Virus record (IMG/VR): IMGVR_UViG_3300024259_002152
Coordinates: 124,001 to 188,000 of that record
Length of the DNA: 64,000 bases
Direction: 5' to 3' (one strand)
Part shown: positions 1 to 64,000 of the stretch, in pieces
How the letters are laid out: each line of letters begins with the position of its first letter
Numbering within the stretch: position 1 is the stretch's first letter
Made by a program: the position numbers and the translations under genes
Notes under the pieces: generated by a model
What the model saw: only the letters and a program-made list of their open reading frames with translations
The model's database searches: none
Told to the model about the DNA's origin: nothing

Positions 1-297
1 AATGAGGCAAAAGATGAAACTTTACTTTTGGTTAGTGGAGGCAAGGGGGGAGATAAAGAGTATATTAAAAAACTTTCTAATGCTATTATGCAAGTATATG
101 CAAAGCACTCAGCAGTAAAGTTGAGGTGTGTAGGAGCAGCTTCTCTTAATAATGGTATTAAATCTTTTATTATTGCCAAGGGAGAAGCAAAAAAGAATGG
201 GGATAATCTATGGATGAGTCCTAGTTTTACAACTGTTGATTTTAATGGGGAAGAAAAAACAGGTATTCTGTTAGAGGTCTTATCAAAAGAGGAATAA
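1..297 (+). CDS. spoVS: SpoVS-family protein (5' end probably outside the window)
   Basis: VGAASLNNGIKSFIIAKG...SPSFTTVDFNGEEKTGI matches the SpoVS pattern IGAGALNQAVKAVAIARG...PAFTDIQIDGEERTAI; frame is open back to base 1. Confidence 0.8.
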   Translation, partial: NEAKDETLLLVSGGKGGDKEYIKKLSNAIMQVYAKHSAVKLRCVGAASLNNGIKSFIIAKGEAKKNGDNLWMSPSFTTVDFNGEEKTGILLEVLSKEE

Positions 298-313
298 TTT
301 ATGAGGTGTTAAA

Positions 314-976
314 ATGTCAGAATTTGAAAATGTTTTTAAGCGTAAAGAGCTGCACGATATGTTTGCAGCGGGAGAAATTCGTCCCCTGGACGATTTATAC
401 CTATTAGAAGATGTAGCTTTAACTATCAAAGAGCTTGAGAAGCAAAAAGATTTTTATAAAGATTATAAGAAGAAAAAATCTCAAGATGTTAGTGATGCTG
501 TTAAAGTTATTGAGAATAAGGTTGCCTTTTATAAATCTATTATGGTATCTACTCTTGAAAGTAATAATGAGAAAAGTGTTAAATTTCCTGGATCTTGTGC
601 TGTTTCTTCGAGAAATCAGAAAGCTAAATGGGTTGTTAATGATGAAGAAGAATTTATAGCTGTTTTGAAAGAAGCTCAAAAAGCAGGAGAAGATGTTGAT
701 GACGTTCTTGAGGAAGTTGTTCAATATAATATTAGAAAAAGAGAAGCTAGTAAGCTGATTGCGATATGGGAGCAAAGTGGCAAATTAGAAGATTTTCTAA
801 AAAAGGCCAAAAAGAGTAATGATGATATTATAGTGAAAGAGTCTGAGAAAAAAACAGTTTCCATTAAATTTTTGGAAGTAGTAGATGAAGGTATGGACGA
901 TAGTGCAGAGGATGTTGATATTCCTGTAAAAGAAGGGGCATCTTCTGATAACATGGGAGACTATGATAGTCTTTGA
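314..976 (+). CDS. Gp157/Gam-like coiled-coil phage protein
   Basis: Coiled coil followed by KSVKFPGSCAVSSRNQKAKWVVNDEE, resembling Siphovirus Gp157 / Mu Gam; GAGGTG RBS; acidic tail. Confidence 0.5.
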   Translation: MSEFENVFKRKELHDMFAAGEIRPLDDLYLLEDVALTIKELEKQKDFYKDYKKKKSQDVSDAVKVIENKVAFYKSIMVSTLESNNEKSVKFPGSCAVSSRNQKAKWVVNDEEEFIAVLKEAQKAGEDVDDVLEEVVQYNIRKREASKLIAIWEQSGKLEDFLKKAKKSNDDIIVKESEKKTVSIKFLEVVDEGMDDSAEDVDIPVKEGASSDNMGDYDSL

Positions 977-1743
977 TAATTATGAAAGATTTTGAATTTT
1001 ATAAACTGATTCGTCTTTCCGGTAATAACGAGAAGATAGTAAAATCATTCCCTGAATTACACAATCTTTATCATAAGATTCCTGATACGAAGGGGTGTAT
1101 GGAAAATATAAACGCCGAAGGAGGAAGCTGTAATGCTTGGTGTTGTAAGATCCAAACACCCCAACTTTTATATTCAGAGTTTCTTTTGCTCTGGCATTTT
1201 ATATCTAAGAATTGGACTGATGAGCATATATGTGATTTATTTGAGAAATGTATGCTCAATGCTGTTAATCCTGTTCCTTCAAAAGGTTGTGTGTTTTTTG
1301 ATGAAGACACATGTATGTGTAGGATTCATAAAGTAAGACCTTATAATTGTCGAATTTATGGGATTACTTCTAATGAAGAATTTGAGCCAAGATATCAACG
1401 TTTAAAAGAAGAATATAAAACTATTATAGGAGCGGTTGTTAAGCCACAATGCCTTTTGGTATCTACTGTCAATGGTAGTGATATAACTAAAGATAATACT
1501 GATAAATGGTGGGAAAAACTTGCTCAAATAGAAAAATCCATTGGTATTCCTAAAGAGATGATCACAGATTCTATTGGGGGTAGTTATCGAACTCCTCATG
1601 ATCATGTTCTGCTTTATAATATGCCTGAGAATGTTCTTAATGCTTTGGCAGGTATAAAAAAGTATGATGATGAATTTGATAAGAAAAAAATGATTATAGA
1701 ATTAGTGAGGGTAATTAAAGATGTCTTCAGTAGTAAAGGCTAA
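973..1743 (+). CDS. YkgJ-family cysteine-cluster (CxxCxxCC) protein
   Basis: C...CNAWCC and CVFFD...CRIHKVRPYNCRIYG motifs. Confidence 0.75.
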   Translation: MIIMKDFEFYKLIRLSGNNEKIVKSFPELHNLYHKIPDTKGCMENINAEGGSCNAWCCKIQTPQLLYSEFLLLWHFISKNWTDEHICDLFEKCMLNAVNPVPSKGCVFFDEDTCMCRIHKVRPYNCRIYGITSNEEFEPRYQRLKEEYKTIIGAVVKPQCLLVSTVNGSDITKDNTDKWWEKLAQIEKSIGIPKEMITDSIGGSYRTPHDHVLLYNMPENVLNALAGIKKYDDEFDKKKMIIELVRVIKDVFSSKG

Positions 1744-2080
1744 AATATTAAATATAACATATGATAGAGAGAATAATCTTTTTCAATTATCATTGAGAGA
1801 TGTAAAAGAACATAAACATATCAATATAGCAGTTAAAGGGACAGATTGGGGAGTGACCCAAGACATCCCAGATGAGATTATAGAAGAATTTTGTAAGAAT
1901 ATGATAGGGCAAGAAAAGAATCTTCATGTAGAAACAGAACAAGCTTCTTTAAGAGACGCGGAAAAAGATGATAAGGGGATAGTCTCTCAGGAGGAAATCA
2001 ATCGTGTTCATGATAATCTAAGTAATTATCCAATTGATGAAGTTATGAATGTTTTACATAGAGACATAGATGAAAATTAG
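1721..2080 (+). CDS. hypothetical protein
   Basis: 119-aa ORF overlapping both neighbours. Confidence 0.65.
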   Translation: MSSVVKAKILNITYDRENNLFQLSLRDVKEHKHINIAVKGTDWGVTQDIPDEIIEEFCKNMIGQEKNLHVETEQASLRDAEKDDKGIVSQEEINRVHDNLSNYPIDEVMNVLHRDIDEN

Positions 2081-2339
2081 ATTTTTTGGAAGTTCGGAAT
2101 GTTTAGATTGTTTAGAAGTGTTTGTTCTTCTAGAAAAATTTCAAATTGATTATGATTATTATGATGGACAGGATATCGAAAATGAGGAAGTTTATAATAT
2201 GTGTGAAGAGCACGATGTGGAAGAACTGCCTCACTTACAATTCTTAGATGATAATGAAAATATAGTTACGGAGCATATCGGAGCAATGACTGAAGAAGAA
2301 CTCACAACATATCTTAAAGATAATTTTCTAAATTATTGA
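2070..2339 (+). CDS. glutaredoxin/thioredoxin-fold protein
   Basis: N-terminal CLDC and cis-Pro-like ELPHL motif; 89 aa. Confidence 0.6.
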   Translation: MKIRFFGSSECLDCLEVFVLLEKFQIDYDYYDGQDIENEEVYNMCEEHDVEELPHLQFLDDNENIVTEHIGAMTEEELTTYLKDNFLNY

Positions 2340-2364
2340 AAAGTGATTGTCATTGCGTTATAAG
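2336..2364 (+). promoter_or_regulatory. sigma70-type promoter TTGAAA-N17-TATAAG
   Basis: Lies at the gene boundary upstream of 2414; shares TTGAAA(A)GTGA with sites at 23929 and 25344. Confidence 0.45.
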
Positions 2365-2413
2365 TAGGGGGTATTATAGTATTTATATGAAAGGTGACGA
2401 GATGGAGTAAGAT

Positions 2414-3109
2414 ATGAATAAAATAGTTAAATTAAGTAAAGAAGAAACTTTAAGATGTAAAGAAATTGCTTTGAAAGAGGGTAGGGATAAATCGGTTCAA
2501 TGGTCTGAGAATGAATTTAGAAAAGGGTTTTTAGGTCGTGCTGCAACTTTTCTGGGGATAGTTGGAGAATATTCTGTAGATAAAACTTTTTTCAATCAAG
2601 GGGTGGATGAGTCAGTTAGTGTGACTGGGGATGGGGGAAAAGATTTTAATGTTCACGGTATAAAAATAGATGTAAAGTGTCAAATAACCGAATCGAGTTC
2701 TGCTATTGAAAAAGGTTATTTGGGAGGTTTTTATACCATGGCTGTTGATAAAAATAGTAACGATAAAGATCTTAAATATGATATGATATTTTTTACTACC
2801 GTACATGCTCTTCTCTGGAGGGGACGAATTCTTACAGATTTGCAAAGCAAGAGGAATCTTTGTTCTTCAGATAAGAGCCTGAGTTCTCCAGAGCGTTGGA
2901 TGGAAATTGAGGGTATAGCTATAGAGTTATGTGGTTATATCTGGAAAGATGATATATTAAGAAATAAAGATCAAAGAAAAGATAGAACGCTTATGCGTAG
3001 TAATGGGGGTAATAATTATAATTATTATATTTGTAGAGATGAATTGATTTTGCCTCGATCTCGTGATGATTTTAATGAAACCTTAAAGAAAAGGGATGTT
3101 TCAAATTAA
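2414..3109 (+). CDS. putative PD-(D/E)xK nuclease-fold protein
   Basis: GIVGE...GDGGKDF...KIDVK arrangement; directly upstream of a DNA methylase. Confidence 0.5.
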   Translation: MNKIVKLSKEETLRCKEIALKEGRDKSVQWSENEFRKGFLGRAATFLGIVGEYSVDKTFFNQGVDESVSVTGDGGKDFNVHGIKIDVKCQITESSSAIEKGYLGGFYTMAVDKNSNDKDLKYDMIFFTTVHALLWRGRILTDLQSKRNLCSSDKSLSSPERWMEIEGIAIELCGYIWKDDILRNKDQRKDRTLMRSNGGNNYNYYICRDELILPRSRDDFNETLKKRDVSN

Positions 3110-3111
3110 AT

Positions 3112-3981
3112 ATGTTTAGATATCCAGGCGGAAAATCAAAGTTAAAGAAGAAAATATCATCAATTATTAAATTATATTATCGAAATAATAATTGTTGTTA
3201 TGTAGAGCCTTTTGTAGGAGGAGGTTCCATATGGAGAGAGTTGATTAATAATGTGGAATCAGTAGCTATAAATGATTATGATATAGGTATCGCTGCTTTT
3301 TGGCATTCTCTTATTAACAGTCCAGATGAATTATGTAACTTTGTTAATGATTTTAATCCTACAATTGAAGATTTTTATAATTTTAAAAATATATTTTTAG
3401 ATGACAGTTTAAGAAAATATATTTTAAAGGACCATAAATATTCTTTAGTTGAAGTGGGCTTTATGAAGATGGCTTTGCATCAGATTTCATTTTCAGGTCT
3501 TGGCACTAGATCGGGAGGACCTCTTGGAGGGGCTTTTCAAAAATCAAAATATAAAATTGGTTGTAGATGGAACAGTAAAAATATAGAAAATAGGATATGG
3601 AAATTACATAACGATTTAAGAAGAATTAATATTATTGGTAAAACTTGTTTTTATGATGATTGTTTTATTTTTATGAAAAATATGTTAGATAAATTTAAAC
3701 ATAGTTTTTTGTATTTAGACCCGCCTTATTATCAAAAAGGACCAGAATTATATCAATTTTATTTTAATGATGATCAGCATAAGAAAATGGCAGAATTGCT
3801 TCAGGAAGTAAATTGTCCATGGTTATTATCATATGATTGTTGTGAAGAAATAAGGGAAATGTATAAATGGGCTGTTATATTGGAGATAGATGTAAAATGC
3901 ACTATTAATACCAAAAATAGGTCAGTTAGTAAACGAGAGTTTTTAATAATTGATAAGAAGTATAAATATTTGTTAGAATAG
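3112..3981 (+). CDS. D12-class (Dam-like) N6-adenine DNA methyltransferase
   Basis: FRYPGGKS, YVEPFVGGGS and YLDPPYY motifs. Confidence 0.9.
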   Translation: MFRYPGGKSKLKKKISSIIKLYYRNNNCCYVEPFVGGGSIWRELINNVESVAINDYDIGIAAFWHSLINSPDELCNFVNDFNPTIEDFYNFKNIFLDDSLRKYILKDHKYSLVEVGFMKMALHQISFSGLGTRSGGPLGGAFQKSKYKIGCRWNSKNIENRIWKLHNDLRRINIIGKTCFYDDCFIFMKNMLDKFKHSFLYLDPPYYQKGPELYQFYFNDDQHKKMAELLQEVNCPWLLSYDCCEEIREMYKWAVILEIDVKCTINTKNRSVSKREFLIIDKKYKYLLE

Positions 3982-3990
3982 AGGTAGTTT

Positions 3991-6972
3991 ATGACATTTG
4001 GTTTAAATAAGTATCAACAAGAAGCAGTTCATCATAAAGATGGTCCTTGTCTAGTCACATCATGCCCAGGCTCGGGCAAAACTTTTACTCTAGTAGAAAG
4101 AATTGTCCGTCTAATTCAGAATGGAGTCAGACCTAAGAATATCTTATGTCTAACTTTTACGAATAAGGCAGCAAATGAGATGAGGGAGAGAGTTTGTAAA
4201 AGACTTAATATAGATAAATTAGATTTCTTTATGGGAACCTTCCATTCTCTTTGCGCTAAGATGATAAGAAAGATTGGACCTACTAAAGGTCTAAAAGCTA
4301 ATTTTAGTATTATAGATGATAGGGATCAAATCGATCTAATCATGCAGATATCTAGAAAGCTCGAAATAAGTATAGAAAAGGGAGATGGTTTTAAAATAGC
4401 AAATCGGCTTAATTTTTTTCGGGACCAGATGGAAGAATTTGAGTGGGTAGAAAATAGTCTTCAATCAGAACCTCTTATTGATATAGCAAAGCAATATCTA
4501 AAACATTGTAAAAAAAATAGTTTGTTGGATTTTAGTGCTCTTATATATGAAAATATTAAGTTGATAGAATCGGATGAAGAGCTTAAGAGAAAAATACAAA
4601 ATACTTTCAAGTATATTATGGTGGATGAGACTCAGGACACCAATAAGTCACAATTCTATTTGGTTAATCTTCTCGGCGGAAAATGGAAGAATATTATGTT
4701 GATAGGCGATATTGATCAATGTGTTGTTGAACATCAAAATATTTTAATGTCAGACGGTAAAACTCTCAAAATAGAGGACATTGAAGAAGGTGATGAAATA
4801 AAATGTGCAGGCGGATCAAAAAATACATTAGCTACAGGAAAGGTAAAAAGAGTCTATAAAAAAAAGGTCGATAACTATGATATTGTTCAGATAAAAACGG
4901 TAACAGGACGTGAAGTCAAATTTACAAAAGAACATATTGTTTTTGCAGACTATACCAAGGAATCTACTGCAAAGATAATAGTCTATTTAATGTATGATTC
5001 TAGCTTGGGGTATAGAATTGGGGTGACGAATACTCGTAGAAAGTATGGAGAACACGGAATGGGTGTTGGAGCCAGACTGGGGCAAGAAAGGGCTGAGTGT
5101 TTATGGATTTTGAAAGCGGTAGACTCAATAGACGATGGTAAATATTGGGAGCAATTTTATTCTGTTAAATATGGTATTCCTACATGGTGTTTTTATAATA
5201 ATAAATATAGAGATTTAGATTATTCCCAAAATAGTATAAAAAAGTTATTTAGAGAAATAGATACTTCAGTAAATGCTAAAAGATTAATGCATGATACATT
5301 TTTATTCGAAGATAGACCTCACTATATCCCTAAATGCATGTGCAAAAAAAAGAGAAGAAATTTTACTATAAATATGTGTGCTGATAGCAGGGGGAAGATA
5401 TCTCATAGATATATGATTTCTGGGTCCGACGATTCAGATAGAGATGCTTTGAAAAAAATTGGGCTAAATGTTAGGGACGCGGGAAAAGGGAAAAGAGGAT
5501 GGCGAGTAGATTCTGTCTTGAGAGAAATGAAAGATATAAATAGTATCCTACAAAAAGTAAGATCTATTATGAGCGTTAATCTTATTGAGAAAGCTAAGTT
5601 TTCAAATGTTTCTTTAAAAATGATGCCATCGTCTCACTTAAGAGAGGGGATGAAAATATTTATATGCAATGATGATAAAATAGAAATGGACGAAATAAAA
5701 GAAGTTTGTTTTTTGAAATATAGCGGCAATTTATATGACATAGATGTAGAGGAATATCATAATTTTATAACGAACGGAATTGTTAGTCATAATTCGATAT
5801 ACGGCTGGCGCGGGGCAAGATATCAAAACATTCAAGATTTTATGAACAATTATTCTGATTGTAAAGTAATTTCTTTGTCAAAGAATTATAGATCTACACC
5901 TCAAATTGTTTCGGTGGCAAGTAGGTTAATTAAATTTAATAGTAGTCATATAGGAACTGCTTTTGAGACGGACAATAAAGATGGTGACAAGGTTAAATGT
6001 TTTTCTTTTAACGATCAATATGCAGAGGCCAACTGGGTTGGTAAAACAGCTAAAAGATTTATAGAAGATGGGGGATGGGACCCATCCGACATGGCTGTTC
6101 TTTATAGAGCTAATAAAATGTCAGAACCTGTCGAACAGGCATTAGTTAATAATGCTATTCCTTATGAGGTTATAGGAGCATGGAATTTTTATGATCGTAA
6201 GGAAATAAGAGATTGTCTTGCCATGTTGAAACTATTGGCTAACCCAAGTGATGGCATAGCCTTTGGGAGAGTTTGTTCTTTTGTAGAGGGTATGGGGGCT
6301 ATTACTGTTGGTAGAATTGAGAATATAGCACAAGAGCAGAATATAGGTATTCCTCAAGCTTGTAAAATAATAGGAGAAAAAGCAAACGGTATTAAGATAT
6401 CTAGGGCTTGTGATAAACTTTATAGTATTTATCATCGCAAATGGGACCATACTAGACCCTCTAGTTGTTTGTCCCAATTGATTGATAAATTTAATTATGA
6501 TAAGCATCTATTAAGTAAGTTTAATGATACGGCAAATGAGAGGAAAGACAATGTTAGTCAGATTGTTGCTTCTGCTGGAGAATGTAATGGAGAAGAAAAT
6601 GGGGTGAGTAAGTATTTGCAACAGGTTTCTCTTATTACGAATGCTGATAAAGATGATAAAGATGATAAAATGCCATTAATGAGTATGCATGCGGCAAAAG
6701 GATTAGAATTTCCTATCGTATTTATGATAGGTGTCGAAGAAGATTTACTACCTCACAAAAATGCTATATCAGAAGATCCTTATGCGGGATTAGAAGAAGA
6801 ACGAAGATTGTGCTATGTGGGCATGACGAGAGCTAAAAAGGCTTTACTTTTAAGTTGGTGCCAGCGTAGACGTAGGTTTGGCAGACATGGAGATGTATCT
6901 TTTAATAGGTGCAGACCAAGTAGATTTTTGTGTGAATCTGGGATATTACGGAAGGGTCAAGATGAAAATTGA
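3991..6972 (+). CDS. UvrD/PcrA SF1 DNA helicase containing an intein
   Basis: PGSGKT, TFTNKAA, GTFHS, VDETQD, GDIDQ|SIYGWRGA, NYRST, MHAAKGLEF and EERRLCYVGMTRA motifs. Confidence 0.95.
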   Translation: MTFGLNKYQQEAVHHKDGPCLVTSCPGSGKTFTLVERIVRLIQNGVRPKNILCLTFTNKAANEMRERVCKRLNIDKLDFFMGTFHSLCAKMIRKIGPTKGLKANFSIIDDRDQIDLIMQISRKLEISIEKGDGFKIANRLNFFRDQMEEFEWVENSLQSEPLIDIAKQYLKHCKKNSLLDFSALIYENIKLIESDEELKRKIQNTFKYIMVDETQDTNKSQFYLVNLLGGKWKNIMLIGDIDQCVVEHQNILMSDGKTLKIEDIEEGDEIKCAGGSKNTLATGKVKRVYKKKVDNYDIVQIKTVTGREVKFTKEHIVFADYTKESTAKIIVYLMYDSSLGYRIGVTNTRRKYGEHGMGVGARLGQERAECLWILKAVDSIDDGKYWEQFYSVKYGIPTWCFYNNKYRDLDYSQNSIKKLFREIDTSVNAKRLMHDTFLFEDRPHYIPKCMCKKKRRNFTINMCADSRGKISHRYMISGSDDSDRDALKKIGLNVRDAGKGKRGWRVDSVLREMKDINSILQKVRSIMSVNLIEKAKFSNVSLKMMPSSHLREGMKIFICNDDKIEMDEIKEVCFLKYSGNLYDIDVEEYHNFITNGIVSHNSIYGWRGARYQNIQDFMNNYSDCKVISLSKNYRSTPQIVSVASRLIKFNSSHIGTAFETDNKDGDKVKCFSFNDQYAEANWVGKTAKRFIEDGGWDPSDMAVLYRANKMSEPVEQALVNNAIPYEVIGAWNFYDRKEIRDCLAMLKLLANPSDGIAFGRVCSFVEGMGAITVGRIENIAQEQNIGIPQACKIIGEKANGIKISRACDKLYSIYHRKWDHTRPSSCLSQLIDKFNYDKHLLSKFNDTANERKDNVSQIVASAGECNGEENGVSKYLQQVSLITNADKDDKDDKMPLMSMHAAKGLEFPIVFMIGVEEDLLPHKNAISEDPYAGLEEERRLCYVGMTRAKKALLLSWCQRRRRFGRHGDVSFNRCRPSRFLCESGILRKGQDEN
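4720..5793 (+). mobile_element. intein (358 aa) in helicase motif III
   Basis: Starts at Cys (CVVEH), has block B TKEH, ends YDIDVEEYHNFITNGIVSHN with +1 Ser; removal restores GDIDQSIYGWRGA. Confidence 0.93.
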
Positions 6973-7456
6973 GATAGAAAGAAAATTTCTATTAAAAGAT
7001 CGTTTTCCATATTGGAGTTATGAGAATAGTATTTATTATTCTAAGGAAAATATTAGACAGGGATATTTTCAAAATAGTAACATACGAGTAAGAATTATTG
7101 ATGAAGAGAAAGCGTTTTTAACTATAAAAGGAGACAGGGAATATATATCTAGAGACGAGTTTGAATATGAAATACCTATTCATGATGCTTATGTTATAAT
7201 CTCGTTGTTTTGTCCAAATTCTATATTAAAAACAAGATATATGTGCAAGGAGAATGGACTTATATGGGAAATAGATATTTTTCATGAACTTAATGAGGGA
7301 TTGGAGATTGCAGAAGCTGAATTAGAATCGGAAGATCAAAAAATTATCCTTCCGTCGTGGATTGGTAAAGAAGTAACAGATGATGATAGATATTATAATC
7401 ATTATCTATGTGAGAACCCTTATAGAATATGGTGTTTAGGAGATAGATATGGATAG
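6962..7456 (+). CDS. CYTH-domain protein (triphosphate tunnel metalloenzyme)
   Basis: MKIEIERKFL, RVR, KTRY, WEIDIF and AEAEL motifs; start re-assigned to the ATG at 6962. Confidence 0.9.
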   Translation: MKIEIERKFLLKDRFPYWSYENSIYYSKENIRQGYFQNSNIRVRIIDEEKAFLTIKGDREYISRDEFEYEIPIHDAYVIISLFCPNSILKTRYMCKENGLIWEIDIFHELNEGLEIAEAELESEDQKIILPSWIGKEVTDDDRYYNHYLCENPYRIWCLGDRYG

Positions 7457-7703
7457 ATTAGAAATTGAGGACAAAGCAAAGAAATCTATTGTAGAGGTAT
7501 TAAGAGTGGATGTTGATTCCATTGCTGACGACTCTCGTTTGGGAATTGATCTTAATGCTGATAGTTTGGATTTAATTGAGCTTATTATGCAAATAGAAGA
7601 TGATTTCGACATTGAGATTCCTGATGAGGAAGCAGAGTCTATTCTTACGTTTAAATCTTTAGTAGATGTTGTGGAAAAAAAATTAGAGAATGAGTCTAGC
7701 TAA
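7449..7703 (+). CDS. acpP: acyl carrier protein
   Basis: DLNADSLDLIELIMQIEDDFDIEIPDEEAE with the DSL phosphopantetheine serine. Confidence 0.92.
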   Translation: MDRLEIEDKAKKSIVEVLRVDVDSIADDSRLGIDLNADSLDLIELIMQIEDDFDIEIPDEEAESILTFKSLVDVVEKKLENESS

Positions 7704-8091
7704 ATATATTCCTTTAAGAGAAGCTTCTGTACAATACGGCAATAAAGATATGCCAGTAGTGGCTATTAAGGGATTTACTATAGATATATCACGTTTAACT
7801 GCTTCTTACGAGATATGGTTGAATGTTAATGATGCTTCTGGGATAGTCGCCGCTTCTGATAATGTTGTAACTAATGCTATTAGTATGGTTTCTACAGATA
7901 TGAATGAAGCAGCAACTTTTATCATAGATGGAGTATTAGTTTCTTGCTTTATAAAACACTATATTTATCATTCTATCAAACATGCTTATTTGGTTAAAAT
8001 AGAATTTTTATTAGATAAAAACGAAGTCAAATCCTATATGTTTGAAGAAGAGAATGGGGAACAGACTCGTTTTGATATATTGGATTTATAG
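7690..8091 (+). CDS. hypothetical protein with C-terminal RFDILDL
   Basis: ORF; terminal motif at 8068-8091. Confidence 0.7.
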   Translation: MSLAKYIPLREASVQYGNKDMPVVAIKGFTIDISRLTASYEIWLNVNDASGIVAASDNVVTNAISMVSTDMNEAATFIIDGVLVSCFIKHYIYHSIKHAYLVKIEFLLDKNEVKSYMFEEENGEQTRFDILDL

Positions 8092-8100
8092 GAGATAAAA

Positions 8101-8454
8101 ATGAGCGGAGATTGCAAACAAATTGTGATTGATGACTCGGTGGCTGACAAAGAATCTATTTATAAGATATTATCGGAATTTGCTCGTGACGAAAAAGTTT
8201 CAGTTTTCAAAGTGGGAGACACTTCTACTGCAAATATGAAAAAAATGAATGAATCATGTATAAGATATCGGGAGGAAGTCCACAAATTGGCAGAAAGAAC
8301 CAAAAGATTAGCAAAGGAAGAAAAAAGACGGAAAAAAGAGTTATCCAGGCTTAGAGAGGAAGAGAAAGAACTTGTTAAAAAATTATCAGATATGGAAAAA
8401 GAAATAAATTTTAGAGTAATAAATGATAATCGTGCTAATTGGTTGGATTTATGA
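8101..8454 (+). CDS. coiled-coil hypothetical protein with C-terminal RANWLDL
   Basis: GGAG RBS; terminal motif at 8431-8454. Confidence 0.7.
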   Translation: MSGDCKQIVIDDSVADKESIYKILSEFARDEKVSVFKVGDTSTANMKKMNESCIRYREEVHKLAERTKRLAKEEKRRKKELSRLREEEKELVKKLSDMEKEINFRVINDNRANWLDL

Positions 8455-8918
8455 TGGACCTATTACAAGTTATAATTCCTGATGTTTCGAATTTTTATAT
8501 CCTATTAAAAAACGGAGAAAGAATACCTATATATCGATATTCAAAAATTGATATTAATTTTTGTGAGAGGACTGTCTTTAAAAATGGTGCTAGTCAGAAA
8601 GTTCAATCTCCTCTTATTACTTATAAAATTGAATTAGATAAAGATTCTAAAGAAAAATTAAAAACATTGTTTTCTAATTATTCTTGTTCTTCGACTTTAC
8701 ATACAAGAAGAGCAAAAATCAAAGTGGGTAAGTATGGATATATATTTGATGTAGATATATCGGCAAGACCTGACATGGGAGATTCTTATCTTTTGAAAAG
8801 AGGATATAGAGAAAGTATTGAAATATCCTTAAAGCTAGAGAATACAGATATATCTTTATTCGATGATGCAGAAGAAGCTTATGAAAAATATAGTCGTTTT
8901 GAAATATTGGACTTATAA
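8451..8918 (+). CDS. hypothetical protein with C-terminal RFEILDL
   Basis: ATGA overlap with the upstream stop; motif at 8895-8918. Confidence 0.7.
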   Translation: MMDLLQVIIPDVSNFYILLKNGERIPIYRYSKIDINFCERTVFKNGASQKVQSPLITYKIELDKDSKEKLKTLFSNYSCSSTLHTRRAKIKVGKYGYIFDVDISARPDMGDSYLLKRGYRESIEISLKLENTDISLFDDAEEAYEKYSRFEILDL

Positions 8919-9367
8919 TGGCATACGGCAGCGTCACGACACTTTTAGGTGATAATTTTTCTATTTATTATGGTGATTGCGAAATTATTACAAATTTTTG
9001 TATTGACCATATGGAATTTGATGGTCATTCTCACTCTGGCAATGTTATATATAATTTTACAGCAGATTGCACTGATGTCCAATTTAATGGATGGCAAGAG
9101 GATTTTTCGAGACCTTATTCTGGTGGCGTAAATGTTGTAGCAAAAAATGGTGAAGATGTAGAAATCCCTATTTGTATGACCTCTTATGAGGTGCATCAAA
9201 ACGATATCGATATTACTAGCATTGATGGACAGCATTCTGTTCTTCCTGGAGAAAGACGTATAACTGTTTGTGGTTATATTGATTCTGGAGATTTTTCTGA
9301 TGTTGAGAGGAAAGAGACAAAAGAAGAAACATCGATTTGTAGTCGTTTTGAAATATTAGATTTATGA
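8918..9367 (+). CDS. hypothetical protein with C-terminal RFEILDL
   Basis: TAATG coupling; motif at 9344-9367; internal IDITSIDG...LPGERR is weakly tail-tube-like. Confidence 0.7.
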   Translation: MAYGSVTTLLGDNFSIYYGDCEIITNFCIDHMEFDGHSHSGNVIYNFTADCTDVQFNGWQEDFSRPYSGGVNVVAKNGEDVEIPICMTSYEVHQNDIDITSIDGQHSVLPGERRITVCGYIDSGDFSDVERKETKEETSICSRFEILDL

Positions 9368-10077
9368 ATAACACTTACACTCAATTAGTTAATAAGCATA
9401 TAGGGAAATTATGCATAATATTAGGAGCAGGACCATCTTTACATGATTTGTGTATATCTCCTTATTTTAAAGAAATATTAAATTATGTTGTTATTTCTAT
9501 TAATTCGGCATTTATGCCTTTGGCAGAATTTGATCTTGACCCAGAGAAACATTATTGGGTGTCCAATGACGTATTGTGCCGTAGATGGACCTATTGGAAA
9601 GATGTTGAGAAATCTAATTGCACAAAAGTAGTTCGTGATAGTTGGCTAAAATATAGAGAACAAATGAGCAATACTTTGTTTTTTTCTCCACGTCCTACTT
9701 CAGAAGATATAGTTAATCCCAAAGATGTTGGACTTTGTTATTGCTCTTCTGGACCTACATCACTAGATTTAGCTCTTCAAATGGGCTGTAAATTAATTTT
9801 TCTTTTCGGAATAGATCATAATGATAATGATAGGAAACATCATTTTTGGCAGTCGTTATATGATAGAAAAAATAGACCAACTGCTAATGCTAATATTTAT
9901 GATTCTTGGAAAAAACAAAATAGGGTTTTTGAATTTAATGATAAATCTTATAAAGCATTAAAGAAATTTGCTGATATAAAAAAAGCAGAGATATATAATT
10001 GTAGTAATATTACTAAAGTTACTGCTTTTGATAGAATATCGATAGACTATGCTTTTAAATTAATAGGGAAAAAATGA
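9364..10077 (+). CDS. DUF115/Maf/MptE-like (sialyltransferase-like fold) protein
   Basis: IILGAGPSL, ISIN, SGPTSLDLALQMG...LFGID and IYNCS motifs. Confidence 0.7.
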   Translation: MNNTYTQLVNKHIGKLCIILGAGPSLHDLCISPYFKEILNYVVISINSAFMPLAEFDLDPEKHYWVSNDVLCRRWTYWKDVEKSNCTKVVRDSWLKYREQMSNTLFFSPRPTSEDIVNPKDVGLCYCSSGPTSLDLALQMGCKLIFLFGIDHNDNDRKHHFWQSLYDRKNRPTANANIYDSWKKQNRVFEFNDKSYKALKKFADIKKAEIYNCSNITKVTAFDRISIDYAFKLIGKK

Positions 10078-10526
10078 AAACTTCATATTATTACGAAAAG
10101 GCAAAAGACCTAAATGCCGTGTCTATAGCAGCTAAAGCTCCATCATGGTATAAGGGAAGAGAGTATAAAAAACTTGCTCCTAAATATTGGTTTTTTAAGA
10201 AATATAAAAAGGATGAAGATGAAGATTTTTATACAGAGCATTACTATAAAGAAGTGTTGGACAAGTTAGATCCAGCAGAGGTGTATAAAGAACTAGGGAA
10301 AGATGCTATTCTTCTTTGCTGGGAAGCTCCAGATAAATTCTGCCATAGACATATTGTTGCAGAATGGCTGGCGTATAGATTAGGAGTAAAAGTGGAGGAG
10401 TATAAGAGTATAGATGATATTATTGATGAATGGCATAAAGGGGATAGTGATCTTGAGTTGCACGAGTATTTAGGAATGAGTTTAGAAGAATATGGTAAGT
10501 TTGTAAAGGGAGAATACAATGAATAA
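10074..10526 (+). CDS. DUF488-family protein with a C-terminal extra domain
   Basis: KKLAP, LLCWE and FCHRHIVAEWL motifs. Confidence 0.75.
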   Translation: MKTSYYYEKAKDLNAVSIAAKAPSWYKGREYKKLAPKYWFFKKYKKDEDEDFYTEHYYKEVLDKLDPAEVYKELGKDAILLCWEAPDKFCHRHIVAEWLAYRLGVKVEEYKSIDDIIDEWHKGDSDLELHEYLGMSLEEYGKFVKGEYNE

Positions 10527-10547
10527 AAAGATGATAGGAGTAGTATC

Positions 10548-10928
10548 GTGGAAACAGATTCTGATAGATTAAAAAAAATGCAGACAAAAGTGGTTGAGCT
10601 TAAGAAAAAGCTACAAAAGAAACAGACTATTCGAGAATATCTAGAAGATATTCCAAAGAGTTGTTATAAATTAGGTGCTGTTGTAAGATTTTTAAATAAT
10701 TGTAAAAAGAAATATAAAAAGTATAAGTCTTTTGATGTTTATGGATCTCAAAATTATGATGGATCGAGTGGTATCAGAATTTATGGACTAAGATTTGAGA
10801 CGGAAAAAGAATATACACAAAGAACGGGAAAAACTAAATATCAGAGACAAAAAGATGCATTGGCTGACAGGAAAATGGAAAAAGAGAAATTAAGAGAGTT
10901 GATGATAAAATATCCTGAAGGAGTTTGA
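10548..10928 (+). CDS. hypothetical protein
   Basis: AGGAG RBS plus GTG start. Confidence 0.6.
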   Translation: METDSDRLKKMQTKVVELKKKLQKKQTIREYLEDIPKSCYKLGAVVRFLNNCKKKYKKYKSFDVYGSQNYDGSSGIRIYGLRFETEKEYTQRTGKTKYQRQKDALADRKMEKEKLRELMIKYPEGV

Positions 10929-10941
10929 TAAGGGGAATAAT

Positions 10942-11277
10942 ATGATATATTCCGTTGATAAAACATTTTTTCTTTCTACGGAAGATAGATATCCTATCTC
11001 TCCTTTTAAATATGAAAAGAAAATAAGTAAAGACAAAGGATATATAATAGATAAAGATGGTATTATATGGATATTAACACATATGGTATTAGATGATAAG
11101 GATTATGGACAATGTTATTATGATGGTTGTTTAAGAGAATGTGTTACTTATATCGTTATGTATGACGGTTATTATAATTATCTAAATGTGAGATCACACA
11201 TAAAAGAGCATCTTGCTCCTAAAGAGAAATTTTATAACGAATTTTTAGGCCAATATGATAATGTTGGAAAATTATAA
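10942..11277 (+). CDS. hypothetical protein
   Basis: AAGGGG RBS plus ATG. Confidence 0.6.
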   Translation: MIYSVDKTFFLSTEDRYPISPFKYEKKISKDKGYIIDKDGIIWILTHMVLDDKDYGQCYYDGCLRECVTYIVMYDGYYNYLNVRSHIKEHLAPKEKFYNEFLGQYDNVGKL

Positions 11278-11292
11278 GATAAGGAGATTTTC

Positions 11293-11631
11293 ATGGAAGT
11301 AGGATTTGTTTTCAAAGCAAATGATAGGTTATTTATTTCAGAATATTTGGGTAATAATAATTTTTCGGATGGTTATCCAATTAGTAATAATGAACCGTAT
11401 GAAGAACTAGGGGAAAATCAATTAGCTTTTGTTGAGATTGTTAAATACCCAACGGAAGATGGAGATATTGTATTTGAATTAAAAGATCATGGTTTTTATA
11501 CTATTGATAATGACTTTAGAGAGGGTGTAAAGGGCTATGAAATTTTGTTGGAGGTAGAGTGCAGAAGTAAATTATGTGAGATTGTAGAAGAATTAACAAA
11601 TAATGCTCTTCAAGATATTAGAAGAAATTAA
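11293..11631 (+). CDS. hypothetical protein
   Basis: AAGGAG RBS plus ATG. Confidence 0.65.
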   Translation: MEVGFVFKANDRLFISEYLGNNNFSDGYPISNNEPYEELGENQLAFVEIVKYPTEDGDIVFELKDHGFYTIDNDFREGVKGYEILLEVECRSKLCEIVEELTNNALQDIRRN

Positions 11632-11649
11632 GAAATAAGGAGAAATAAT

Positions 11650-12681
11650 ATGAATGTAGTTTTAGTCATACCAACTGGTATTGGTTGCGAAATCGGCGGC
11701 GACGCAGGAGATGCTCAACCAGCAGCTAGATTAATAGGATCTTGTTGTGATAAATTGATTCTTCATCCAAACGTTGTCAATGCGTCGGACATCAATGAGA
11801 TGCCTCCTAATGCGTGGTATGTTGAGGGGTCCATCCTAGATAGGTTCCTAGAGGGTCGTATCATTTTGAAAAAACCTTATAGTAATAAGATTTTAGTGGT
11901 AGTAAATGCTCCAGCCGATTATCAATCTATTAATGCCGTTTCTGCCGCAAGGGCTTCTTTAGGTATAGATGCAGAGATAGTTGAATTAGAGACTCCTTTA
12001 GAACTTATTGCCAGAATGGAAAATGGTTTGGCTACGGGAGATGTTCATGGTTGGGAAGCACTAATTAGACAGGTTCAGGATTATGAGTTTGATGCTTTAG
12101 CTATTGCTACTCCTATTACTATTTCTGAAGATGATCTTATATACTATTTTAGAGAAGGTGGAGTAAATCCTGTAGGAGGGGTTGAAGCTGTGGCTTCTAA
12201 AATAATTGCTGATAGGATAAATAAGCCAGTGGCTCACGGTCCTGTTGATTATAGTATGAAAGAATTTCGGGAAGTAGTTGATCCAAGAAAAGCAGTTGAA
12301 ATAATTACAGAGAATTATATTCATTGTATATTGAAAGGACTTCATCAAGCTCCAAGAATAGTTGATGTAGGGTGGGGAGTTCGAGGTGTCCCAGAATTTT
12401 CTGTAAATTGGCTGACTCTTCCTGACATAGATGTTATGATAAGTCCTATGGGATGTTTTGGTCCTCCTCATAGGGCTTGTTTAGCCAGTAATATACCTAT
12501 CATAGTAGTTCGGGAGAACACGACTGTTTTGAATGATTTTGAGGATGGAGATGAGAGATTTATATTTGTTGATAATTATATTGAAGCAGCAGGTATGATT
12601 ATGAGTATGAGAGCAGGAGTTCATCCTCCTACTGTTAGAAGACCGTTAGAATATACGAAAGTTACAAAAAATAGGTTTTGA
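11650..12681 (+). CDS. DUF3326-family protein
   Basis: LVIPTGIGCEIGGDAGDA, LILHPNVVNASD, YVEG and GGVEA motifs. Confidence 0.85.
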   Translation: MNVVLVIPTGIGCEIGGDAGDAQPAARLIGSCCDKLILHPNVVNASDINEMPPNAWYVEGSILDRFLEGRIILKKPYSNKILVVVNAPADYQSINAVSAARASLGIDAEIVELETPLELIARMENGLATGDVHGWEALIRQVQDYEFDALAIATPITISEDDLIYYFREGGVNPVGGVEAVASKIIADRINKPVAHGPVDYSMKEFREVVDPRKAVEIITENYIHCILKGLHQAPRIVDVGWGVRGVPEFSVNWLTLPDIDVMISPMGCFGPPHRACLASNIPIIVVRENTTVLNDFEDGDERFIFVDNYIEAAGMIMSMRAGVHPPTVRRPLEYTKVTKNRF

Positions 12682-12684
12682 CAG

Positions 12685-13800
12685 ATGGACAAAAAAGAAT
12701 TTTGTAAAAAATGTAATATTTCTTTGAAAGAACTAGAAGAATATATATCAGGAAAAATGATTTTTCATGATGTCGATTTTCGAGACTTATTACTAGTTAA
12801 AAATCAGACAGAAGAGATATGTTTAGAAGCAGTTAAGCAAAATGGCTATGCTTTGCATTATGTTGAAGATCAAACAGAACAAATCTGTTTAGAAGCAGTC
12901 AAACAAAATGGTTTGGTTTTAGAATATGTTGAAGATCAAACAGAACAAATTTGTTTAGAAGCGGTTAGACAAAACAGTTGTGTTTTGGAGTTTGTTGAAA
13001 AACAAACAGAACGAATTTGTTTAGAGGCAGTGAAAAAAGGAGGTTTTGCTGTAAAGCATGTTAGAAATCAAACAGAACAAATTTGTTTAGAAGCGGTCAG
13101 GCAAACTGGTCTGGCTTTGGAGTTTGTTGAAGATAGAACAGAATACGTATGTCTAGAAGCAATTAAGCAAACTAGTAATGCTTTGAGATACATTGAAGAT
13201 CAAACAGAAGAGATATGTTTTAAGGCGATTAGGAAAAATGGTCGTGCTATTCAATATGTTAAGAATCAAACAGAACAAATTTGTATAGAAGCAGTCAAAC
13301 AAAATGGAGGTGCTTTGCAATTTATTAAAAAACAGACAGAACAAATATGTTTAGAAGCTGTTAAACAAAATGGTTATGTTTTGCGTTATGTTAAAAATCA
13401 AACAGATGAAATCCGTTTAGAGGCAGTCAAACAATATGGTTTATCTTTGCAATTTGTTGAAAATAAGACAGAAAAAATATGTATAGAAGCAATAAGACAA
13501 ACTGGGACTGCCTTATTGTTTGTCGAGAATCAGACCGAACAAATGTGTTTAGAGGCAGTTAAACAAAATAGTTATGTTGTGAGATATGTCAAAAATCAAA
13601 AAGAAAAAATATGTGAGTTATTGTCAAAAAAACATCCTATTTTTATCCAGTACTCAGATAATTTTGATCTTGATCATATAGTTGAGCTAATAGGTAAAAA
13701 TAGGAAAGTGCTTAATTTTGTAGATTGGGATAGAGTTAATTTTGATAAAACAAAGAAAAGAAAGAAAATTAACAATAGGTTTGAAATATTAGATTTATGA
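12685..13800 (+). CDS. DUF4116-type repeat protein with C-terminal RFEILDL
   Basis: 12 tandem 22-aa repeats QTEQICLEAVKQNGxALxYVxN; terminal motif at 13777-13800. Confidence 0.85.
   Translation: MDKKEFCKKCNISLKELEEYISGKMIFHDVDFRDLLLVKNQTEEICLEAVKQNGYALHYVEDQTEQICLEAVKQNGLVLEYVEDQTEQICLEAVRQNSCVLEFVEKQTERICLEAVKKGGFAVKHVRNQTEQICLEAVRQTGLALEFVEDRTEYVCLEAIKQTSNALRYIEDQTEEICFKAIRKNGRAIQYVKNQTEQICIEAVKQNGGALQFIKKQTEQICLEAVKQNGYVLRYVKNQTDEIRLEAVKQYGLSLQFVENKTEKICIEAIRQTGTALLFVENQTEQMCLEAVKQNSYVVRYVKNQKEKICELLSKKHPIFIQYSDNFDLDHIVELIGKNRKVLNFVDWDRVNFDKTKKRKKINNRFEILDL
12805..13596 (+). repeat. 12 x 66-bp degenerate coding tandem repeat
   Basis: Recurring caaacagaacaaat(t/c)tgtttagaagc with 66-bp period. 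Confidence 0.9.
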
Positions 13801-14096
13801 AATACGGAATAGGCAACAAGGTAAGGATTAAAACATGGGACCAGATGGAGGAAGAATTTGGACTGATTAATGAAACCTATATAAAAATTGATCCATGTTT
13901 TTGTCGTTTTATGGAAAAAGAGATTAATGGATTAAACAATGGCAGAATTGTAACAATTAAAGATACTAAAGGACCAAAATGGTATAAGTTAGAAGAAATA
14001 GGTTATATCTGTGTTGATGATATGATCGAATGTCTAGCAGAAGATTATGTGGAACCAATACCTATTGGGAATAGGTTTGAAATATTAGATTTGTAA
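13797..14096 (+). CDS. hypothetical protein (possibly SH3/KOW-like) with C-terminal RFEILDL
   Basis: MKYGIGNKVRIK start; motif at 14073-14096. Confidence 0.7.
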   Translation: MKYGIGNKVRIKTWDQMEEEFGLINETYIKIDPCFCRFMEKEINGLNNGRIVTIKDTKGPKWYKLEEIGYICVDDMIECLAEDYVEPIPIGNRFEILDL

Positions 14097-14111
14097 GAAA
14101 GGAAAAATAAA

Positions 14112-14579
14112 ATGGCAATTAATTCAGAATTATTATTATTTATAGAACCAAAAGAAAAACCTTCTAACATTCCTATTATTGACGAGTTGACTAAAAAGAT
14201 GTCGGCTTCGTTGAGGAAAGCTAAAAAGGGAACTATACGTAGGTATAGTGTAATGGGTCAGGGGTATGAGTTTAATGAGGGAGATGGATGGTGTGGTTGG
14301 CATAATTGCTCATGTGGAGCAAATGCAGGAGGGCATGACTTTTTATTGTCTAATGGAGAGATGACTAACGCAAATTGTATTCATTATTTAGCATATCATA
14401 GAAAAGAAATATCACAAGAGCAATTAGATAGAGTTGCTAATTTAGGTGATGGTCAAGAAACTCCTGATAGTTATGAGTTAGAAAGAGGTAGAGAAGAATG
14501 GGTTAAACTCATGAATCCTGGCAGATCGAAAAAAGCCATGACTAGACAAGAATATTTAGATGGAATAAAACAAATATGA
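14112..14579 (+). CDS. hypothetical Cys/His-containing protein
   Basis: GWHNCSCG...CIHYLAYHR; AAAGGA RBS. Confidence 0.65.
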   Translation: MAINSELLLFIEPKEKPSNIPIIDELTKKMSASLRKAKKGTIRRYSVMGQGYEFNEGDGWCGWHNCSCGANAGGHDFLLSNGEMTNANCIHYLAYHRKEISQEQLDRVANLGDGQETPDSYELERGREEWVKLMNPGRSKKAMTRQEYLDGIKQI

Positions 14580-14878
14580 AAGACAATAAAATTATTTGTT
14601 TATGTGGTTCTACAAAATTTAAGAAAGAATTTGAAGAAGCGACATGGGAGCAATCGTTAAAAGAGAAAATAGTTTTATCGGTTTGTTGTTTTACTCATCA
14701 TGATAATCTTAAATGGTCTGATGAGCAACTATTACTATTCCATGATCTGCATAAGAGGAAGATAGAGATGGCAGATGAGATATTAGTTGTGAATGTTGGT
14801 GGATATATAGGAAAGACTACAAAGGAAGAGATAAAATATGCCGAATCATTAGGAAAAACGGTTATATATCAATATTAG
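14576..14878 (+). CDS. nucleoside 2-deoxyribosyltransferase-like (DUF4406-like) protein
   Basis: ICLCGSTKF...HKRKIEMADEILVVNVGGYIGKTTKEEIKYA. Confidence 0.65.
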   Translation: MKDNKIICLCGSTKFKKEFEEATWEQSLKEKIVLSVCCFTHHDNLKWSDEQLLLFHDLHKRKIEMADEILVVNVGGYIGKTTKEEIKYAESLGKTVIYQY

Positions 14879-14882
14879 ATTT

Positions 14883-15143
14883 ATGAGCAAATGGATATCA
14901 ATAAATAAAGAACTTCCTCCTTTGAATACATCAGTAGAGATTATATATAATGATCGAATATCTCATGCTAAATTATTTAAGAATAAGAAAGGAATAGTAA
15001 TGTGGAAAGTATCAAATACTTCCTTAAGCGATCCAAGAAGTCTTTATTATAATATTAAATTTGAGCAAAAAGAAGTTCATTTTTGGAGAGAAGAAGAGAT
15101 ATTTGAACCAATTGGGAATAGATTCGAAATATTAGATTTGTAG
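14883..15143 (+). CDS. DUF551-like protein with C-terminal RFEILDL
   Basis: KWISINKELP...VHFW; motif at 15120-15143. Confidence 0.65.
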   Translation: MSKWISINKELPPLNTSVEIIYNDRISHAKLFKNKKGIVMWKVSNTSLSDPRSLYYNIKFEQKEVHFWREEEIFEPIGNRFEILDL

Positions 15144-15159
15144 TTTTTTGAGAAATAGT

Positions 15160-15203
15160 AAAAAGTGGATAATGCAATATTTTTTGCACTGTCCATTTTT
15201 TTT
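15160..15203 (+). terminator. probable intrinsic terminator hairpin
   Basis: aaaaagtggataatgcaa / ttgcactgtccatttttt imperfect stem (2 G-U pairs, 1 mismatch) running into a T8 tract. Confidence 0.55.
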
Positions 15204-15282
15204 GAGAAAAAAGGAGGATTTTGAAGCGTAATATAATAATTAGTATTACAGACTTACAAAATTGCACGATTACGGAAAAAAG

Positions 15283-15798
15283 ATGGCTAAAGATATAATA
15301 GGATTTTACGAGGGTAGAGCTAGGAACCAAGAGGGATATACTATTGACGATATAAGTGGATTTACTGATGCAGGATTGGAGAAAAATCATTGTTATATAC
15401 AGTGGATATTTCCTTTGCCAGAAAAAAGTAAAGCAGTTCCTACTTCTCCTATATTAAGACAAGGAGATATAGACGAATTTAATCGTCGTCCTGATTTACA
15501 GAAGAAGATGAGAACTATGTTTGAAATTATGCTTATGTTCTATGGTCTTAATATTTACGAACATAAAGTAAGAACTTCTTTTGAGCATTGGCATTATAGA
15601 TATCCTGTGTGGTTAACTCCTCGTAATCATAATTTTTTAAGAATAAGTAGAATAATTAGATCTGCGAAGTTATTAGGGTTAAAGGGAGAGGCGCAAATGT
15701 TTTATGATTTTTTGTGCAATATTTATAAAGATAATAAAGGGACCATAGGTCCTGTTACAAAACAATTTTGGGACGAGGCCATAACTAAAGATTTTTAA
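15283..15798 (+). CDS. opioid growth factor receptor (OGFr) conserved-domain protein
   Basis: LEKNHCYIQWIFPL and NHNFLRISRIIRS motifs. Confidence 0.85.
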   Translation: MAKDIIGFYEGRARNQEGYTIDDISGFTDAGLEKNHCYIQWIFPLPEKSKAVPTSPILRQGDIDEFNRRPDLQKKMRTMFEIMLMFYGLNIYEHKVRTSFEHWHYRYPVWLTPRNHNFLRISRIIRSAKLLGLKGEAQMFYDFLCNIYKDNKGTIGPVTKQFWDEAITKDF

Positions 15799-15812
15799 AT
15801 AGGAGAAAGATA

Positions 15813-16127
15813 ATGACAAAAAGAAAGAAAAATGAAAATATAGTAGATCTTAGAAAGAGAGCATCAGATCAAGAGATTATGGACATCTCTCCTGATCCTA
15901 TAATTTGTGATACAGATAATAGTGATGCTAATATTATTCTAGAAACAAGATTAAACGGTTATAGACAAGATAATACTAGGGTATTTTCTATGAGAATGAA
16001 TGAAGATTTATTGACACATATTAAGCAAATAGCGAGAAAAAAGTCTGTCGAATTAAAAAGAGATGTTCCTTATCAATTTCTTATGATCCAAGCTATTGAA
16101 GAGAAATATCCTCTTTCCGAGGAATAA
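15813..16127 (+). CDS. ribbon-helix-helix-like DNA-binding protein
   Basis: C-terminal VFSMRMNEDLLTHIKQIA...PYQFLMIQAI. Confidence 0.55.
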   Translation: MTKRKKNENIVDLRKRASDQEIMDISPDPIICDTDNSDANIILETRLNGYRQDNTRVFSMRMNEDLLTHIKQIARKKSVELKRDVPYQFLMIQAIEEKYPLSEE

Positions 16128-16129
16128 TA

Positions 16130-16849
16130 ATGCAAGTAAGTGATTTTAGAGATAAAAATAAAGGGGAGATAACTTTTTTATTAGGAAGTGGTCCTTCTCT
16201 TCATGATGTAAATATAGATATTATAAAGAATTATTTATGTATAGCAGTTAATTCAAGTATAGATAAATATTCTGATTGTGATTTTTTTATATCTGATGAC
16301 TCTGACATAAAAAGTTGGAATTACTATGACGTTATTAAAAAATCTCCATGTGTCAAATTTTTCTACGAGAAGAAATTTAAGAATATAGTTAGTGATTGGA
16401 AAAATATTATTTTATATGATCACAAGAGTTGGTATTCACCAGAAAACAACAGTTATTATTTGGACGGATTGAGACTTACTAAAGATGAACCGATAATAGG
16501 GGCAAGAATCTCTATGGGCTCCGCTTTGCATATTGCCTATATCCTAGGTTGTAATCCTATCGTATTGATTGGGAATGACGCGAGGGTAGTAGATGGTAAA
16601 AGATATTATTGGCAATTTCCTGGCGAGAAAAAACAATATCGCATAAAAGGTAGAAAATTTACTCGTCAAACTCAACAAATAGGTTTCGATGAAAAAGCTT
16701 ATAGAAAATATTGGGAGAGTTTTGCAGAAGTAAATAAAGATATTATAGGAAAAGAAATTAACATTATAGATGCTTCTAATAGTAGTTTAGATTGTTTTCC
16801 GAAGATGACTATTGAGGAAGTATTAGAAAAGGAGAATAAAAATGAGTAA
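16130..16849 (+). CDS. DUF115/Maf/MptE-like protein
   Basis: FLLGSGPSL, IAVN, SALHIAYILG...LIGND motifs. Confidence 0.7.
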   Translation: MQVSDFRDKNKGEITFLLGSGPSLHDVNIDIIKNYLCIAVNSSIDKYSDCDFFISDDSDIKSWNYYDVIKKSPCVKFFYEKKFKNIVSDWKNIILYDHKSWYSPENNSYYLDGLRLTKDEPIIGARISMGSALHIAYILGCNPIVLIGNDARVVDGKRYYWQFPGEKKQYRIKGRKFTRQTQQIGFDEKAYRKYWESFAEVNKDIIGKEINIIDASNSSLDCFPKMTIEEVLEKENKNE

Positions 16850-17456
16850 AGATAAAGGTATTGTGATGGCTAACGGGGTGGTCCTGAAGGATGGTTTAAA
16901 TAGATTTAAAGCTGATAGGGGGATAGTGTCACAATCTATGTCTCGTATTGCTAAAATATCAAAGGGTTTATATTCTGGGATTCTAAATTCAGATCCTGAT
17001 TTTGTTGAATTTCAGGAAGAAGCTATGGAAGGTGTTATAACAAAAGAAATTGATAAACTTTGTGATAAAGTGGTTTTAGGAGCAGAAAATCAATTGCAGA
17101 AAATATCTGCGCAAATGGTGGCCGATAGGGCAGCAAATTATCGATATTCGGGTAGTGAGAGTCGTCACTCCAATGTTGAAGAGATAGATTTATCTAAAGG
17201 TGAAGATCCAATTAGAGTTAGAGCACGGAAACCAGAAGAGAAAAAAGTTGTTATAAAAGCACAAGATTTAATCAAAGATGAAAGTAACAGGCGTGCCTGT
17301 CTAAATAAAGAAGAATTAGAGAATATAAAAGAAGTTAATAAAGATGTTAAGAAGATATCTGATCTGAGAGATAAAATATTTAAGAAAATTTCAAAAAAGA
17401 AAACGAAAAAATCTGTTAAAAAAGTAATAAGAAAAAAAGGAGTAAATAAAAAATGA
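16842..17456 (+). CDS. hypothetical protein with Lys-rich C-terminal tail
   Basis: AAGGAG RBS; ends KKISKKKTKKSVKKVIRKKGVNKK. Confidence 0.7.
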   Translation: MSKDKGIVMANGVVLKDGLNRFKADRGIVSQSMSRIAKISKGLYSGILNSDPDFVEFQEEAMEGVITKEIDKLCDKVVLGAENQLQKISAQMVADRAANYRYSGSESRHSNVEEIDLSKGEDPIRVRARKPEEKKVVIKAQDLIKDESNRRACLNKEELENIKEVNKDVKKISDLRDKIFKKISKKKTKKSVKKVIRKKGVNKK

Positions 17457-18019
17457 AAGAAAAAACAATTATAATTAAAGATGGTGTAAAATTAGATTTA
17501 TCAACTCTTAGCGAAGAGTGGATAGATGAAGAGATATTGGGAAAAGAAATGCAATATATATCTAGAATGACAGAAGGATTAACAACAGGAACCATGTCTA
17601 GTGATAAGGAATATATCCTTTTAAAAAATAAGGTTGTTGATGAAATGATCAAAAATAAAGTTGTATCCCTAAAAAAGGAATTATGTGAGGCAGCGAAGAA
17701 AAAAACTGACATTTATGACCAAGCGGATATGATTCAGGCGCAAGCCCTCCAGAGGATTCAGGATAATGCAAGAGCAGTAGCTAGAGAGAATGATAGGGAG
17801 ATGCCTATAGATAAATTAAAGGATATCGTAACAAAATACAACCTAAAAGATCCTGCCCTTGATTGCATAGCTGATCATCCCAACATCGAGAAAGTAGCAG
17901 GAAAGGTGCAGAAAAAGACGATAAAAAAGAAGAAAGTTAAGAAAAAAATACTTAAGAAAAAAATAGCTAGGAAAAAAATAGTTAAGAAAAAGGTTACTAA
18001 GAAACGTGATAGGCGATAA
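17453..18019 (+). CDS. hypothetical protein with histone H1-like pentapeptide tail
   Basis: KKTIK-KKKVK-KKILK-KKIAR-KKIVK-KKVTK. Confidence 0.7.
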   Translation: MKEKTIIIKDGVKLDLSTLSEEWIDEEILGKEMQYISRMTEGLTTGTMSSDKEYILLKNKVVDEMIKNKVVSLKKELCEAAKKKTDIYDQADMIQAQALQRIQDNARAVARENDREMPIDKLKDIVTKYNLKDPALDCIADHPNIEKVAGKVQKKTIKKKKVKKKILKKKIARKKIVKKKVTKKRDRR

Positions 18020-18737
18020 AAAGATATTAACTATAGTTACGGCTCGTGGTGGGTCGAAAGGAATTCCAGGGAAAAATTACCGAGATTTATGTGGATATCC
18101 TTTATTCATGTGGTCCATGTTGGCTTCTTTAGAATCAAAATATATTGATGCTACTATTTTATCTTCTAATTGTGATGAGTGTTTGAGAATTTGTGAGCAA
18201 TGTGCAGGAGAGGTAGATAAAGATAAGACATATGGTTGGATTGTAAGACCAGACGAATATGCTACAGATCTTTCTAAGAATGAAGATGCTCTTATTCATG
18301 CTCTGAAATTTCTTAATGAAGAATATGATGTTGTTATAAATTTACAACCTACCTCTCCTTGCAGATTGGATGGATTGTTAGATAGAAGTATCGAAGCATA
18401 TTATAAAGGAGGATATGACAGTTTATTGACCGCTGGTAAAGATACTCCTTTTATATGGCAAAAAATAGATGAAAAATGGGAATATACTGTTGATAAGAAT
18501 CCTTCTTGTGAAAGGAAGATGAGGCAAGAGTTCGATGAAAATGAATTTATCTTTCATGACAACGGCAACATTTACCTAGTAGAAAGTGAAATTTTACTTG
18601 ACACAGAATGTAGAATAGGGTATAACCCATGTGTTGTAGAGACAAGTGGTATAAATAATATCCAAATTGACCAAGAGTTTGATTTTCTTTTAATCTCTAA
18701 ACTATTGGAATCAATGAAGTTAGAAAGACCAATATGA
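18006..18737 (+). CDS. acylneuraminate cytidylyltransferase (NeuA family) #1
   Basis: TARGGSKGIPGKN, LQPTSP and NGNIY motifs. Confidence 0.9.
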   Translation: MIGDKKILTIVTARGGSKGIPGKNYRDLCGYPLFMWSMLASLESKYIDATILSSNCDECLRICEQCAGEVDKDKTYGWIVRPDEYATDLSKNEDALIHALKFLNEEYDVVINLQPTSPCRLDGLLDRSIEAYYKGGYDSLLTAGKDTPFIWQKIDEKWEYTVDKNPSCERKMRQEFDENEFIFHDNGNIYLVESEILLDTECRIGYNPCVVETSGINNIQIDQEFDFLLISKLLESMKLERPI

Positions 18738-18801
18738 TGAAAATAAAGGAATTGATTATCTTTTTACAGAACGTTATTGTAGTTTTGTAAAGGAGATAAA
18801 T

Positions 18802-19725
18802 ATGAATAAATATTTTTGGACAGAAGAGGAGATAAATGTTGTTAGAAATACGGATTTAACTTTATCTGAAATGATGGGATTACTTCCTAATAGAACTTAT
18901 TCTGGCATTAGAGGGCAAATTAAAAAACAAGGGATATCATTAAGTAAAGAATCTATTTCAAAGGCACACACCTTGGGCCATCTAGGTATTAAAGAAGCTG
19001 ATATTGATAAAATCTTAGCAGATTCTAATTTTTTAGATATAATAAATGGTAATCTGTTGGGCGATGCATGGATAGATAAGTCTCATAACTTTGGATTGGC
19101 GAATATTAGTAAAGAATTTGTAGAACATGTTAATGTAGAACTTAATCGAATTTTTAAAAGTAATTCTAAAGTTTGTGTTAAATTGTCAAATGAGGGAAAG
19201 ATAAATGGGAAAAGATTCAAGAGAAAAAAACAATATTATATGAGTAAATCTTGTAAGCCAATTTTTCGTAATTTGTATTATCAATGGTATGAGAATGGGG
19301 AGAAAATAGTTCCAGACGAATTAGATCTTACTCCCATGTGCTGTTATTTTTGGTATATAGGAGATGGTTGTATAAATTGTAAAGAGAAAAGACAAAGCGC
19401 TTCAATATCTCTTTCCACAAATGCTTTCTCTAAAAGATGTGTGGAGAAGCTTCTTAATAAAATGCAGGATAAAATTAATGGATTTAATGCGTCTGTCCAT
19501 TTTTTGAAAGATAAACCAGTTATTTTTATTAGCGGTCGATTTGTTTTGAAATTTCTAGATTATATCGGTGATGGATTTTTAAAATCATTTTCTTATAAGT
19601 GGAATTTAAATGGTTATTCTGAACAAAAGACCGTCTGTAAGGTTTGTAATAAGGAATTTGTCCACTACGGTTTTAAGAAAAATTATAGAACTCAATGCAG
19701 TGTTTGTAGAAAGAAATTAAAATGA
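18802..19725 (+). CDS. free-standing double-motif LAGLIDADG homing endonuclease
   Basis: IINGNLLGDAWI and YFWYIGDG motifs, LSTNAFS, C-terminal CxxC...CxxC. Confidence 0.85.
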   Translation: MNKYFWTEEEINVVRNTDLTLSEMMGLLPNRTYSGIRGQIKKQGISLSKESISKAHTLGHLGIKEADIDKILADSNFLDIINGNLLGDAWIDKSHNFGLANISKEFVEHVNVELNRIFKSNSKVCVKLSNEGKINGKRFKRKKQYYMSKSCKPIFRNLYYQWYENGEKIVPDELDLTPMCCYFWYIGDGCINCKEKRQSASISLSTNAFSKRCVEKLLNKMQDKINGFNASVHFLKDKPVIFISGRFVLKFLDYIGDGFLKSFSYKWNLNGYSEQKTVCKVCNKEFVHYGFKKNYRTQCSVCRKKLK

Positions 19726-20498
19726 ATTTGATTTTTTTGGGAGTTGCTTCTGCATTAAGCAATGGTTATAACTCCAATATATTAATAGAAGATAAAAAAA
19801 ATGCAATGCTTTTTGATTGTGGAGAAGATATAAAACACTCGCTTAGGGCAGCAGGAAGAAAGGTAGAAGAATTAAATTCGGTATATATATCACATTTGCA
19901 CTCTGATCATTGCTATGGGTTGAGTTGGCTCGGATATTACTCATATTTTATTTTGAAGAGAAAAATTAATCTTTATATCCATGAAAGTTTGGTTAATGAG
20001 CTTTGGTGTATGTTGTCACCAGCTATGAATAAACTTCAAGGCGGTTGTAACTTCGAGACTCTTGCAACGTATTTTAATGTTCGTTCTATTCCTGATGATG
20101 ATCCTATTTTTTCATTTGGGACGGCGGAAATGGAGTTAATTAAAAATAAACATATTAGTTCGTTTGTTGGTAATATGTATAGTTATGGTTTGCTGATTAA
20201 AGATGATAGTTATAAAAAGGGAATATATATATCTGCTGATACTATGTTTATTCCTCCAGGCACCATTTGGAATGAAAAAATAGATTTTGTTTTTCAAGAT
20301 GTTGATGTTTTTAATTTAGGAGGTGTTCATTGTAATTATAACGTATTAAAAGAGATGCCTCTTTATTATAAAGAACGGATATGGCTTTACCACTATACTG
20401 ATCTTTCTAAATATGATGGGAAGTATGGAGAGATGCCTGATGCTGTTGCAGATGGATTTGCAGGTTTTGTTAAAGAGGGGCAAGTGTTTGAGTTTTAA
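19722..20498 (+). CDS. MBL-fold hydrolase, anti-Pycsar Apyc1-like
   Basis: FDCG, HLHSDH, LW, YFNVRS, SADT, GGVH and LYHY motifs in the order recalled for Apyc1. Confidence 0.75.
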   Translation: MNLIFLGVASALSNGYNSNILIEDKKNAMLFDCGEDIKHSLRAAGRKVEELNSVYISHLHSDHCYGLSWLGYYSYFILKRKINLYIHESLVNELWCMLSPAMNKLQGGCNFETLATYFNVRSIPDDDPIFSFGTAEMELIKNKHISSFVGNMYSYGLLIKDDSYKKGIYISADTMFIPPGTIWNEKIDFVFQDVDVFNLGGVHCNYNVLKEMPLYYKERIWLYHYTDLSKYDGKYGEMPDAVADGFAGFVKEGQVFEF

Positions 20499-20515
20499 TA
20501 TTATGAGAAATTTAT

Positions 20516-20803
20516 ATGGCAAAAGAATTAACCTCATCAGAGATAGAAGAATTGGATAGTTTAATAGAATGGGGCGGTGAATTTGGCGTAGGGTCCCCAG
20601 GATATGTGGAAACTCCCATTCATCCAAAAAGTGAGGTTGTTTCTAGTAATAATAATTTGGTTCATCCTTTTTCTGATGACGGAGTTGATGAAAGATGTTT
20701 AGAATATTGGGAAAAGATGGAATATAGAAAAAGGCCAAGAAAATTCAGAAATAAAATAGAGAATAATAAGATAAAAACCAGAATTGAAATTTTAGACTTA
20801 TAG
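20516..20803 (+). CDS. hypothetical protein with C-terminal RIEILDL
   Basis: Terminal motif at 20780-20803. Confidence 0.65.
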   Translation: MAKELTSSEIEELDSLIEWGGEFGVGSPGYVETPIHPKSEVVSSNNNLVHPFSDDGVDERCLEYWEKMEYRKRPRKFRNKIENNKIKTRIEILDL

Positions 20804-20816
20804 AGAGGTAGAAACA

Positions 20817-21110
20817 ATGAAAGGTTATGATGTATTTTTTACTGATCCAGACTCTGTTGATGAGATGAAATGTAGAGTATGTGGAACGTTTTGCGATGTG
20901 AAACGTGGAGAAAATGGTTCAACTGGATGGGCTCAAGCCATGGCGAACGGCAAAACTTTGCATGATTATTTTTATTGTCCATACAAAGAAGAAAAATGGC
21001 ACGAACAGGCATTTAGACTTGTCCAAGATATTGAAAAGTGTTATAGTCCATCTTTGAAAAAGATAATGGAAGAGGATTTAAAGAAAATGATTGAAGATAA
21101 AGGAAAATAA
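20817..21110 (+). CDS. hypothetical Zn-ribbon-like protein
   Basis: CRVCG...HDYFYCP...WH; GAGG RBS. Confidence 0.65.
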   Translation: MKGYDVFFTDPDSVDEMKCRVCGTFCDVKRGENGSTGWAQAMANGKTLHDYFYCPYKEEKWHEQAFRLVQDIEKCYSPSLKKIMEEDLKKMIEDKGK

Positions 21111-21111
21111 A

Positions 21112-21654
21112 ATGAAAACAAAAAGTTATTACGAAACAGATACCCACGTATATTTCTATGGTTCGTGTTATTCTCAATGGGCCATGAGAAGTTTTGAATT
21201 AGATGGTAATCTTTTTAATTGCTGTGAGCAGTATATGATGTATAGAAAAGCTAAACTTTTTGGAGATCATGAATCTGCTAAAAAGATTTGGAGTTCTGGA
21301 GATCCTGCTGAGCAAAAAGCATTGGGAAGAAAAGTTAAAAATTTCGATAAAGATAAGTGGGAAGAAATAGCTAGAGATGTTGTTTATAAAGCTAATTATG
21401 CTAAATTTACTCAGAATGAAGATTGTAAACAACAGCTATTAGAAACAAAACATAAAATTATTGTTGAAGCCAGTCCTACAGATTGTATCTGGGGAGTGGG
21501 TTTATGGGCTACAGACTGTAAAATATTAGATTCCAAGAATTGGAGAGGAACTAATTGGTTAGGAGAAGCCATAATGAAAGTTAGAAAAGCATTGCAGGAT
21601 ATAGATAAACAATCAAACCAAAGTTATGCCAACATAGGATGGGATAGCATGTAA
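21112..21654 (+). CDS. NADAR (YbiA/DUF1768) family hydrolase
   Basis: SQW, EQYMMYRKA, KALGR, KFTQN, VEASPTDCIWG and GTNWLGEAIM motifs. Confidence 0.93.
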   Translation: MKTKSYYETDTHVYFYGSCYSQWAMRSFELDGNLFNCCEQYMMYRKAKLFGDHESAKKIWSSGDPAEQKALGRKVKNFDKDKWEEIARDVVYKANYAKFTQNEDCKQQLLETKHKIIVEASPTDCIWGVGLWATDCKILDSKNWRGTNWLGEAIMKVRKALQDIDKQSNQSYANIGWDSM

Positions 21655-21667
21655 AGGAGAAATAAGA

Positions 21668-21913
21668 ATGCCAGAAGAGAATAAAGAGAAAAAGGTTGGA
21701 GTAGAGATTCATGGTCCTAATATTTTGCACGGCAAGAGGGCAAGATTAGTCAGAGGAGAACAAGAGGTTATTGGAGTTTTGTTAGCTAATGATAGTCAAG
21801 TTAATTCTGATAAATTCGCTTTTCAATTTGTTAATAAGCATGGAGTGAAAAGTATTAGTCAAGTGACTAAGGATGAGTTACAAAATATTGATGAGTATTT
21901 GATTGATTATTAA
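21668..21913 (+). CDS. hypothetical protein
   Basis: AAGGAG RBS. Confidence 0.6.
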   Translation: MPEENKEKKVGVEIHGPNILHGKRARLVRGEQEVIGVLLANDSQVNSDKFAFQFVNKHGVKSISQVTKDELQNIDEYLIDY

Positions 21914-21914
21914 A

Positions 21915-22298
21915 ATGGATAAAGGTGTTCTAGATATTTTCATATTAGAAGATGCTCCTGAAAGAATCAAGTGGTTTCAGCAGACCTTTGGCGATTGTAA
22001 TATAGTTTATACAAAGGATGTTGAAACAGCTTGTGATGAATTGAGGACTAAGGATTATGATCTTATATTTTTAGATAGAGATCTTGGTCATCCTAAAGAG
22101 AATGGGGAAGATGTTGCTTGGGTGATGAAAGAGGAGCAATTAGCTAGAAATGCCTGTATAGTTATCCACACGGTTAATCCTCGCGGACAAAGAAATATAA
22201 AAAAATATTTAGAACAATATCATAGAGATGTTCATCTTATTGATTTTACTTTGCTACGCAAGATGAAAAGATCTGACTTTCAGATGTCAGATTTTTAA
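21915..22298 (+). CDS. cyclic-phosphate-processing receiver-like domain protein
   Basis: IFILED, LIFLDRDLG, GEDV and IHTVNP motifs. Confidence 0.75.
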   Translation: MDKGVLDIFILEDAPERIKWFQQTFGDCNIVYTKDVETACDELRTKDYDLIFLDRDLGHPKENGEDVAWVMKEEQLARNACIVIHTVNPRGQRNIKKYLEQYHRDVHLIDFTLLRKMKRSDFQMSDF

Positions 22299-22400
22299 TT
22301 TATTGTAAACATATTTTTCAAATAAAAGAAGGTTTTTAAATCTTTATTTTGTATTTATATATTAAATACGAGATAAAGATTTTTTTATTGGAGAATAAGA

Positions 22401-22556
22401 GTGAAAAAACCCATTAATATGAAGATGGATGTGGAGATTGTTAAGAAATGTAAAAAAATAGCTAAAGAGAATAAGAAGACATTTACTCAGTTGGTTACCG
22501 ATGTTTTATTTGAATATATTAAGAATTATAAAAAGGAGAGTTCAAATGGAATATAA
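22401..22556 (+). CDS. small ribbon-helix-helix protein (51 aa, not in the ORF track)
   Basis: GGAG RBS plus GTG; MKKPINMKMDVEIVKKCKKIAKENKKTFTQLVTDVLFEYIKNY; overlaps the NeuB start. Confidence 0.65.
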   Translation: MKKPINMKMDVEIVKKCKKIAKENKKTFTQLVTDVLFEYIKNYKKESSNGI

Positions 22557-23409
22557 GAAATGTAAAGTTGTTAGTGAGTTATGTTGTAATCATGGGGGAG
22601 ACATTGATATGGCAAAAGAAATGATAATATCATCCAAATTGTGCGGGGCAGATTATGTCAAGTTCCAAAAGAGAAATCCTATTAAGGCGGTGCCTATAAA
22701 AATGCATAATCAGTCTCATCCATGTCCTATACATTCATTTGGAGAAACTTATTTAGAGCATAGGAAAAATTTAGAATTTACAATAGATCAGCATAGGCAT
22801 TTAAAAAGATATTGTGAAGAAGTTGGTATAGGGTATTCTTCTTCTGTATGGGATGAAGATTCTGCATTTGATATTATATCTTTAAATCCTGATTTTATAA
22901 AAGTTCCTTCTGCAATGAATGAAAATTATTTTTTATTGGATACTATTTTTAATAACTACAAAAGAGATGTTCATGTATCACTAGGCATGATAGGGAAAAA
23001 AGAGAAAGAAGAGTTATTCGAGTATCTTAAAGATAAAAAAAATAGGGTGGTAATATATCAAACTACTTCTTCTTATCCTGTTAAATTTGAAGAGTTGTAT
23101 TTAATGGAAATTGTCGAGTTAAAAAAGAATTTTAAAAAAGTGGGTTATAGCGGTCATCATCTTGGAATAGCAGTTGATATAAGTGCTTATACTCTTGGCG
23201 CCGAGTGGATAGAAAGGCATTTTACTTTGGATAGAACGGCAAAAGGAACTGATAATTCTGCTAGTTTAGAACTATCTGGGTTGCAAAAATTATGTAGAGA
23301 TTTAAAAGCCTGTTATAAGTCATTGGATTATAAAAAAATAGATTTTACTTTTGATGAAGAAAAAAATAGAAATAAATTAAAAATAAAAAGGGGGAGAAAT
23401 GATATCTAA
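22546..23409 (+). CDS. N-acetylneuraminate synthase (NeuB) family #1, no SAF domain
   Basis: SELCCNHGGD, YVKFQKR, SSYP, GYSGHH and IERHFT motifs; ATG at 22546 after AAGGAG. Confidence 0.9.
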   Translation: MEYKKCKVVSELCCNHGGDIDMAKEMIISSKLCGADYVKFQKRNPIKAVPIKMHNQSHPCPIHSFGETYLEHRKNLEFTIDQHRHLKRYCEEVGIGYSSSVWDEDSAFDIISLNPDFIKVPSAMNENYFLLDTIFNNYKRDVHVSLGMIGKKEKEELFEYLKDKKNRVVIYQTTSSYPVKFEELYLMEIVELKKNFKKVGYSGHHLGIAVDISAYTLGAEWIERHFTLDRTAKGTDNSASLELSGLQKLCRDLKACYKSLDYKKIDFTFDEEKNRNKLKIKRGRNDI

Positions 23410-23932
23410 AGAGGCTAAGAGAGATTACGATAAAGAATATCGTAAGAAAAACAAGGAAAAGGCACAAAAGTTTCAGCAAGAATATTATCAAACGAATAAA
23501 GAAAAAATAAAGGCAAGAATTAAGAAATATAGGATAGAGCATCCAGAAAAAGAAAATAAGGATAAAAGAAAAGCTAGAAGCAAAAGATATAGAGATAATA
23601 ATCCAATAAAAAGCCGCTTGTCTGTTTGGAAAAGTCGGGGCATAAAAATAACGGTTGAAGATTACAAAAAGATTTATAAAGATCAAGAAGGGTGTTGTTA
23701 TATTTGTGGTGTTCCAGAGGAAAAATTGAAAAATAAATTATGTCTAGATCACAATCATAAAACAGGGAATCCAAGGGGTTTACTTTGTCACAAATGTAAC
23801 TCTATGATAGGTTTTATTGAAAGGGGATATGAAGTAGATTTTAGAGATCCGATACCTATATTAAAAAATGCTATTTCTTATATCTCTAACAAACTGGACG
23901 TATCGGCAAAAAAAGTGAAAAATATGATTTGA
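23399..23932 (+). CDS. endonuclease VII-family (His-Me finger) homing endonuclease
   Basis: Q...CYICG...LCLDHNHKTGNPRGLLCHKCNSMIG; basic N-terminus. Confidence 0.88.
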   Translation: MISKEAKRDYDKEYRKKNKEKAQKFQQEYYQTNKEKIKARIKKYRIEHPEKENKDKRKARSKRYRDNNPIKSRLSVWKSRGIKITVEDYKKIYKDQEGCCYICGVPEEKLKNKLCLDHNHKTGNPRGLLCHKCNSMIGFIERGYEVDFRDPIPILKNAISYISNKLDVSAKKVKNMI

Positions 23933-23956
23933 AAGTGAATGTGGATGTAGTATAAT
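23929..23956 (+). promoter_or_regulatory. sigma70-type promoter TTGAAA-N16-TATAAT
   Basis: Near-consensus hexamers at the gene boundary before 24011. Confidence 0.55.
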
Positions 23957-24010
23957 AGACCAAGTAGATAGTGAAGATTGATATAACTACTTATTTTATA
24001 TGGATTTAGG

Positions 24011-24595
24011 ATGAAATTTAGTGATATAAAAGTTGTCGTAACTGATGTAGACGGCTGTTTAACAGATGGTCATTATGTTATAACTTCGGCATTTGAGGAT
24101 GCGAACTCTCTAATGCAGAGAATCCCCTATGTATCGAAATCTTTTCATACGAGGGATTTTGATGGTCTTGAAAGAACGATGAAGACAGGTATTAGAGTGA
24201 TCATTATAAGTCAATCAAAGGATTCAGTTATTGCTGAACAAATTAATAGATTGACTATGAGGTCAGATTCTTTTTGGAGTGATTGTTATAAGAATGGTTT
24301 TTTACGACTATTAAGAGGAGTAGAGGATAAGAAGCAAGAGTTAGATAAATATTTGGCTGAAGAAAAAATATCTTGGGATAATGTTGCTTATTTCGGTGAT
24401 GCAGAAAATGATTTGGAGAGTATAGAGCAGTCATTATATGCGGGTTGTCCTAATGATGCTGTCGATATTATTAAGAAAAATTGTAATTATTGGTCTTCAT
24501 CTCCAGGGGGCAGAGGAGTGGTTTATGATTTTTGTATGTTTATATTAAGACAAATAGAAACGGAGCGGAGTAAGAATGAAAATTTTAGAGCCTAA
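24011..24595 (+). CDS. KdsC-like HAD phosphatase
   Basis: DVDGCLTDG, KSFHTRD, YFGDAEND and GGRG motifs. Confidence 0.88.
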   Translation: MKFSDIKVVVTDVDGCLTDGHYVITSAFEDANSLMQRIPYVSKSFHTRDFDGLERTMKTGIRVIIISQSKDSVIAEQINRLTMRSDSFWSDCYKNGFLRLLRGVEDKKQELDKYLAEEKISWDNVAYFGDAENDLESIEQSLYAGCPNDAVDIIKKNCNYWSSSPGGRGVVYDFCMFILRQIETERSKNENFRA

Positions 24596-24926
24596 TGTTG
24601 GAGAGACACATGTTCTTATTGCGGAGCAACATACTTATATTTGTGCTACAGATACAAAACAAAAGTTATTTTTGAAAGAGATTAAGGTTGGTCCAGGTCA
24701 GCACACATGGGAATGGATATCATTACGAACAGATCGTTTTGTTGATATAAGTGGTATTGAAGATCGTTATTGTTCTTTTGACAATGCTATTAATAGAGCG
24801 GTCAATGATCTTTATCGAACAGTTTATGAATTTGAAAGTCCTGAGGAGATGATTGCTCATTGGGATGATATAAAATATGTCGATAAGATTACGACAGTTT
24901 ATACTAGCGAAAATAAAAAGGAATAG
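24576..24926 (+). CDS. hypothetical protein
   Basis: GGAG RBS; overlaps the upstream gene. Confidence 0.65.
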   Translation: MKILEPNVGETHVLIAEQHTYICATDTKQKLFLKEIKVGPGQHTWEWISLRTDRFVDISGIEDRYCSFDNAINRAVNDLYRTVYEFESPEEMIAHWDDIKYVDKITTVYTSENKKE

Positions 24927-24927
24927 A

Positions 24928-25329
24928 ATGTCCGAATTTCATATCATAGAAGTGGTATTTAAAGATCAGCCTGTCCTAATCCAAACTTTGAGAGAAATGG
25001 GTTATGAGCCTGAGGTCCATGAGAAAGCTAAGAATCTATTTGGGTATCAGGGAGATAAAAGAGAGCAAAAAGCACATATTATCATTCCTCGCAAACAGGT
25101 TGGAGGAGCTAGTAATGATGTGGGTTTTGAGAGAGTAAAGAAAGGTTTTGTTCTTCATGCTTCTGCTTTTGACTCTGCTTGGAGAACAGGAAAAAAGTTA
25201 AAAACTTTGAATAAAAGGTATACGGAAAATAAATTAAGGAAAGAGGTTTCTAAGTCTGTGAATTTGAACGTAGTAAATAGAACAGAACGTGAAGACGGAA
25301 GAATAGAAATTCAACTTAGAATGAGTTAA
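24928..25329 (+). CDS. DUF1257 (Ycf35-like) protein
   Basis: MSEFHIIEV..., GYQGD, NDVGFER and GRIEIQL motifs. Confidence 0.75.
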   Translation: MSEFHIIEVVFKDQPVLIQTLREMGYEPEVHEKAKNLFGYQGDKREQKAHIIIPRKQVGGASNDVGFERVKKGFVLHASAFDSAWRTGKKLKTLNKRYTENKLRKEVSKSVNLNVVNRTEREDGRIEIQLRMS

Positions 25330-25343
25330 ATAGTGAATTTCTC

Positions 25344-25371
25344 TTGAAAGTGAAAGACGAACGTTTATAAT
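25344..25371 (+). promoter_or_regulatory. sigma70-type promoter TTGAAA-N16-TATAAT
   Basis: Shares TTGAAAGTGAA with the 23929 site. Confidence 0.55.
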
Positions 25372-25427
25372 ATATGAGTTGTTTGAAAAATAATTAAGGT
25401 CTAGTTCAAAGAAAAGAGAGGTGTATT

Positions 25428-25817
25428 ATCTCAGCATACCACGTAATAGAAGTAAATTTTAAGGATGAGCCTTTGTTAGTTCAATCTTTAAAAGATTTGG
25501 GTTATAACCCAACTGTGCATCAAGAGGGTGTTCAACTTAGTAATAGTTATAGTAAAAGCAAATCTAATGTCCATCTTGTTGTTCCTAAGGAGCAGTTTAA
25601 TGGATCTTATGGGGATTTGGGTTTTGAGAGAACTAAGAAAGGGTTTGTAATGCATGCAGATCATATAGATATCTCAAGATTTAATCTAAAAGGTCTTAAT
25701 AAAACATATGCTGAAAACAAGTTAAAAAGATATGTTGGTAGCACAACGCAGTGTTCCATTCTTTCTCGCAGAGAAAATAAAAATGGGCAAATTGAAATTC
25801 AATTGAGAGTGCAATAA
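25428..25817 (+). CDS. DUF1257 paralog, probable ATC start
   Basis: ATC-SAYHVIEVNFKDEP aligns with paralog MSEFHIIEVVFKDQP; GAGGTG RBS. Confidence 0.7.
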   Translation: MSAYHVIEVNFKDEPLLVQSLKDLGYNPTVHQEGVQLSNSYSKSKSNVHLVVPKEQFNGSYGDLGFERTKKGFVMHADHIDISRFNLKGLNKTYAENKLKRYVGSTTQCSILSRRENKNGQIEIQLRVQ

Positions 25818-25852
25818 AAGTTATCAATTATTACAATTCATAAGGTAGAGAT

Positions 25853-26536
25853 ATGACCAAACTTAAGGGTAAGGCAAAAGCTAGGGCCAGTAGAAAAAAT
25901 AAAAACAAGCAGAAGGACGCCTTCTTTTTGAGAAGAAAAATGTTATTAGGAGAAATCAAGAAATATGATGATCCTGCGCTCTCGGTCAAATGCGAAATAG
26001 TTCCTGAGGGAGAAGATGTAAAAGATATTTTTAAGAAGATGGCGCAAGTTATGAATGCTGCCAAGAACGGGGTGGGTATTGCAGCATCTCAGATTGGAGA
26101 ATCTAAAAAACTGATTGTTATTAAGTCCGATTCTGATTCTCATCAAATCACCTATATGATTAATCCTGAGATTATATCAAAAAGTGACCAAATAAAATTG
26201 GGTAGAGAAGGATGTTTGTCTTATCCAGAAACATATGCTTTTATAGAGAGATTTGCGTGGGTGGAAATTTCTTATTTTGATCAGAATTGGAAAGAACATA
26301 CTACTAAGTATAAAGAAGGTGATATACTTGGTATTGTTGCCCAGCATGAGATAGAGCATCTTGAGTATGGCCATTGTCAAATTTATGAGTGGTGGAAAGA
26401 TCCAGAAGGTAAGAAAAAAGAGCTAGAAGCAAAATTTAAAAAACCGGAAGAGAAAGAAGAGCAAAGTTCTGGTTATGAGATAGTAGAATCCGAAGATTAT
26501 AAAAGAGAACAAGAAGAACAAAAAGTAGAAAAATAA
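25853..26536 (+). CDS. def: peptide deformylase
   Basis: GVGIAASQIG, EGCLS and QHEIEHL motifs. Confidence 0.92.
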   Translation: MTKLKGKAKARASRKNKNKQKDAFFLRRKMLLGEIKKYDDPALSVKCEIVPEGEDVKDIFKKMAQVMNAAKNGVGIAASQIGESKKLIVIKSDSDSHQITYMINPEIISKSDQIKLGREGCLSYPETYAFIERFAWVEISYFDQNWKEHTTKYKEGDILGIVAQHEIEHLEYGHCQIYEWWKDPEGKKKELEAKFKKPEEKEEQSSGYEIVESEDYKREQEEQKVEK

Positions 26537-26539
26537 TCT

Positions 26540-27388
26540 ATGAGTTTTCAAGTATTTGAGCAAACAGCAGATGCAGGTGTGCTGAGATGCTTATTGTGTC
26601 CTCACTTCTGCTATCTGGAAGAGGGAGACTTTGGTAAGTGCCGTGTTCGTCAGAATAATGGAGATGGGATTGTTCATATCAAACCAGGGGCCGTTAGTTG
26701 CCTAGCTGTAGAACCTATCGAGAAAAAACCATTTCGACATTTTCTCCCTAATACCAGAACTCTTACGGTCGGTGGGTTTGGATGTAATTTAAATTGTGAA
26801 TGGTGTGAGAATAACACTATTAGTCAAGTCCCTATAGATTCGGAAGCAAGAGTTTTAACGCCTCAAAAAATTACAGAGATAGCGATTGAAAATAGTTGTC
26901 AATCTGTCAACATGTCTTATAATGAGCCTATTATTTCTTATGAATATTTGATGGATCTGGCAGATAGATGTCATGAGTATGATTTAAAATTTGCCTTAAA
27001 AACAAATGGATTTATTAATAAAGAGCCGTGGAGGGAGATTTGCTCGAAAACAGATGCGATCAATATAGATTGGAAAGGATGGACTCGTGCTTTTTTATCT
27101 ATTACTGGAGCAACTGCATTTGTGGCGAGGGATATAGTAAGAGAGGCATATGATTCTGGCACTCATATAGAGGTTAGTATTCCTTTATATTATTCTTCAG
27201 ATGAGATAGAGGATCAGATCCGCAAAGTGGGGAAATTTTTATCTTCTATTGACAAGAGTATTCCTTGTCACTTATTAAGAATATCTCCTTCATATCATTA
27301 TGAACACTTCATTTCTAATTCTGATGATATAGAAAGAGCAAGAGAGATGATGGCAACATATATGAATAATATATATATTGTCATTTAG
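26540..27388 (+). CDS. AmmeMemoRadiSam-system radical SAM enzyme (AmrS-like)
   Basis: CLLCPHFC, EPIEKKPF, GCNLNCEWCEN and YNEP motifs. Confidence 0.85.
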   Translation: MSFQVFEQTADAGVLRCLLCPHFCYLEEGDFGKCRVRQNNGDGIVHIKPGAVSCLAVEPIEKKPFRHFLPNTRTLTVGGFGCNLNCEWCENNTISQVPIDSEARVLTPQKITEIAIENSCQSVNMSYNEPIISYEYLMDLADRCHEYDLKFALKTNGFINKEPWREICSKTDAINIDWKGWTRAFLSITGATAFVARDIVREAYDSGTHIEVSIPLYYSSDEIEDQIRKVGKFLSSIDKSIPCHLLRISPSYHYEHFISNSDDIERAREMMATYMNNIYIVI

Positions 27389-27473
27389 TTCATTTCTAAT
27401 AGATTCATTTCTAAAGATAAGTTGTTTTTATTTCGATATATTTGATGACTAATATATCAGATAGGAATGGTTT

Positions 27474-29423
27474 ATGTTTCATATCGTGCATCTCGTGGAT
27501 AATCTTGGCATTGGTGGCGCCCAATCTATGATGTTTGAATTGTATCAAGCCCTCGCGAATTATTATCCACAATATCCTCAAAGTATTTTTTATACGCAAA
27601 ATAATAGAACAGATGATAAATTCATATCTTCTTATGGGGTTCCTTGTAGATATGCTAAAAATAATGATTGGATATTAAAAAAGATCAATAAAAGAGGTAA
27701 TGTTGTTGTTATTTATCATAAATTAGCTAGTTCTCATTATAAGATATTAGATTTAATTAAAAGTAGAACAAGCGCTAAAGTCGTGGTTATTAATCATACT
27801 CTTTATAAATCATCTTCATGGGCAAGGGTTAAAAGTATTGATATTATGGTGGCAGTTAGTAATCATATGTTGCAGGCTATGCAGCATTGGTATCCTAAGC
27901 TTAATAAAGTATGTATTCATAATTCAGTAGGATCTTATAAATACGACGCTATAGCTCCTAGAAAAGCTAATAAAAAAGGTATTTTATTAACAGGTCGAGT
28001 AAATAGGATATGTCAGTGGAAGCATCCAACTGATTGGGCCAATTGGTGTAAAGATATTAAATTAGAAAAAGCAATGGTTCATGAATATATAGGAAATTCT
28101 GTTGGAAGAAGTAGAAATAATGTTAGAGGGCAAAAAAGCAAAGGAAGAAATGTAGTAAATATGATGGGGGGTATTAGTGATTTTACTACAAAAATTTCTA
28201 TTATGAAAGACTGGGATGTATTTCTATATGAAACAAATAAGGACGAAGGGATAAGTATGGCTATCTTAGAGTCTTTGGCATGTGGTGTTCCAGTTGTTTG
28301 TAGTGACCATTTTGGGAATAAAGAGATTATAGAAGATGGTGTGAATGGGTATGTTTTTAAAAACAGAAAACATGCTGCAAAGATTTTGAATCGTTTAGTG
28401 AAAAATCCAGAAGAATTAAGTAAACTTAAAACGACTACTAAGATTCATTTTAAGGAGAAGTTGGATTCTCAATATATGGCATGTAAATATATTAAAGTTA
28501 TGGAGGAGGTTATGGGAAATAACCCGGATAAGATAAAAGAACCAAAACAAAATGTAGAAATAATTGATAGATTTAAGGATGAAGCAAATTTAATTGAATC
28601 GGAGCCTTCTCGAAAAGAAGTTAGTGTAGAATTGGCAAAAATCCCGGAACCTAGTAGAAAATTTTCTATTTTAACATCTAGTTTTGATAAGGGAGAATTT
28701 TTATATGATTGGTCGAATTCTATTTTGGCCCAGAAATATAGACCATTAGAAGTAGTTTTTGCTAACGACTGTTCGACAGATAATACATTGGAGATGGTAG
28801 AGGGCTTTAAAAAACAATTTTTAGATAGTGGTATCGAATTTGTGCTAGTTAATAACGACAGTAGATTACATTGCGGTTCTTCATATAATGATTTGATCAA
28901 ATATGCCACAGGTTCTTATTTCGGAGTGCTAGATGCTGATGATATGTTGGTAGATGATTCAGTTGAATATGTGATGAAGAAATATGATGAATATAACAAT
29001 GTTACGTGGATATACACTCAATTTGATATTTGCGATATGAATATGAAATCTAGGAAAAGGGGATTTTGCTGTTGTCCTAAAAAAGGTGAAAGTTTATTAG
29101 ATTTGGGGAATAGAAGGGTTCACGGTTTTGGTCATTGGAGAACATTTTGTTATAGATTTCCAAGAATAAATAAAATATTTGGTAAAAAACTAAAATGTGG
29201 CGTGGATAAATTTATGGGATATAGACTAGAAGAGTTTGGTCAGGGGATGTTCGTTGATAGAGTGTGCTATAAATATAGACAACATCCTGTAGGTTCTCCT
29301 AAATCTGTTTCTTCAACAAAAGAGGCCATTAATGTGTGGGGAGATATCAAGAGAAAAGCAAGTTCTCGTAGGAAAAGATATAATTTAAAAACATCTCCAA
29401 TAATTAATTGTAAGAATATATAA
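27474..29423 (+). CDS. two-domain glycosyltransferase (GT4-like + GT2-like)
   Basis: N-terminal half has GGAQ and EGISMAILESLACG; C-terminal half has NDCSTD and LDADD. Confidence 0.85.
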   Translation: MFHIVHLVDNLGIGGAQSMMFELYQALANYYPQYPQSIFYTQNNRTDDKFISSYGVPCRYAKNNDWILKKINKRGNVVVIYHKLASSHYKILDLIKSRTSAKVVVINHTLYKSSSWARVKSIDIMVAVSNHMLQAMQHWYPKLNKVCIHNSVGSYKYDAIAPRKANKKGILLTGRVNRICQWKHPTDWANWCKDIKLEKAMVHEYIGNSVGRSRNNVRGQKSKGRNVVNMMGGISDFTTKISIMKDWDVFLYETNKDEGISMAILESLACGVPVVCSDHFGNKEIIEDGVNGYVFKNRKHAAKILNRLVKNPEELSKLKTTTKIHFKEKLDSQYMACKYIKVMEEVMGNNPDKIKEPKQNVEIIDRFKDEANLIESEPSRKEVSVELAKIPEPSRKFSILTSSFDKGEFLYDWSNSILAQKYRPLEVVFANDCSTDNTLEMVEGFKKQFLDSGIEFVLVNNDSRLHCGSSYNDLIKYATGSYFGVLDADDMLVDDSVEYVMKKYDEYNNVTWIYTQFDICDMNMKSRKRGFCCCPKKGESLLDLGNRRVHGFGHWRTFCYRFPRINKIFGKKLKCGVDKFMGYRLEEFGQGMFVDRVCYKYRQHPVGSPKSVSSTKEAINVWGDIKRKASSRRKRYNLKTSPIINCKNI

Positions 29424-29424
29424 T

Positions 29425-30186
29425 ATGAACGATAAATTTACTATTTTAACATCTTCATTTAATAAATATTCCTATCTTAAGGATTGGTCTAAATCTATCA
29501 TTGCCCAAAAGTATAGACCTTTAGAAGTTGTTATGGTGGATGATTGTTCTGATGATGGTACTAGAAAGCTGGTTAAAAGATTTAGAAAAAGATTTGCGGA
29601 GAATAATATATCTTTTAATTATATTAGAAATAAGAAAAGATTGCATTGTAGTAGTTCTTATAGGAGAGCAATAGAGAATGCTACAGGTGATTTTATGGGG
29701 GTATTAGATGCGGATGATATGCTATCAGATGATGCAGTAGAATACATAATGGGCAAATATAATCGGTATAAAGATATTGCGTGGATATATACCCAATTCT
29801 CTATTAATGATGTTAAAATGAATTATATTAAAGATGGTTTTTGTAGAATGCCTACACCGTGGGGTTCTATGTTGGATTCAGGAGAAAAAAGAAAACAGGT
29901 TTATTCTCATTGGAGAACATTCTCTAAACGTTGTACTGATTTGAGTAATTTATTGCCTGAAGGACTGAGGTGCGCAGTTGATAAGTATATGGGTTATAGG
30001 CTAGAGGAGTTAGGTAATGGGATGTTTATCAATAGGGTTTGTTATAAATATAGGCAAGGTGTTAACAGGGGGATAGTTGCTAAAGAAAGCACAAAAGATA
30101 CGTGGAAGAAGTTGGTTCGAGGGTTAGTAGAGAATAGAAAAAAGCATAATATAAAACCATATCCCATTATAGAAGGTGAAATATGA
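29425..30186 (+). CDS. GT2-family glycosyltransferase
   Basis: VDDCSDD and LDADD; paralog of the C-terminal domain of the upstream gene. Confidence 0.85.
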   Translation: MNDKFTILTSSFNKYSYLKDWSKSIIAQKYRPLEVVMVDDCSDDGTRKLVKRFRKRFAENNISFNYIRNKKRLHCSSSYRRAIENATGDFMGVLDADDMLSDDAVEYIMGKYNRYKDIAWIYTQFSINDVKMNYIKDGFCRMPTPWGSMLDSGEKRKQVYSHWRTFSKRCTDLSNLLPEGLRCAVDKYMGYRLEELGNGMFINRVCYKYRQGVNRGIVAKESTKDTWKKLVRGLVENRKKHNIKPYPIIEGEI

Positions 30187-30851
30187 TAGAAAGAACGAAG
30201 AAACAATGGCATCGTTATTTTATAGAAGAAATTTCTAACATAGTTTGTGAGCACGTGCATTTAGGTAATGATGTTTTTGTTGAATGCGGAGTTAAGCAGG
30301 GGTCTTCATCTGTAAGAATGGCCCAGAGATTGAATATTGATGGTTATTTGTTTGACACCTGGCATGGTTTTCCTGATTTTTCTGATTTTGATTTTAATTC
30401 TGAAATAGATAGGGGCAAAATGAAACGTAGAGTGGAGATGGCTAATGATACCTACGATGATTGTATTCGCAATTTAACTAAAAAAGGAGTTATAAAATTC
30501 TGCACTTTAGTTAGAGGAGACATTCTAAAAACTGTTCCAGAATTTATTAAAGATCTAAATGATTTTGATATAGCGATGATGCATATAGATACCGATTTGT
30601 ATATGCCAGCTAAAATTTCATTAGAACAATTTTGGCCATATGTAAAAGATTCTGGGGTTGTATTTTTTCATGATTATGGAGATAAAAAATGGAGAGGGAT
30701 TAAGAGGGTTGTCGATAAATTAGTTGATATAGATAATAATTTATATTTTTATCAGTTTGATGAAGGCAAATTATTTTCAGCATGCGTCGTAAAGATTAAA
30801 AACGAAGAAAGTTTGAATATTTTTAACAAAATAAAATGTTTGGATAATTAA
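30183..30851 (+). CDS. TylF/MycF-family O-methyltransferase
   Basis: VECGV, FDTWHGF, HIDTDLY and FHDY motifs. Confidence 0.85.
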   Translation: MIERTKKQWHRYFIEEISNIVCEHVHLGNDVFVECGVKQGSSSVRMAQRLNIDGYLFDTWHGFPDFSDFDFNSEIDRGKMKRRVEMANDTYDDCIRNLTKKGVIKFCTLVRGDILKTVPEFIKDLNDFDIAMMHIDTDLYMPAKISLEQFWPYVKDSGVVFFHDYGDKKWRGIKRVVDKLVDIDNNLYFYQFDEGKLFSACVVKIKNEESLNIFNKIKCLDN

Positions 30852-30858
30852 GAAATAT

Positions 30859-31803
30859 ATGAAACTTCTTATAGTAATGAAAAAATTCAGTGGCGGACCT
30901 AAGATATTTAGACAAAGATTGTCTGATGTTCTTGAAAAAGAATCTAAAGAAATGGGAATAGAAATAGTTCATGATCCCAAGGGTAAGTTTGATATAGAAT
31001 TGGCATTTGTAAGAAATTTAATGCAACATAGAAAACCTGTGATTTTAAGAGTGGATGGATGCTATATAGGAGGAGGGTATGAAGGTAAAAATCATCTTTA
31101 CAAAGAGGCCGCTAAAAATGCCAAATTTGTAATTTATCAGTCTGAGTTTTCCCGTAGAATGTGCGAAAGTATATGGCGTATTCAGAGGCCAAATACTATT
31201 ATTCATAATGGGATTAATTTTGACGAATTAAAGGGAATAGAAAAAGATTCATCTATTCCAGGGGGTTCTTTTGTTGCTTCTGCTATATGGAGAAAGAATA
31301 AGAGACCAGTTTCTATGATTCAGGGTTTTATAGATGCAGGCATAAAAAATAATTTCTATATTATTGGAGACACGTACGGCATTCCAGATAAGTATCTTAA
31401 TAGATTTAGAAAACATAAAAATATTCATTTTTTAGGTCCTTGTGATTTTAATAGGTCCATTTCTATTTTTAAAGCATGTGATTATCAATTACATCTTTCT
31501 CAAATAGAGTCTTGTCCGAATGCTGTTATTGAGGGATTGGCTTGTGGGCTTAAGATTTTATATAGCAATTTACAGGGAACAAAAGAAATTGTACCGTCTG
31601 AAGATGGGGTAATGATCAAAACTGATAAGTGGAAATTTCAACCAACAGGTCTTGGTCAGCATGATAGAATAACGTCTGGATTAGTAGCTGATGGCATACG
31701 TAGACTAATGGCGTTACGAAGCGAGAAGAAAACATATCGTCCAGAAATAGATATTCACAATGTTGCTAAACAATATATAAAGGTGATAAAAGAGCATGCC
31801 TAA
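30859..31803 (+). CDS. GT4-family glycosyltransferase
   Basis: IHNG and ESCPNAVIEGLACG motifs. Confidence 0.85.
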   Translation: MKLLIVMKKFSGGPKIFRQRLSDVLEKESKEMGIEIVHDPKGKFDIELAFVRNLMQHRKPVILRVDGCYIGGGYEGKNHLYKEAAKNAKFVIYQSEFSRRMCESIWRIQRPNTIIHNGINFDELKGIEKDSSIPGGSFVASAIWRKNKRPVSMIQGFIDAGIKNNFYIIGDTYGIPDKYLNRFRKHKNIHFLGPCDFNRSISIFKACDYQLHLSQIESCPNAVIEGLACGLKILYSNLQGTKEIVPSEDGVMIKTDKWKFQPTGLGQHDRITSGLVADGIRRLMALRSEKKTYRPEIDIHNVAKQYIKVIKEHA

Positions 31804-32527
31804 AGTATCGGTAATAACGACCTTATATAACTACAGGGATTATATCGTTGATTGTATCGAATCATTTTTGACTCAGGATTTTAAAGATTCTGAAATGATT
31901 ATAGTCGATGATAATTCTACTGATAAACCCTACCCCAGTATTAAAAAATATATATCTGATAGAGTTAAGTATATCAAATTAGATAAAAATAAAGGATATT
32001 CTCATGCTAAAAATGTGGGTATAAAAGCTGCTGATTCTGATGTTCTTGTGATGCTAGATGCTGACGATATGAATGTGAAAAATGGTATATCATTGAGATA
32101 CCAGAAGATACAGGAGGGTTTTGATTTCGTTCATGGTCCAGTTCTGGATTTTACTGTAAAAAGAGGGGAGACAAGGACAAAAGAATCAAGATTGTGGCCC
32201 AAATGGAAAAAGAGCAAACAGAATGCTTCTTGTTATAAATTGGTTCATGCTCAGAGCGCCATGCTAAGAAAAGATATCCATAAGAAGATAGGGTTATACG
32301 ATGAGTCTTTAAGAAGTAAAAGTGATAGAGAAATGTTCGCTAGAATATTTTTTCATAATTTTAAGACAACTTATGTGGAAGATTATGTTAGTTTGTATCG
32401 TAGGCACAATAGGCAAATGCATAGATCTCCAGAAAAGTTAAGAATAAATAATAAGTTACAGAAACACGTCTTAGCATTAATAGAGAAAAGAAAAACTAAT
32501 TTATCAGGCGTTGAGATGTTAAAATAG
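31796..32527 (+). CDS. GT2-family glycosyltransferase
   Basis: VSVITTLYN, VDDNSTD and LDADD motifs. Confidence 0.88.
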   Translation: MPKVSVITTLYNYRDYIVDCIESFLTQDFKDSEMIIVDDNSTDKPYPSIKKYISDRVKYIKLDKNKGYSHAKNVGIKAADSDVLVMLDADDMNVKNGISLRYQKIQEGFDFVHGPVLDFTVKRGETRTKESRLWPKWKKSKQNASCYKLVHAQSAMLRKDIHKKIGLYDESLRSKSDREMFARIFFHNFKTTYVEDYVSLYRRHNRQMHRSPEKLRINNKLQKHVLALIEKRKTNLSGVEMLK

Positions 32528-32534
32528 GATAAAT

Positions 32535-32888
32535 ATGGATAAGCAGGGAAAAATATGGGGTTTTACTTCTGAGATATTTGGTAAGAATAACGTAGAAGTT
32601 TATAGGATAGTTGGGAACTCTAATTGTTATTGTTCTAAACATAAGCACAACCACAAATATAATATGTTTTTTATTGAGAGTGGGAAAATAAAAGTTGAAA
32701 GATGGAAAAACGATTATGATCTTATAGATGAGACGATTTTGCAAGAAGGTCAAACATGTGTGGTTCCTCCTGGAGAATATCATAGATTTTCTATTATTGA
32801 CAGTTGCGTGGTTTATGAATTTTATTGGGTGGAAATAGATTCTAAAGATATTGTTAGGGAAAATGTTGGAGGAATAGAAAGTGAATAA
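32535..32888 (+). CDS. cupin-domain protein (sugar isomerase-like)
   Basis: GKIWG, HKHNHK and VPPGEYHRF motifs. Confidence 0.75.
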
Positions 32889-33876
32889 AAAAGCATTTAT
32901 TACTGGTATTACTGGACAGGACGGTTCTTATTTGGCGGAGTTGTTATTAAATAAGGGGTATACGGTTTATGGTATTATTCGCCCTAGTTCTACTTTTAGT
33001 ACAGGGCGTATTGATCATATTGTAGGAAATGATAATTTAAGTTTGATATATGGAGATTTGACAGATGATGGAAAGTTATTTTCCATTTTAAGTGACATTA
33101 AACCAGATGAAGTTTATAACTTGGGTGCTCAAAGTCATGTCAGAGTTAGTTTTGATATGCCTGTGTATACTGTTGATACTGATGCCCTTGGAACATTGAG
33201 AGTCCTTGAAGCTGTGAGGTTAATGGACAATAAACCTAAGTTTTATCAGGCGTCTAGTAGCGAGATGTATGGCAACATAGTAGAAACTCCTCAAAATGAA
33301 AAAACTCCATTTTATCCAAGAAGTCCATATGGTTGTGCAAAAGTATATAGTTTTTGGCAAACAATTAATTATCGAGAAGCTTATTATATTTTTGCTTGTA
33401 ATGGTATATTATTTAATCATGAATCACCAAGAAGGGGGGAAACATTTGTTACTCGTAAAATAACCAGGGCAGCTACGAGAATAAAGTTAGGGTTGCAAAA
33501 AGATCTTTACCTGGGCAATCTTGACGCCAAACGCGACTGGGGTTTTGCAGGTGATTATGTTGAAGCAATGTGGCTGATGCTGCAGCAGGATGAGTCGGAT
33601 GACTATGTTGTAGCAACAGGAGAGACTCATTCTGTAAGGGAATTTTTGGACGAGGTGTTTGAATATCTTGATTTGGATTGGCAAGAATATGTAAAGATAG
33701 ATGAAAGATTTTATAGGCCTACAGAAGTCGATATATTATTGGGGGATCCTTCCAAAGCGAAAGATGTTTTAAAATGGGAACCCAAAGTTTCATTTAAGGA
33801 ATTGTCTAAAATGATGATAAATAGTGATATGAAATTAGCCAAAGAAGAAAAGTTATATAAGGATAATATCGCATAA
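32881..33876 (+). CDS. gmd: GDP-mannose 4,6-dehydratase
   Basis: [22 protein letters not shown] and [15 protein letters not shown] motifs. Confidence 0.97.
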
Positions 33877-34832
33877 TGAAAACTGGCTATTTTGATAATA
33901 AAAGAGTAGTTGTAACAGGAGGAAATGGTTTTCTGGGAAAATGTGTTGTAAGGAATATAAGGGATTATGCTCTTTCTGATGATAATATATTTACTGTTTC
34001 TAGTAAAGATTATGATTTAGTAAAAGAAGAAAATGTAATTCGAATGTATGAAGATTTACGTCCAGATGTTGTGATTCATTTAGCGGCTGAGGTTGGGGGC
34101 ATAGGAGCTAATATGGATAATCCTGGGCGGTTTTTTTATTCAAATATGGCAATGGGGCTACATTTGATAGAACAAGCTCGTTTGTTTAATTTGGAAAAGT
34201 TTGTGCAGATTGGCACTATATGTGCATATCCAAAGTTTGCTTCGATACCCTTTAGAGAGGAAGATCTTTGGGGTGGATATCCTGAGGAAACAAATGCTCC
34301 TTATGGAATAGCAAAAAAATCTCTTTTGACAATGTTGCAAGCATATCGAGATCAATATGGGTTAAATGGTATTTTTTTATTACCAGTTAATCTATATGGT
34401 CCAGGAGATAATTTTGATATCAATAGTAGTCATGTCATACCGGCTTTGATTAAAAAAATTGTTGAAGCTATCGATATTAATAAAAAATCAATTGAGTGTT
34501 GGGGAACAGGAGAAGCGTCAAGAGAATTTTTATATGTAGAAGATGCAGCAAGAGCAGTTGTCAAAGCAACTGAAAAATACAATGACCCGGAGCCTGTTAA
34601 TATCGGAGCTGGTTTCGAAATTACAATTAAAGATTTGGTGGAAAAAATAGCTAGGTTGTGTGGGTTTTCGGGCGATATTATATGGGACTTAAGTAAACCT
34701 GATGGTCAGCCTCGTAGATGTTTAAATGTGGATAAAGCAAAAAATTATTTTGATTTTCAGGCCGAGATAGAGTTTCAAGATGGATTGAAAAGAACAATAG
34801 ATTGGTATGTAAAGGAAAATAAAAAACAATGA
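33876..34832 (+). CDS. fcl: GDP-L-fucose synthase
   Basis: [31 protein letters not shown] and KPDG motifs. Confidence 0.93.
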
Positions 34833-35584
34833 AAAAAGTTATTTTGATCCAAAGTCCAGCGTTTTTATTTGAAGTTGTCCCGATGTTTTATAAAGAAGCG
34901 AAGAAATTGGGCTTCTTTGATAAATTTTATGTGGTTACTGATTATAAAAAGCATGTTAATATGGGGGAAGATTTCAAATTGATAAAATTAGATAAGGATT
35001 TGCAATTTTCTTCTAATATTTTATATGCTTTAGACTTTGTGGAAGAAGATATTTTTACTTTGTGTTGCGAAGACCATATCTTCACTGATCAGAATGATGT
35101 AGATAAATGGAATAAACATTTTGATTATTTTCTTTCTTATCCAGAAATGGGGTTTTTGAGATTATCTAATACTAAGAAGAAAGTTCTCCCAGAGATAGGA
35201 TGTGAAAACGATGCCATATTCCCTATTTCAACAAAATATAGGTATTATATATCTTTGCAAGTAGCTTTTTGGAGGAAAGAGTATTTAAGATTAGCATTAC
35301 ATCCTGGATTAGATGCTGCTGATTTTGAAAGAAAAGGAGCTAAAAAGACTAGGAGAGGAGTTAGAGATAAAGGGACATCGATGAAATCTTATAGCGTTAA
35401 GAGTTGTGTAGCTCGTAGAACTAATTTTTATAAAGATGGCAAATACTACAGAAGGCAATTTGTAGATTATGCTTTGGACAATAATATGGAATTTAATATG
35501 GAGAAAAAAATAAAAAATAAGCAAGGTATTATGTCCTGTCAAGAATATATAGAAAGGTTCAAGAATAATGAACATACCTCCTGA
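34829..35584 (+). CDS. putative GT-A glycosyltransferase
   Basis: CEDH (DxD-like) and SLQVAFWRK; cluster context. Confidence 0.5.
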
Positions 35585-36569
35585 TAAGTATAAAAGACTC
35601 CTTGCGATAGATAATAAAAATCATATAGTATCTATTCCTAATAGGGTGATGAGAAAGCAGAGGTGGAAGAAAGAGCAGGATGAGAAATTGACACCTAATT
35701 CCATTTGCATAGTATGTAATTTTTCATATTATTACAAGGATAGGGGTTGGTCTGATAATATTGGAGCTATTTGTCATCCTTTTAGAGAGTATAATATTCC
35801 TACTGGTGATAAAAAATTACATTTATTCTCAGAGTCCGATCTCTGCGACAGTTTATGGATGCCAGAAATATCGTTATTGCAAGATAGGTCCAATTATGAA
35901 TATGATTTTTTCTGCTTCACTATAGATAGCAGTCAGGGGGTAAAATGTAAAGGAGCATATGCTCTTCCTTTAATAGTAGAAGTATCTCAAGAATTAAATA
36001 TGAGAGGTTTGATATTAGATTATTATCCTCGTTTTCCGAGACCTCGTTGCGATTCTGGTGGTAACTGGGATGTGCAAATTAGCGAGGTTCGTTCTTCTTT
36101 GAAGGGGCGTAGTAATATAGTCATAAAAAGGGGTTGGTTTGATCAAGTGAAAATCAGCAAATTAATGAATAAGTGTAAATTTGTTATTTTTCCCAATACA
36201 AGAGATGCTAGTCCTAGAACAATACCAGAGACACTATTAAGAGGTAAATCATTAATGATGAATAAAAATATCTTAGGTGGGTGGAAATATATTAATGATA
36301 CGAATGGAATGTTATATGATGGTGCTTTTTCTATGGAGGAATTGAAAAAGGATAGACAATATTATTACGATGAGATTAAAAGATCATTAATAGAAATGAG
36401 AAATAGGAAGTTTGATGCTAAATCTATTAAGAGTAATTATATGGAAAAATACGGGTTCATTAATACCACAAAAAGATTAGCGTCTATTATTAATAAAATA
36501 GAAGGTCATAAAAAATATAGAAATGTTGTTTATACCGATTTTAATAAATATTTGATGTCTATTTTATAA
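35568..36569 (+). CDS. putative GT-B glycosyltransferase
   Basis: FPNTRDASPRTIPETL (GT4-like E/D-x7-E motif). Confidence 0.55.
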   Translation: MNIPPDKYKRLLAIDNKNHIVSIPNRVMRKQRWKKEQDEKLTPNSICIVCNFSYYYKDRGWSDNIGAICHPFREYNIPTGDKKLHLFSESDLCDSLWMPEISLLQDRSNYEYDFFCFTIDSSQGVKCKGAYALPLIVEVSQELNMRGLILDYYPRFPRPRCDSGGNWDVQISEVRSSLKGRSNIVIKRGWFDQVKISKLMNKCKFVIFPNTRDASPRTIPETLLRGKSLMMNKNILGGWKYINDTNGMLYDGAFSMEELKKDRQYYYDEIKRSLIEMRNRKFDAKSIKSNYMEKYGFINTTKRLASIINKIEGHKKYRNVVYTDFNKYLMSIL

Positions 36570-36580
36570 GGATCAGAACA

Positions 36581-37078
36581 ATGGGAAAAGGTTTTTTAAT
36601 GTGCAATGAAATCCATGAATGGATTGAATCTAATCTTCCGAAAGGTAGTGCTATACTAGAATTAGGAAGCGGGAAGGGAACGGCAAGGATGGTTAAAAAT
36701 TATACCGTTTACTCTGTAGAGCATAGTCAGAAATGGATGAACAGATATGGATCTAATTATATTTATGCTCCTATAAAAAATGGATGGTATGATATAGGAG
36801 CCGTTAAGAGGGGCATACCAGAGCATTATGATTTATTATTAGTTGATGGTCCTCCTAGAAAAATAGATGGTGAAAAAATCGGCAGGATGCCTCTAGCTGA
36901 TCATCTGGATTTATTTGATACTGATGTAACTATTATCGTAGATGATTCGGATAGAGGAAGAGAGATGAAACTGTTGAAGCAGATGGTAGAGAAGATGGGT
37001 AGAGATTATAAAAATTATAGAGGTAGAGATCATAGGGGGAAGAGTACTATATTTGCAATTTTTGATAAGGTAGAATGA
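36581..37078 (+). CDS. class I SAM-dependent methyltransferase
   Basis: ILELGSG, SVEH and LLVDGPP motifs. Confidence 0.75.
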   Translation: MGKGFLMCNEIHEWIESNLPKGSAILELGSGKGTARMVKNYTVYSVEHSQKWMNRYGSNYIYAPIKNGWYDIGAVKRGIPEHYDLLLVDGPPRKIDGEKIGRMPLADHLDLFDTDVTIIVDDSDRGREMKLLKQMVEKMGRDYKNYRGRDHRGKSTIFAIFDKVE

Positions 37079-37884
37079 TTATGGGATATGATTTATTATT
37101 TGAAGATTTAATTGATCTTTGTTCAAAGAAAATATTGGCTAAAGTTCCTAAATCTTCCGGCAATATAAAGGGAGCTTTTAATGGAGGGGATTATCTTGGA
37201 AGACCAGGGAAAGATATATTTTTTGCTTTACCTAAACTGAGCGAAAATCAATTTAATAGGGTGGTTGAGCAATTGAGTTTGCAATTTCCTCATGATCCAC
37301 CTAATAATCATGTGGGTTATGCTGGTTGCATTAGGTATATATATGGTCAGTTCGAAAAACAGGGAATATTACGTTCTGAAGAAGATCTTAAAAGGATGAG
37401 TGGAGAAGATATCGATTGGAATTTGCCTAGAAAATTTATGTATTCTTTAAGGGATAGATTTGAAGAACAAAAAAATTATTACGGGTTGTGCTTATTTTAT
37501 GAGATGGAAGCACATAGGTTGGGAGATGAGGCATTCCTTAATAACAATGCGGGCAAAAAAACTGAGATGGAATCATATTATCTCAAATCGGTGGAAAATG
37601 CTTATAAATGCAATAGTTTAAAGCAAATGTTCACTCCACAATTCTGGTGTTTTAAATATTATGCTCGAATAGGAGATCACGATAGGGCTTTGAAATATGT
37701 TTTAAAAACGTTAGAGCAAATGGAAAAACATTGCCCCAGTTCTAAACAGGGATACCTTGTTAAAGCAATGGAGTGTGCTGGATATATGATAAAAAATCAC
37801 CCCAAGAAATGGAAAGAAACATTATCATATTATAAAAAAAACGGAAAAAATGATTGCATAAGGAAAATGGTTAGAAAGTGTTAG
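37075..37884 (+). CDS. hypothetical helical (TPR-like) protein
   Basis: 269-aa ORF coupled to both neighbours. Confidence 0.6.
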   Translation: MIMGYDLLFEDLIDLCSKKILAKVPKSSGNIKGAFNGGDYLGRPGKDIFFALPKLSENQFNRVVEQLSLQFPHDPPNNHVGYAGCIRYIYGQFEKQGILRSEEDLKRMSGEDIDWNLPRKFMYSLRDRFEEQKNYYGLCLFYEMEAHRLGDEAFLNNNAGKKTEMESYYLKSVENAYKCNSLKQMFTPQFWCFKYYARIGDHDRALKYVLKTLEQMEKHCPSSKQGYLVKAMECAGYMIKNHPKKWKETLSYYKKNGKNDCIRKMVRKC

Positions 37885-38555
37885 ATATTACAATTACTGC
37901 TACAGTGAGGCCCGATCTTTTTCATCAAACTCTTAAATCTTTTACTGATAAATTATTTATTAATAGGAAAGAATATAGGATTGTTGTGAATATAGATCCC
38001 ATAGGAGAAGATGTTGATCCTATGAGGATGGTAGAAGTGGCTAGGCAGTTTTTTGATAATGTTCTATTCAACATTCCTGATGAGCCTAATTTTGCTAAAG
38101 CCGTTAAGTGGTGTTGGGAAAATATAGAGTCAAAGTTCGTTTTTCATCTTGAAGACGATTGGGTCATTTGTAAAAAAGTAAATATTAATAGTATGATTGA
38201 GTTATTAAACGAAAATCAAACGTTATCTTCTTTAAGATTGTCTAGAAAGAGGCTAACTCCAGAATGTAATTTTTATGGATTTCGTATTAGGAAAAAAGTT
38301 GGTTTAAACCCGACACTATGGAGATCAGAAATTTTAAGGGACATATCTCAAGGAATGAATGATAGAGATAATCCAGAAAAACAATTAAAAACCTTATATA
38401 GAAAAAGAAAAGAAGATGGTTTTATGAGCGGGGTGTATTTTGAGAAAGATATAGTGGGTAAATATGTTAAAGACATAGGTGGTCGCTCATGGATGGAAAA
38501 TAGTAATCTTCATAAAAGAAAGGGTTCTAATTTTGTTACATGGGGTAGACTTTAA
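37878..38555 (+). CDS. GT2-like glycosyltransferase
   Basis: TATVRP, NIDP and FHLEDDW motifs. Confidence 0.7.
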   Translation: MLDITITATVRPDLFHQTLKSFTDKLFINRKEYRIVVNIDPIGEDVDPMRMVEVARQFFDNVLFNIPDEPNFAKAVKWCWENIESKFVFHLEDDWVICKKVNINSMIELLNENQTLSSLRLSRKRLTPECNFYGFRIRKKVGLNPTLWRSEILRDISQGMNDRDNPEKQLKTLYRKRKEDGFMSGVYFEKDIVGKYVKDIGGRSWMENSNLHKRKGSNFVTWGRL

Positions 38556-38557
38556 AA

Positions 38558-39232
38558 ATGTTAGACATTACAACCACGGCAACAATACGACCTAGCTTAT
38601 TATGTAAAACTTTGGAGTCTTTTACTAAAAATTTATTGGTTAATCAAAAAGATTATCGTTTAATTTTGAATGTAGATCCTATAGGCGAGGATATAGATCC
38701 TATGGAAGTAGTTAATGTAGGTAGGAGCTTCTTTGATAATGTAGTATATAATATATCTAATAAACCTAATTTTGCACAAGCAGTTAAATGGTGTTGGCAA
38801 ACAACTGATTCTGAATTAATTTTTCACATGGAGGACGATTGGACATTGTCCAGGAAAATACTAATTGATGATATGGTATCAACAATAAACAAAAATAATA
38901 ATATGATGTCATTAAGATTGCCCCAATTAAGTCTTAAAAAAGTAAATAAAGAAGATGAAAGAAATAATTTTATAAAACATCATAAGTTACTATTAAATCC
39001 GACTCTATTTAAGGGGGGTTTTATTAGAGATATGGCTAGTAAAATGAATATTTTGGACAATCCAGAAAAACAAATCCGAAGAAAGTTTAAATTATCGGAA
39101 AACAAATTTGCTGGAATATATTGTGGTCTTGGTAATGGAGAGTATATTAAACATACAGGAAGACAATGGCAAAAAAGAAGTAATTACCACAAAGTGAAGG
39201 GGTCTAACTTTATCACCTGGGAGAGAAGATAA
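38558..39232 (+). CDS. GT2-like glycosyltransferase (tandem paralog)
   Basis: TATIRP and FHMEDDW; collinear with the upstream gene. Confidence 0.7.
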   Translation: MLDITTTATIRPSLLCKTLESFTKNLLVNQKDYRLILNVDPIGEDIDPMEVVNVGRSFFDNVVYNISNKPNFAQAVKWCWQTTDSELIFHMEDDWTLSRKILIDDMVSTINKNNNMMSLRLPQLSLKKVNKEDERNNFIKHHKLLLNPTLFKGGFIRDMASKMNILDNPEKQIRRKFKLSENKFAGIYCGLGNGEYIKHTGRQWQKRSNYHKVKGSNFITWERR

Positions 39233-39234
39233 AT

Positions 39235-40149
39235 ATGAAAGTGTGTATTCCTGAACGTTTGAATGATCGAAGCGGGAAACATAAGTTTCTGAAAAGACTT
39301 GTAAAATGTTTTAATGATAATAACATAAAAATTGTTGATAATGATGCAGATATATTATTGCATATAGGCAGAAACATCAAAGGCATTAGTGCGAAAAAAA
39401 CTATCATGAGAGTAGATGGTTTAATTCTTAATAAATCCAAGCCATATGAAAAAAACAATAGAAAAATTGTTAAATACATTGATAGGAGTGATGCTCTAAT
39501 ATATCAGGGAGATTTTTGCAAAAATGCTTATCAAAAATTTTTGGGAGTCAATAAGAAATATACGTGTATTCAAAACGGAGCAGAACCTAATGATTTTTTA
39601 GATAGAGAGATAAAGAATTATTATTTTACTTATTGTCATTGGAGACCTCATAAAAGACTTAAAAATATATGTGACGGATTTATAAAGGCCTGTGAGAATG
39701 GATTAGATTCTATGTTGTTTGTTGCAGGGGACATAGATGGAGGAGGAATTGTTCGGCATCCTAATGTGAAATGGCTAAGGAAGATTTCTTCAGATGCTAT
39801 TAAAGAGTATCTAGCACATGCTATTTCTACTATTCATTTAGCATGGTTAGATTGGTGCCCTAATGCTATGGTGGAATCTATCGTGGCTGGATGCCCTATT
39901 GTATATTCTGATTCGGGAGGCTCTGCTGAAGTTGGCAGGTTCGGGGGGGTACCGATTAAAGATGTTCAATGGGATTATAAGCCTACTTTTCTTTATGATC
40001 CTCCACAGCTTGATTTAAAAGAAATTTCAGATGCTTTGTTTTATGTTAAAAATAATTCTGTAAAAACTGATGGAAGAGAATTAGATATCAAATATATAGC
40101 AAAACAGTATATCAAATTCTTTGAAGAGGTTTTGTCATGTCCGAGATAA
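39235..40149 (+). CDS. GT4-family glycosyltransferase
   Basis: RVDG, WRPHKR and DWCPNAMVE motifs; paralog of 30859. Confidence 0.8.
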   Translation: MKVCIPERLNDRSGKHKFLKRLVKCFNDNNIKIVDNDADILLHIGRNIKGISAKKTIMRVDGLILNKSKPYEKNNRKIVKYIDRSDALIYQGDFCKNAYQKFLGVNKKYTCIQNGAEPNDFLDREIKNYYFTYCHWRPHKRLKNICDGFIKACENGLDSMLFVAGDIDGGGIVRHPNVKWLRKISSDAIKEYLAHAISTIHLAWLDWCPNAMVESIVAGCPIVYSDSGGSAEVGRFGGVPIKDVQWDYKPTFLYDPPQLDLKEISDALFYVKNNSVKTDGRELDIKYIAKQYIKFFEEVLSCPR

Positions 40150-40616
40150 TAACCATACCAATAGATCTATTATTTTTTCCTTACAAACCTGATTTGGTGG
40201 ATTATTATCAAAAGTATTGGAGGAAAGATGGCAACTATTTATGGATGGGGAATCATCCACTAACCCTTTTTGCGGAAGATTATATAAAATATGGTAAGAA
40301 AGTATTGGAGAATTTAGATAGTCATATATTCATCAAATATGAATATGATAGATATTCTGAAGCTCCAACAGTTAAAAATGATACTCACAAATACAATGCT
40401 TCTCGAAGAATTATAGATATGGTTGATTCTGTAAAAAAATATGGATATTGTCAAAACAAGTATGACAAATCTAAACATCTAATAAGAGTTATTAGAAATG
40501 TCGATAAAAAATATATGATAAATAAAGAAGTATATGTTTTAAAAAGTAAAAAGCACAGGGCGTCAGCCTGTTGCGTATTAGGCATTAGAAACATAAAAGT
40601 TAAGGTTATTAATTAA
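40137..40616 (+). CDS. hypothetical protein, ParB/Srx-like (degenerate)
   Basis: DSVKKYGY...KHRASACCVLG. Confidence 0.5.
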   Translation: MSEIITIPIDLLFFPYKPDLVDYYQKYWRKDGNYLWMGNHPLTLFAEDYIKYGKKVLENLDSHIFIKYEYDRYSEAPTVKNDTHKYNASRRIIDMVDSVKKYGYCQNKYDKSKHLIRVIRNVDKKYMINKEVYVLKSKKHRASACCVLGIRNIKVKVIN

Positions 40617-40617
40617 A

Positions 40618-41742
40618 ATGAAAAATATTTTGTTGATTACTACCGTGTATAGAGTTGGAGAAAAAATATATCCTATTATTCCTAAATTATCAGAGAAATA
40701 TAATGTTCATGTTCTCAATATGTATCAAATGAGTAATAAAACACCATGGGTTAATATGGATGATCCTCGTATAGGTTTTTATGACATGTGTGAGAAATAT
40801 TGTTCTCATATCGTGCATGGGCCACAGTATTTCCACGCCGCCGACAAAGATGCAGAGGTGAATTATAGATTTGTTAAGAAAATAGACAAATACTTACAAA
40901 GAGATTATTATGATTTGGTTATTTGGGATAATAATATTACTATCAAGGGTGGTCAATTGAATGAGATATATAAATGGTTTAAGGAACAAGATATTATTAA
41001 TGTAGGTTGTCCTCATGGAAATAAGGAGATTAAAGCTTATAGGATTCATAAAAGATTAAACAGACTTTACGATTATTCTTTTGTTTTTGGGAAAAAAGAA
41101 AAGAAAGCATTAGAATCTATTTCTAAAGGGAAATTAACAAATAAGCTTTTTACGGGAGGCATTCCAGATAACGATAAATTAAAAGGATATAGCAGGGGGA
41201 ATAAATATATTCTTATTATACCTAATTTTACAGATCCTGCTTTAATTGGTGGACAGACTTCTCATTTTAAGATATTTACGAAACAGATTTTTGATGAATT
41301 AAAAATTCATGAACTAAGTAAGGATTATAGTTGTGATATTATAATTAAGGAAAAATTGAAACTATTTTATTCAACTACACTTTTAAAAGATTCTCTTAAA
41401 TCATATGAAAATGTTCATTGTATAGATTATCACGAGGATCATAATCAGCTTATTGCTGATGCTATATGTGTAATAGGCGCTTCATCTACATTGAATTTTA
41501 AATCTATTCAAATGGGAATACCAAGTATTTTGTTAAAAGGATATGGGGTGAGTGGTAATTTTTCGAACTATCAGGGGATGATTGGTAGTGATCCTATAAA
41601 AATGAGAGAATCTATTGAAAAACAAGAAAAAGATGGTAAAGATATTAATTTTATTACCGATACACTAGAAGGCGGTTTAGATTTTAATTCTACTGATGTA
41701 TATGTAGATAGAATAGATAAAATAATTGGAGAGGTTAAATGA
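40618..41742 (+). CDS. putative GT-B fold transferase
   Basis: PHG, GIP and C-terminal ASST...MGIP motifs, typical of capsule/sialyltransferase-like GT-B proteins. Confidence 0.5.
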   Translation: MKNILLITTVYRVGEKIYPIIPKLSEKYNVHVLNMYQMSNKTPWVNMDDPRIGFYDMCEKYCSHIVHGPQYFHAADKDAEVNYRFVKKIDKYLQRDYYDLVIWDNNITIKGGQLNEIYKWFKEQDIINVGCPHGNKEIKAYRIHKRLNRLYDYSFVFGKKEKKALESISKGKLTNKLFTGGIPDNDKLKGYSRGNKYILIIPNFTDPALIGGQTSHFKIFTKQIFDELKIHELSKDYSCDIIIKEKLKLFYSTTLLKDSLKSYENVHCIDYHEDHNQLIADAICVIGASSTLNFKSIQMGIPSILLKGYGVSGNFSNYQGMIGSDPIKMRESIEKQEKDGKDINFITDTLEGGLDFNSTDVYVDRIDKIIGEVK

Positions 41743-42275
41743 TTTTAAAATTACATTTGGGTTGTGGAGAGAAGCATATTGATGGATATATTAATATTGA
41801 TATAAGGCCAATGGAAGAAGTGGATAAGGTGGATAATATAAAATATTTGCGTTCTTTTAAGCCCAATACGGTGGATGTTATTTATTCTTGTTCTGTTTTG
41901 GAGCATTTTATTAGATGGGAGTACAAAAATGCATTAAGAAGATGGTATGAATTATTGAAGCCAGGGGGGAAGCTAAGGATAGGAGTGCCAGATTTTGAGT
42001 CAATTGTAAAATATTATCAACATAATAAAGATCTGGATTCAATTCTTGGTCTTTTATATGGGGGTCAGGACTATGAGCAGAATTTTCATCATATGTGTTG
42101 GGATTTTCGTAGTTTGCAAAAAGATTTATATGAAATTGGTTTTAAGGACATTCATAGATATAACTGGAGAGATACAGAGCATTCCCATATTGACGATTTT
42201 AGTCAGTCTTATTTGCCTCATATGGATAAAGAGCAGGGAAGGTTAATGCATCTTAATGTGGAGGCAGTTAAATGA
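41739..42275 (+). CDS. class I SAM methyltransferase (type 11-like)
   Basis: LHLGCG, INID, LEH and LKPGG...VPDF motifs. Confidence 0.85.
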   Translation: MILKLHLGCGEKHIDGYINIDIRPMEEVDKVDNIKYLRSFKPNTVDVIYSCSVLEHFIRWEYKNALRRWYELLKPGGKLRIGVPDFESIVKYYQHNKDLDSILGLLYGGQDYEQNFHHMCWDFRSLQKDLYEIGFKDIHRYNWRDTEHSHIDDFSQSYLPHMDKEQGRLMHLNVEAVK

Positions 42276-43261
42276 ATCATAAAATAGGTATTCTATTGAC
42301 AAGTAGAAATAATTATGATTTTATGGGGAAAAAATGGTGCAAACAGACTTTAGAAGAATCTGATGGTAATATATTTCCAGTGTTGAATATAGATGAAGAT
42401 TCTTCGGCGGAAGAAAAACAAAAAGGAAGAGAATTATGTGATAAATATAACAACATGACTTATATGGATAGAGAAGAACCAGGGATGCATTATAACATTG
42501 ATTCAGCTATAAGATTTTTTGGGGATGATGTAAAATATATAGTATGGTTTCAGCATGATTGCTGGCCTCTTCAAAAAGATTTTTTTCACATATTTAATAG
42601 TATTGTAGAGAATGGTAAGTTAGATAATTTTGGGACAATTGGATTTAATAGTTTAGCTCAAAATATATTCAAAAGAGATAATCAGCACGAGGAGATAATA
42701 AAAGAATTTAGAGAAGGTAAAATGCCGTTGGGAGTATTGTCAAGAAGTGTTTTAGAAAGTGCAGGAGCAAGAGATCTTTATTATTGTGGAAAGAAGGTGA
42801 AAAATAGGATAGGTCATCCAGTTGGTAAAGATAAATTTTCAAAACCATGTGCGATAGCGGTGCCTGTCTGGTATGCTATAGCTGTAAATGTATCTCTGTT
42901 TAAAAAGGAAATAGATTTAGATAGAGATATGCGTTTTTTTAGATCTTGGGATGATATAGCTTTTCAGTTTTTGAATAAAAATATATATAACATAGTTTTG
43001 CCTGATTTATATATAGAACATAGACCTGATCTAAAAAAGCTTTTTGGATTGCCTGCTTTGTCTGTAAAAAGAGTAAAAAAAGATGATACTTATCACTCGG
43101 CAGTTGGGGTTGGTCCTGAAGCATGGATTAAATATTGGGGATGGGACTTTGAGCATCCCTCAACTTTCGAAAAAGTTAAAGACAAATATAAAGATACATT
43201 GTTGTATAAATTTTATAAATATGATTACACAAAAGGACCATTAAGGAGCTTTGAAATATAA
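42272..43261 (+). CDS. putative GT2-like glycosyltransferase
   Basis: IDEDS, FQHD and WDD motifs. Confidence 0.55.
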   Translation: MNHKIGILLTSRNNYDFMGKKWCKQTLEESDGNIFPVLNIDEDSSAEEKQKGRELCDKYNNMTYMDREEPGMHYNIDSAIRFFGDDVKYIVWFQHDCWPLQKDFFHIFNSIVENGKLDNFGTIGFNSLAQNIFKRDNQHEEIIKEFREGKMPLGVLSRSVLESAGARDLYYCGKKVKNRIGHPVGKDKFSKPCAIAVPVWYAIAVNVSLFKKEIDLDRDMRFFRSWDDIAFQFLNKNIYNIVLPDLYIEHRPDLKKLFGLPALSVKRVKKDDTYHSAVGVGPEAWIKYWGWDFEHPSTFEKVKDKYKDTLLYKFYKYDYTKGPLRSFEI

Positions 43262-44223
43262 TGACTAACTTATCAAGAAAAATTATTTGTATAACACCCA
43301 TTAAACATATAGAGGGGGCAATAGAAGCTCTTCAAAAATGTGGAGAAGTTATTTATGATCCGTATATTGCCAAAACAGATCTTAAAAATAGAATAATTTA
43401 CCATGAAATAGATACCATATTTTCGAATCCATGTAAACAAACTTTTAAGATTGATGAAGAGTTGTTAGCAGGAACAAACGTGGATACTATTTGTACTGCT
43501 TCTACGGGAACAGATCATATAGCTATGGATTATTGCAAGATTAATAACATAGAAGTTTTATGTTTGGCCAAGGATTATGAAATACTTGAGACTATTACTT
43601 CTACAGCAGAGATGGCGTTTACATTAATGCTTGCTTTAATTAGAAATCTACCTAAAGCTGTTGAGGGGGTTAGTAGATATGAATGGGACTACGAGAAATA
43701 TAGAAGTAGACAATTAGATCATCTTAGAGTCGGTATCATTGGATATGGTCGATTAGGAGAGATTTATGCAAAATTCTGTGATCCTTTTTTCGCGGATGTG
43801 ATAGTAACTGATCCTTATAAGGATGTGGGTAATAGGTATCTTCAGGTAGAGTTAGATGAATTATTATATCAATCTGATGTTATTGCTCTTCATATTCACT
43901 TGAATAAAGAAACATATCATATGATAAATGAAGAAGCTATTAACAAAATGAAAGATGGTGCTTATTTAGTTAATACGTCTAGGGGAGATATTGTGGATGA
44001 GAAAGCGGTTATAGCAGCAATAAGAAGAGGCAAAATAAAGGGGTATGCTGCTGATGTTATATCTGGTGAATATCAAGACGATGTTAGCGAAAGCGCGATG
44101 ATTAATGCTATGAATGAAGGTTTGAATATTGTTATTAGTCCTCATATTTCTGGGACAACCAAAGAAGCACAGAAAATAGCATATTTATATGCCATATCTA
44201 AATTGGCAAGGGAGGATGATTAA
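43261..44223 (+). CDS. D-isomer-specific 2-hydroxyacid dehydrogenase
   Basis: GTDH, TAE, GIIGYGRLG, NTSRG and SPHISG motifs. Confidence 0.9.
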   Translation: MTNLSRKIICITPIKHIEGAIEALQKCGEVIYDPYIAKTDLKNRIIYHEIDTIFSNPCKQTFKIDEELLAGTNVDTICTASTGTDHIAMDYCKINNIEVLCLAKDYEILETITSTAEMAFTLMLALIRNLPKAVEGVSRYEWDYEKYRSRQLDHLRVGIIGYGRLGEIYAKFCDPFFADVIVTDPYKDVGNRYLQVELDELLYQSDVIALHIHLNKETYHMINEEAINKMKDGAYLVNTSRGDIVDEKAVIAAIRRGKIKGYAADVISGEYQDDVSESAMINAMNEGLNIVISPHISGTTKEAQKIAYLYAISKLAREDD

Positions 44224-44864
44224 TGATTGTTTATCCTTCTTATGAGTGGTCAAAGAGAATGGTTCATAAATCTAATAAAGATTTGAAGAGGACTGTTTTT
44301 AAATATTGCAAATATAATCCTAAAGTTATTTTTGATGTGGGAGCTAATATTGGTGTTTATTCTTTTTTGTTTTCTATGAGGTATAAAGATGCAAAAATAT
44401 ATTCGTTTGAGCCAGTTGTTGAGAATTTTAATTATTTAGTTCAAAATATAGAAGCTAATAATCTTAAAAATGTCATTCCGTATAATTTTGGTTTTTATAA
44501 AGAAGAGAAAATAATGGAATTAGGAGTTCCTGTATACGATAAAGATGATCCTAGAGGAGGGACTTATACCCTTTTCAGCCAGGGGGAGTTAACCAATAAA
44601 GTTGTTGCGAAATTTAAGATTTTAGATGATTTTATTTTGCAAAACAATATTACAGAAATAGATATCTTAAAAGTAGATGTTGAAGGATCAGAAAGAAATA
44701 TGTTTGAGAGAGGTATAAATGCGTTAAAAATAACAAAAATGTTGCATATCGAATTCTGGAAACAAAATAAAGAACATAAAGATATTATGATAAATTTTTT
44801 GGAAAAACTTGGTTTTAAATCCATAAGGCGTAATCATCAAAATTTCTTATTTAAAAAATATTAG
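44223..44864 (+). CDS. FkbM-family methyltransferase
   Basis: DVGANIG, FEP and KVDVEGSE motifs. Confidence 0.9.
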   Translation: MIVYPSYEWSKRMVHKSNKDLKRTVFKYCKYNPKVIFDVGANIGVYSFLFSMRYKDAKIYSFEPVVENFNYLVQNIEANNLKNVIPYNFGFYKEEKIMELGVPVYDKDDPRGGTYTLFSQGELTNKVVAKFKILDDFILQNNITEIDILKVDVEGSERNMFERGINALKITKMLHIEFWKQNKEHKDIMINFLEKLGFKSIRRNHQNFLFKKY

Positions 44865-44876
44865 GGAGAATAAAGA

Positions 44877-45566
44877 ATGATTCATAATAAAAAAATATTG
44901 GCTGTCACTTTAGCAAGGGGCGGGTCTACAACGATAAAAAAGAAAAATATTGTGGATATATGTGGTAAACCATTATTGCAATATACGACTGAAGAAGTTA
45001 AGAAAAGTAGATATATTGATAGGTATATGGTTTCTACGGATGATGATGACATTAAAAAAGTATGTAATAATGTTGATGTTGAATATTATAATAGATCTGC
45101 CGAGTTTGCCCAATCAACCTCCAAAAGCGCTGATGCTCTAATAGAGGTTATAAATGATATTGAAGAAGATTTTGATTATATTGTAGATGTGATGTGTACT
45201 AATCCCCTTAAAACAGTTGAGGATATAGATGAATGTATAGAAAAATTAGATAGTACCGATGCTGATTCTGTCGTGTCTGTTGTAAGAATATGGGATCATC
45301 ACCCATCAAGAGCAAAATACATTGAGAATGATTTGCTAAAAGATTTTTATTCAGAGCCCACAGAAAGTAGGAGGCAAGATTTAACACCTCCTGCTTATGT
45401 GAGGAATGGTTCTATTTATATCACATCTATAGATAGGTTATTAAAGTATCGAGATAGGTTAACTGGGGTTCTTAGACCATATGTTATGCCAGAAGATAGA
45501 ACTATAAATATAGATGAATATACCGATCTATTGATGGCCAGAATAATATTAGACAAAAAGGATTAG
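44877..45566 (+). CDS. acylneuraminate cytidylyltransferase (NeuA family) #2
   Basis: LARGGS...KKN, TNPL, RRQDL and NGSIY motifs. Confidence 0.88.
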   Translation: MIHNKKILAVTLARGGSTTIKKKNIVDICGKPLLQYTTEEVKKSRYIDRYMVSTDDDDIKKVCNNVDVEYYNRSAEFAQSTSKSADALIEVINDIEEDFDYIVDVMCTNPLKTVEDIDECIEKLDSTDADSVVSVVRIWDHHPSRAKYIENDLLKDFYSEPTESRRQDLTPPAYVRNGSIYITSIDRLLKYRDRLTGVLRPYVMPEDRTINIDEYTDLLMARIILDKKD

Positions 45567-45575
45567 AAAATATTA

Positions 45576-46451
45576 ATGAAAAAATTTAGAATAATTAAAT
45601 CAAGAGATAAGGGCGTGTTTTCTAATTTTTTACAGGTTCTTCAATGTTTGTATATATCGGAATTAGATGGAAGAATACCAATTGTGGACTGGGATATTAT
45701 ATGGCATGCTCAAAAAGAACCTCATAATGGATCTACAAACGTTTGGGAATATTATTTTGAACCAGTTTCTTCTTATTCTATTGATGATGTCAATCCAGAT
45801 AAAGATAGCGTAAAAATAGCTAATAAATATAGGAAGAAGGGCAAAAATATACGAGGGTGGGATAGAAGCTGTTGGACTTATAAAGTAAAACCTCCTAAGA
45901 GATGCTTAAATAATCCTAGTAGAGCATGTAGAGAGGCTATTAATCGTATCATTGTTAAATATATTAGAATAAAAAAACCTATTTTGAATAAGATAGATGA
46001 ATTTTATGTTAAAAATTTAGAAGGATTCGATTTGTTAGGGGTTCACATACGCGCTGCTACTGGATGGGGTCATCAGAGAAATCTGTTATTTGATGATTAT
46101 GTAAAACCTATGAAAAAATATTTGTTACAACATGATAATTCAAGGATTTTTTTGGCTACTGATTATGCTCCTTGTCTCAAATACATGCGAGATATTTTTG
46201 GCGACAAACTGGTGAATTATGATTGTCATATATCTGAAAATGGTTATTTAACAGTAACTGGTTCCTCTTCTATCTTAGAAAAAAAAACAGGGGGAGCATT
46301 AATCGGAGAAGAAGCTATAATTGATGCTATGTTGTTATCCAAATGTCATAAACTAGTACATGGAATGTCTAATGTGAGCGCTTCGGTAATGTATTTAAAT
46401 AAAGATATAGAAAATGAATATATTCCAGTGCGCAAACAGCGAGAGTGTTAA
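45576..46451 (+). CDS. NodZ-like (GT23 / O-fucosyltransferase-like) protein
   Basis: GVFSNF, NVWEYYFEP, GVHIR, FLATD and SNV motifs. Confidence 0.75.
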   Translation: MKKFRIIKSRDKGVFSNFLQVLQCLYISELDGRIPIVDWDIIWHAQKEPHNGSTNVWEYYFEPVSSYSIDDVNPDKDSVKIANKYRKKGKNIRGWDRSCWTYKVKPPKRCLNNPSRACREAINRIIVKYIRIKKPILNKIDEFYVKNLEGFDLLGVHIRAATGWGHQRNLLFDDYVKPMKKYLLQHDNSRIFLATDYAPCLKYMRDIFGDKLVNYDCHISENGYLTVTGSSSILEKKTGGALIGEEAIIDAMLLSKCHKLVHGMSNVSASVMYLNKDIENEYIPVRKQREC

Positions 46452-47318
46452 ATGAGCATAAAAAAAATTACAATAATTAAATCTAGAAATTTTGGTCTTT
46501 TTTCTAATTTTCTTCATACTCTTCAATATTTATATCTATCTGAAGTGGAGGATAGAATACCAATTGTGGACTGGGATATTGTATGGTATTCTCAAGAGAA
46601 GGGTTATAATGGCTCTAAAAATGTTTGGGAATATTATTTTGAACCAGTTTCTCCTTTCAGTTTAAAAGATATAGATAGAGATAAAGATGATGTAAAAGAA
46701 GTAAAGAAATACATAAAGGGAAGAAAATTACATTCCGAGCCAGATGGTTGTTGGGATTATATATCTTCTCCTCCAGAAATTTGTCTTAGTAATCCTAGTC
46801 CCGAAGCAAGGGCATTTATGCATTCTCTGATTAAAAAATATGTGGCTATTAAGTCCCCTATACAGAGCAAAATAGATTCTTTCTATGAGAAGAATATGAA
46901 GAATAATCAAGTAATTGGTGCTCACGTTAGGGCGTGTAGAGATAATAGAGGAGGGCATAGAGATATTCCGTTAGGTAAATATACTAAAAATATCGATAAA
47001 TATCTTTCTAATAATCCAAGTGCAAAAGTTCTGATAACCACTGATTATAAGCCATTTGTAGATCATTTTGCAAAAAAGTATAGGGATCGAATTATCTATT
47101 ATAATAGTCAACGGTCTGTCAATGGTTTTAGTCCTACATGCGGATTCAAAAGAAATCTTACTAGGAACAAAGGAGGGCCTAAAGTGGGAGAAGAAGTTTT
47201 GATAGAGTGTATTCTTTTATCAAAATGTGATCGTGTTCTTCATAGTTCTTCCAATGTTTCTAGTGCATGCATGTATTTTAATCCTAATTTTTCTCATAAG
47301 TATTTTGAACATGAGTGA
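46452..47318 (+). CDS. NodZ-like fucosyltransferase (tandem paralog)
   Basis: GLFSNF, NVWEYYFEP, GAHVR and SSNV motifs. Confidence 0.75.
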   Translation: MSIKKITIIKSRNFGLFSNFLHTLQYLYLSEVEDRIPIVDWDIVWYSQEKGYNGSKNVWEYYFEPVSPFSLKDIDRDKDDVKEVKKYIKGRKLHSEPDGCWDYISSPPEICLSNPSPEARAFMHSLIKKYVAIKSPIQSKIDSFYEKNMKNNQVIGAHVRACRDNRGGHRDIPLGKYTKNIDKYLSNNPSAKVLITTDYKPFVDHFAKKYRDRIIYYNSQRSVNGFSPTCGFKRNLTRNKGGPKVGEEVLIECILLSKCDRVLHSSSNVSSACMYFNPNFSHKYFEHE

Positions 47319-48000
47319 AATGGATAATATAAGAGATATAATTAAAGATCCATATTCGAATATTAGTATAAGTTTATTAATATCTTCTAAGAATTATGAT
47401 GACTTTTTAAAATTATACAATAATTTATTGTTATCATCAAGCGGAATTGAATCTATTGAAATACTGGTTAAGATTGATGAATTAGATAAAAGATATTTTG
47501 ATTTATTAAATGATGGTCCTTGCAAATTTAAGGTGTTAAATTATCCTCCTTATCATAGAAGGTATTCGGGTCATATTTTTTTTAATGATTTGTGTAAAAT
47601 ATCTCATGGCAAATTAATATGGCCTCTTTATGAAGATTGTGAGATTATTAGGGGAGATTGGTATAGTTGTTTGATGCAACTTGTCGATGATAATTTATAT
47701 AAGGATAATATTTTTAACATAGCTATTCCTATGGATAACGGAAAAGGATTTAAACAAATATGTGGAGCTAATATTGTAAGTAAAGAGTGGTTTGATTTTT
47801 TTGGAATTATATCTCCTTTTCCTAATTTGGACAGGTGGCTATCAGAATTATCAAGAAAAATAGGTAGATATGTGGGGATAAGTGAAGATAAATTATTGTC
47901 TCATTTTCCAAAAGGGCATAGAACGTTAAGTAAAAAACAAAGAAAAGAGTTATTTTATCCTCAGCTCGAAAAATATATAAAACATTTTAATGAAAGGTAG
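47311..48000 (+). CDS. putative GT-A-like protein
   Basis: EILVKID, YED and LDRW motifs; ATG at 47311 overlaps the upstream gene end. Confidence 0.5.
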   Translation: MSEMDNIRDIIKDPYSNISISLLISSKNYDDFLKLYNNLLLSSSGIESIEILVKIDELDKRYFDLLNDGPCKFKVLNYPPYHRRYSGHIFFNDLCKISHGKLIWPLYEDCEIIRGDWYSCLMQLVDDNLYKDNIFNIAIPMDNGKGFKQICGANIVSKEWFDFFGIISPFPNLDRWLSELSRKIGRYVGISEDKLLSHFPKGHRTLSKKQRKELFYPQLEKYIKHFNER

Positions 48001-48005
48001 TTGCG

Positions 48006-48797
48006 ATGCATAAAACTAAATTAATAGCAGAACTAGGGTGGAATTGGATAGGGGACGTCTCTCTTGCAAAAGAGATGGTATCAGCAGCTAAAGAATCTGG
48101 TGCTGATTATGCTAAATTTCAAACTTGGAATGCCGAAAGATTGATTCCAGGGCCTTGGGACACGGATGGTAGGAGATCAGTATACAAAACAGCAGAATTG
48201 ACAAGAGAAAAACATCAGATCCTGAAAGATTATTGTGATTCTGTAGGAATTAAGTTTCTTACTGCTTGTTATTGCGCTAAAGACGTGGATCTTGTTTTAG
48301 AATTTTGTGATGAAGTTAAAATACCTAGTCCAGAATCAGAATGTGATCTATTAATGGAGCAGGTTATAGAAAAATTTAATCATGTTTATTTGGCTGTTGG
48401 AGCTTCTAATGTAGAAGAATATGCTAGATGGGCGCTTAAGAAGAATGTGACTTTGTTGCATTGTGTCTCCTCTTATCCTTGTAGTTTAGAGAATATAAAT
48501 TTGCCTAAAATGAAATTTTTACAAACCATAACATCTAGAGTTGGTTATAGTGGTCATTTATTGGGCATTCATGATGCTATTGCTGCTATTTGTATGGGAG
48601 CCACTGTCGTTGAAAAACATTTTACTATTGATACTAATCTCCCAGGAAAAGATAATCAACTATCTATTTTACCTCATGAGCTTAAAGAAATCAGAAATTT
48701 TGTTGATAGTTATGAAAAAATGACTATTGATAGGGGGCTGTCAATACAAGAATGTGAGGGGTATTATAGAAAATATCATAAAGGAAGATGGGGATAG
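48006..48797 (+). CDS. NeuB family synthase #2 (no SAF domain)
   Basis: IAELGWNW, AKFQ, LHCVSSYP, GYSGH and EKHFT motifs. Confidence 0.88.
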   Translation: MHKTKLIAELGWNWIGDVSLAKEMVSAAKESGADYAKFQTWNAERLIPGPWDTDGRRSVYKTAELTREKHQILKDYCDSVGIKFLTACYCAKDVDLVLEFCDEVKIPSPESECDLLMEQVIEKFNHVYLAVGASNVEEYARWALKKNVTLLHCVSSYPCSLENINLPKMKFLQTITSRVGYSGHLLGIHDAIAAICMGATVVEKHFTIDTNLPGKDNQLSILPHELKEIRNFVDSYEKMTIDRGLSIQECEGYYRKYHKGRWG

Positions 48798-49444
48798 TGA
48801 ACAATAGAACGTTAATAGTTATTTTGACATGGAATAGGTTAAATGTCACTAAAGATACTCTTAAAACCTTATTTCATCATAATGGAAAAGACATAGATCT
48901 TTTATTTATAGATAATGGCTCTACAGATGGAACTGTTGAGTATTTGGAGGGTAAGGGATTTGAAGTTATAAAGAATAAGACTAATAAGGGGATATTTAGA
49001 GCATCGACAAAAGCGTGGGAAGAAGGAGTAAGAAAAGGATATGATTATATTCTAAATTTACAAAACGATTTTCCATGCGTAAGACCTATGCCTTTTAAAG
49101 ATTTAGAAGTCTATATGGATAATAATAAAGATGTTGGTTTTATAAGGTTGAATAAGAAAAAAGATAAGAAAAAGAATATCGTTACAGGGCAACCAATAAC
49201 GTATGAAAAGGCAGAGATAATTGGTTCTTACACTTTATCTAAGAATAACTATCATGCTGGTTTTAATCCTGCTTTAATAAGATCTACTATTATATGCGAT
49301 TTTATCAAATATGATGGGGACAACCCGAGAGAACGTATTTTAATGAACAATTTTAAAGAAATTGGACTAAAATGTTCTAAATTAATGCCAGAAGTATTTG
49401 ATACTTTAAAACAAAATCATAGAGTGGAGGGATGGAAGCATTAA
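48788..49444 (+). CDS. GT2-family glycosyltransferase
   Basis: LTWNR, IDNGSTDGT and LQND motifs. Confidence 0.8.
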   Translation: MGIVNNRTLIVILTWNRLNVTKDTLKTLFHHNGKDIDLLFIDNGSTDGTVEYLEGKGFEVIKNKTNKGIFRASTKAWEEGVRKGYDYILNLQNDFPCVRPMPFKDLEVYMDNNKDVGFIRLNKKKDKKKNIVTGQPITYEKAEIIGSYTLSKNNYHAGFNPALIRSTIICDFIKYDGDNPRERILMNNFKEIGLKCSKLMPEVFDTLKQNHRVEGWKH

Positions 49445-50190
49445 TGGGTATTATATCTGAACAGGAATTTAATAAAAGAAGTAAAACTGATACGGCTGTA
49501 ATATATGGTTGTGGATATTCTCTAAATCGCATAGGGGATTTGGAGCTTCATGCATTAAGTGAGTTCGATAGCGTGGCGTTCAATTGGTTCTGTTTCTCGA
49601 AGATCCCGACTACTTATTATTTAGTCAGAGAGCAAGCCAATTTGAGCAAGAGGACTCATGGGGAAGAAACGATAAATAACTTTTATAGCATAATGAACAA
49701 ATATTATAATAATAGTTGTTTAGTCATTCATGATTTAACAAAGCATTCTCCTAATGCCTACAATTATTCTTTTTGTGAGAATAGTGAGAAATTTTTGTCT
49801 GACTATATCGTTGTGCAAGATACTAAGCTTAAGGGTAATGATCCAGGAGTAGAATTATGGAAAGATAAGAGTATTTTTGATAGTGGAATATATCATGGTA
49901 AGACCACTATGACAAATGCTCTTCATTTTGCGGTTTGGATGGGGTATAGGAGAATTATTTTTGTTGGAGTTGATTTGTATGATTCAAGATATTTTTGGTT
50001 AAAAGATAACGAAACCAGATATTCTGTAAAAGATAAAAACAAAAATATGAATTCTCAACATCAAACTGCTAAGAATACCATAACCTTAATTAAAAAAGTA
50101 AAGAAAATTTATCCTAAACTTAAGATGTACACTTATAATAAAAAATCCTTATTGTCAAAACATATGGGGGTATGGGATGGCAAAACCTAG
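49444..50190 (+). CDS. sialyltransferase-like / Maf-like protein
   Basis: IYGCGYSL, AFN and ALHFAVWMGY...FVGVDL motifs. Confidence 0.6.
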   Translation: MGIISEQEFNKRSKTDTAVIYGCGYSLNRIGDLELHALSEFDSVAFNWFCFSKIPTTYYLVREQANLSKRTHGEETINNFYSIMNKYYNNSCLVIHDLTKHSPNAYNYSFCENSEKFLSDYIVVQDTKLKGNDPGVELWKDKSIFDSGIYHGKTTMTNALHFAVWMGYRRIIFVGVDLYDSRYFWLKDNETRYSVKDKNKNMNSQHQTAKNTITLIKKVKKIYPKLKMYTYNKKSLLSKHMGVWDGKT

Positions 50191-50704
50191 AAATAAAAGA
50201 TATCATTATATTCTTAGAAATCTTTTAAAGCTGAAGGTAAAATTATATTCTACTATAATTGATTGTGCTTGTGGGGACGGTTATGGCTCCAACATTCTTA
50301 TGTCTGCTAATATGAAGGTAATTGGTTATGATATATCAAAAGAATTAATCAATAGTGCTATTCATAAGGGTGTTGAAGCTAGTGAGGCGAATATATGCGA
50401 TTTGCCATGTAAGGATGGACTAGCAGATGTTTTTGTTTGTTCGGAGACTTTGGAACATTTGGGCAATATAGAATTAGAGCAGGCTGTTGGAGAGATAAAA
50501 AGATCAACCAAAAAGGACGGTATTATCTGTATTACTGTTCCATCTGATAAAACTTTATGTCTTAAGAATAAAAGTCATAAGCAGTATTTATCAGCGAAAG
50601 ATCTTAAGAGATGTTTTAATAATTGTGATGTTTTGTTGTTGGGGCAATTTTGTAAAAAACAAGATAAGTGTAATACTGTTATATTCTTTAGGAAATTAGT
50701 GTGA
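50177..50704 (+). CDS. class I SAM methyltransferase
   Basis: IDCACGDGYG, ETLEH and ITVP motifs. Confidence 0.85.
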   Translation: MAKPRNKRYHYILRNLLKLKVKLYSTIIDCACGDGYGSNILMSANMKVIGYDISKELINSAIHKGVEASEANICDLPCKDGLADVFVCSETLEHLGNIELEQAVGEIKRSTKKDGIICITVPSDKTLCLKNKSHKQYLSAKDLKRCFNNCDVLLLGQFCKKQDKCNTVIFFRKLV

Positions 50705-51570
50705 ATATTCTTATTGTTACCGATAAAAAAGGGAGAATTCAGTATAATAGAGCCCGAATATTAAAAGATAGGATTAAAGATCATTTAATAGGTATTGTTA
50801 CTCTCAAAGATGATAATATTAATTGGGACCAATATGATCTTATTTATTATTCTCATTTCTCCTTACACAAGAAAATGCCTGCTCCTAAAAATAAAATAAT
50901 TATCACTTCTATAACAAGTCATAAATGTCTATTAGATTTTGATCAGACATTAAAAGTGCTTAAAAAATTTCATAGAATCTCAGTCAATAATACTTTTTTA
51001 TTTGATAGATTCAAAGACTATATTAAAGATTTATATTACACCCCCAATGGTGTTGACACATCTTTTTTTACTTCTAATTATCACGATTTGAATGATAATC
51101 TTATTTTCGGGTGGGTGGGTAATATTGATAGGGCAACCAAAAGATATAATGAAATCATTGTTCCGTTAAGTGAGAGATACAATTTTGAAATTGTGGGAAC
51201 TTATAAAAAAGATAATGAGTATCAATTAAAAAACCAGCAGCAAATGAAGGAGTATTATAATAGTCTTGATTATTTTGTTGTGTCGAGCTTAACGGAAGGG
51301 ACTCCTAATCCTGCTTTGGAAGCTATGTCATGTGGTGTTCCTGTAATAACTACGAGGGTGGGTAATATGGTCGAGATTATTGAGGATGAAGTAAACGGGT
51401 TTTTTGTGGAGAATGACAAGCAATCTTTCATAGATATTATGGATAAGTTGAAAAATATATCAAAAAAGGGCTATCGAAAAATGAGAAAAAAGTTAATAAG
51501 TAAAATTGCATCATGGAATTGGTCGATAAAATATAGGGAATGGTATGATTTTATGTTAGGAGAAAAATGA
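50701..51570 (+). CDS. GT4-family glycosyltransferase
   Basis: PNGVD and EGTPNPALEAMSCG motifs. Confidence 0.88.
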   Translation: MNILIVTDKKGRIQYNRARILKDRIKDHLIGIVTLKDDNINWDQYDLIYYSHFSLHKKMPAPKNKIIITSITSHKCLLDFDQTLKVLKKFHRISVNNTFLFDRFKDYIKDLYYTPNGVDTSFFTSNYHDLNDNLIFGWVGNIDRATKRYNEIIVPLSERYNFEIVGTYKKDNEYQLKNQQQMKEYYNSLDYFVVSSLTEGTPNPALEAMSCGVPVITTRVGNMVEIIEDEVNGFFVENDKQSFIDIMDKLKNISKKGYRKMRKKLISKIASWNWSIKYREWYDFMLGEK

Positions 51571-52271
51571 ATATAGAACTTCATAAATATAATTGTTGTG
51601 ATTTTCACAACGTTGATAGCATCGGAGTTATGTGTCGAGGGGTGTCTCTTGGAAAAATAGGCAAATATAAAGATAATTTTAAAAACGTGTTTGTGGTAGG
51701 ACAACATGTGGAGTCTTTGCAGTTGATAGGTCAACATATTAAAGGGTCTAATATGGTTAAGGTTTGGGGTGCCAATTTCCATAAGCCAGGTAAAGAGGAG
51801 AGAAAACAATGCTCCGAGTATAATATCAAAGATTTGCAAACAACTCTGAATCCGCTCATTAGTGATCGTAAAGCGTATAAATATAGAAAAATTCAAAAGA
51901 GGTATGAAGGGATTTTAGAAACGTATCCCATACCATCGAATTTAAGAGAAGAGAGAAACATTAGATTCCTAGCAAAAAGGAAACACGGGAATGGGAGAAT
52001 AACTTATCCTACTCTAGGATTATTTGCTGTAGACCTGGCAAGCGCTTATAAACCTAGGGAAATTCATATAATAGGTTTAGATTTTTATTGTACTCCTTAT
52101 TTTACTAAAGAGAAAAATAATGTTGGGATGTCAAGTAATTTGAAAAGATCTCCGAATATGATAGAATATTTTAAATTGCTGTGTAAGGAAGAAAAACATA
52201 TAAAATATTATTTATATACATGCTGCAATACGATTAAGTCGAAAGGAAATTTAGAAGTAATAGGATTATAA
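51567..52271 (+). CDS. GT29/GT42-like sialyltransferase-fold protein
   Basis: CRGVSL, YPTLGLFA and IHIIGLDFY (compare CstII TSG...GIDFY). Confidence 0.55.
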   Translation: MNIELHKYNCCDFHNVDSIGVMCRGVSLGKIGKYKDNFKNVFVVGQHVESLQLIGQHIKGSNMVKVWGANFHKPGKEERKQCSEYNIKDLQTTLNPLISDRKAYKYRKIQKRYEGILETYPIPSNLREERNIRFLAKRKHGNGRITYPTLGLFAVDLASAYKPREIHIIGLDFYCTPYFTKEKNNVGMSSNLKRSPNMIEYFKLLCKEEKHIKYYLYTCCNTIKSKGNLEVIGL

Positions 52272-52278
52272 TGTAAAT

Positions 52279-52962
52279 ATGATAAATCTGAAAAATATAA
52301 TAGATGTTTTTATTATAACTAATGGGCGTTCTACTTTTGAATATAGTGATCGTTCTATAAAAAGTCAGGATGGAGTAAAATTTAGAAGTATTATTATCAG
52401 AGATATGGGATGGCAGGCAGCTCATGAAAAAATGCTTGATATGAGCGAGTCTAAATTTATTCTTAGGGTTGATGATGACATGTTGCTTCATCCTTTTGCT
52501 TTGAATTTTATGTACACATGTGTTCAAAAACAAAGTGACAATATAGCATTAAGAGGATGGAGGTTGTGGGAGCCATGGAGTAATAAAGTGTGTAAGGGTA
52601 TTAAGGTTTATAATGCCAGTATAGCCAAGAAGATAGGATTTCATTTGGACCACCTAGGGAAAATAGATAAACCATTTACGGTTAATGCTAAGAAGCAGGG
52701 GTATGAAATAAAATATACTAGAGACGTTATTGCTATTCATGCTTGTGGCGACTTCAAAGAACATTTGAGATATTGGGGTATAAGGGGGGAAGCGGCTGGA
52801 GATAATTTTAAAGCAAAAAAGAAGTGGGCAAAAAAACTTATCAAAGATTTCCCTATGTCTTTACAGGAACAATATGATTTGACTGGCAATTTCTTACCTC
52901 AGTTTAACCATAATAGAGGAACGTTGTTTGGAAATTTTTTAAATAATAAGGAGAGTATATAA
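52279..52962 (+). CDS. GT2-like glycosyltransferase
   Basis: ITNGR and RVDDDM motifs. Confidence 0.6.
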   Translation: MINLKNIIDVFIITNGRSTFEYSDRSIKSQDGVKFRSIIIRDMGWQAAHEKMLDMSESKFILRVDDDMLLHPFALNFMYTCVQKQSDNIALRGWRLWEPWSNKVCKGIKVYNASIAKKIGFHLDHLGKIDKPFTVNAKKQGYEIKYTRDVIAIHACGDFKEHLRYWGIRGEAAGDNFKAKKKWAKKLIKDFPMSLQEQYDLTGNFLPQFNHNRGTLFGNFLNNKESI

Positions 52963-53612
52963 TGGGCCATAAAGGAGATATAATATTTCCTATTGTTAGA
53001 AAATCCAAGGTGATAGTAGATTTGGGAGCCAATAATGGTCGAGAAGCTAAGAGATTTTTAAAATTATCGCCTCAGGCGGAGATGCATATATTTGAACCGT
53101 TGCCGAGATGGTTTAGATATTTGAGTAAAAAATTTGGATCTAAATCTAATTGTTATGTCTATGATATTGCTATTTCTGATAAGGATGGAATGGCTGATTT
53201 TTATCCAGAACCGCCAGGTGGCAAACAAAATTCTTCTTCGTTAAGGGGGAAAACAACAAAATTGCATGATGTTGTATTTAAGGATTCTATTAAGGTTAAG
53301 ACACAGAGATTAGATACGTGGTATAGGCAAACTGATGCGAGTACTGTCGATTTTATATGGTCAGACATAGAGGGCTCTGAAAGAGAATTAATAAACGGAG
53401 GTATGGAAACGTTAAAAAATACTAGATATTTTTATACCGAGTATACTGAAAAAACCTATTTAGAAGGTCAAGCTCTTTTGCCAGAAATAGTTGATTTGAT
53501 TTCTCCTTATTTTGATATAGTAGAAAAATTTCCATGGTTTAATGATAAGAAAAATAAATCATGGCATTTTGGTAATATTCTATTTAAGAATAAAAAGATA
53601 AATTATGAATAA
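52962..53612 (+). CDS. FkbM-family methyltransferase
   Basis: DLGANNG, FEP and WSDIEGSE motifs. Confidence 0.88.
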   Translation: MGHKGDIIFPIVRKSKVIVDLGANNGREAKRFLKLSPQAEMHIFEPLPRWFRYLSKKFGSKSNCYVYDIAISDKDGMADFYPEPPGGKQNSSSLRGKTTKLHDVVFKDSIKVKTQRLDTWYRQTDASTVDFIWSDIEGSERELINGGMETLKNTRYFYTEYTEKTYLEGQALLPEIVDLISPYFDIVEKFPWFNDKKNKSWHFGNILFKNKKINYE

Positions 53613-54498
53613 GAAAATATTATTTACCATTTTAACTTGTAATAGGTTCTATTATTTTAAGAATTGTATAGAGTCAATTATCAATTGTGTTGATATGGAT
53701 AGGATAGATATATTAATATGCGATAACAATACTATAGAGTCAGGATTTGATGAATACGTTAATGATTTATGTTCTAAGCATAAAAACATTATTATGAAGA
53801 AATTTACAGATAGGACAAGAGGTGAGTTATATAGGGCTATGAACTGGGCGGTAAATTATGCTAAAAAACATAAATATGAGATATTAGATTTTATTCAAGA
53901 TGATATTCAGTATCTTTATAATATATCTTCTCATTTAGATGATATCATAGATATTTTTAATAAGCATAAAAATATAGTGCAAATTAATTGCAATTTGGCT
54001 TGGAGAAGAAAAATAAAGAAGATTGGAGAAATTAGAAATGTAGAAGCTAATGGTCATAAATATGGGATATTGCTTGAGAAAAGAACATGCGATAGTGGTT
54101 TTACTAGAACATCTATTTATGATAGCATCGGAGAATATCCTGTAGACGCTATTAGTTGGGGTATGGAGAAAAATAGATATGTTGGTAAAATAAATGGAGA
54201 GATATGGTTTGGTAAACAATGCCGCAAGAAGGGGTTTAATAGAGCATTGGCTTATCAAGCTAATTCGGGGATGATTTTTGATTGTGCTTATGTCAGAGGA
54301 GATGAAAGGTATGGAAATTATTTCCCTCCTTTGGGGGAGTTTTATTTTAAAATGCTAGGTGCTGATCATATAAGACGTATTAAGAAAAGGGCCAGAAGGA
54401 ACAAATTTTCTTATATGGAAGATTTTTGTATTCCTGATGGGTGGAAGCCAAAAACATATGGTAAGCATGGAGATATTAATATAAGGAATAAAATATAA
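53605..54498 (+). CDS. GT2-like glycosyltransferase
   Basis: LTCNR, CDNN and IQDD motifs. Confidence 0.7.
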   Translation: MNKKILFTILTCNRFYYFKNCIESIINCVDMDRIDILICDNNTIESGFDEYVNDLCSKHKNIIMKKFTDRTRGELYRAMNWAVNYAKKHKYEILDFIQDDIQYLYNISSHLDDIIDIFNKHKNIVQINCNLAWRRKIKKIGEIRNVEANGHKYGILLEKRTCDSGFTRTSIYDSIGEYPVDAISWGMEKNRYVGKINGEIWFGKQCRKKGFNRALAYQANSGMIFDCAYVRGDERYGNYFPPLGEFYFKMLGADHIRRIKKRARRNKFSYMEDFCIPDGWKPKTYGKHGDINIRNKI

Positions 54499-54499
54499 T

Positions 54500-55306
54500 A
54501 TGAGTAAATACTATTATTTAACTGCCGTTTCTGGCGAAGAGTTTATAAACAAATTTACTAAGTATTCTGTGAAATCTTTATTAAGAGCAGGAATTAATCC
54601 TTCTGATATATATGTGGCTGTTAATGATAAGAAGGATAAAAATCTCATTAAAAATGTTCTTCCAGAGATAAAAAATATACGCGTGATTAATGAGGATTTG
54701 AGTGCTGTTGTCTGGAAATATTCAAAAGGAAGAAGAAAATACTCTTTATTTAAAAGCGCATCTTTGTACAAAACATTTCCTGAACCCCTTGGTGATAGGT
54801 ATATGATATATTTTGATGGAGATGTGCTATGGTATAAAAATCCATCTTCTTTTTTTGACGCAAAATGTGATAAAACTTGGTTTCATCACGGCAAAGATCT
54901 GGCAGAAAGATCCAAGTTTCAAAAAAGTCAGATTGACGTTAAAGATATAGACTCTTTAAAACAATGGTGTAGTGAACCACAAGCACATCTAATGGTTAAA
55001 CATGGATGTAAGATTCTTCCAGATAGAGAAGTTGTAGCAGGTTTATACCTTCTTCATCCTAGAGACCACGCTGCTGTGCTAAAATTAACTTATGAAGGGT
55101 GTTTGGAAAATTCTACAAAATTTAAGAAACATGAGGGAGGGGGAGATCAAAAGCCAATGAATGCCGCACTGAGTATACTGGAAGTAGATTGGCATGGAGG
55201 ATCCAGATTTTTCTGTCCAGAACATAAGGAGTATTTTGACCATTACTTTGGTAAGGATAATATGAAACAACAATTTTGGGACAGATCGAAAGAGATGGGG
55301 TTGTAG
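54500..55306 (+). CDS. putative GT-A glycosyltransferase (GT8/GT77-like)
   Basis: YFDGDV, AGL and GDQ...N motifs. Confidence 0.55.
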   Translation: MSKYYYLTAVSGEEFINKFTKYSVKSLLRAGINPSDIYVAVNDKKDKNLIKNVLPEIKNIRVINEDLSAVVWKYSKGRRKYSLFKSASLYKTFPEPLGDRYMIYFDGDVLWYKNPSSFFDAKCDKTWFHHGKDLAERSKFQKSQIDVKDIDSLKQWCSEPQAHLMVKHGCKILPDREVVAGLYLLHPRDHAAVLKLTYEGCLENSTKFKKHEGGGDQKPMNAALSILEVDWHGGSRFFCPEHKEYFDHYFGKDNMKQQFWDRSKEMGL

Positions 55307-55307
55307 T

Positions 55308-55802
55308 ATGGAAATTTTAACTCCTGTTATTGGCGTTCCAAATAGTGTTTGGAAGAAAAAAGCAATTAAATTTGTTAGAAAAAGTGAGAACATATATTAT
55401 TTAGATGTTCGTGATTTTTGTTATAAGTGTGATAGGTATATGGACTTATTGAAAATGTTCGATAATAATGATGAGAATTATAAAAAAAGCGACTATTTTG
55501 TTGATCGTTTATCAAGGGGAGGTAAATCAAAAAGACTTATTATTCGTAGGATTAATAATTATAGAAAAATGTATGAAGCTATTAAGAGTGGTGATTATGA
55601 TTGTCTAAAAACTAATTGCCCTATAGTGACTGTTGATGGCTGTCGATTAGATGGCACTCATAGATTATCAATTTTAATCTATTTGGGAATATGTAAAACA
55701 AATATTAATGTTGTCGTTTATGAGAAAATATTTTCAAATAAAAATGCAAAAACTATTAAAAGAAACAATCTAGAATATAGACAAAAAACGTATAATTTGT
55801 AA
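55308..55802 (+). CDS. ParB/Srx-like domain protein
   Basis: PIVTVDGCRLDGTHRLSIL. Confidence 0.6.
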   Translation: MEILTPVIGVPNSVWKKKAIKFVRKSENIYYLDVRDFCYKCDRYMDLLKMFDNNDENYKKSDYFVDRLSRGGKSKRLIIRRINNYRKMYEAIKSGDYDCLKTNCPIVTVDGCRLDGTHRLSILIYLGICKTNINVVVYEKIFSNKNAKTIKRNNLEYRQKTYNL

Positions 55803-55803
55803 A

Positions 55804-56715
55804 ATGAAAATACTAATTCTTATAGATAAAATTAATTGGGCATATCATAGTATAGCTAAATCTTTGTTGAAATATAGTAATTGTGATATTTTGGATATGG
55901 ATATTTTACCCATTAAGGCAGGAGTTAATAAGATAAAAAAAGTATATAAAAAATATGATTTTTTTTATGTTATGGGATTTCAAACTTATGAAAAAGTAGA
56001 TTTTTTACCAAAGAAAATAACTAGTGTTGGGATACACTCGTGCCAAGCTTGGGATAATAAAAAGACAAAACCAGGTAAGAAAATAATGCCTGATAAAACG
56101 GTTATTAAATTTTTAAATGGTTTTTGTAGGGTAAATGCTGTCTCTAAATATTTGTATGATATTTTTAATGAGTCAGGAGTTTCTGATCTATCTTATACTC
56201 CTAATGGTGTTGATACAAAGATTTTTCAACCATCTGATAGAAATAATCATAATGATTTTGTAGTTGGATTTTCAGGAGTTGGTAATGAATTGAAAGGCAT
56301 AGATAAATTTATAATACCATCCATAAATAATGTTAAAGCTAAGCCGTGTTTTGCTATTCGTAAAACGGATAAGTATGTTCCTCTTAAGGAGATGCCAACT
56401 TTTTACAATAAATTAGATGTTTACGTTTGCGCTTCTTCTTCTGAAGGGATGTCTTTGAGCGTTTTGGAGGCAGCATCTTGCGGGGTTCCTGTTGTTTCAA
56501 CTAGGGTTAGCGGTTGTACCGAGATAATAGAAGATGGCCAAAATGGTTTTTTTGTTGATAGAAGCGTAGAAGATATCTCTAAAAAAATATCTCTTATTAA
56601 AAATAGTGTAAATTTAAAGAATAAGATGAGTAAAAACATTAGAAATAGTATAATAGCACATCATTGCTGGAGCAAACAAATAGATAAATGGACTAAATTT
56701 TTAAGTGGAGGATAG
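55804..56715 (+). CDS. GT4-family glycosyltransferase
   Basis: PNGVD, KG and EGMSLSVLEAASCG motifs. Confidence 0.88.
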   Translation: MKILILIDKINWAYHSIAKSLLKYSNCDILDMDILPIKAGVNKIKKVYKKYDFFYVMGFQTYEKVDFLPKKITSVGIHSCQAWDNKKTKPGKKIMPDKTVIKFLNGFCRVNAVSKYLYDIFNESGVSDLSYTPNGVDTKIFQPSDRNNHNDFVVGFSGVGNELKGIDKFIIPSINNVKAKPCFAIRKTDKYVPLKEMPTFYNKLDVYVCASSSEGMSLSVLEAASCGVPVVSTRVSGCTEIIEDGQNGFFVDRSVEDISKKISLIKNSVNLKNKMSKNIRNSIIAHHCWSKQIDKWTKFLSGG

Positions 56716-56718
56716 ATT

Positions 56719-57354
56719 TTGAAAGATCGTCATGTTATTATTATTGGAGCAGGACACACTATAAAACAATATAAAAATCAGATTTTAAAATACATTGAAA
56801 AGAATAGTGCTTTAACAATTGGTATTAATATGATGACATCTTTATGTGTACCTAATTATCATTTGTGGACTAATAAACAAAGATACAAGACACAATATCA
56901 TTGCATAGATAAGAAATCAAAGTTATTGTTTGGAAATAGTTTATCAGATAAACTTGTAAGAAAATACTGGGAAGGCGATTTTGAAAGAATTAATCATATT
57001 AATGATAAATCTGCTGCTATTTCATATAATAAAGGTGTTATACGCGGAAATTTTAGAACGGCTGGAATTTTAGCTATTATGATTGCCCATGTGAGAGGGG
57101 CCAATAAAATTGATGTTGTAGGAATGGATGGATTTACTTTGTATAATAAAAAGGACGTCATCAAAAAGAGAGCCAATCAACATTGTTACGGGAAGGGGCA
57201 TACTGATGATGCTAGTTGGGAAGAGTGTTTGGAAAAGGATAGGTTAGTTGATGATGGTTTACATGCTCTAAAAGATTACGGAGTTGAATTCGAGATTATT
57301 ACTCCAACCAAATTTAAAGATTTTTGTAATCTCTCTGTTTTGGATAACGTATGA
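56719..57354 (+). CDS. DUF115/Maf/MptE-like protein
   Basis: IIGAG, IGIN and TAGILAI...VVGMDG motifs. Confidence 0.6.
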   Translation: MKDRHVIIIGAGHTIKQYKNQILKYIEKNSALTIGINMMTSLCVPNYHLWTNKQRYKTQYHCIDKKSKLLFGNSLSDKLVRKYWEGDFERINHINDKSAAISYNKGVIRGNFRTAGILAIMIAHVRGANKIDVVGMDGFTLYNKKDVIKKRANQHCYGKGHTDDASWEECLEKDRLVDDGLHALKDYGVEFEIITPTKFKDFCNLSVLDNV

Positions 57355-57992
57355 ATATAAAAGAGATTAGAGAAGGCGTTAAAAATAAGCATTGGTATTA
57401 TTATTATAATTTCGATGGAGTGGAAGTTAATAAGAAGAAACAAAAAGATAAAACTCTTGGCTTTTATAACTGGTGTAAAATTAAACCAATTATGGGTGGT
57501 TTATTTAGCCACGTTGATAACCCAAGTATTCTAGATATAGGTTGTAATATGGGTTTATACGATCACGAAATGACCAAGATGGGAGCAAGTGTGGTTGGAG
57601 TGGATTCTAATATAGAAAATATCGAATTCTATAAAAGATATGTTGTAGAGAATAAAAAGGAAGATTGGAAAGTTGTTATTAAAAATGTTGATATCTGCAA
57701 AGAGATAATTATTAATGATAATATTAATATAATTACAATGTTTTGCGTTTTATATCATTTGAGGCCTCATCAAGATAGAGTAATGAAGAATATTATTAAA
57801 GGCGCTCCTAACCATAGATTTATAGTTTTGCAAGGTAATTTACCAAGAGTGAAAAAGAAGAATCAATTTGAAGCAGGTATAGATGGTATGACAAATTTTT
57901 TACAGCATTACTCTTATTCTATTTTTAAAATATATGAATGGGATGGATATCCAAAACCGATAGTGATCGGAGAAAGATGTGTTGGTAATTAA
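57351..57992 (+). CDS. class I SAM methyltransferase
   Basis: ILDIGCNMG, GVD and VLYHL motifs. Confidence 0.82.
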   Translation: MNIKEIREGVKNKHWYYYYNFDGVEVNKKKQKDKTLGFYNWCKIKPIMGGLFSHVDNPSILDIGCNMGLYDHEMTKMGASVVGVDSNIENIEFYKRYVVENKKEDWKVVIKNVDICKEIIINDNINIITMFCVLYHLRPHQDRVMKNIIKGAPNHRFIVLQGNLPRVKKKNQFEAGIDGMTNFLQHYSYSIFKIYEWDGYPKPIVIGERCVGN

Positions 57993-58001
57993 TTTAATAT
58001 T

Positions 58002-58592
58002 ATGTCAAAAAACAGTTTAATAAAATATATTAGAAAATATGATCTAGAATTATTGATGTTGAAAAATGTTAAATTGGAAGAAACTTGTATGCAATATAGA
58101 CCAGAATCTTTATTCTATGACCTAATGAGAGATAAAAATGGAATAATTGATTTAACTATGAAAAATTCACCCCATCGCGAATTTGCATTTTTATACTATA
58201 GAAAAGGGTTGAAATGGCTCACGAAAAATTTTAAAAATACAAAGTACTGTCAATTTAAAAGTAAAATATTAAATAGAGATATTAATGTTCCTATGAGAAA
58301 AATTAGGTTATTTGATTCTTTAAAAAAAGGATATCTCTCGAAAGGATTTGAAAAAGATTACATCGTCTTATTAGAAAGACCTTTAGTAGAAACTAGATAT
58401 GGAGTTAAATGTAGTGAGTATTCATGTCCAGAAGTTTTTATGGGCCATCATAGAATCGGAGCTTTATTGAGTTGCGGAGTTAAGAAGGCGGACGTTATTA
58501 TAGCTAGAGATATTGCTTCCGATAGTAGGCAATGTTTTGGAAAAATACATAATATTTATAAATTATTGAGTAATAATGAATCAGTTAATTAA
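58002..58592 (+). CDS. ParB/Srx-like domain protein
   Basis: DSLKKGY...EVFMGHHRIGAL. Confidence 0.5.
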   Translation: MSKNSLIKYIRKYDLELLMLKNVKLEETCMQYRPESLFYDLMRDKNGIIDLTMKNSPHREFAFLYYRKGLKWLTKNFKNTKYCQFKSKILNRDINVPMRKIRLFDSLKKGYLSKGFEKDYIVLLERPLVETRYGVKCSEYSCPEVFMGHHRIGALLSCGVKKADVIIARDIASDSRQCFGKIHNIYKLLSNNESVN

Positions 58593-60144
58593 AAAATATC
58601 ATATCAAAAATGATGAATTATCTAAAAATGTTGTTATAATATGTTGCCCATGGTTGTTTCAAAATCAGGTAGAATTTAAGTCTCAGAATTTGGGTCTTGC
58701 TTATGTCGGTAATTTTATAAAAGAATGTGGACATAATATTCTCAAATATATAGATCCGATGATGTTTGGTGGAGAAGATGTTAAACAGAAGATAGAATGT
58801 AACAATTATAATATATATAGATTTGGTCATGGCGATGAATGGATTATCGATAAAATTCCAGATAATGTTGATTATATTTTTATTAATGCTCCATTTACAG
58901 ATTCTCGTTTAGCTTTATATCCTCTATGTAATAAAATTAAAAAAGTTATGCCTCATATCAGAATAGTAATAGGTGGCATATTGGCAACTTCATCTCCTCT
59001 AGAAGTTATAAGGAATTGTGGCATTGATATTGTCGTCAAAGGGGAGGGAGAAATAGCTTCTGCCAGGATATTAAGAGAAGATAATTTATCAGAAATACCA
59101 GGTATAGCATATAAGATAGGAATAGACGTAGTTGAAAATGACGGGCTGGCAGAAAAAGTTTATGATATAAATTGTCTTCCTGGTTTATCTGATGTATCGT
59201 TTATCCCTATAGGGGAATATATTAAATGGTCTCCCAGGGGCAACAGGGCGGATATTACATTGTCCTATATTACTTCTAGAGGGTGTCCTTTTAGTTGTAA
59301 TTTTTGTTCTGTTCCGACAAATAAGCAAGCGTTAAGAGAGCTTGATACCGATAGGGTTATTCATGAAATAGATTTTTTTATTGATGAATATAAAATAAAT
59401 CATTTGGAAATAGAGGATGATAATTTTACATTTAATCATGATCATTCTCGTCCTATTGTAAACCATATAGCCGAATTAAGAGAAAATGGTGTTGATATAT
59501 CTTTATCATTTCCTAATGGGGTCATGATTTATTCTTTGGATAAAGATGATATATTGGGGTTTAAGAAAGCTGGGGTTGAAATTGTTTATTTGCCAGTTGA
59601 ATCTGGTGATATTAAAAATTTGATACTCATGAATAAACCTTATGCTTTTGAGCATCTGGATAAATCGTTAGAAGTGGCTAGATGGTGTAAGGAAGTGGGC
59701 ATAGAATCAGGGGCATTTTTTATTATAGGTTATCCAGGTGGAAGAGTTAAGAGTTTTAAATATAGGGATTTTATTTTAAGTCACTATAAAAATGACATAA
59801 TTGATTATAATGATGATTCTTTATTGGTTATGGGGGAGGATCAAAAATCGTTTGAAAAAACTTTTCAATTTATGAAAAAGATAAAGGCTCAGGGAGTTTC
59901 ATTTATAACTCCTTTAATTGCAACTCCCTATCCTTCCACGAATTTGTATAATGTATGTAGTGAAAATTCTTGGTTTAGACATGAGGATGATATAAATCGT
60001 ATAGTAACTATTTCTTATCAAGATTTAAAAGAAGAATTCATTAATATCTCAACCCCATGGTGCTCAAATTCCGATATATATGATAGATGGCAGATGGTTA
60101 GAGATAATTTTGATATTAAAAACAATGTCATAAAAGAAAAATAA
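58576..60144 (+). CDS. cobalamin-binding radical SAM enzyme
   Basis: LGLAY, GG, GEGE, TSRGCPFSCNFC and EDDNF motifs. Confidence 0.9.
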   Translation: MNQLIKKYHIKNDELSKNVVIICCPWLFQNQVEFKSQNLGLAYVGNFIKECGHNILKYIDPMMFGGEDVKQKIECNNYNIYRFGHGDEWIIDKIPDNVDYIFINAPFTDSRLALYPLCNKIKKVMPHIRIVIGGILATSSPLEVIRNCGIDIVVKGEGEIASARILREDNLSEIPGIAYKIGIDVVENDGLAEKVYDINCLPGLSDVSFIPIGEYIKWSPRGNRADITLSYITSRGCPFSCNFCSVPTNKQALRELDTDRVIHEIDFFIDEYKINHLEIEDDNFTFNHDHSRPIVNHIAELRENGVDISLSFPNGVMIYSLDKDDILGFKKAGVEIVYLPVESGDIKNLILMNKPYAFEHLDKSLEVARWCKEVGIESGAFFIIGYPGGRVKSFKYRDFILSHYKNDIIDYNDDSLLVMGEDQKSFEKTFQFMKKIKAQGVSFITPLIATPYPSTNLYNVCSENSWFRHEDDINRIVTISYQDLKEEFINISTPWCSNSDIYDRWQMVRDNFDIKNNVIKEK

Positions 60145-60172
60145 ATTAACATATTTTGTGAAGGTCATGAAC

Positions 60173-61159
60173 ATGAATACAAAAGTTATTGCTGAGATCG
60201 GTGTTAATCATAATGGAGATTATGAGTTATCTAGAAAAATGCTTAAATCAGCCAGTGAGAGCGGTGCTAATATCGTTAAATTTCAAACCCACATAGCAGA
60301 TAAAGAAATGATAGGTGATATAGGAAAATATGCCACTATATTTCCTACCATTTACGATCATATAGATAATTTGAGTTTATCTTTTGATGAAATGAAAAAT
60401 CTCAAAACTTACTCGGATGAATTAGGAGTAGAATTTTTATCAACTCCGTTTAGCGTAGAGGCTGTAGATTGGTTAGAGGATATAGGGGTTAATGCTTATA
60501 AGATAGGATCTGGAGAAACTGATGATTTTCTTTTATTAGAAAGAATATGTAGAACTGGTAAACTTATTCTTATATCTACAGGTATGAGTTCTATGGAAGA
60601 AGTAAATAAAATGGTACATTTTTTAAATAGTATGAATGCTAATTTTATTTTAATGCAATGTACTTCTCATTATCCTGCTTCTTATGATGTTATTAATTTG
60701 AAGGTTCTTGATGTGTATAGAAAAGAATTTAATTGTAATGTAGGGTTGTCTGATCATAGTCCTAGTATTTATACCTCATTAGCTGCTGTTGCTATGGGCG
60801 CAATCGTTGTGGAAAAACACTTTACCATAGATAAAAGTTTACCTGGCACAGATCAAGAAGGATCTATTTTACCAAACGAATTAAAAGAGATGGTGAAAGC
60901 CATAAAAATAGTAGAAGAATGTATGGGCGATGGAAATAAAAATTCCGTTATTATTGATGAAAATGTTATGAAATTATTTAAACATGGAATAGTCGCTAAA
61001 AAGGATTTGGCTAAAGGGGATGTGATAGGAGTAGAGGATATAGCAAGTAAAAGGCCTTTAGTTGGAATTCCTTCATGTGAATATCAGAATGTGATAGGAA
61101 AGAGTATTAAAAATAGTATTCTAAGAGATAGTCCAATTTTATTCGAAGATATATCATAG
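60173..61159 (+). CDS. NeuB family synthase #3 with SAF domain
   Basis: IAEIGVNHNG, STPF, KIGSGE, SDHS, EKHFT and C-terminal KRP motifs; start could instead be 60158 or 60167. Confidence 0.92.
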   Translation: MNTKVIAEIGVNHNGDYELSRKMLKSASESGANIVKFQTHIADKEMIGDIGKYATIFPTIYDHIDNLSLSFDEMKNLKTYSDELGVEFLSTPFSVEAVDWLEDIGVNAYKIGSGETDDFLLLERICRTGKLILISTGMSSMEEVNKMVHFLNSMNANFILMQCTSHYPASYDVINLKVLDVYRKEFNCNVGLSDHSPSIYTSLAAVAMGAIVVEKHFTIDKSLPGTDQEGSILPNELKEMVKAIKIVEECMGDGNKNSVIIDENVMKLFKHGIVAKKDLAKGDVIGVEDIASKRPLVGIPSCEYQNVIGKSIKNSILRDSPILFEDIS

Positions 61160-61170
61160 GAAGGTTTGGA

Positions 61171-62115
61171 ATGGATGATTATTATTCTACATTTGATGAT
61201 AAAAGAATAACTCATATCATTGATATGATTAGAAAGATCCAGAAAATTGACACGGTAAATTTCACTGAATTAGATTTAACGAAATACAAAAAAGACATAT
61301 CGTATTTATATCCTATACATAATTTTTACAGGTTTATATACCCCATACTTCTAAGAAATAAAATGGAAGATATTGGCATAGGTGATAAAATAAAAGATCC
61401 AGTTGAGAAAATTTATGGTGAGGGGCGAGAATTTAGTATTTTTGAGTCTCATCATATAAATTTAGATACGGGTTTCTTTATTAATCAATTTATTAAGGAT
61501 AATAATGTTAAAACTATTTTAAACTGCGGCACGGGTTCGGGATCTAGCGTAGCGTATGCTCAGATGGGATTGAAAGATGTTCATGTTACAACGATTGATC
61601 ATATGCAAGAATTTTCTAGGATATCTAAATTTATAATAGATATTTTAAGAGATATTGGATTTCCTTTGGGCGATGATATTAATTATATAGATGTTGATTT
61701 ATGTGAGTTAAAAGATACAGATTGTCAACATGGGTATGAATCTTTTTTATTCACAAATAGATTTAGAAAAGTTTATAAAAAACATCATTCCCTTATATCT
61801 TATGATATAAATTTTGAAAATAAATTCGATATGATAATACTTGACGGTCCGTCGTTTTTTAGATTTCCTACTTTATTGAAAGCTGTTAATTTTTTGAATA
61901 ACGATGGTTATATTCTATTTGAATATTGCAGACAAGAAATAAGAATAATAAAAAAACTTAAGATAAATATATTGGAAGAAAAAGGGAGAAGTATGGATAA
62001 ATCAATAAAGATTAGGTCGAAGGGTGACGAGTTGGTTAGAGCTTTTACTGTTATCAGGGGAGAAGATTTTAAAAAGGTTATAGAACCATTCATAAAGGTG
62101 CGAAATGATATTTAA
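61171..62115 (+). CDS. putative class I SAM methyltransferase
   Basis: ILNCGTGSGS and IILDGP motifs. Confidence 0.65.
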   Translation: MDDYYSTFDDKRITHIIDMIRKIQKIDTVNFTELDLTKYKKDISYLYPIHNFYRFIYPILLRNKMEDIGIGDKIKDPVEKIYGEGREFSIFESHHINLDTGFFINQFIKDNNVKTILNCGTGSGSSVAYAQMGLKDVHVTTIDHMQEFSRISKFIIDILRDIGFPLGDDINYIDVDLCELKDTDCQHGYESFLFTNRFRKVYKKHHSLISYDINFENKFDMIILDGPSFFRFPTLLKAVNFLNNDGYILFEYCRQEIRIIKKLKINILEEKGRSMDKSIKIRSKGDELVRAFTVIRGEDFKKVIEPFIKVRNDI

Positions 62116-63238
62116 AAAAATATGTTATATTACTTCCAGCCGTTCTGATTATGCTAAAGTAAAAAATCTTCTAAAACAAATAAACGAGGACGATGAGTTT
62201 GAGCTGTACATAATAGCCACTAGCGCTCAAATTAAACAAAGATTTGGAGATGGTGTTCAAGAATTAATTGATGATGGTTTAACAATACATAAAAGAGTTG
62301 ATTGTATGGTTGAGGGAGACAATAGGCTTGCAATGTTAAAATCATCAGCCATGGAAATATATGAATTAACGAATATTATAGATGAATTAAAACCTGATCT
62401 TGGCCTAGTAGTTGGAGATCGTTTTGATATGTTGACTTCTGTATATGTTCTTTCTATGATGAATATACCAATTGCCCATATACAGGGGGGAGAAAAAACA
62501 GGAACGATAGATGATGTTATAAGGGATGTTATGACCAAATTTGCTCATATCCATTTTGTTTCAAATGAAGATGCTAGGCAAAGAGTTGAGTCTTTATCGG
62601 AAGATAGACAATACATTTATAATGTCGGTTGTCCTAGCTTTGATTATATAAAAAGTTTAGATATACCTGACGATATTGATTATAATATTTTATTGCCTTT
62701 TTGTAAAGACGATATTGATATTAGTAAAAAAGATGATTATTTTATTGTAATCGTACACCCAAACGTGGCGATAGAAGAAGATATAGATATGAAAATAATC
62801 TTAGATGCATTAGATAATTTTGAGAATAAAAAAGCTATTTTTTATCCAAATACAGATCCATTTCATCAAAAGATTATTAATGCTATTAATAGAAAACACG
62901 ATTATATGAAATTTAAACATATCTCTATGGAATGTTTTATGATGTTACTTAAACATTGCAAATGTATGATTGGTAATTCAAGTAGTGGTATCCGAGAAAC
63001 GTGTTTTTTTGGTGTTCCAACAGTTAATATAGGTAGAAGGCAAGAAGGTAGACTGAGTGGAAAGAATGTAGTTAATGTTAAATGCTCTGAGGACGACATC
63101 GTTAGTGGAATAAAATCAGTTTATAATAAAACTTTTGAGCCAGAATATCTTTATGGTAATGGGGCTTCAAGTGATAAGATTGTGGATATTTTGAAATCTT
63201 ATGATAATTTTGAATATAAAAATATATGTATTAAATAA
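62105..63238 (+). CDS. neuC: hydrolysing UDP-GlcNAc 2-epimerase
   Basis: SRSDY, GDRFD, HIQGGE, GNSSSG and RQEGR motifs. Confidence 0.9.
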   Translation: MIFKKICYITSSRSDYAKVKNLLKQINEDDEFELYIIATSAQIKQRFGDGVQELIDDGLTIHKRVDCMVEGDNRLAMLKSSAMEIYELTNIIDELKPDLGLVVGDRFDMLTSVYVLSMMNIPIAHIQGGEKTGTIDDVIRDVMTKFAHIHFVSNEDARQRVESLSEDRQYIYNVGCPSFDYIKSLDIPDDIDYNILLPFCKDDIDISKKDDYFIVIVHPNVAIEEDIDMKIILDALDNFENKKAIFYPNTDPFHQKIINAINRKHDYMKFKHISMECFMMLLKHCKCMIGNSSSGIRETCFFGVPTVNIGRRQEGRLSGKNVVNVKCSEDDIVSGIKSVYNKTFEPEYLYGNGASSDKIVDILKSYDNFEYKNICIK

Positions 63239-63901
63239 ATGAAAACACTGGCAATATATTTAAATGTTAGAAAAAATAGTTCTAGATGCAAAAATAAACT
63301 TCTTAAATTTTTTGCAGGAACATGTTTGTTCGATATCGCCTTAAAGAAGCTAGAACAAGTGAGGTCGGATGAAAAATTTGTTTGTGCTTATGATAGAGAG
63401 TTTTTTGAATATCAACATAATTCTTCTATTAAACATTATGTTAGAAGTAAAGAATCTGTATCTATTGATGGGCCATTAACAAAAGTATTTGAATGTTATA
63501 ATTCTTTTCAGTCTGACTATGTTATGTTTCTCAATCCTTCTCATGCCCATTTAAGAGTAGATACGATACAATCTGCTGTAGATTTTTTTAAAGCATCTAA
63601 TTATGAGTCCATGACATCTGTAGAAAAGATTAATGACTGGATATTTGATAATGATGGGAAGTTATTATATCCTTCTGATTTGGCCCATGGAGATACTAAA
63701 AGAACAGATCCTTCATATAGGGCTGCACATGCTTTTCATATATATAGTAGAAAAAGATTTATAGATAATAATGGATTGATATGGCCATGGCTGAAAAATG
63801 ATCCTCATTTATTTGAAATATCAAAGATAGAATCTTTGGATGTTGATGATGAGGTTGATTTTAAAATTAGTGAGTCTGTATACCTAGCGCATCTCGATTA
63901 A
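63239..63901 (+). CDS. cytidylyltransferase (NeuA-like) #3, divergent
   Basis: RKNSSRCKNK, NPS and SLDVDD motifs. Confidence 0.75.
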   Translation: MKTLAIYLNVRKNSSRCKNKLLKFFAGTCLFDIALKKLEQVRSDEKFVCAYDREFFEYQHNSSIKHYVRSKESVSIDGPLTKVFECYNSFQSDYVMFLNPSHAHLRVDTIQSAVDFFKASNYESMTSVEKINDWIFDNDGKLLYPSDLAHGDTKRTDPSYRAAHAFHIYSRKRFIDNNGLIWPWLKNDPHLFEISKIESLDVDDEVDFKISESVYLAHLD

Positions 63902-64000
63902 GATTCCAAAACTGATCTTGTTGATATGAGTATATTTTTATATCTTTGTTTATTAAATATACCAAAATTAATTTAAGAAATTTTCTGCTTCTATTTGTTT

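What the first reader, a model, noticed from the sequence alone, without database searches (positions are those of the whole stretch)
27474..63901. 36-kb, about 45-gene glycan-synthesis island with no export or polymerisation machinery
Seen: co-oriented, tightly coupled genes including about 23 glycosyltransferase-like proteins, 8 SAM methyltransferases, a B12 radical SAM enzyme and nucleotide-sugar enzymes. No multi-pass hydrophobic protein (Wzx, Wzy, ABC transporter, initiating phosphoglycosyltransferase) is visible. Established: cellular O-antigen and capsule loci normally include these. Inference: in a phage-like genome this is a cytoplasmic pathway that glycosylates virion proteins (a glycan shield, as on giant-virus fibrils), DNA, or host surface precursors. 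The scale is unusually large for a phage.
Basis: partly seen in the sequence, partly recalled or inferred. Interest (0 to 1): 0.8.

Follow-up and report, generated by a model that had tools for sequence, protein, structure and literature searches.

The report
Huge phage's 60-kb glycan factory
An uncultured 351-kb marine phage spends about a sixth of its genome on a membrane-free sugar-building pathway. Elsewhere it encodes poly-serine proteins next to a mucin-type initiating enzyme, so it probably makes its own heavily glycosylated, mucin-like protein, perhaps a coat for the virus particle.

Summary
Window 27474-63901 carries 45 same-strand genes with no gap above 13 nt. They include 17 supported glycosyltransferases (up to 23), 6-8 methyltransferases, a B12 radical-SAM enzyme, GDP-fucose-type genes, a NeuC/NeuB set and cytidylyltransferases. 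No gene encodes a real membrane protein.

The island is larger than reported. It continues outside the window to about 60 kb and 72 genes, 17% of a 351-kb contig listed in IMG/VR. That contig also carries phage-type genes: Apyc1, endonuclease VII, homing endonuclease, intein, split PolIII alpha, and clamp and SSB PHROGs. No Wzx, Wzy, ABC exporter or priming transferase appears in the 145 kb inspected.

About 25 kb past the island lie two paralogous proteins with 104-130-residue poly-Ser tracts. They flank a glycosyltransferase whose only solved relatives are polypeptide GalNAc-transferases, with the DxH, WGxENxE and HxFR motifs kept. Island and Ser-rich module co-occur in all four related huge phages found (219-548 kb).

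Best reading (0.5): a phage-run, cytoplasmic, mucin-type protein O-glycosylation system, probably decorating the particle. Main rival (0.25): remodelling of host surface glycans through host export machinery. Capsid and terminase genes were not reached, and no chemistry is shown.

The parts
27474..29423 (+). Two-domain glycosyltransferase: GT4 (GT-B) N-half, GT2 (GT-A) C-half. First gene of the island.
   Evidence: Pfam Glycos_transf_1 5e-18 and Glycos_transf_2 4e-19. Orthologues at 70% and 53% identity in 298-kb and 548-kb phages.
29425..30186 (+). GT2 glycosyltransferase, paralogue of the C-half of the first gene
   Evidence: Pfam 85 bits. 50% identity to 27474 residues 396-644.
30183..30851 (+). 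TylF/Methyltransf_24-type sugar O-methyltransferase
   Evidence: Pfam 9e-12 and 3e-6
30859..32527 (+). GT4 (30859-31803) and GT2 (31796-32527) glycosyltransferases
   Evidence: Pfam. Conserved in both relatives.
32535..34832 (+). Cupin (32535), GDP-mannose 4,6-dehydratase (32881) and SDR epimerase/reductase (33876): a GDP-6-deoxyhexose (fucose-type) cassette
   Evidence: Pfam GDP_Man_Dehyd 465.7 bits, Epimerase 185 bits. The dehydratase and SDR are absent at this place in the two relatives. The dehydratase's nearest cellular relatives are Planctomycetota at 74-77%.
34829..35584 (+). GT-A-fold protein, probable glycosyltransferase with no Pfam family
   Evidence: AF2 pLDDT 92.8. Foldseek hits KfiA, B4GALNT1 and mimivirus R699 at 1e-7, but also UDP-glucose pyrophosphorylases. 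42 homologues, all unnamed.
35568..36569 (+). Divergent GT4-like GT-B glycosyltransferase
   Evidence: ESM Atlas feature hits 0.97-0.99 to GT1/GT4 clusters. Recruited by the iterated GT4 profile of 39235.
36581..39232 (+). Four conserved proteins of unknown function: 36581 (faint methyltransferase hint), 37075 (possibly TPR-like helical), 37878 and 38558 (48% identical paralogues, faint GT-A hint)
   Evidence: No Pfam hits. Atlas lead only at 0.94. hhalign 20% and 9%. Partly conserved in relatives.
39235..40149 (+). GT4-like glycosyltransferase
   Evidence: Weak Pfam hit, 20.9 bits. Paralogue of 30859, E 3e-21.
40137..40616 (+). Conserved protein of unknown function
   Evidence: No family hit. 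67% orthologue in the 548-kb phage.
40618..41742 (+). GT-B-fold transferase of the CDP-glycerol/Kdo/polysialyl-transferase kind
   Evidence: Atlas structure TM 0.75-0.78 to Glyphos_transf and Epimerase_2-like clusters. Feature hits to Capsule_synth, A-2_8-polyST and DUF6716.
41739..42275 (+). SAM methyltransferase
   Evidence: Pfam Methyltransf_11, 31 bits
42272..43261 (+). Possible GT2 glycosyltransferase
   Evidence: Pfam 19.7 bits, below the 23.3 cut-off
43261..45566 (+). D-2-hydroxyacid dehydrogenase (43261), FkbM methyltransferase (44223), CMP-ulosonic-acid cytidylyltransferase (44877)
   Evidence: Pfam 155, 62 and 84 bits. PseF/KdsB-like, below equivalog cut-offs.
45576..47318 (+). Two paralogues (43% identical) with weak NodZ-like (fucosyltransferase) similarity
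   Evidence: Pfam 22.3 and 15.4 bits, below cut-off. Paralogy E 2e-85.
47311..48000 (+). Unknown protein. The TM helix of ORF 47227-48000 is an artefact of ORF extension.
   Evidence: ATG 47311 overlaps the stop of the previous gene. The hydrophobic stretch lies inside that overlap.
48006..49444 (+). NeuB-family ulosonic-acid synthase without SAF domain (48006) and GT2 (48788)
   Evidence: Pfam NeuB 173 bits, GT2 43 bits
49432..50190 (+). GT42/DUF115-like (sialyltransferase/Maf superfamily) transferase
   Evidence: Pfam MptE-like 2e-5. The profile of this protein with its paralogues hits C. jejuni Cst-II and Cst-I, E 4e-5.
50177..51570 (+). SAM methyltransferase (50177) and GT4 (50701)
   Evidence: Pfam 59 and 71 bits
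51567..52962 (+). Two unknown proteins. 51567 has a faint DUF115-like signal.
   Evidence: Pfam E 0.16. hhalign 28%. Not found by the 4-sequence DUF115 profile. Orthologues in three relatives.
52962..53612 (+). FkbM methyltransferase
   Evidence: Pfam 60.6 bits
53605..54498 (+). Divergent GT2 glycosyltransferase
   Evidence: About half of 81 homologues carry PF00535. Several sit on contigs of 186-548 kb.
54500..55306 (+). GT8-like retaining glycosyltransferase with DxD motif
   Evidence: AF2 pLDDT 96.1. Foldseek hits glycogenin, LgtC, XXYLT1 and LARGE1, about 2e-6. Invariant F-D-G-D. Orthologues in all four IMG/VR genomes.
55308..57354 (+). Unknown (55308), GT4 (55804), unknown with faint DUF115-like signal (56719)
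   Evidence: Pfam 78.7 bits for 55804. E 0.046 for 56719.
57351..58592 (+). SAM methyltransferase (57351) and unknown protein (58002)
   Evidence: Pfam 31.6 bits. No hit for 58002.
58576..60144 (+). B12-binding radical SAM enzyme (class B, probable C-methylase)
   Evidence: Pfam Radical_SAM 60 bits and B12-binding 44 bits. Absent from this place in the relatives.
60158..63901 (+). Sialic-acid-type cassette: NeuB+SAF (60158), unknown (61171), hydrolysing UDP-GlcNAc 2-epimerase NeuC (62105), cytidylyltransferase-like (63239)
   Evidence: NeuC_NnaA 352 bits, above the 236 cut-off. NeuB_NnaB 329 bits, below the 400 cut-off. CTP_transf_3 23.9 bits.
7449..7703 (+). Acyl-carrier-protein-like gene upstream of the island (possible acyl decoration of sugars)
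   Evidence: PF00550 PP-binding in the precomputed list
9364..10077 (+). GT42/DUF115-like transferase outside the island
   Evidence: PF01973. Member of the profile that hits Cst-II.
16130..18737 (+). GT42/DUF115-like (16130), two unknown proteins, and a cytidylyltransferase (18006)
22501..24595 (+). Third NeuB-like synthase (22501), endonuclease VII (23399) and HAD phosphatase (24011)
   Evidence: Pfam NeuB 198.6 bits. Precomputed PF02945 and PF08282.

Best explanation
The island is the elaboration part of a phage-encoded, wholly cytoplasmic protein O-glycosylation system of the mucin type.

Shown:
- The phage makes its own activated sugars: a GDP-6-deoxyhexose, a sialic-acid-type sugar through NeuC/NeuB, CMP-Kdo through KdsB, and at least two further CMP-ulosonic acids.
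- It carries about 20 soluble glycosyltransferases, four to seven sialyltransferase-like (GT42/DUF115) enzymes, and many O- and C-methylases.
- It carries no lipid-carrier priming enzyme, flippase, polymerase or exporter.
- Elsewhere in the same genome, two proteins with poly-Ser tracts of over 100 residues and no signal peptide flank a polypeptide-GalNAc-transferase-like enzyme.

Inferred:
- That enzyme puts the first sugar on the serine tracts.
- The island's transferases extend, cap (with ulosonic acids) and methylate the chains.
- The finished glycoprotein leaves the cell as part of the virion, as surface fibrils or a glycan shield, because a cytoplasmic protein has no other route out before lysis.
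- Cassettes present in one phage but not its relatives (GDP-fucose-type genes, NeuBCA plus the B12 enzyme) diversify the glycan between lineages.
For: 1. Pathway content and the lack of any membrane step: enzymes; no TM proteins in 94.7 kb; no Wzx, Wzy, ABC or PGT Pfam family in about 145 kb.

2. Initiator. L111:2733-4415 hits only polypeptide GalNAc-transferases in the PDB, 15 chains from E 1.5e-9 to 0.03. The DAH, WGWENVE and HLFR motifs are kept in the 56%-identical orthologue of the 298-kb phage.

3. Acceptors. Two paralogues (66% identical N-domains, 29 Cys each) carry Ser runs of 104 and 130 residues and have no signal peptide or TM segment. The family has 61 clusters. Most full-length members carry S/T tracts of 42-97 residues after the N-domain.

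4. Conservation. The module 'C39-like peptidase, then Cys-rich/Ser-rich protein(s)' occurs in all four IMG/VR relatives. GT-A genes are adjacent in three of the four, and they belong to different families: GT27-like twice, and Glyco_tranf_2_4 plus Nucleotid_trans once. This argues for a functional link rather than inherited gene order.

5. The island itself is conserved, with gene-level gains and losses, in the same four genomes.

6. Precedents. Giant-virus fibril glycosylation by viral clusters (PMC9614988, PMC10117803). Glycans on mycobacteriophage capsid and tail-tube subunits, as cited in PMC12619734.
Against: - No capsid, portal, tail or terminase gene was seen in the 145 kb inspected. 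Virion location is therefore pure inference.
- The Ser-rich genes lie among replication and nucleotide-metabolism genes, not in a recognisable structural module.
- Island and Ser-rich module are 25-40 kb apart. Their co-occurrence in four genomes of one lineage may reflect shared ancestry only.
- Solved GT42 enzymes act on lipo-oligosaccharide, and Kdo is typical of LPS and capsules. The same enzymes would therefore fit a lipid-linked glycan.
- In the 548-kb relative no GT is adjacent to the Ser-rich protein.
- No RNA run was listed for the island. No glycan chemistry exists.
Confidence: 0.5

Rival explanations
1. The island remodels a host cell-surface glycan (LPS O-antigen or core, capsule, S-layer or flagellin glycan). 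The phage supplies sugars and peripheral transferases that act on host lipid-linked intermediates, and the host's own priming enzyme, flippase and ligase do the membrane steps. The effect would be to block superinfection or to stop progeny from sticking to debris.
For: This is the published reading of the largest phage sugar clusters known so far, such as the 15-gene cluster of cyanophage P-SSM2 (PMC7824862). Cellular O-antigen transferases are also soluble or peripheral, so the lack of TM segments does not exclude it. KdsB/CMP-Kdo and Cst-II-like enzymes are typical of LPS/LOS. Cassette-level variation between relatives resembles O-antigen loci.
Against: Among about 72 island genes and 145 kb inspected there is not one membrane step. 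A backbone of about 20 transferases conserved at 50-80% identity across phages of 219-548 kb argues for one phage-specific product rather than adaptation to varying host serotypes. This reading does not explain the conserved poly-Ser proteins with adjacent polypeptide-type transferases.
Confidence: 0.25
2. The island makes a soluble glycoside, a free oligosaccharide or a glycolipid (a secondary-metabolite-like product) that acts inside the infected cell or is released at lysis.
For: The content has a natural-product flavour: B12 and other radical SAM enzymes, TylF- and FkbM-type methyltransferases, two thiamine-enzyme pairs, an aldo-keto reductase and a nearby ACP. Iyer et al. proposed such a product for a second cyanophage cluster (PMC7824862).
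Against: There is no aglycone-forming machinery (PKS, NRPS, terpene synthase) in the lists. About 20 transferases is far beyond known glycoside pathways. Multiple CMP-ulosonic-acid branches point to a surface-type glycan.
Confidence: 0.08
3. The transferases hypermodify the phage DNA with glycans to evade restriction.
For: Phages do glycosylate hydroxymethyl-pyrimidines, sometimes with several sugars (bioRxiv 10.1101/2023.12.21.572611, listed). The genome has a divergent thymidylate-synthase-family gene, DNA methyltransferases and a MazZ-like gene.
Against: The thymidylate-synthase-like gene sits where a relative has ThyX, so plain dTMP synthesis is the simpler reading. No T4-type DNA glucosyltransferase family was hit. 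Ulosonic acids, methylated deoxyhexoses and about 20 transferases are out of scale for base modification.
Confidence: 0.03
4. The contig is not a phage but a cellular or plasmid-like replicon (for example a reduced symbiont or a mis-assembly), so the island is an ordinary cellular glycan locus.
For: No capsid or terminase gene was reached. The genome carries bacterial-type PolIII alpha, RecA, topoisomerase I, a histidine kinase and response regulators.
Against: - The identical sequence and three relatives are IMG/VR viral contigs.
- Phage-type genes are present: Apyc1 anti-defence, endonuclease VII, LAGLIDADG endonuclease, an intein, and phage-family clamp, SSB and CCA-adding enzyme PHROGs.
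- There is no tRNA in 64 kb. Nearly all genes lie on one strand over more than 115 kb, and most are small ORFans.
- Independent assemblies from several samples bridge both island borders.
Confidence: 0.03

Closest known systems
Mimivirus/Megavirinae fibril glycosylation clusters (APMV 9-12 genes) and the CroV 38-kb, 34-ORF carbohydrate cluster (PMC9614988, PMC10117803)
   Same: A virus encodes its own nucleotide-sugar pathways (including Kdo in CroV), glycosyltransferases and methyltransferases. It works in the cytoplasm without ER/Golgi or bacterial export machinery. In mimiviruses the product decorates a protein carrier on the particle. GT8-like and GT-A models of this island match giant-virus proteins.
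   Different: The host here is a prokaryote and the virus is phage-like, with PolIII alpha, RecA and overlapping co-oriented genes. The island is larger (about 60 kb, 72 genes, 17% of the genome). It has several CMP-ulosonic-acid branches and GT42-like enzymes. The candidate carrier is a poly-Ser protein, not a GMC oxidoreductase.
Cyanophage P-SSM2-type 'LPS' gene clusters (15 genes; PMC7824862)
   Same: A large phage genome carries epimerases/dehydratases, cupin isomerases, nucleotidyltransferases and several paralogous glycosyltransferases without exporters. Content varies between related phages.
   Different: This island is about five times larger and has sialic-acid-type and Kdo branches and radical SAM enzymes. 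It sits in a PolIII-alpha lineage with no close GenBank relative. It is accompanied by poly-Ser proteins and a polypeptide-type transferase, which points to protein rather than LPS.
Eukaryotic mucin-type O-glycosylation started by polypeptide GalNAc-transferases (GT27)
   Same: The catalytic domain matches only GT27 structures, with the DxH, WGxENxE and HxFR motifs. Ser-rich tandem tracts serve as presumed acceptors. Extension would be by many transferases, with sialic-acid-type caps.
   Different: There is no type II membrane anchor and no ricin-type lectin domain. The N-terminal 320 residues are unrelated and Cys-rich. The setting is cytoplasmic, and the donor sugar is unknown.
Campylobacter jejuni flagellin O-glycosylation locus and Cst-II/Maf-type enzymes (own knowledge for the locus; PDB matches for Cst-II)
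   Same: A roughly 50-gene cytoplasmic protein-glycosylation island with several NeuB paralogues, cytidylyltransferases, DUF115 (Maf) paralogues, methyltransferases and an ACP, and no flippase or polymerase.
   Different: That locus adds single modified nonulosonic acids to flagellin and has few classical GT2/GT4 enzymes. Here about 17 classical transferases imply long or branched chains. No aminotransferase of the Pse/Leg routes was seen.
Mycobacteriophage virion glycosylation (Freeman et al. 2023, as cited in PMC12619734)
   Same: Phage-encoded transferases glycosylate the phage's own structural proteins in the cytoplasm.
   Different: As far as I recall, those phages carry only a few transferase genes and use host sugar nucleotides (own knowledge; the paper could not be opened). 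Here there is a complete supply chain of about 72 genes.

Membership tests
Wzx/Wzy- or ABC-dependent O-antigen/capsule locus | Initiating phosphoglycosyltransferase (WbaP/WecA type) | tested here: not met
   No PF02397 or PF00953 in my Pfam scans or in the precomputed lists for about 145 kb. The remaining 206 kb were not seen.
Wzx/Wzy- or ABC-dependent O-antigen/capsule locus | Flippase with polymerase, or ABC exporter (multi-pass membrane proteins) | tested here: not met
   The hydropathy scan of 125 ORFs over 94.7 kb finds no protein with two or more hydrophobic segments. No such Pfam family appears in the lists.
Wzx/Wzy- or ABC-dependent O-antigen/capsule locus | Clustered glycosyltransferases and nucleotide-sugar genes | tested here: met
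GT27 polypeptide GalNAc-transferase (protein L111:2733-4415, outside the window) | GT-A catalytic domain with DxH, the Gal/GalNAc-T motif WGGENxE, and the downstream His | tested here: met
   phmmer hits only GT27 chains, E down to 1.5e-9. DAH 403, WGWENVE 500 and HLFR 528 are also present in the orthologue.
GT27 polypeptide GalNAc-transferase (protein L111:2733-4415, outside the window) | Type II membrane anchor and C-terminal ricin-type lectin domain | tested here: not met
   Maximum 19-residue hydropathy is 1.19. The protein ends with the catalytic domain, and Pfam finds only Glycos_transf_2.
GT27 polypeptide GalNAc-transferase (protein L111:2733-4415, outside the window) | Transfers GalNAc from UDP-GalNAc to Ser/Thr of a polypeptide | not testable with these tools
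   Needs an enzyme assay with the neighbouring poly-Ser proteins.
GT42/DUF115 sialyltransferase-Maf superfamily (9364, 16130, 49432, and one gene outside the window) | Sequence-profile match to solved members; Gly-rich GxGPS motif and GxD motif | tested here: met
   The profile hits Cst-II, Cst-I and an LOS sialyltransferase, E 4e-5 to 5e-4. Motifs are visible in alignment A1. 51567 and 56719 are not recovered by the 4-sequence profile, so their membership is inconclusive.
GT42/DUF115 sialyltransferase-Maf superfamily (9364, 16130, 49432, and one gene outside the window) | Uses a CMP-nonulosonic acid donor; acceptor is a glycan (Cst) or a protein (Maf) | not testable with these tools
   The context (3-4 NeuB-like genes, 5 cytidylyltransferases) fits the donor. 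The acceptor is unknown.
Sialic acid (NeuC-NeuB-NeuA) pathway | Hydrolysing UDP-GlcNAc 2-epimerase | tested here: met
   62105: TIGR03568, 352 bits, above the 236 cut-off
Sialic acid (NeuC-NeuB-NeuA) pathway | N-acetylneuraminate synthase and CMP-sialate synthetase at equivalog level | tested here: inconclusive
   60158: 329 bits, below the 400 cut-off. 63239: only CTP_transf_3 at 23.9 bits. The exact nonulosonic acid is undetermined.
Tailed huge phage (Caudoviricetes) | Terminase large subunit, portal, HK97-fold capsid protein | not tested
   Not met in contig region 108-253 kb.
Tailed huge phage (Caudoviricetes) | Catalogued as viral; phage-family replication and anti-defence genes | tested here: met
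   IMG/VR contigs. Apyc1, endonuclease VII and LAGLIDADG endonuclease. PHROG clamp, SSB and CCA-adding enzyme. The PolIII alpha trait of marine jumbo group PGC_A (PMC9123017).
Virus-autonomous virion glycosylation (mimivirus type) | Virus-encoded sugar activation and transferases | tested here: met
Virus-autonomous virion glycosylation (mimivirus type) | Glycan attached to a protein of the particle | not testable with these tools
   Candidate carriers were found. Their presence in particles is unknown.

The most novel reading that the evidence does not exclude
A lineage of uncultured huge marine phages (219-548 kb) builds a true viral mucin. Poly-Ser proteins are O-glycosylated in the bacterial cytoplasm by a polypeptide-GalNAc-transferase-like initiator. 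They are then elaborated by a roughly 60-kb, 72-gene phage pathway into long, methylated chains capped with sialic-acid-type or Kdo sugars, which coat the particle. This would be the largest virus-encoded glycosylation system known, and a prokaryotic-virus counterpart of both mimivirus fibrils and animal mucins.
Probability: 0.35. Interest if true: 0.9.

Novelty: new variant of a known kind. Interest (0 to 1): 0.78.

Why it matters
Virus-encoded glycosylation is established for giant viruses of eukaryotes. In phages it is known only at small scale. A 2026 review still lists polysaccharide biosynthesis as an accessory trait of giant eukaryotic viruses and not of jumbo phages (PMC13359090).

Here a phage lineage commits about 17% of its genome to glycan synthesis, and the core of the pathway is conserved across genomes of 219-548 kb. 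That offers a concrete reason for genome gigantism in the poorly understood PolIII-alpha group of marine jumbo phages (PMC9123017).

The work also yields testable substrate-enzyme pairs: the poly-Ser proteins with the GT27-like enzyme. It provides a stock of soluble, membrane-independent glycosyltransferases, sialyltransferase-like enzymes and sugar C- and O-methylases of possible use in glyco-engineering.

If the product coats the particle, it bears on phage stability, adsorption, grazing and sinking in the ocean.

Tried and rejected
- Megablast of 42 kb of the window, and tblastn of RecA, ORF 35568, the GT27-like domain and the Cys-rich N-domain against 50,697 GenBank phage records. No match, except RecA at 34% identity or less. 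There is no cultured relative to lean on.
- Relaxed Pfam (E up to 5) on 17 unassigned ORFs. Only noise or faint hints.
- Pairwise hhalign of shallow orthologue alignments against in-island GT, methyltransferase and Maf families. Too insensitive, best 28%. The first attempt timed out.
- PDB profile searches with alignments of 34829 and 54500. Nothing or spurious thrombin hits. AF2 plus Foldseek was needed.
- Walking about 45 kb downstream and 16 kb upstream to reach capsid or terminase genes. Only replication, nucleotide-metabolism, signalling and the Ser-rich module were found. PHROGs gave no structural hit on 18 large unknown proteins.
- RNA runs. None was listed.
- Promoter and terminator scan at the left border. 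Not above shuffled expectation.
- TM helix in ORF 47227-48000. Rejected as a start-codon artefact.
- 51567 and 56719 as DUF115 members. Not supported by the independent 4-sequence profile.
- Moraphages (PMC12619734). Considered as the lineage and rejected, because they use family B polymerase and reach only 307 kb.

Full report
**1. What the window is**

All 91 ORFs of 100 aa or more that look like genes lie on the + strand. GC content is about 31% and GC skew is +0.22 to +0.40 throughout. The window holds no tRNA.

The identical sequence is part of several assemblies:
- JGI contig Ga0233437_1000033 of 350,866 bp, which is also IMGVR_UViG_3300024259_002152. Window position 27474 corresponds to contig position 151,474.
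- A 326,829-bp contig of another JGI sample.
- Shorter Logan and ENA contigs from seawater metagenomes.

No GenBank phage is similar at the DNA level, and RecA is at most 34% identical.

The gene content around the island is phage-like:
- An intein-bearing UvrD helicase, Dam methylase, a LAGLIDADG endonuclease, the anti-Pycsar nuclease Apyc1, endonuclease VII and peptide deformylase.
- A split PolIII alpha, RecA and a Toprim primase upstream.
- Topoisomerase I, a MazZ-like gene, a clamp loader, and a clamp, an SSB and a CCA-adding enzyme that match PHROG families.

PolIII alpha is the trait that marks the 'largely uncharacterized' marine jumbo-phage cluster PGC_A (PMC9123017). Capsid and terminase genes were not met in the 145 kb I could read. 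This is the main gap in the argument.

**2. The observation**

Window 27474-63901 holds exactly 45 genes. 26 of the 44 junctions overlap or abut, and the largest gap is 13 nt.

*Glycosyltransferases.* Pfam supports 11 proteins (12 domains). Six more were recovered by other means:
- 35568 is GT4-like.
- 40618 has a GT-B fold of the CDP-glycerol/Kdo/polysialyl-transferase kind.
- 53605 is a GT2, because its homologues carry PF00535.
- 34829 has a GT-A fold.
- 54500 is GT8-like with an invariant DxD.
- 49432 is sialyltransferase-like.

That gives 17 supported transferases. Six further ORFs have only faint hints.

*Other enzymes.* Six methyltransferases are clear and two are faint. The B12 radical SAM enzyme, GDP-mannose dehydratase, an SDR, NeuC (which passes its NCBIfam cut-off), two NeuB-like synthases and two cytidylyltransferases are confirmed.

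*Membrane proteins.* A Kyte-Doolittle scan finds no multi-pass protein. The single apparent signal anchor (ORF 47227) lies in a stretch that overlaps the preceding gene. The likely start at 47311 removes it.

**3. True extent**

The island does not stop at 63901. Precomputed Pfam lists and fetched DNA show about 27 further genes up to contig position about 211,360:
- A reverse-strand DUF115-like ORF and KdsB (which passes its cut-off).
- Methyltransferases and a small HIGH-type cytidylyltransferase.
- A second 2-hydroxyacid dehydrogenase and four SDRs.
- Two thiamine-enzyme pairs and an aldo-keto reductase.
- A 442-aa radical SAM enzyme, an RmlC-like isomerase and a second B12 radical SAM enzyme.
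- Two truncated UDP-glucose/GDP-mannose dehydrogenase genes and another DUF115-like gene.

The total is about 60 kb and about 72 genes, or 17% of the contig. Upstream of 27474 there are scattered further glycan genes: an ACP, two DUF115-like genes, a cytidylyltransferase, a third NeuB-like gene and a HAD phosphatase.

None of the lists for contig region 108-253 kb contains a priming phosphoglycosyltransferase, Wzx, Wzy, an O-antigen ligase or an ABC exporter. A hydropathy scan of 125 ORFs over 94.7 kb finds no membrane protein.

**4. Sialyltransferase-like enzymes**

A profile of the PF01973-like proteins hits the Campylobacter sialyltransferases Cst-II and Cst-I and an LOS sialyltransferase in the PDB (E 4e-5). 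Four members are firm and up to three more are uncertain.

Three or four NeuB-like synthases and five cytidylyltransferases accompany them. This implies several CMP-activated ulosonic acids and matching transferases. Solved members of this fold act on glycans, and Maf-type members are thought to act on flagellin. The fold therefore does not fix the acceptor.

**5. A candidate acceptor and initiator**

I scanned the fetched flanks for Ser/Thr-rich proteins. About 25 kb beyond the island this found two paralogues of 524 and 599 aa. The second is 609 aa in another assembly.

Their architecture:
- N-domains of about 350 aa that are 66% identical, each protein carrying 29 Cys overall.
- Then 104 or 130 nearly uninterrupted serines, encoded by mixed Ser codons.
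- Then a short C-domain.
- No signal peptide and no TM segment.

Between them lies a 560-aa protein. The only solved relatives of its C-terminal domain are polypeptide GalNAc-transferases (15 GT27 chains, E 1.5e-9 to 0.03). It carries the DxH, WGxENxE and HxFR motifs, which are conserved in its orthologue.

The N-domain family is small: 61 clusters among 1.84 billion representatives. Most full-length members carry S/T tracts of 42-97 residues at the same position.

The module 'C39-like peptidase, then Cys-rich/Ser-rich protein(s)' is present in all four related IMG/VR genomes of 351, 298, 548 and 219 kb. GT-A genes are adjacent in three of them, and they are not orthologous:
- GT27-like in the 351-kb and 298-kb genomes.
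- Glyco_tranf_2_4 (38.8 bits) plus Nucleotid_trans (22.3 bits) in the 219-kb genome.

Repeated recruitment of different transferases next to a Ser-rich protein is what one expects of an acceptor. Neither the GT27-like domain nor the N-domain occurs in GenBank phages.

**6. Conservation of the island**

All four genomes carry the island. Left, middle and right parts are syntenic at 45-83% protein identity, with duplications, losses and swaps.

The GDP-fucose-type pair (32881-34832) and the block holding the B12 enzyme, NeuB, an unknown gene, NeuC and the NeuA-like gene (58576-63901) are absent at these positions in the relatives compared. Homologues of three island proteins sit on many other long marine contigs of 186-548 kb.

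The picture is a conserved backbone with lineage-specific sugar cassettes.

**7. Mechanism**

*Shown:* a complete, soluble supply-and-transfer pathway; the absence of membrane steps in what was read; and a conserved poly-Ser protein module with polypeptide-type transferases.

*Inferred:* the GT27-like enzyme primes the serine tracts. The island's enzymes extend, cap and methylate the chains. The product is exported as part of the particle.

I put this at 0.5. The host-surface reading, as proposed for cyanophage clusters (PMC7824862), stays at 0.25. The reasons are that peripheral transferases could feed host lipid-linked pathways, and that Kdo and Cst-type enzymes are LPS-like. A soluble glycoside product (0.08), DNA hypermodification (0.03) and a cellular origin (0.03) are minor. 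The thymidylate-synthase-like gene occupies the slot that holds ThyX in a relative, which argues against a hydroxymethylase role.

**8. Comparison and novelty**

The nearest analogues are the following:
- Mimivirus fibril clusters of 9-12 genes, and the 38-kb, 34-ORF cluster of CroV (PMC9614988).
- The 15-gene cyanophage clusters (PMC7824862).
- Mycobacteriophage virion glycosylation, as cited in PMC12619734.
- The C. jejuni flagellin glycosylation locus (own knowledge).

Virus-run glycosylation is therefore a known kind. Four things are new here: the scale, the host domain, the multiple ulosonic-acid branches, and the mucin-type pairing of poly-Ser proteins with a GT27-like enzyme. A 2026 review does not list polysaccharide synthesis among jumbo-phage traits.

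Verdict: new variant of a known kind, interest 0.78.

**9. Limits**

- Only 145 of 351 kb were read.
- Transmembrane prediction was a simple hydropathy scan.
- Exporter absence rests on Pfam hits.
- Co-occurrence in four genomes of one lineage is not independent evidence.
- There are no expression or chemical data.

Noticed in passing
window 3991-6972: UvrD-type helicase of 993 aa interrupted by an intein (Intein_splicing/Hint between residues about 251 and 601).
   Followed up: no
window 12685-13800: Protein made of eight DUF4116 repeats (171 bits). Its function is unknown.
   Followed up: no
window 18802-20498 and 23399-23932: LAGLIDADG homing endonuclease, an Apyc1-type anti-Pycsar nuclease and an endonuclease VII gene. 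These are phage hallmarks interleaved with glycan genes.
   Followed up: partly
window 24877-27388: Two DUF1257 paralogues (40% identical), a peptide deformylase and a small radical SAM/Fer4_12 enzyme sit directly before the island. The 548-kb relative has two copies of the radical SAM gene.
   Followed up: no
whole window: Very strong and uniform GC skew (+0.22 to +0.40) on the coding strand, with essentially all genes co-oriented for more than 115 kb.
   Followed up: no
window 32881-33876: The nearest cellular relatives of the GDP-mannose dehydratase are Planctomycetota (74-77%), then other PVC-group bacteria. This is a weak, single-gene hint at the host. The gene is absent at this place in the two relatives compared.
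   Followed up: partly
window 63867-64000 (continues to about 64511 outside the window), minus strand: The only reverse-strand gene inside the island (214 aa). It has a weak DUF115/MptE-like hit (E 7e-4).
   Followed up: partly
L111:398-1114 and orthologues (L113, L114, L116, L117): A C39-like cysteine peptidase always sits just upstream of the Cys-rich/Ser-rich proteins. These proteins share a near-invariant N-terminus, G-F-(D/E)-x-C-x-P-P-x-C. This may indicate processing or attachment of the glycoprotein.
   Followed up: partly
L111:4415-6214 versus L112:11683-13512: The poly-Ser tract of paralogue B differs by 10 residues between two assemblies (599 versus 609 aa). This is either repeat-length polymorphism or assembly slippage.
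   Followed up: no
L111:7750-9834, 12909-13773 (and L114): The phage carries a PAS histidine kinase and two response-regulator genes (on the reverse strand) plus a VWA protein. These are conserved in the 219-kb relative.
   Followed up: no
L025:371-2016: Two adjacent genes (264 and 282 aa) each hold only the N-terminal and central domains of UDP-glucose/GDP-mannose dehydrogenase. They may be truncated paralogues or a split enzyme.
   Followed up: no
gene list (upstream of window) and L025:13561-13977: PolIII alpha is split into two genes (471 and 657 aa) separated by eight small ORFs. A MazZ-like (d)GTP diphosphohydrolase N-domain gene lies downstream and hints at non-canonical nucleotide metabolism.
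   Followed up: no
contig level: The same genome was assembled as 350,866 bp and as 326,829 bp in two samples. The 24-kb difference might be a terminal repeat or assembly wrap-around.
   Followed up: no
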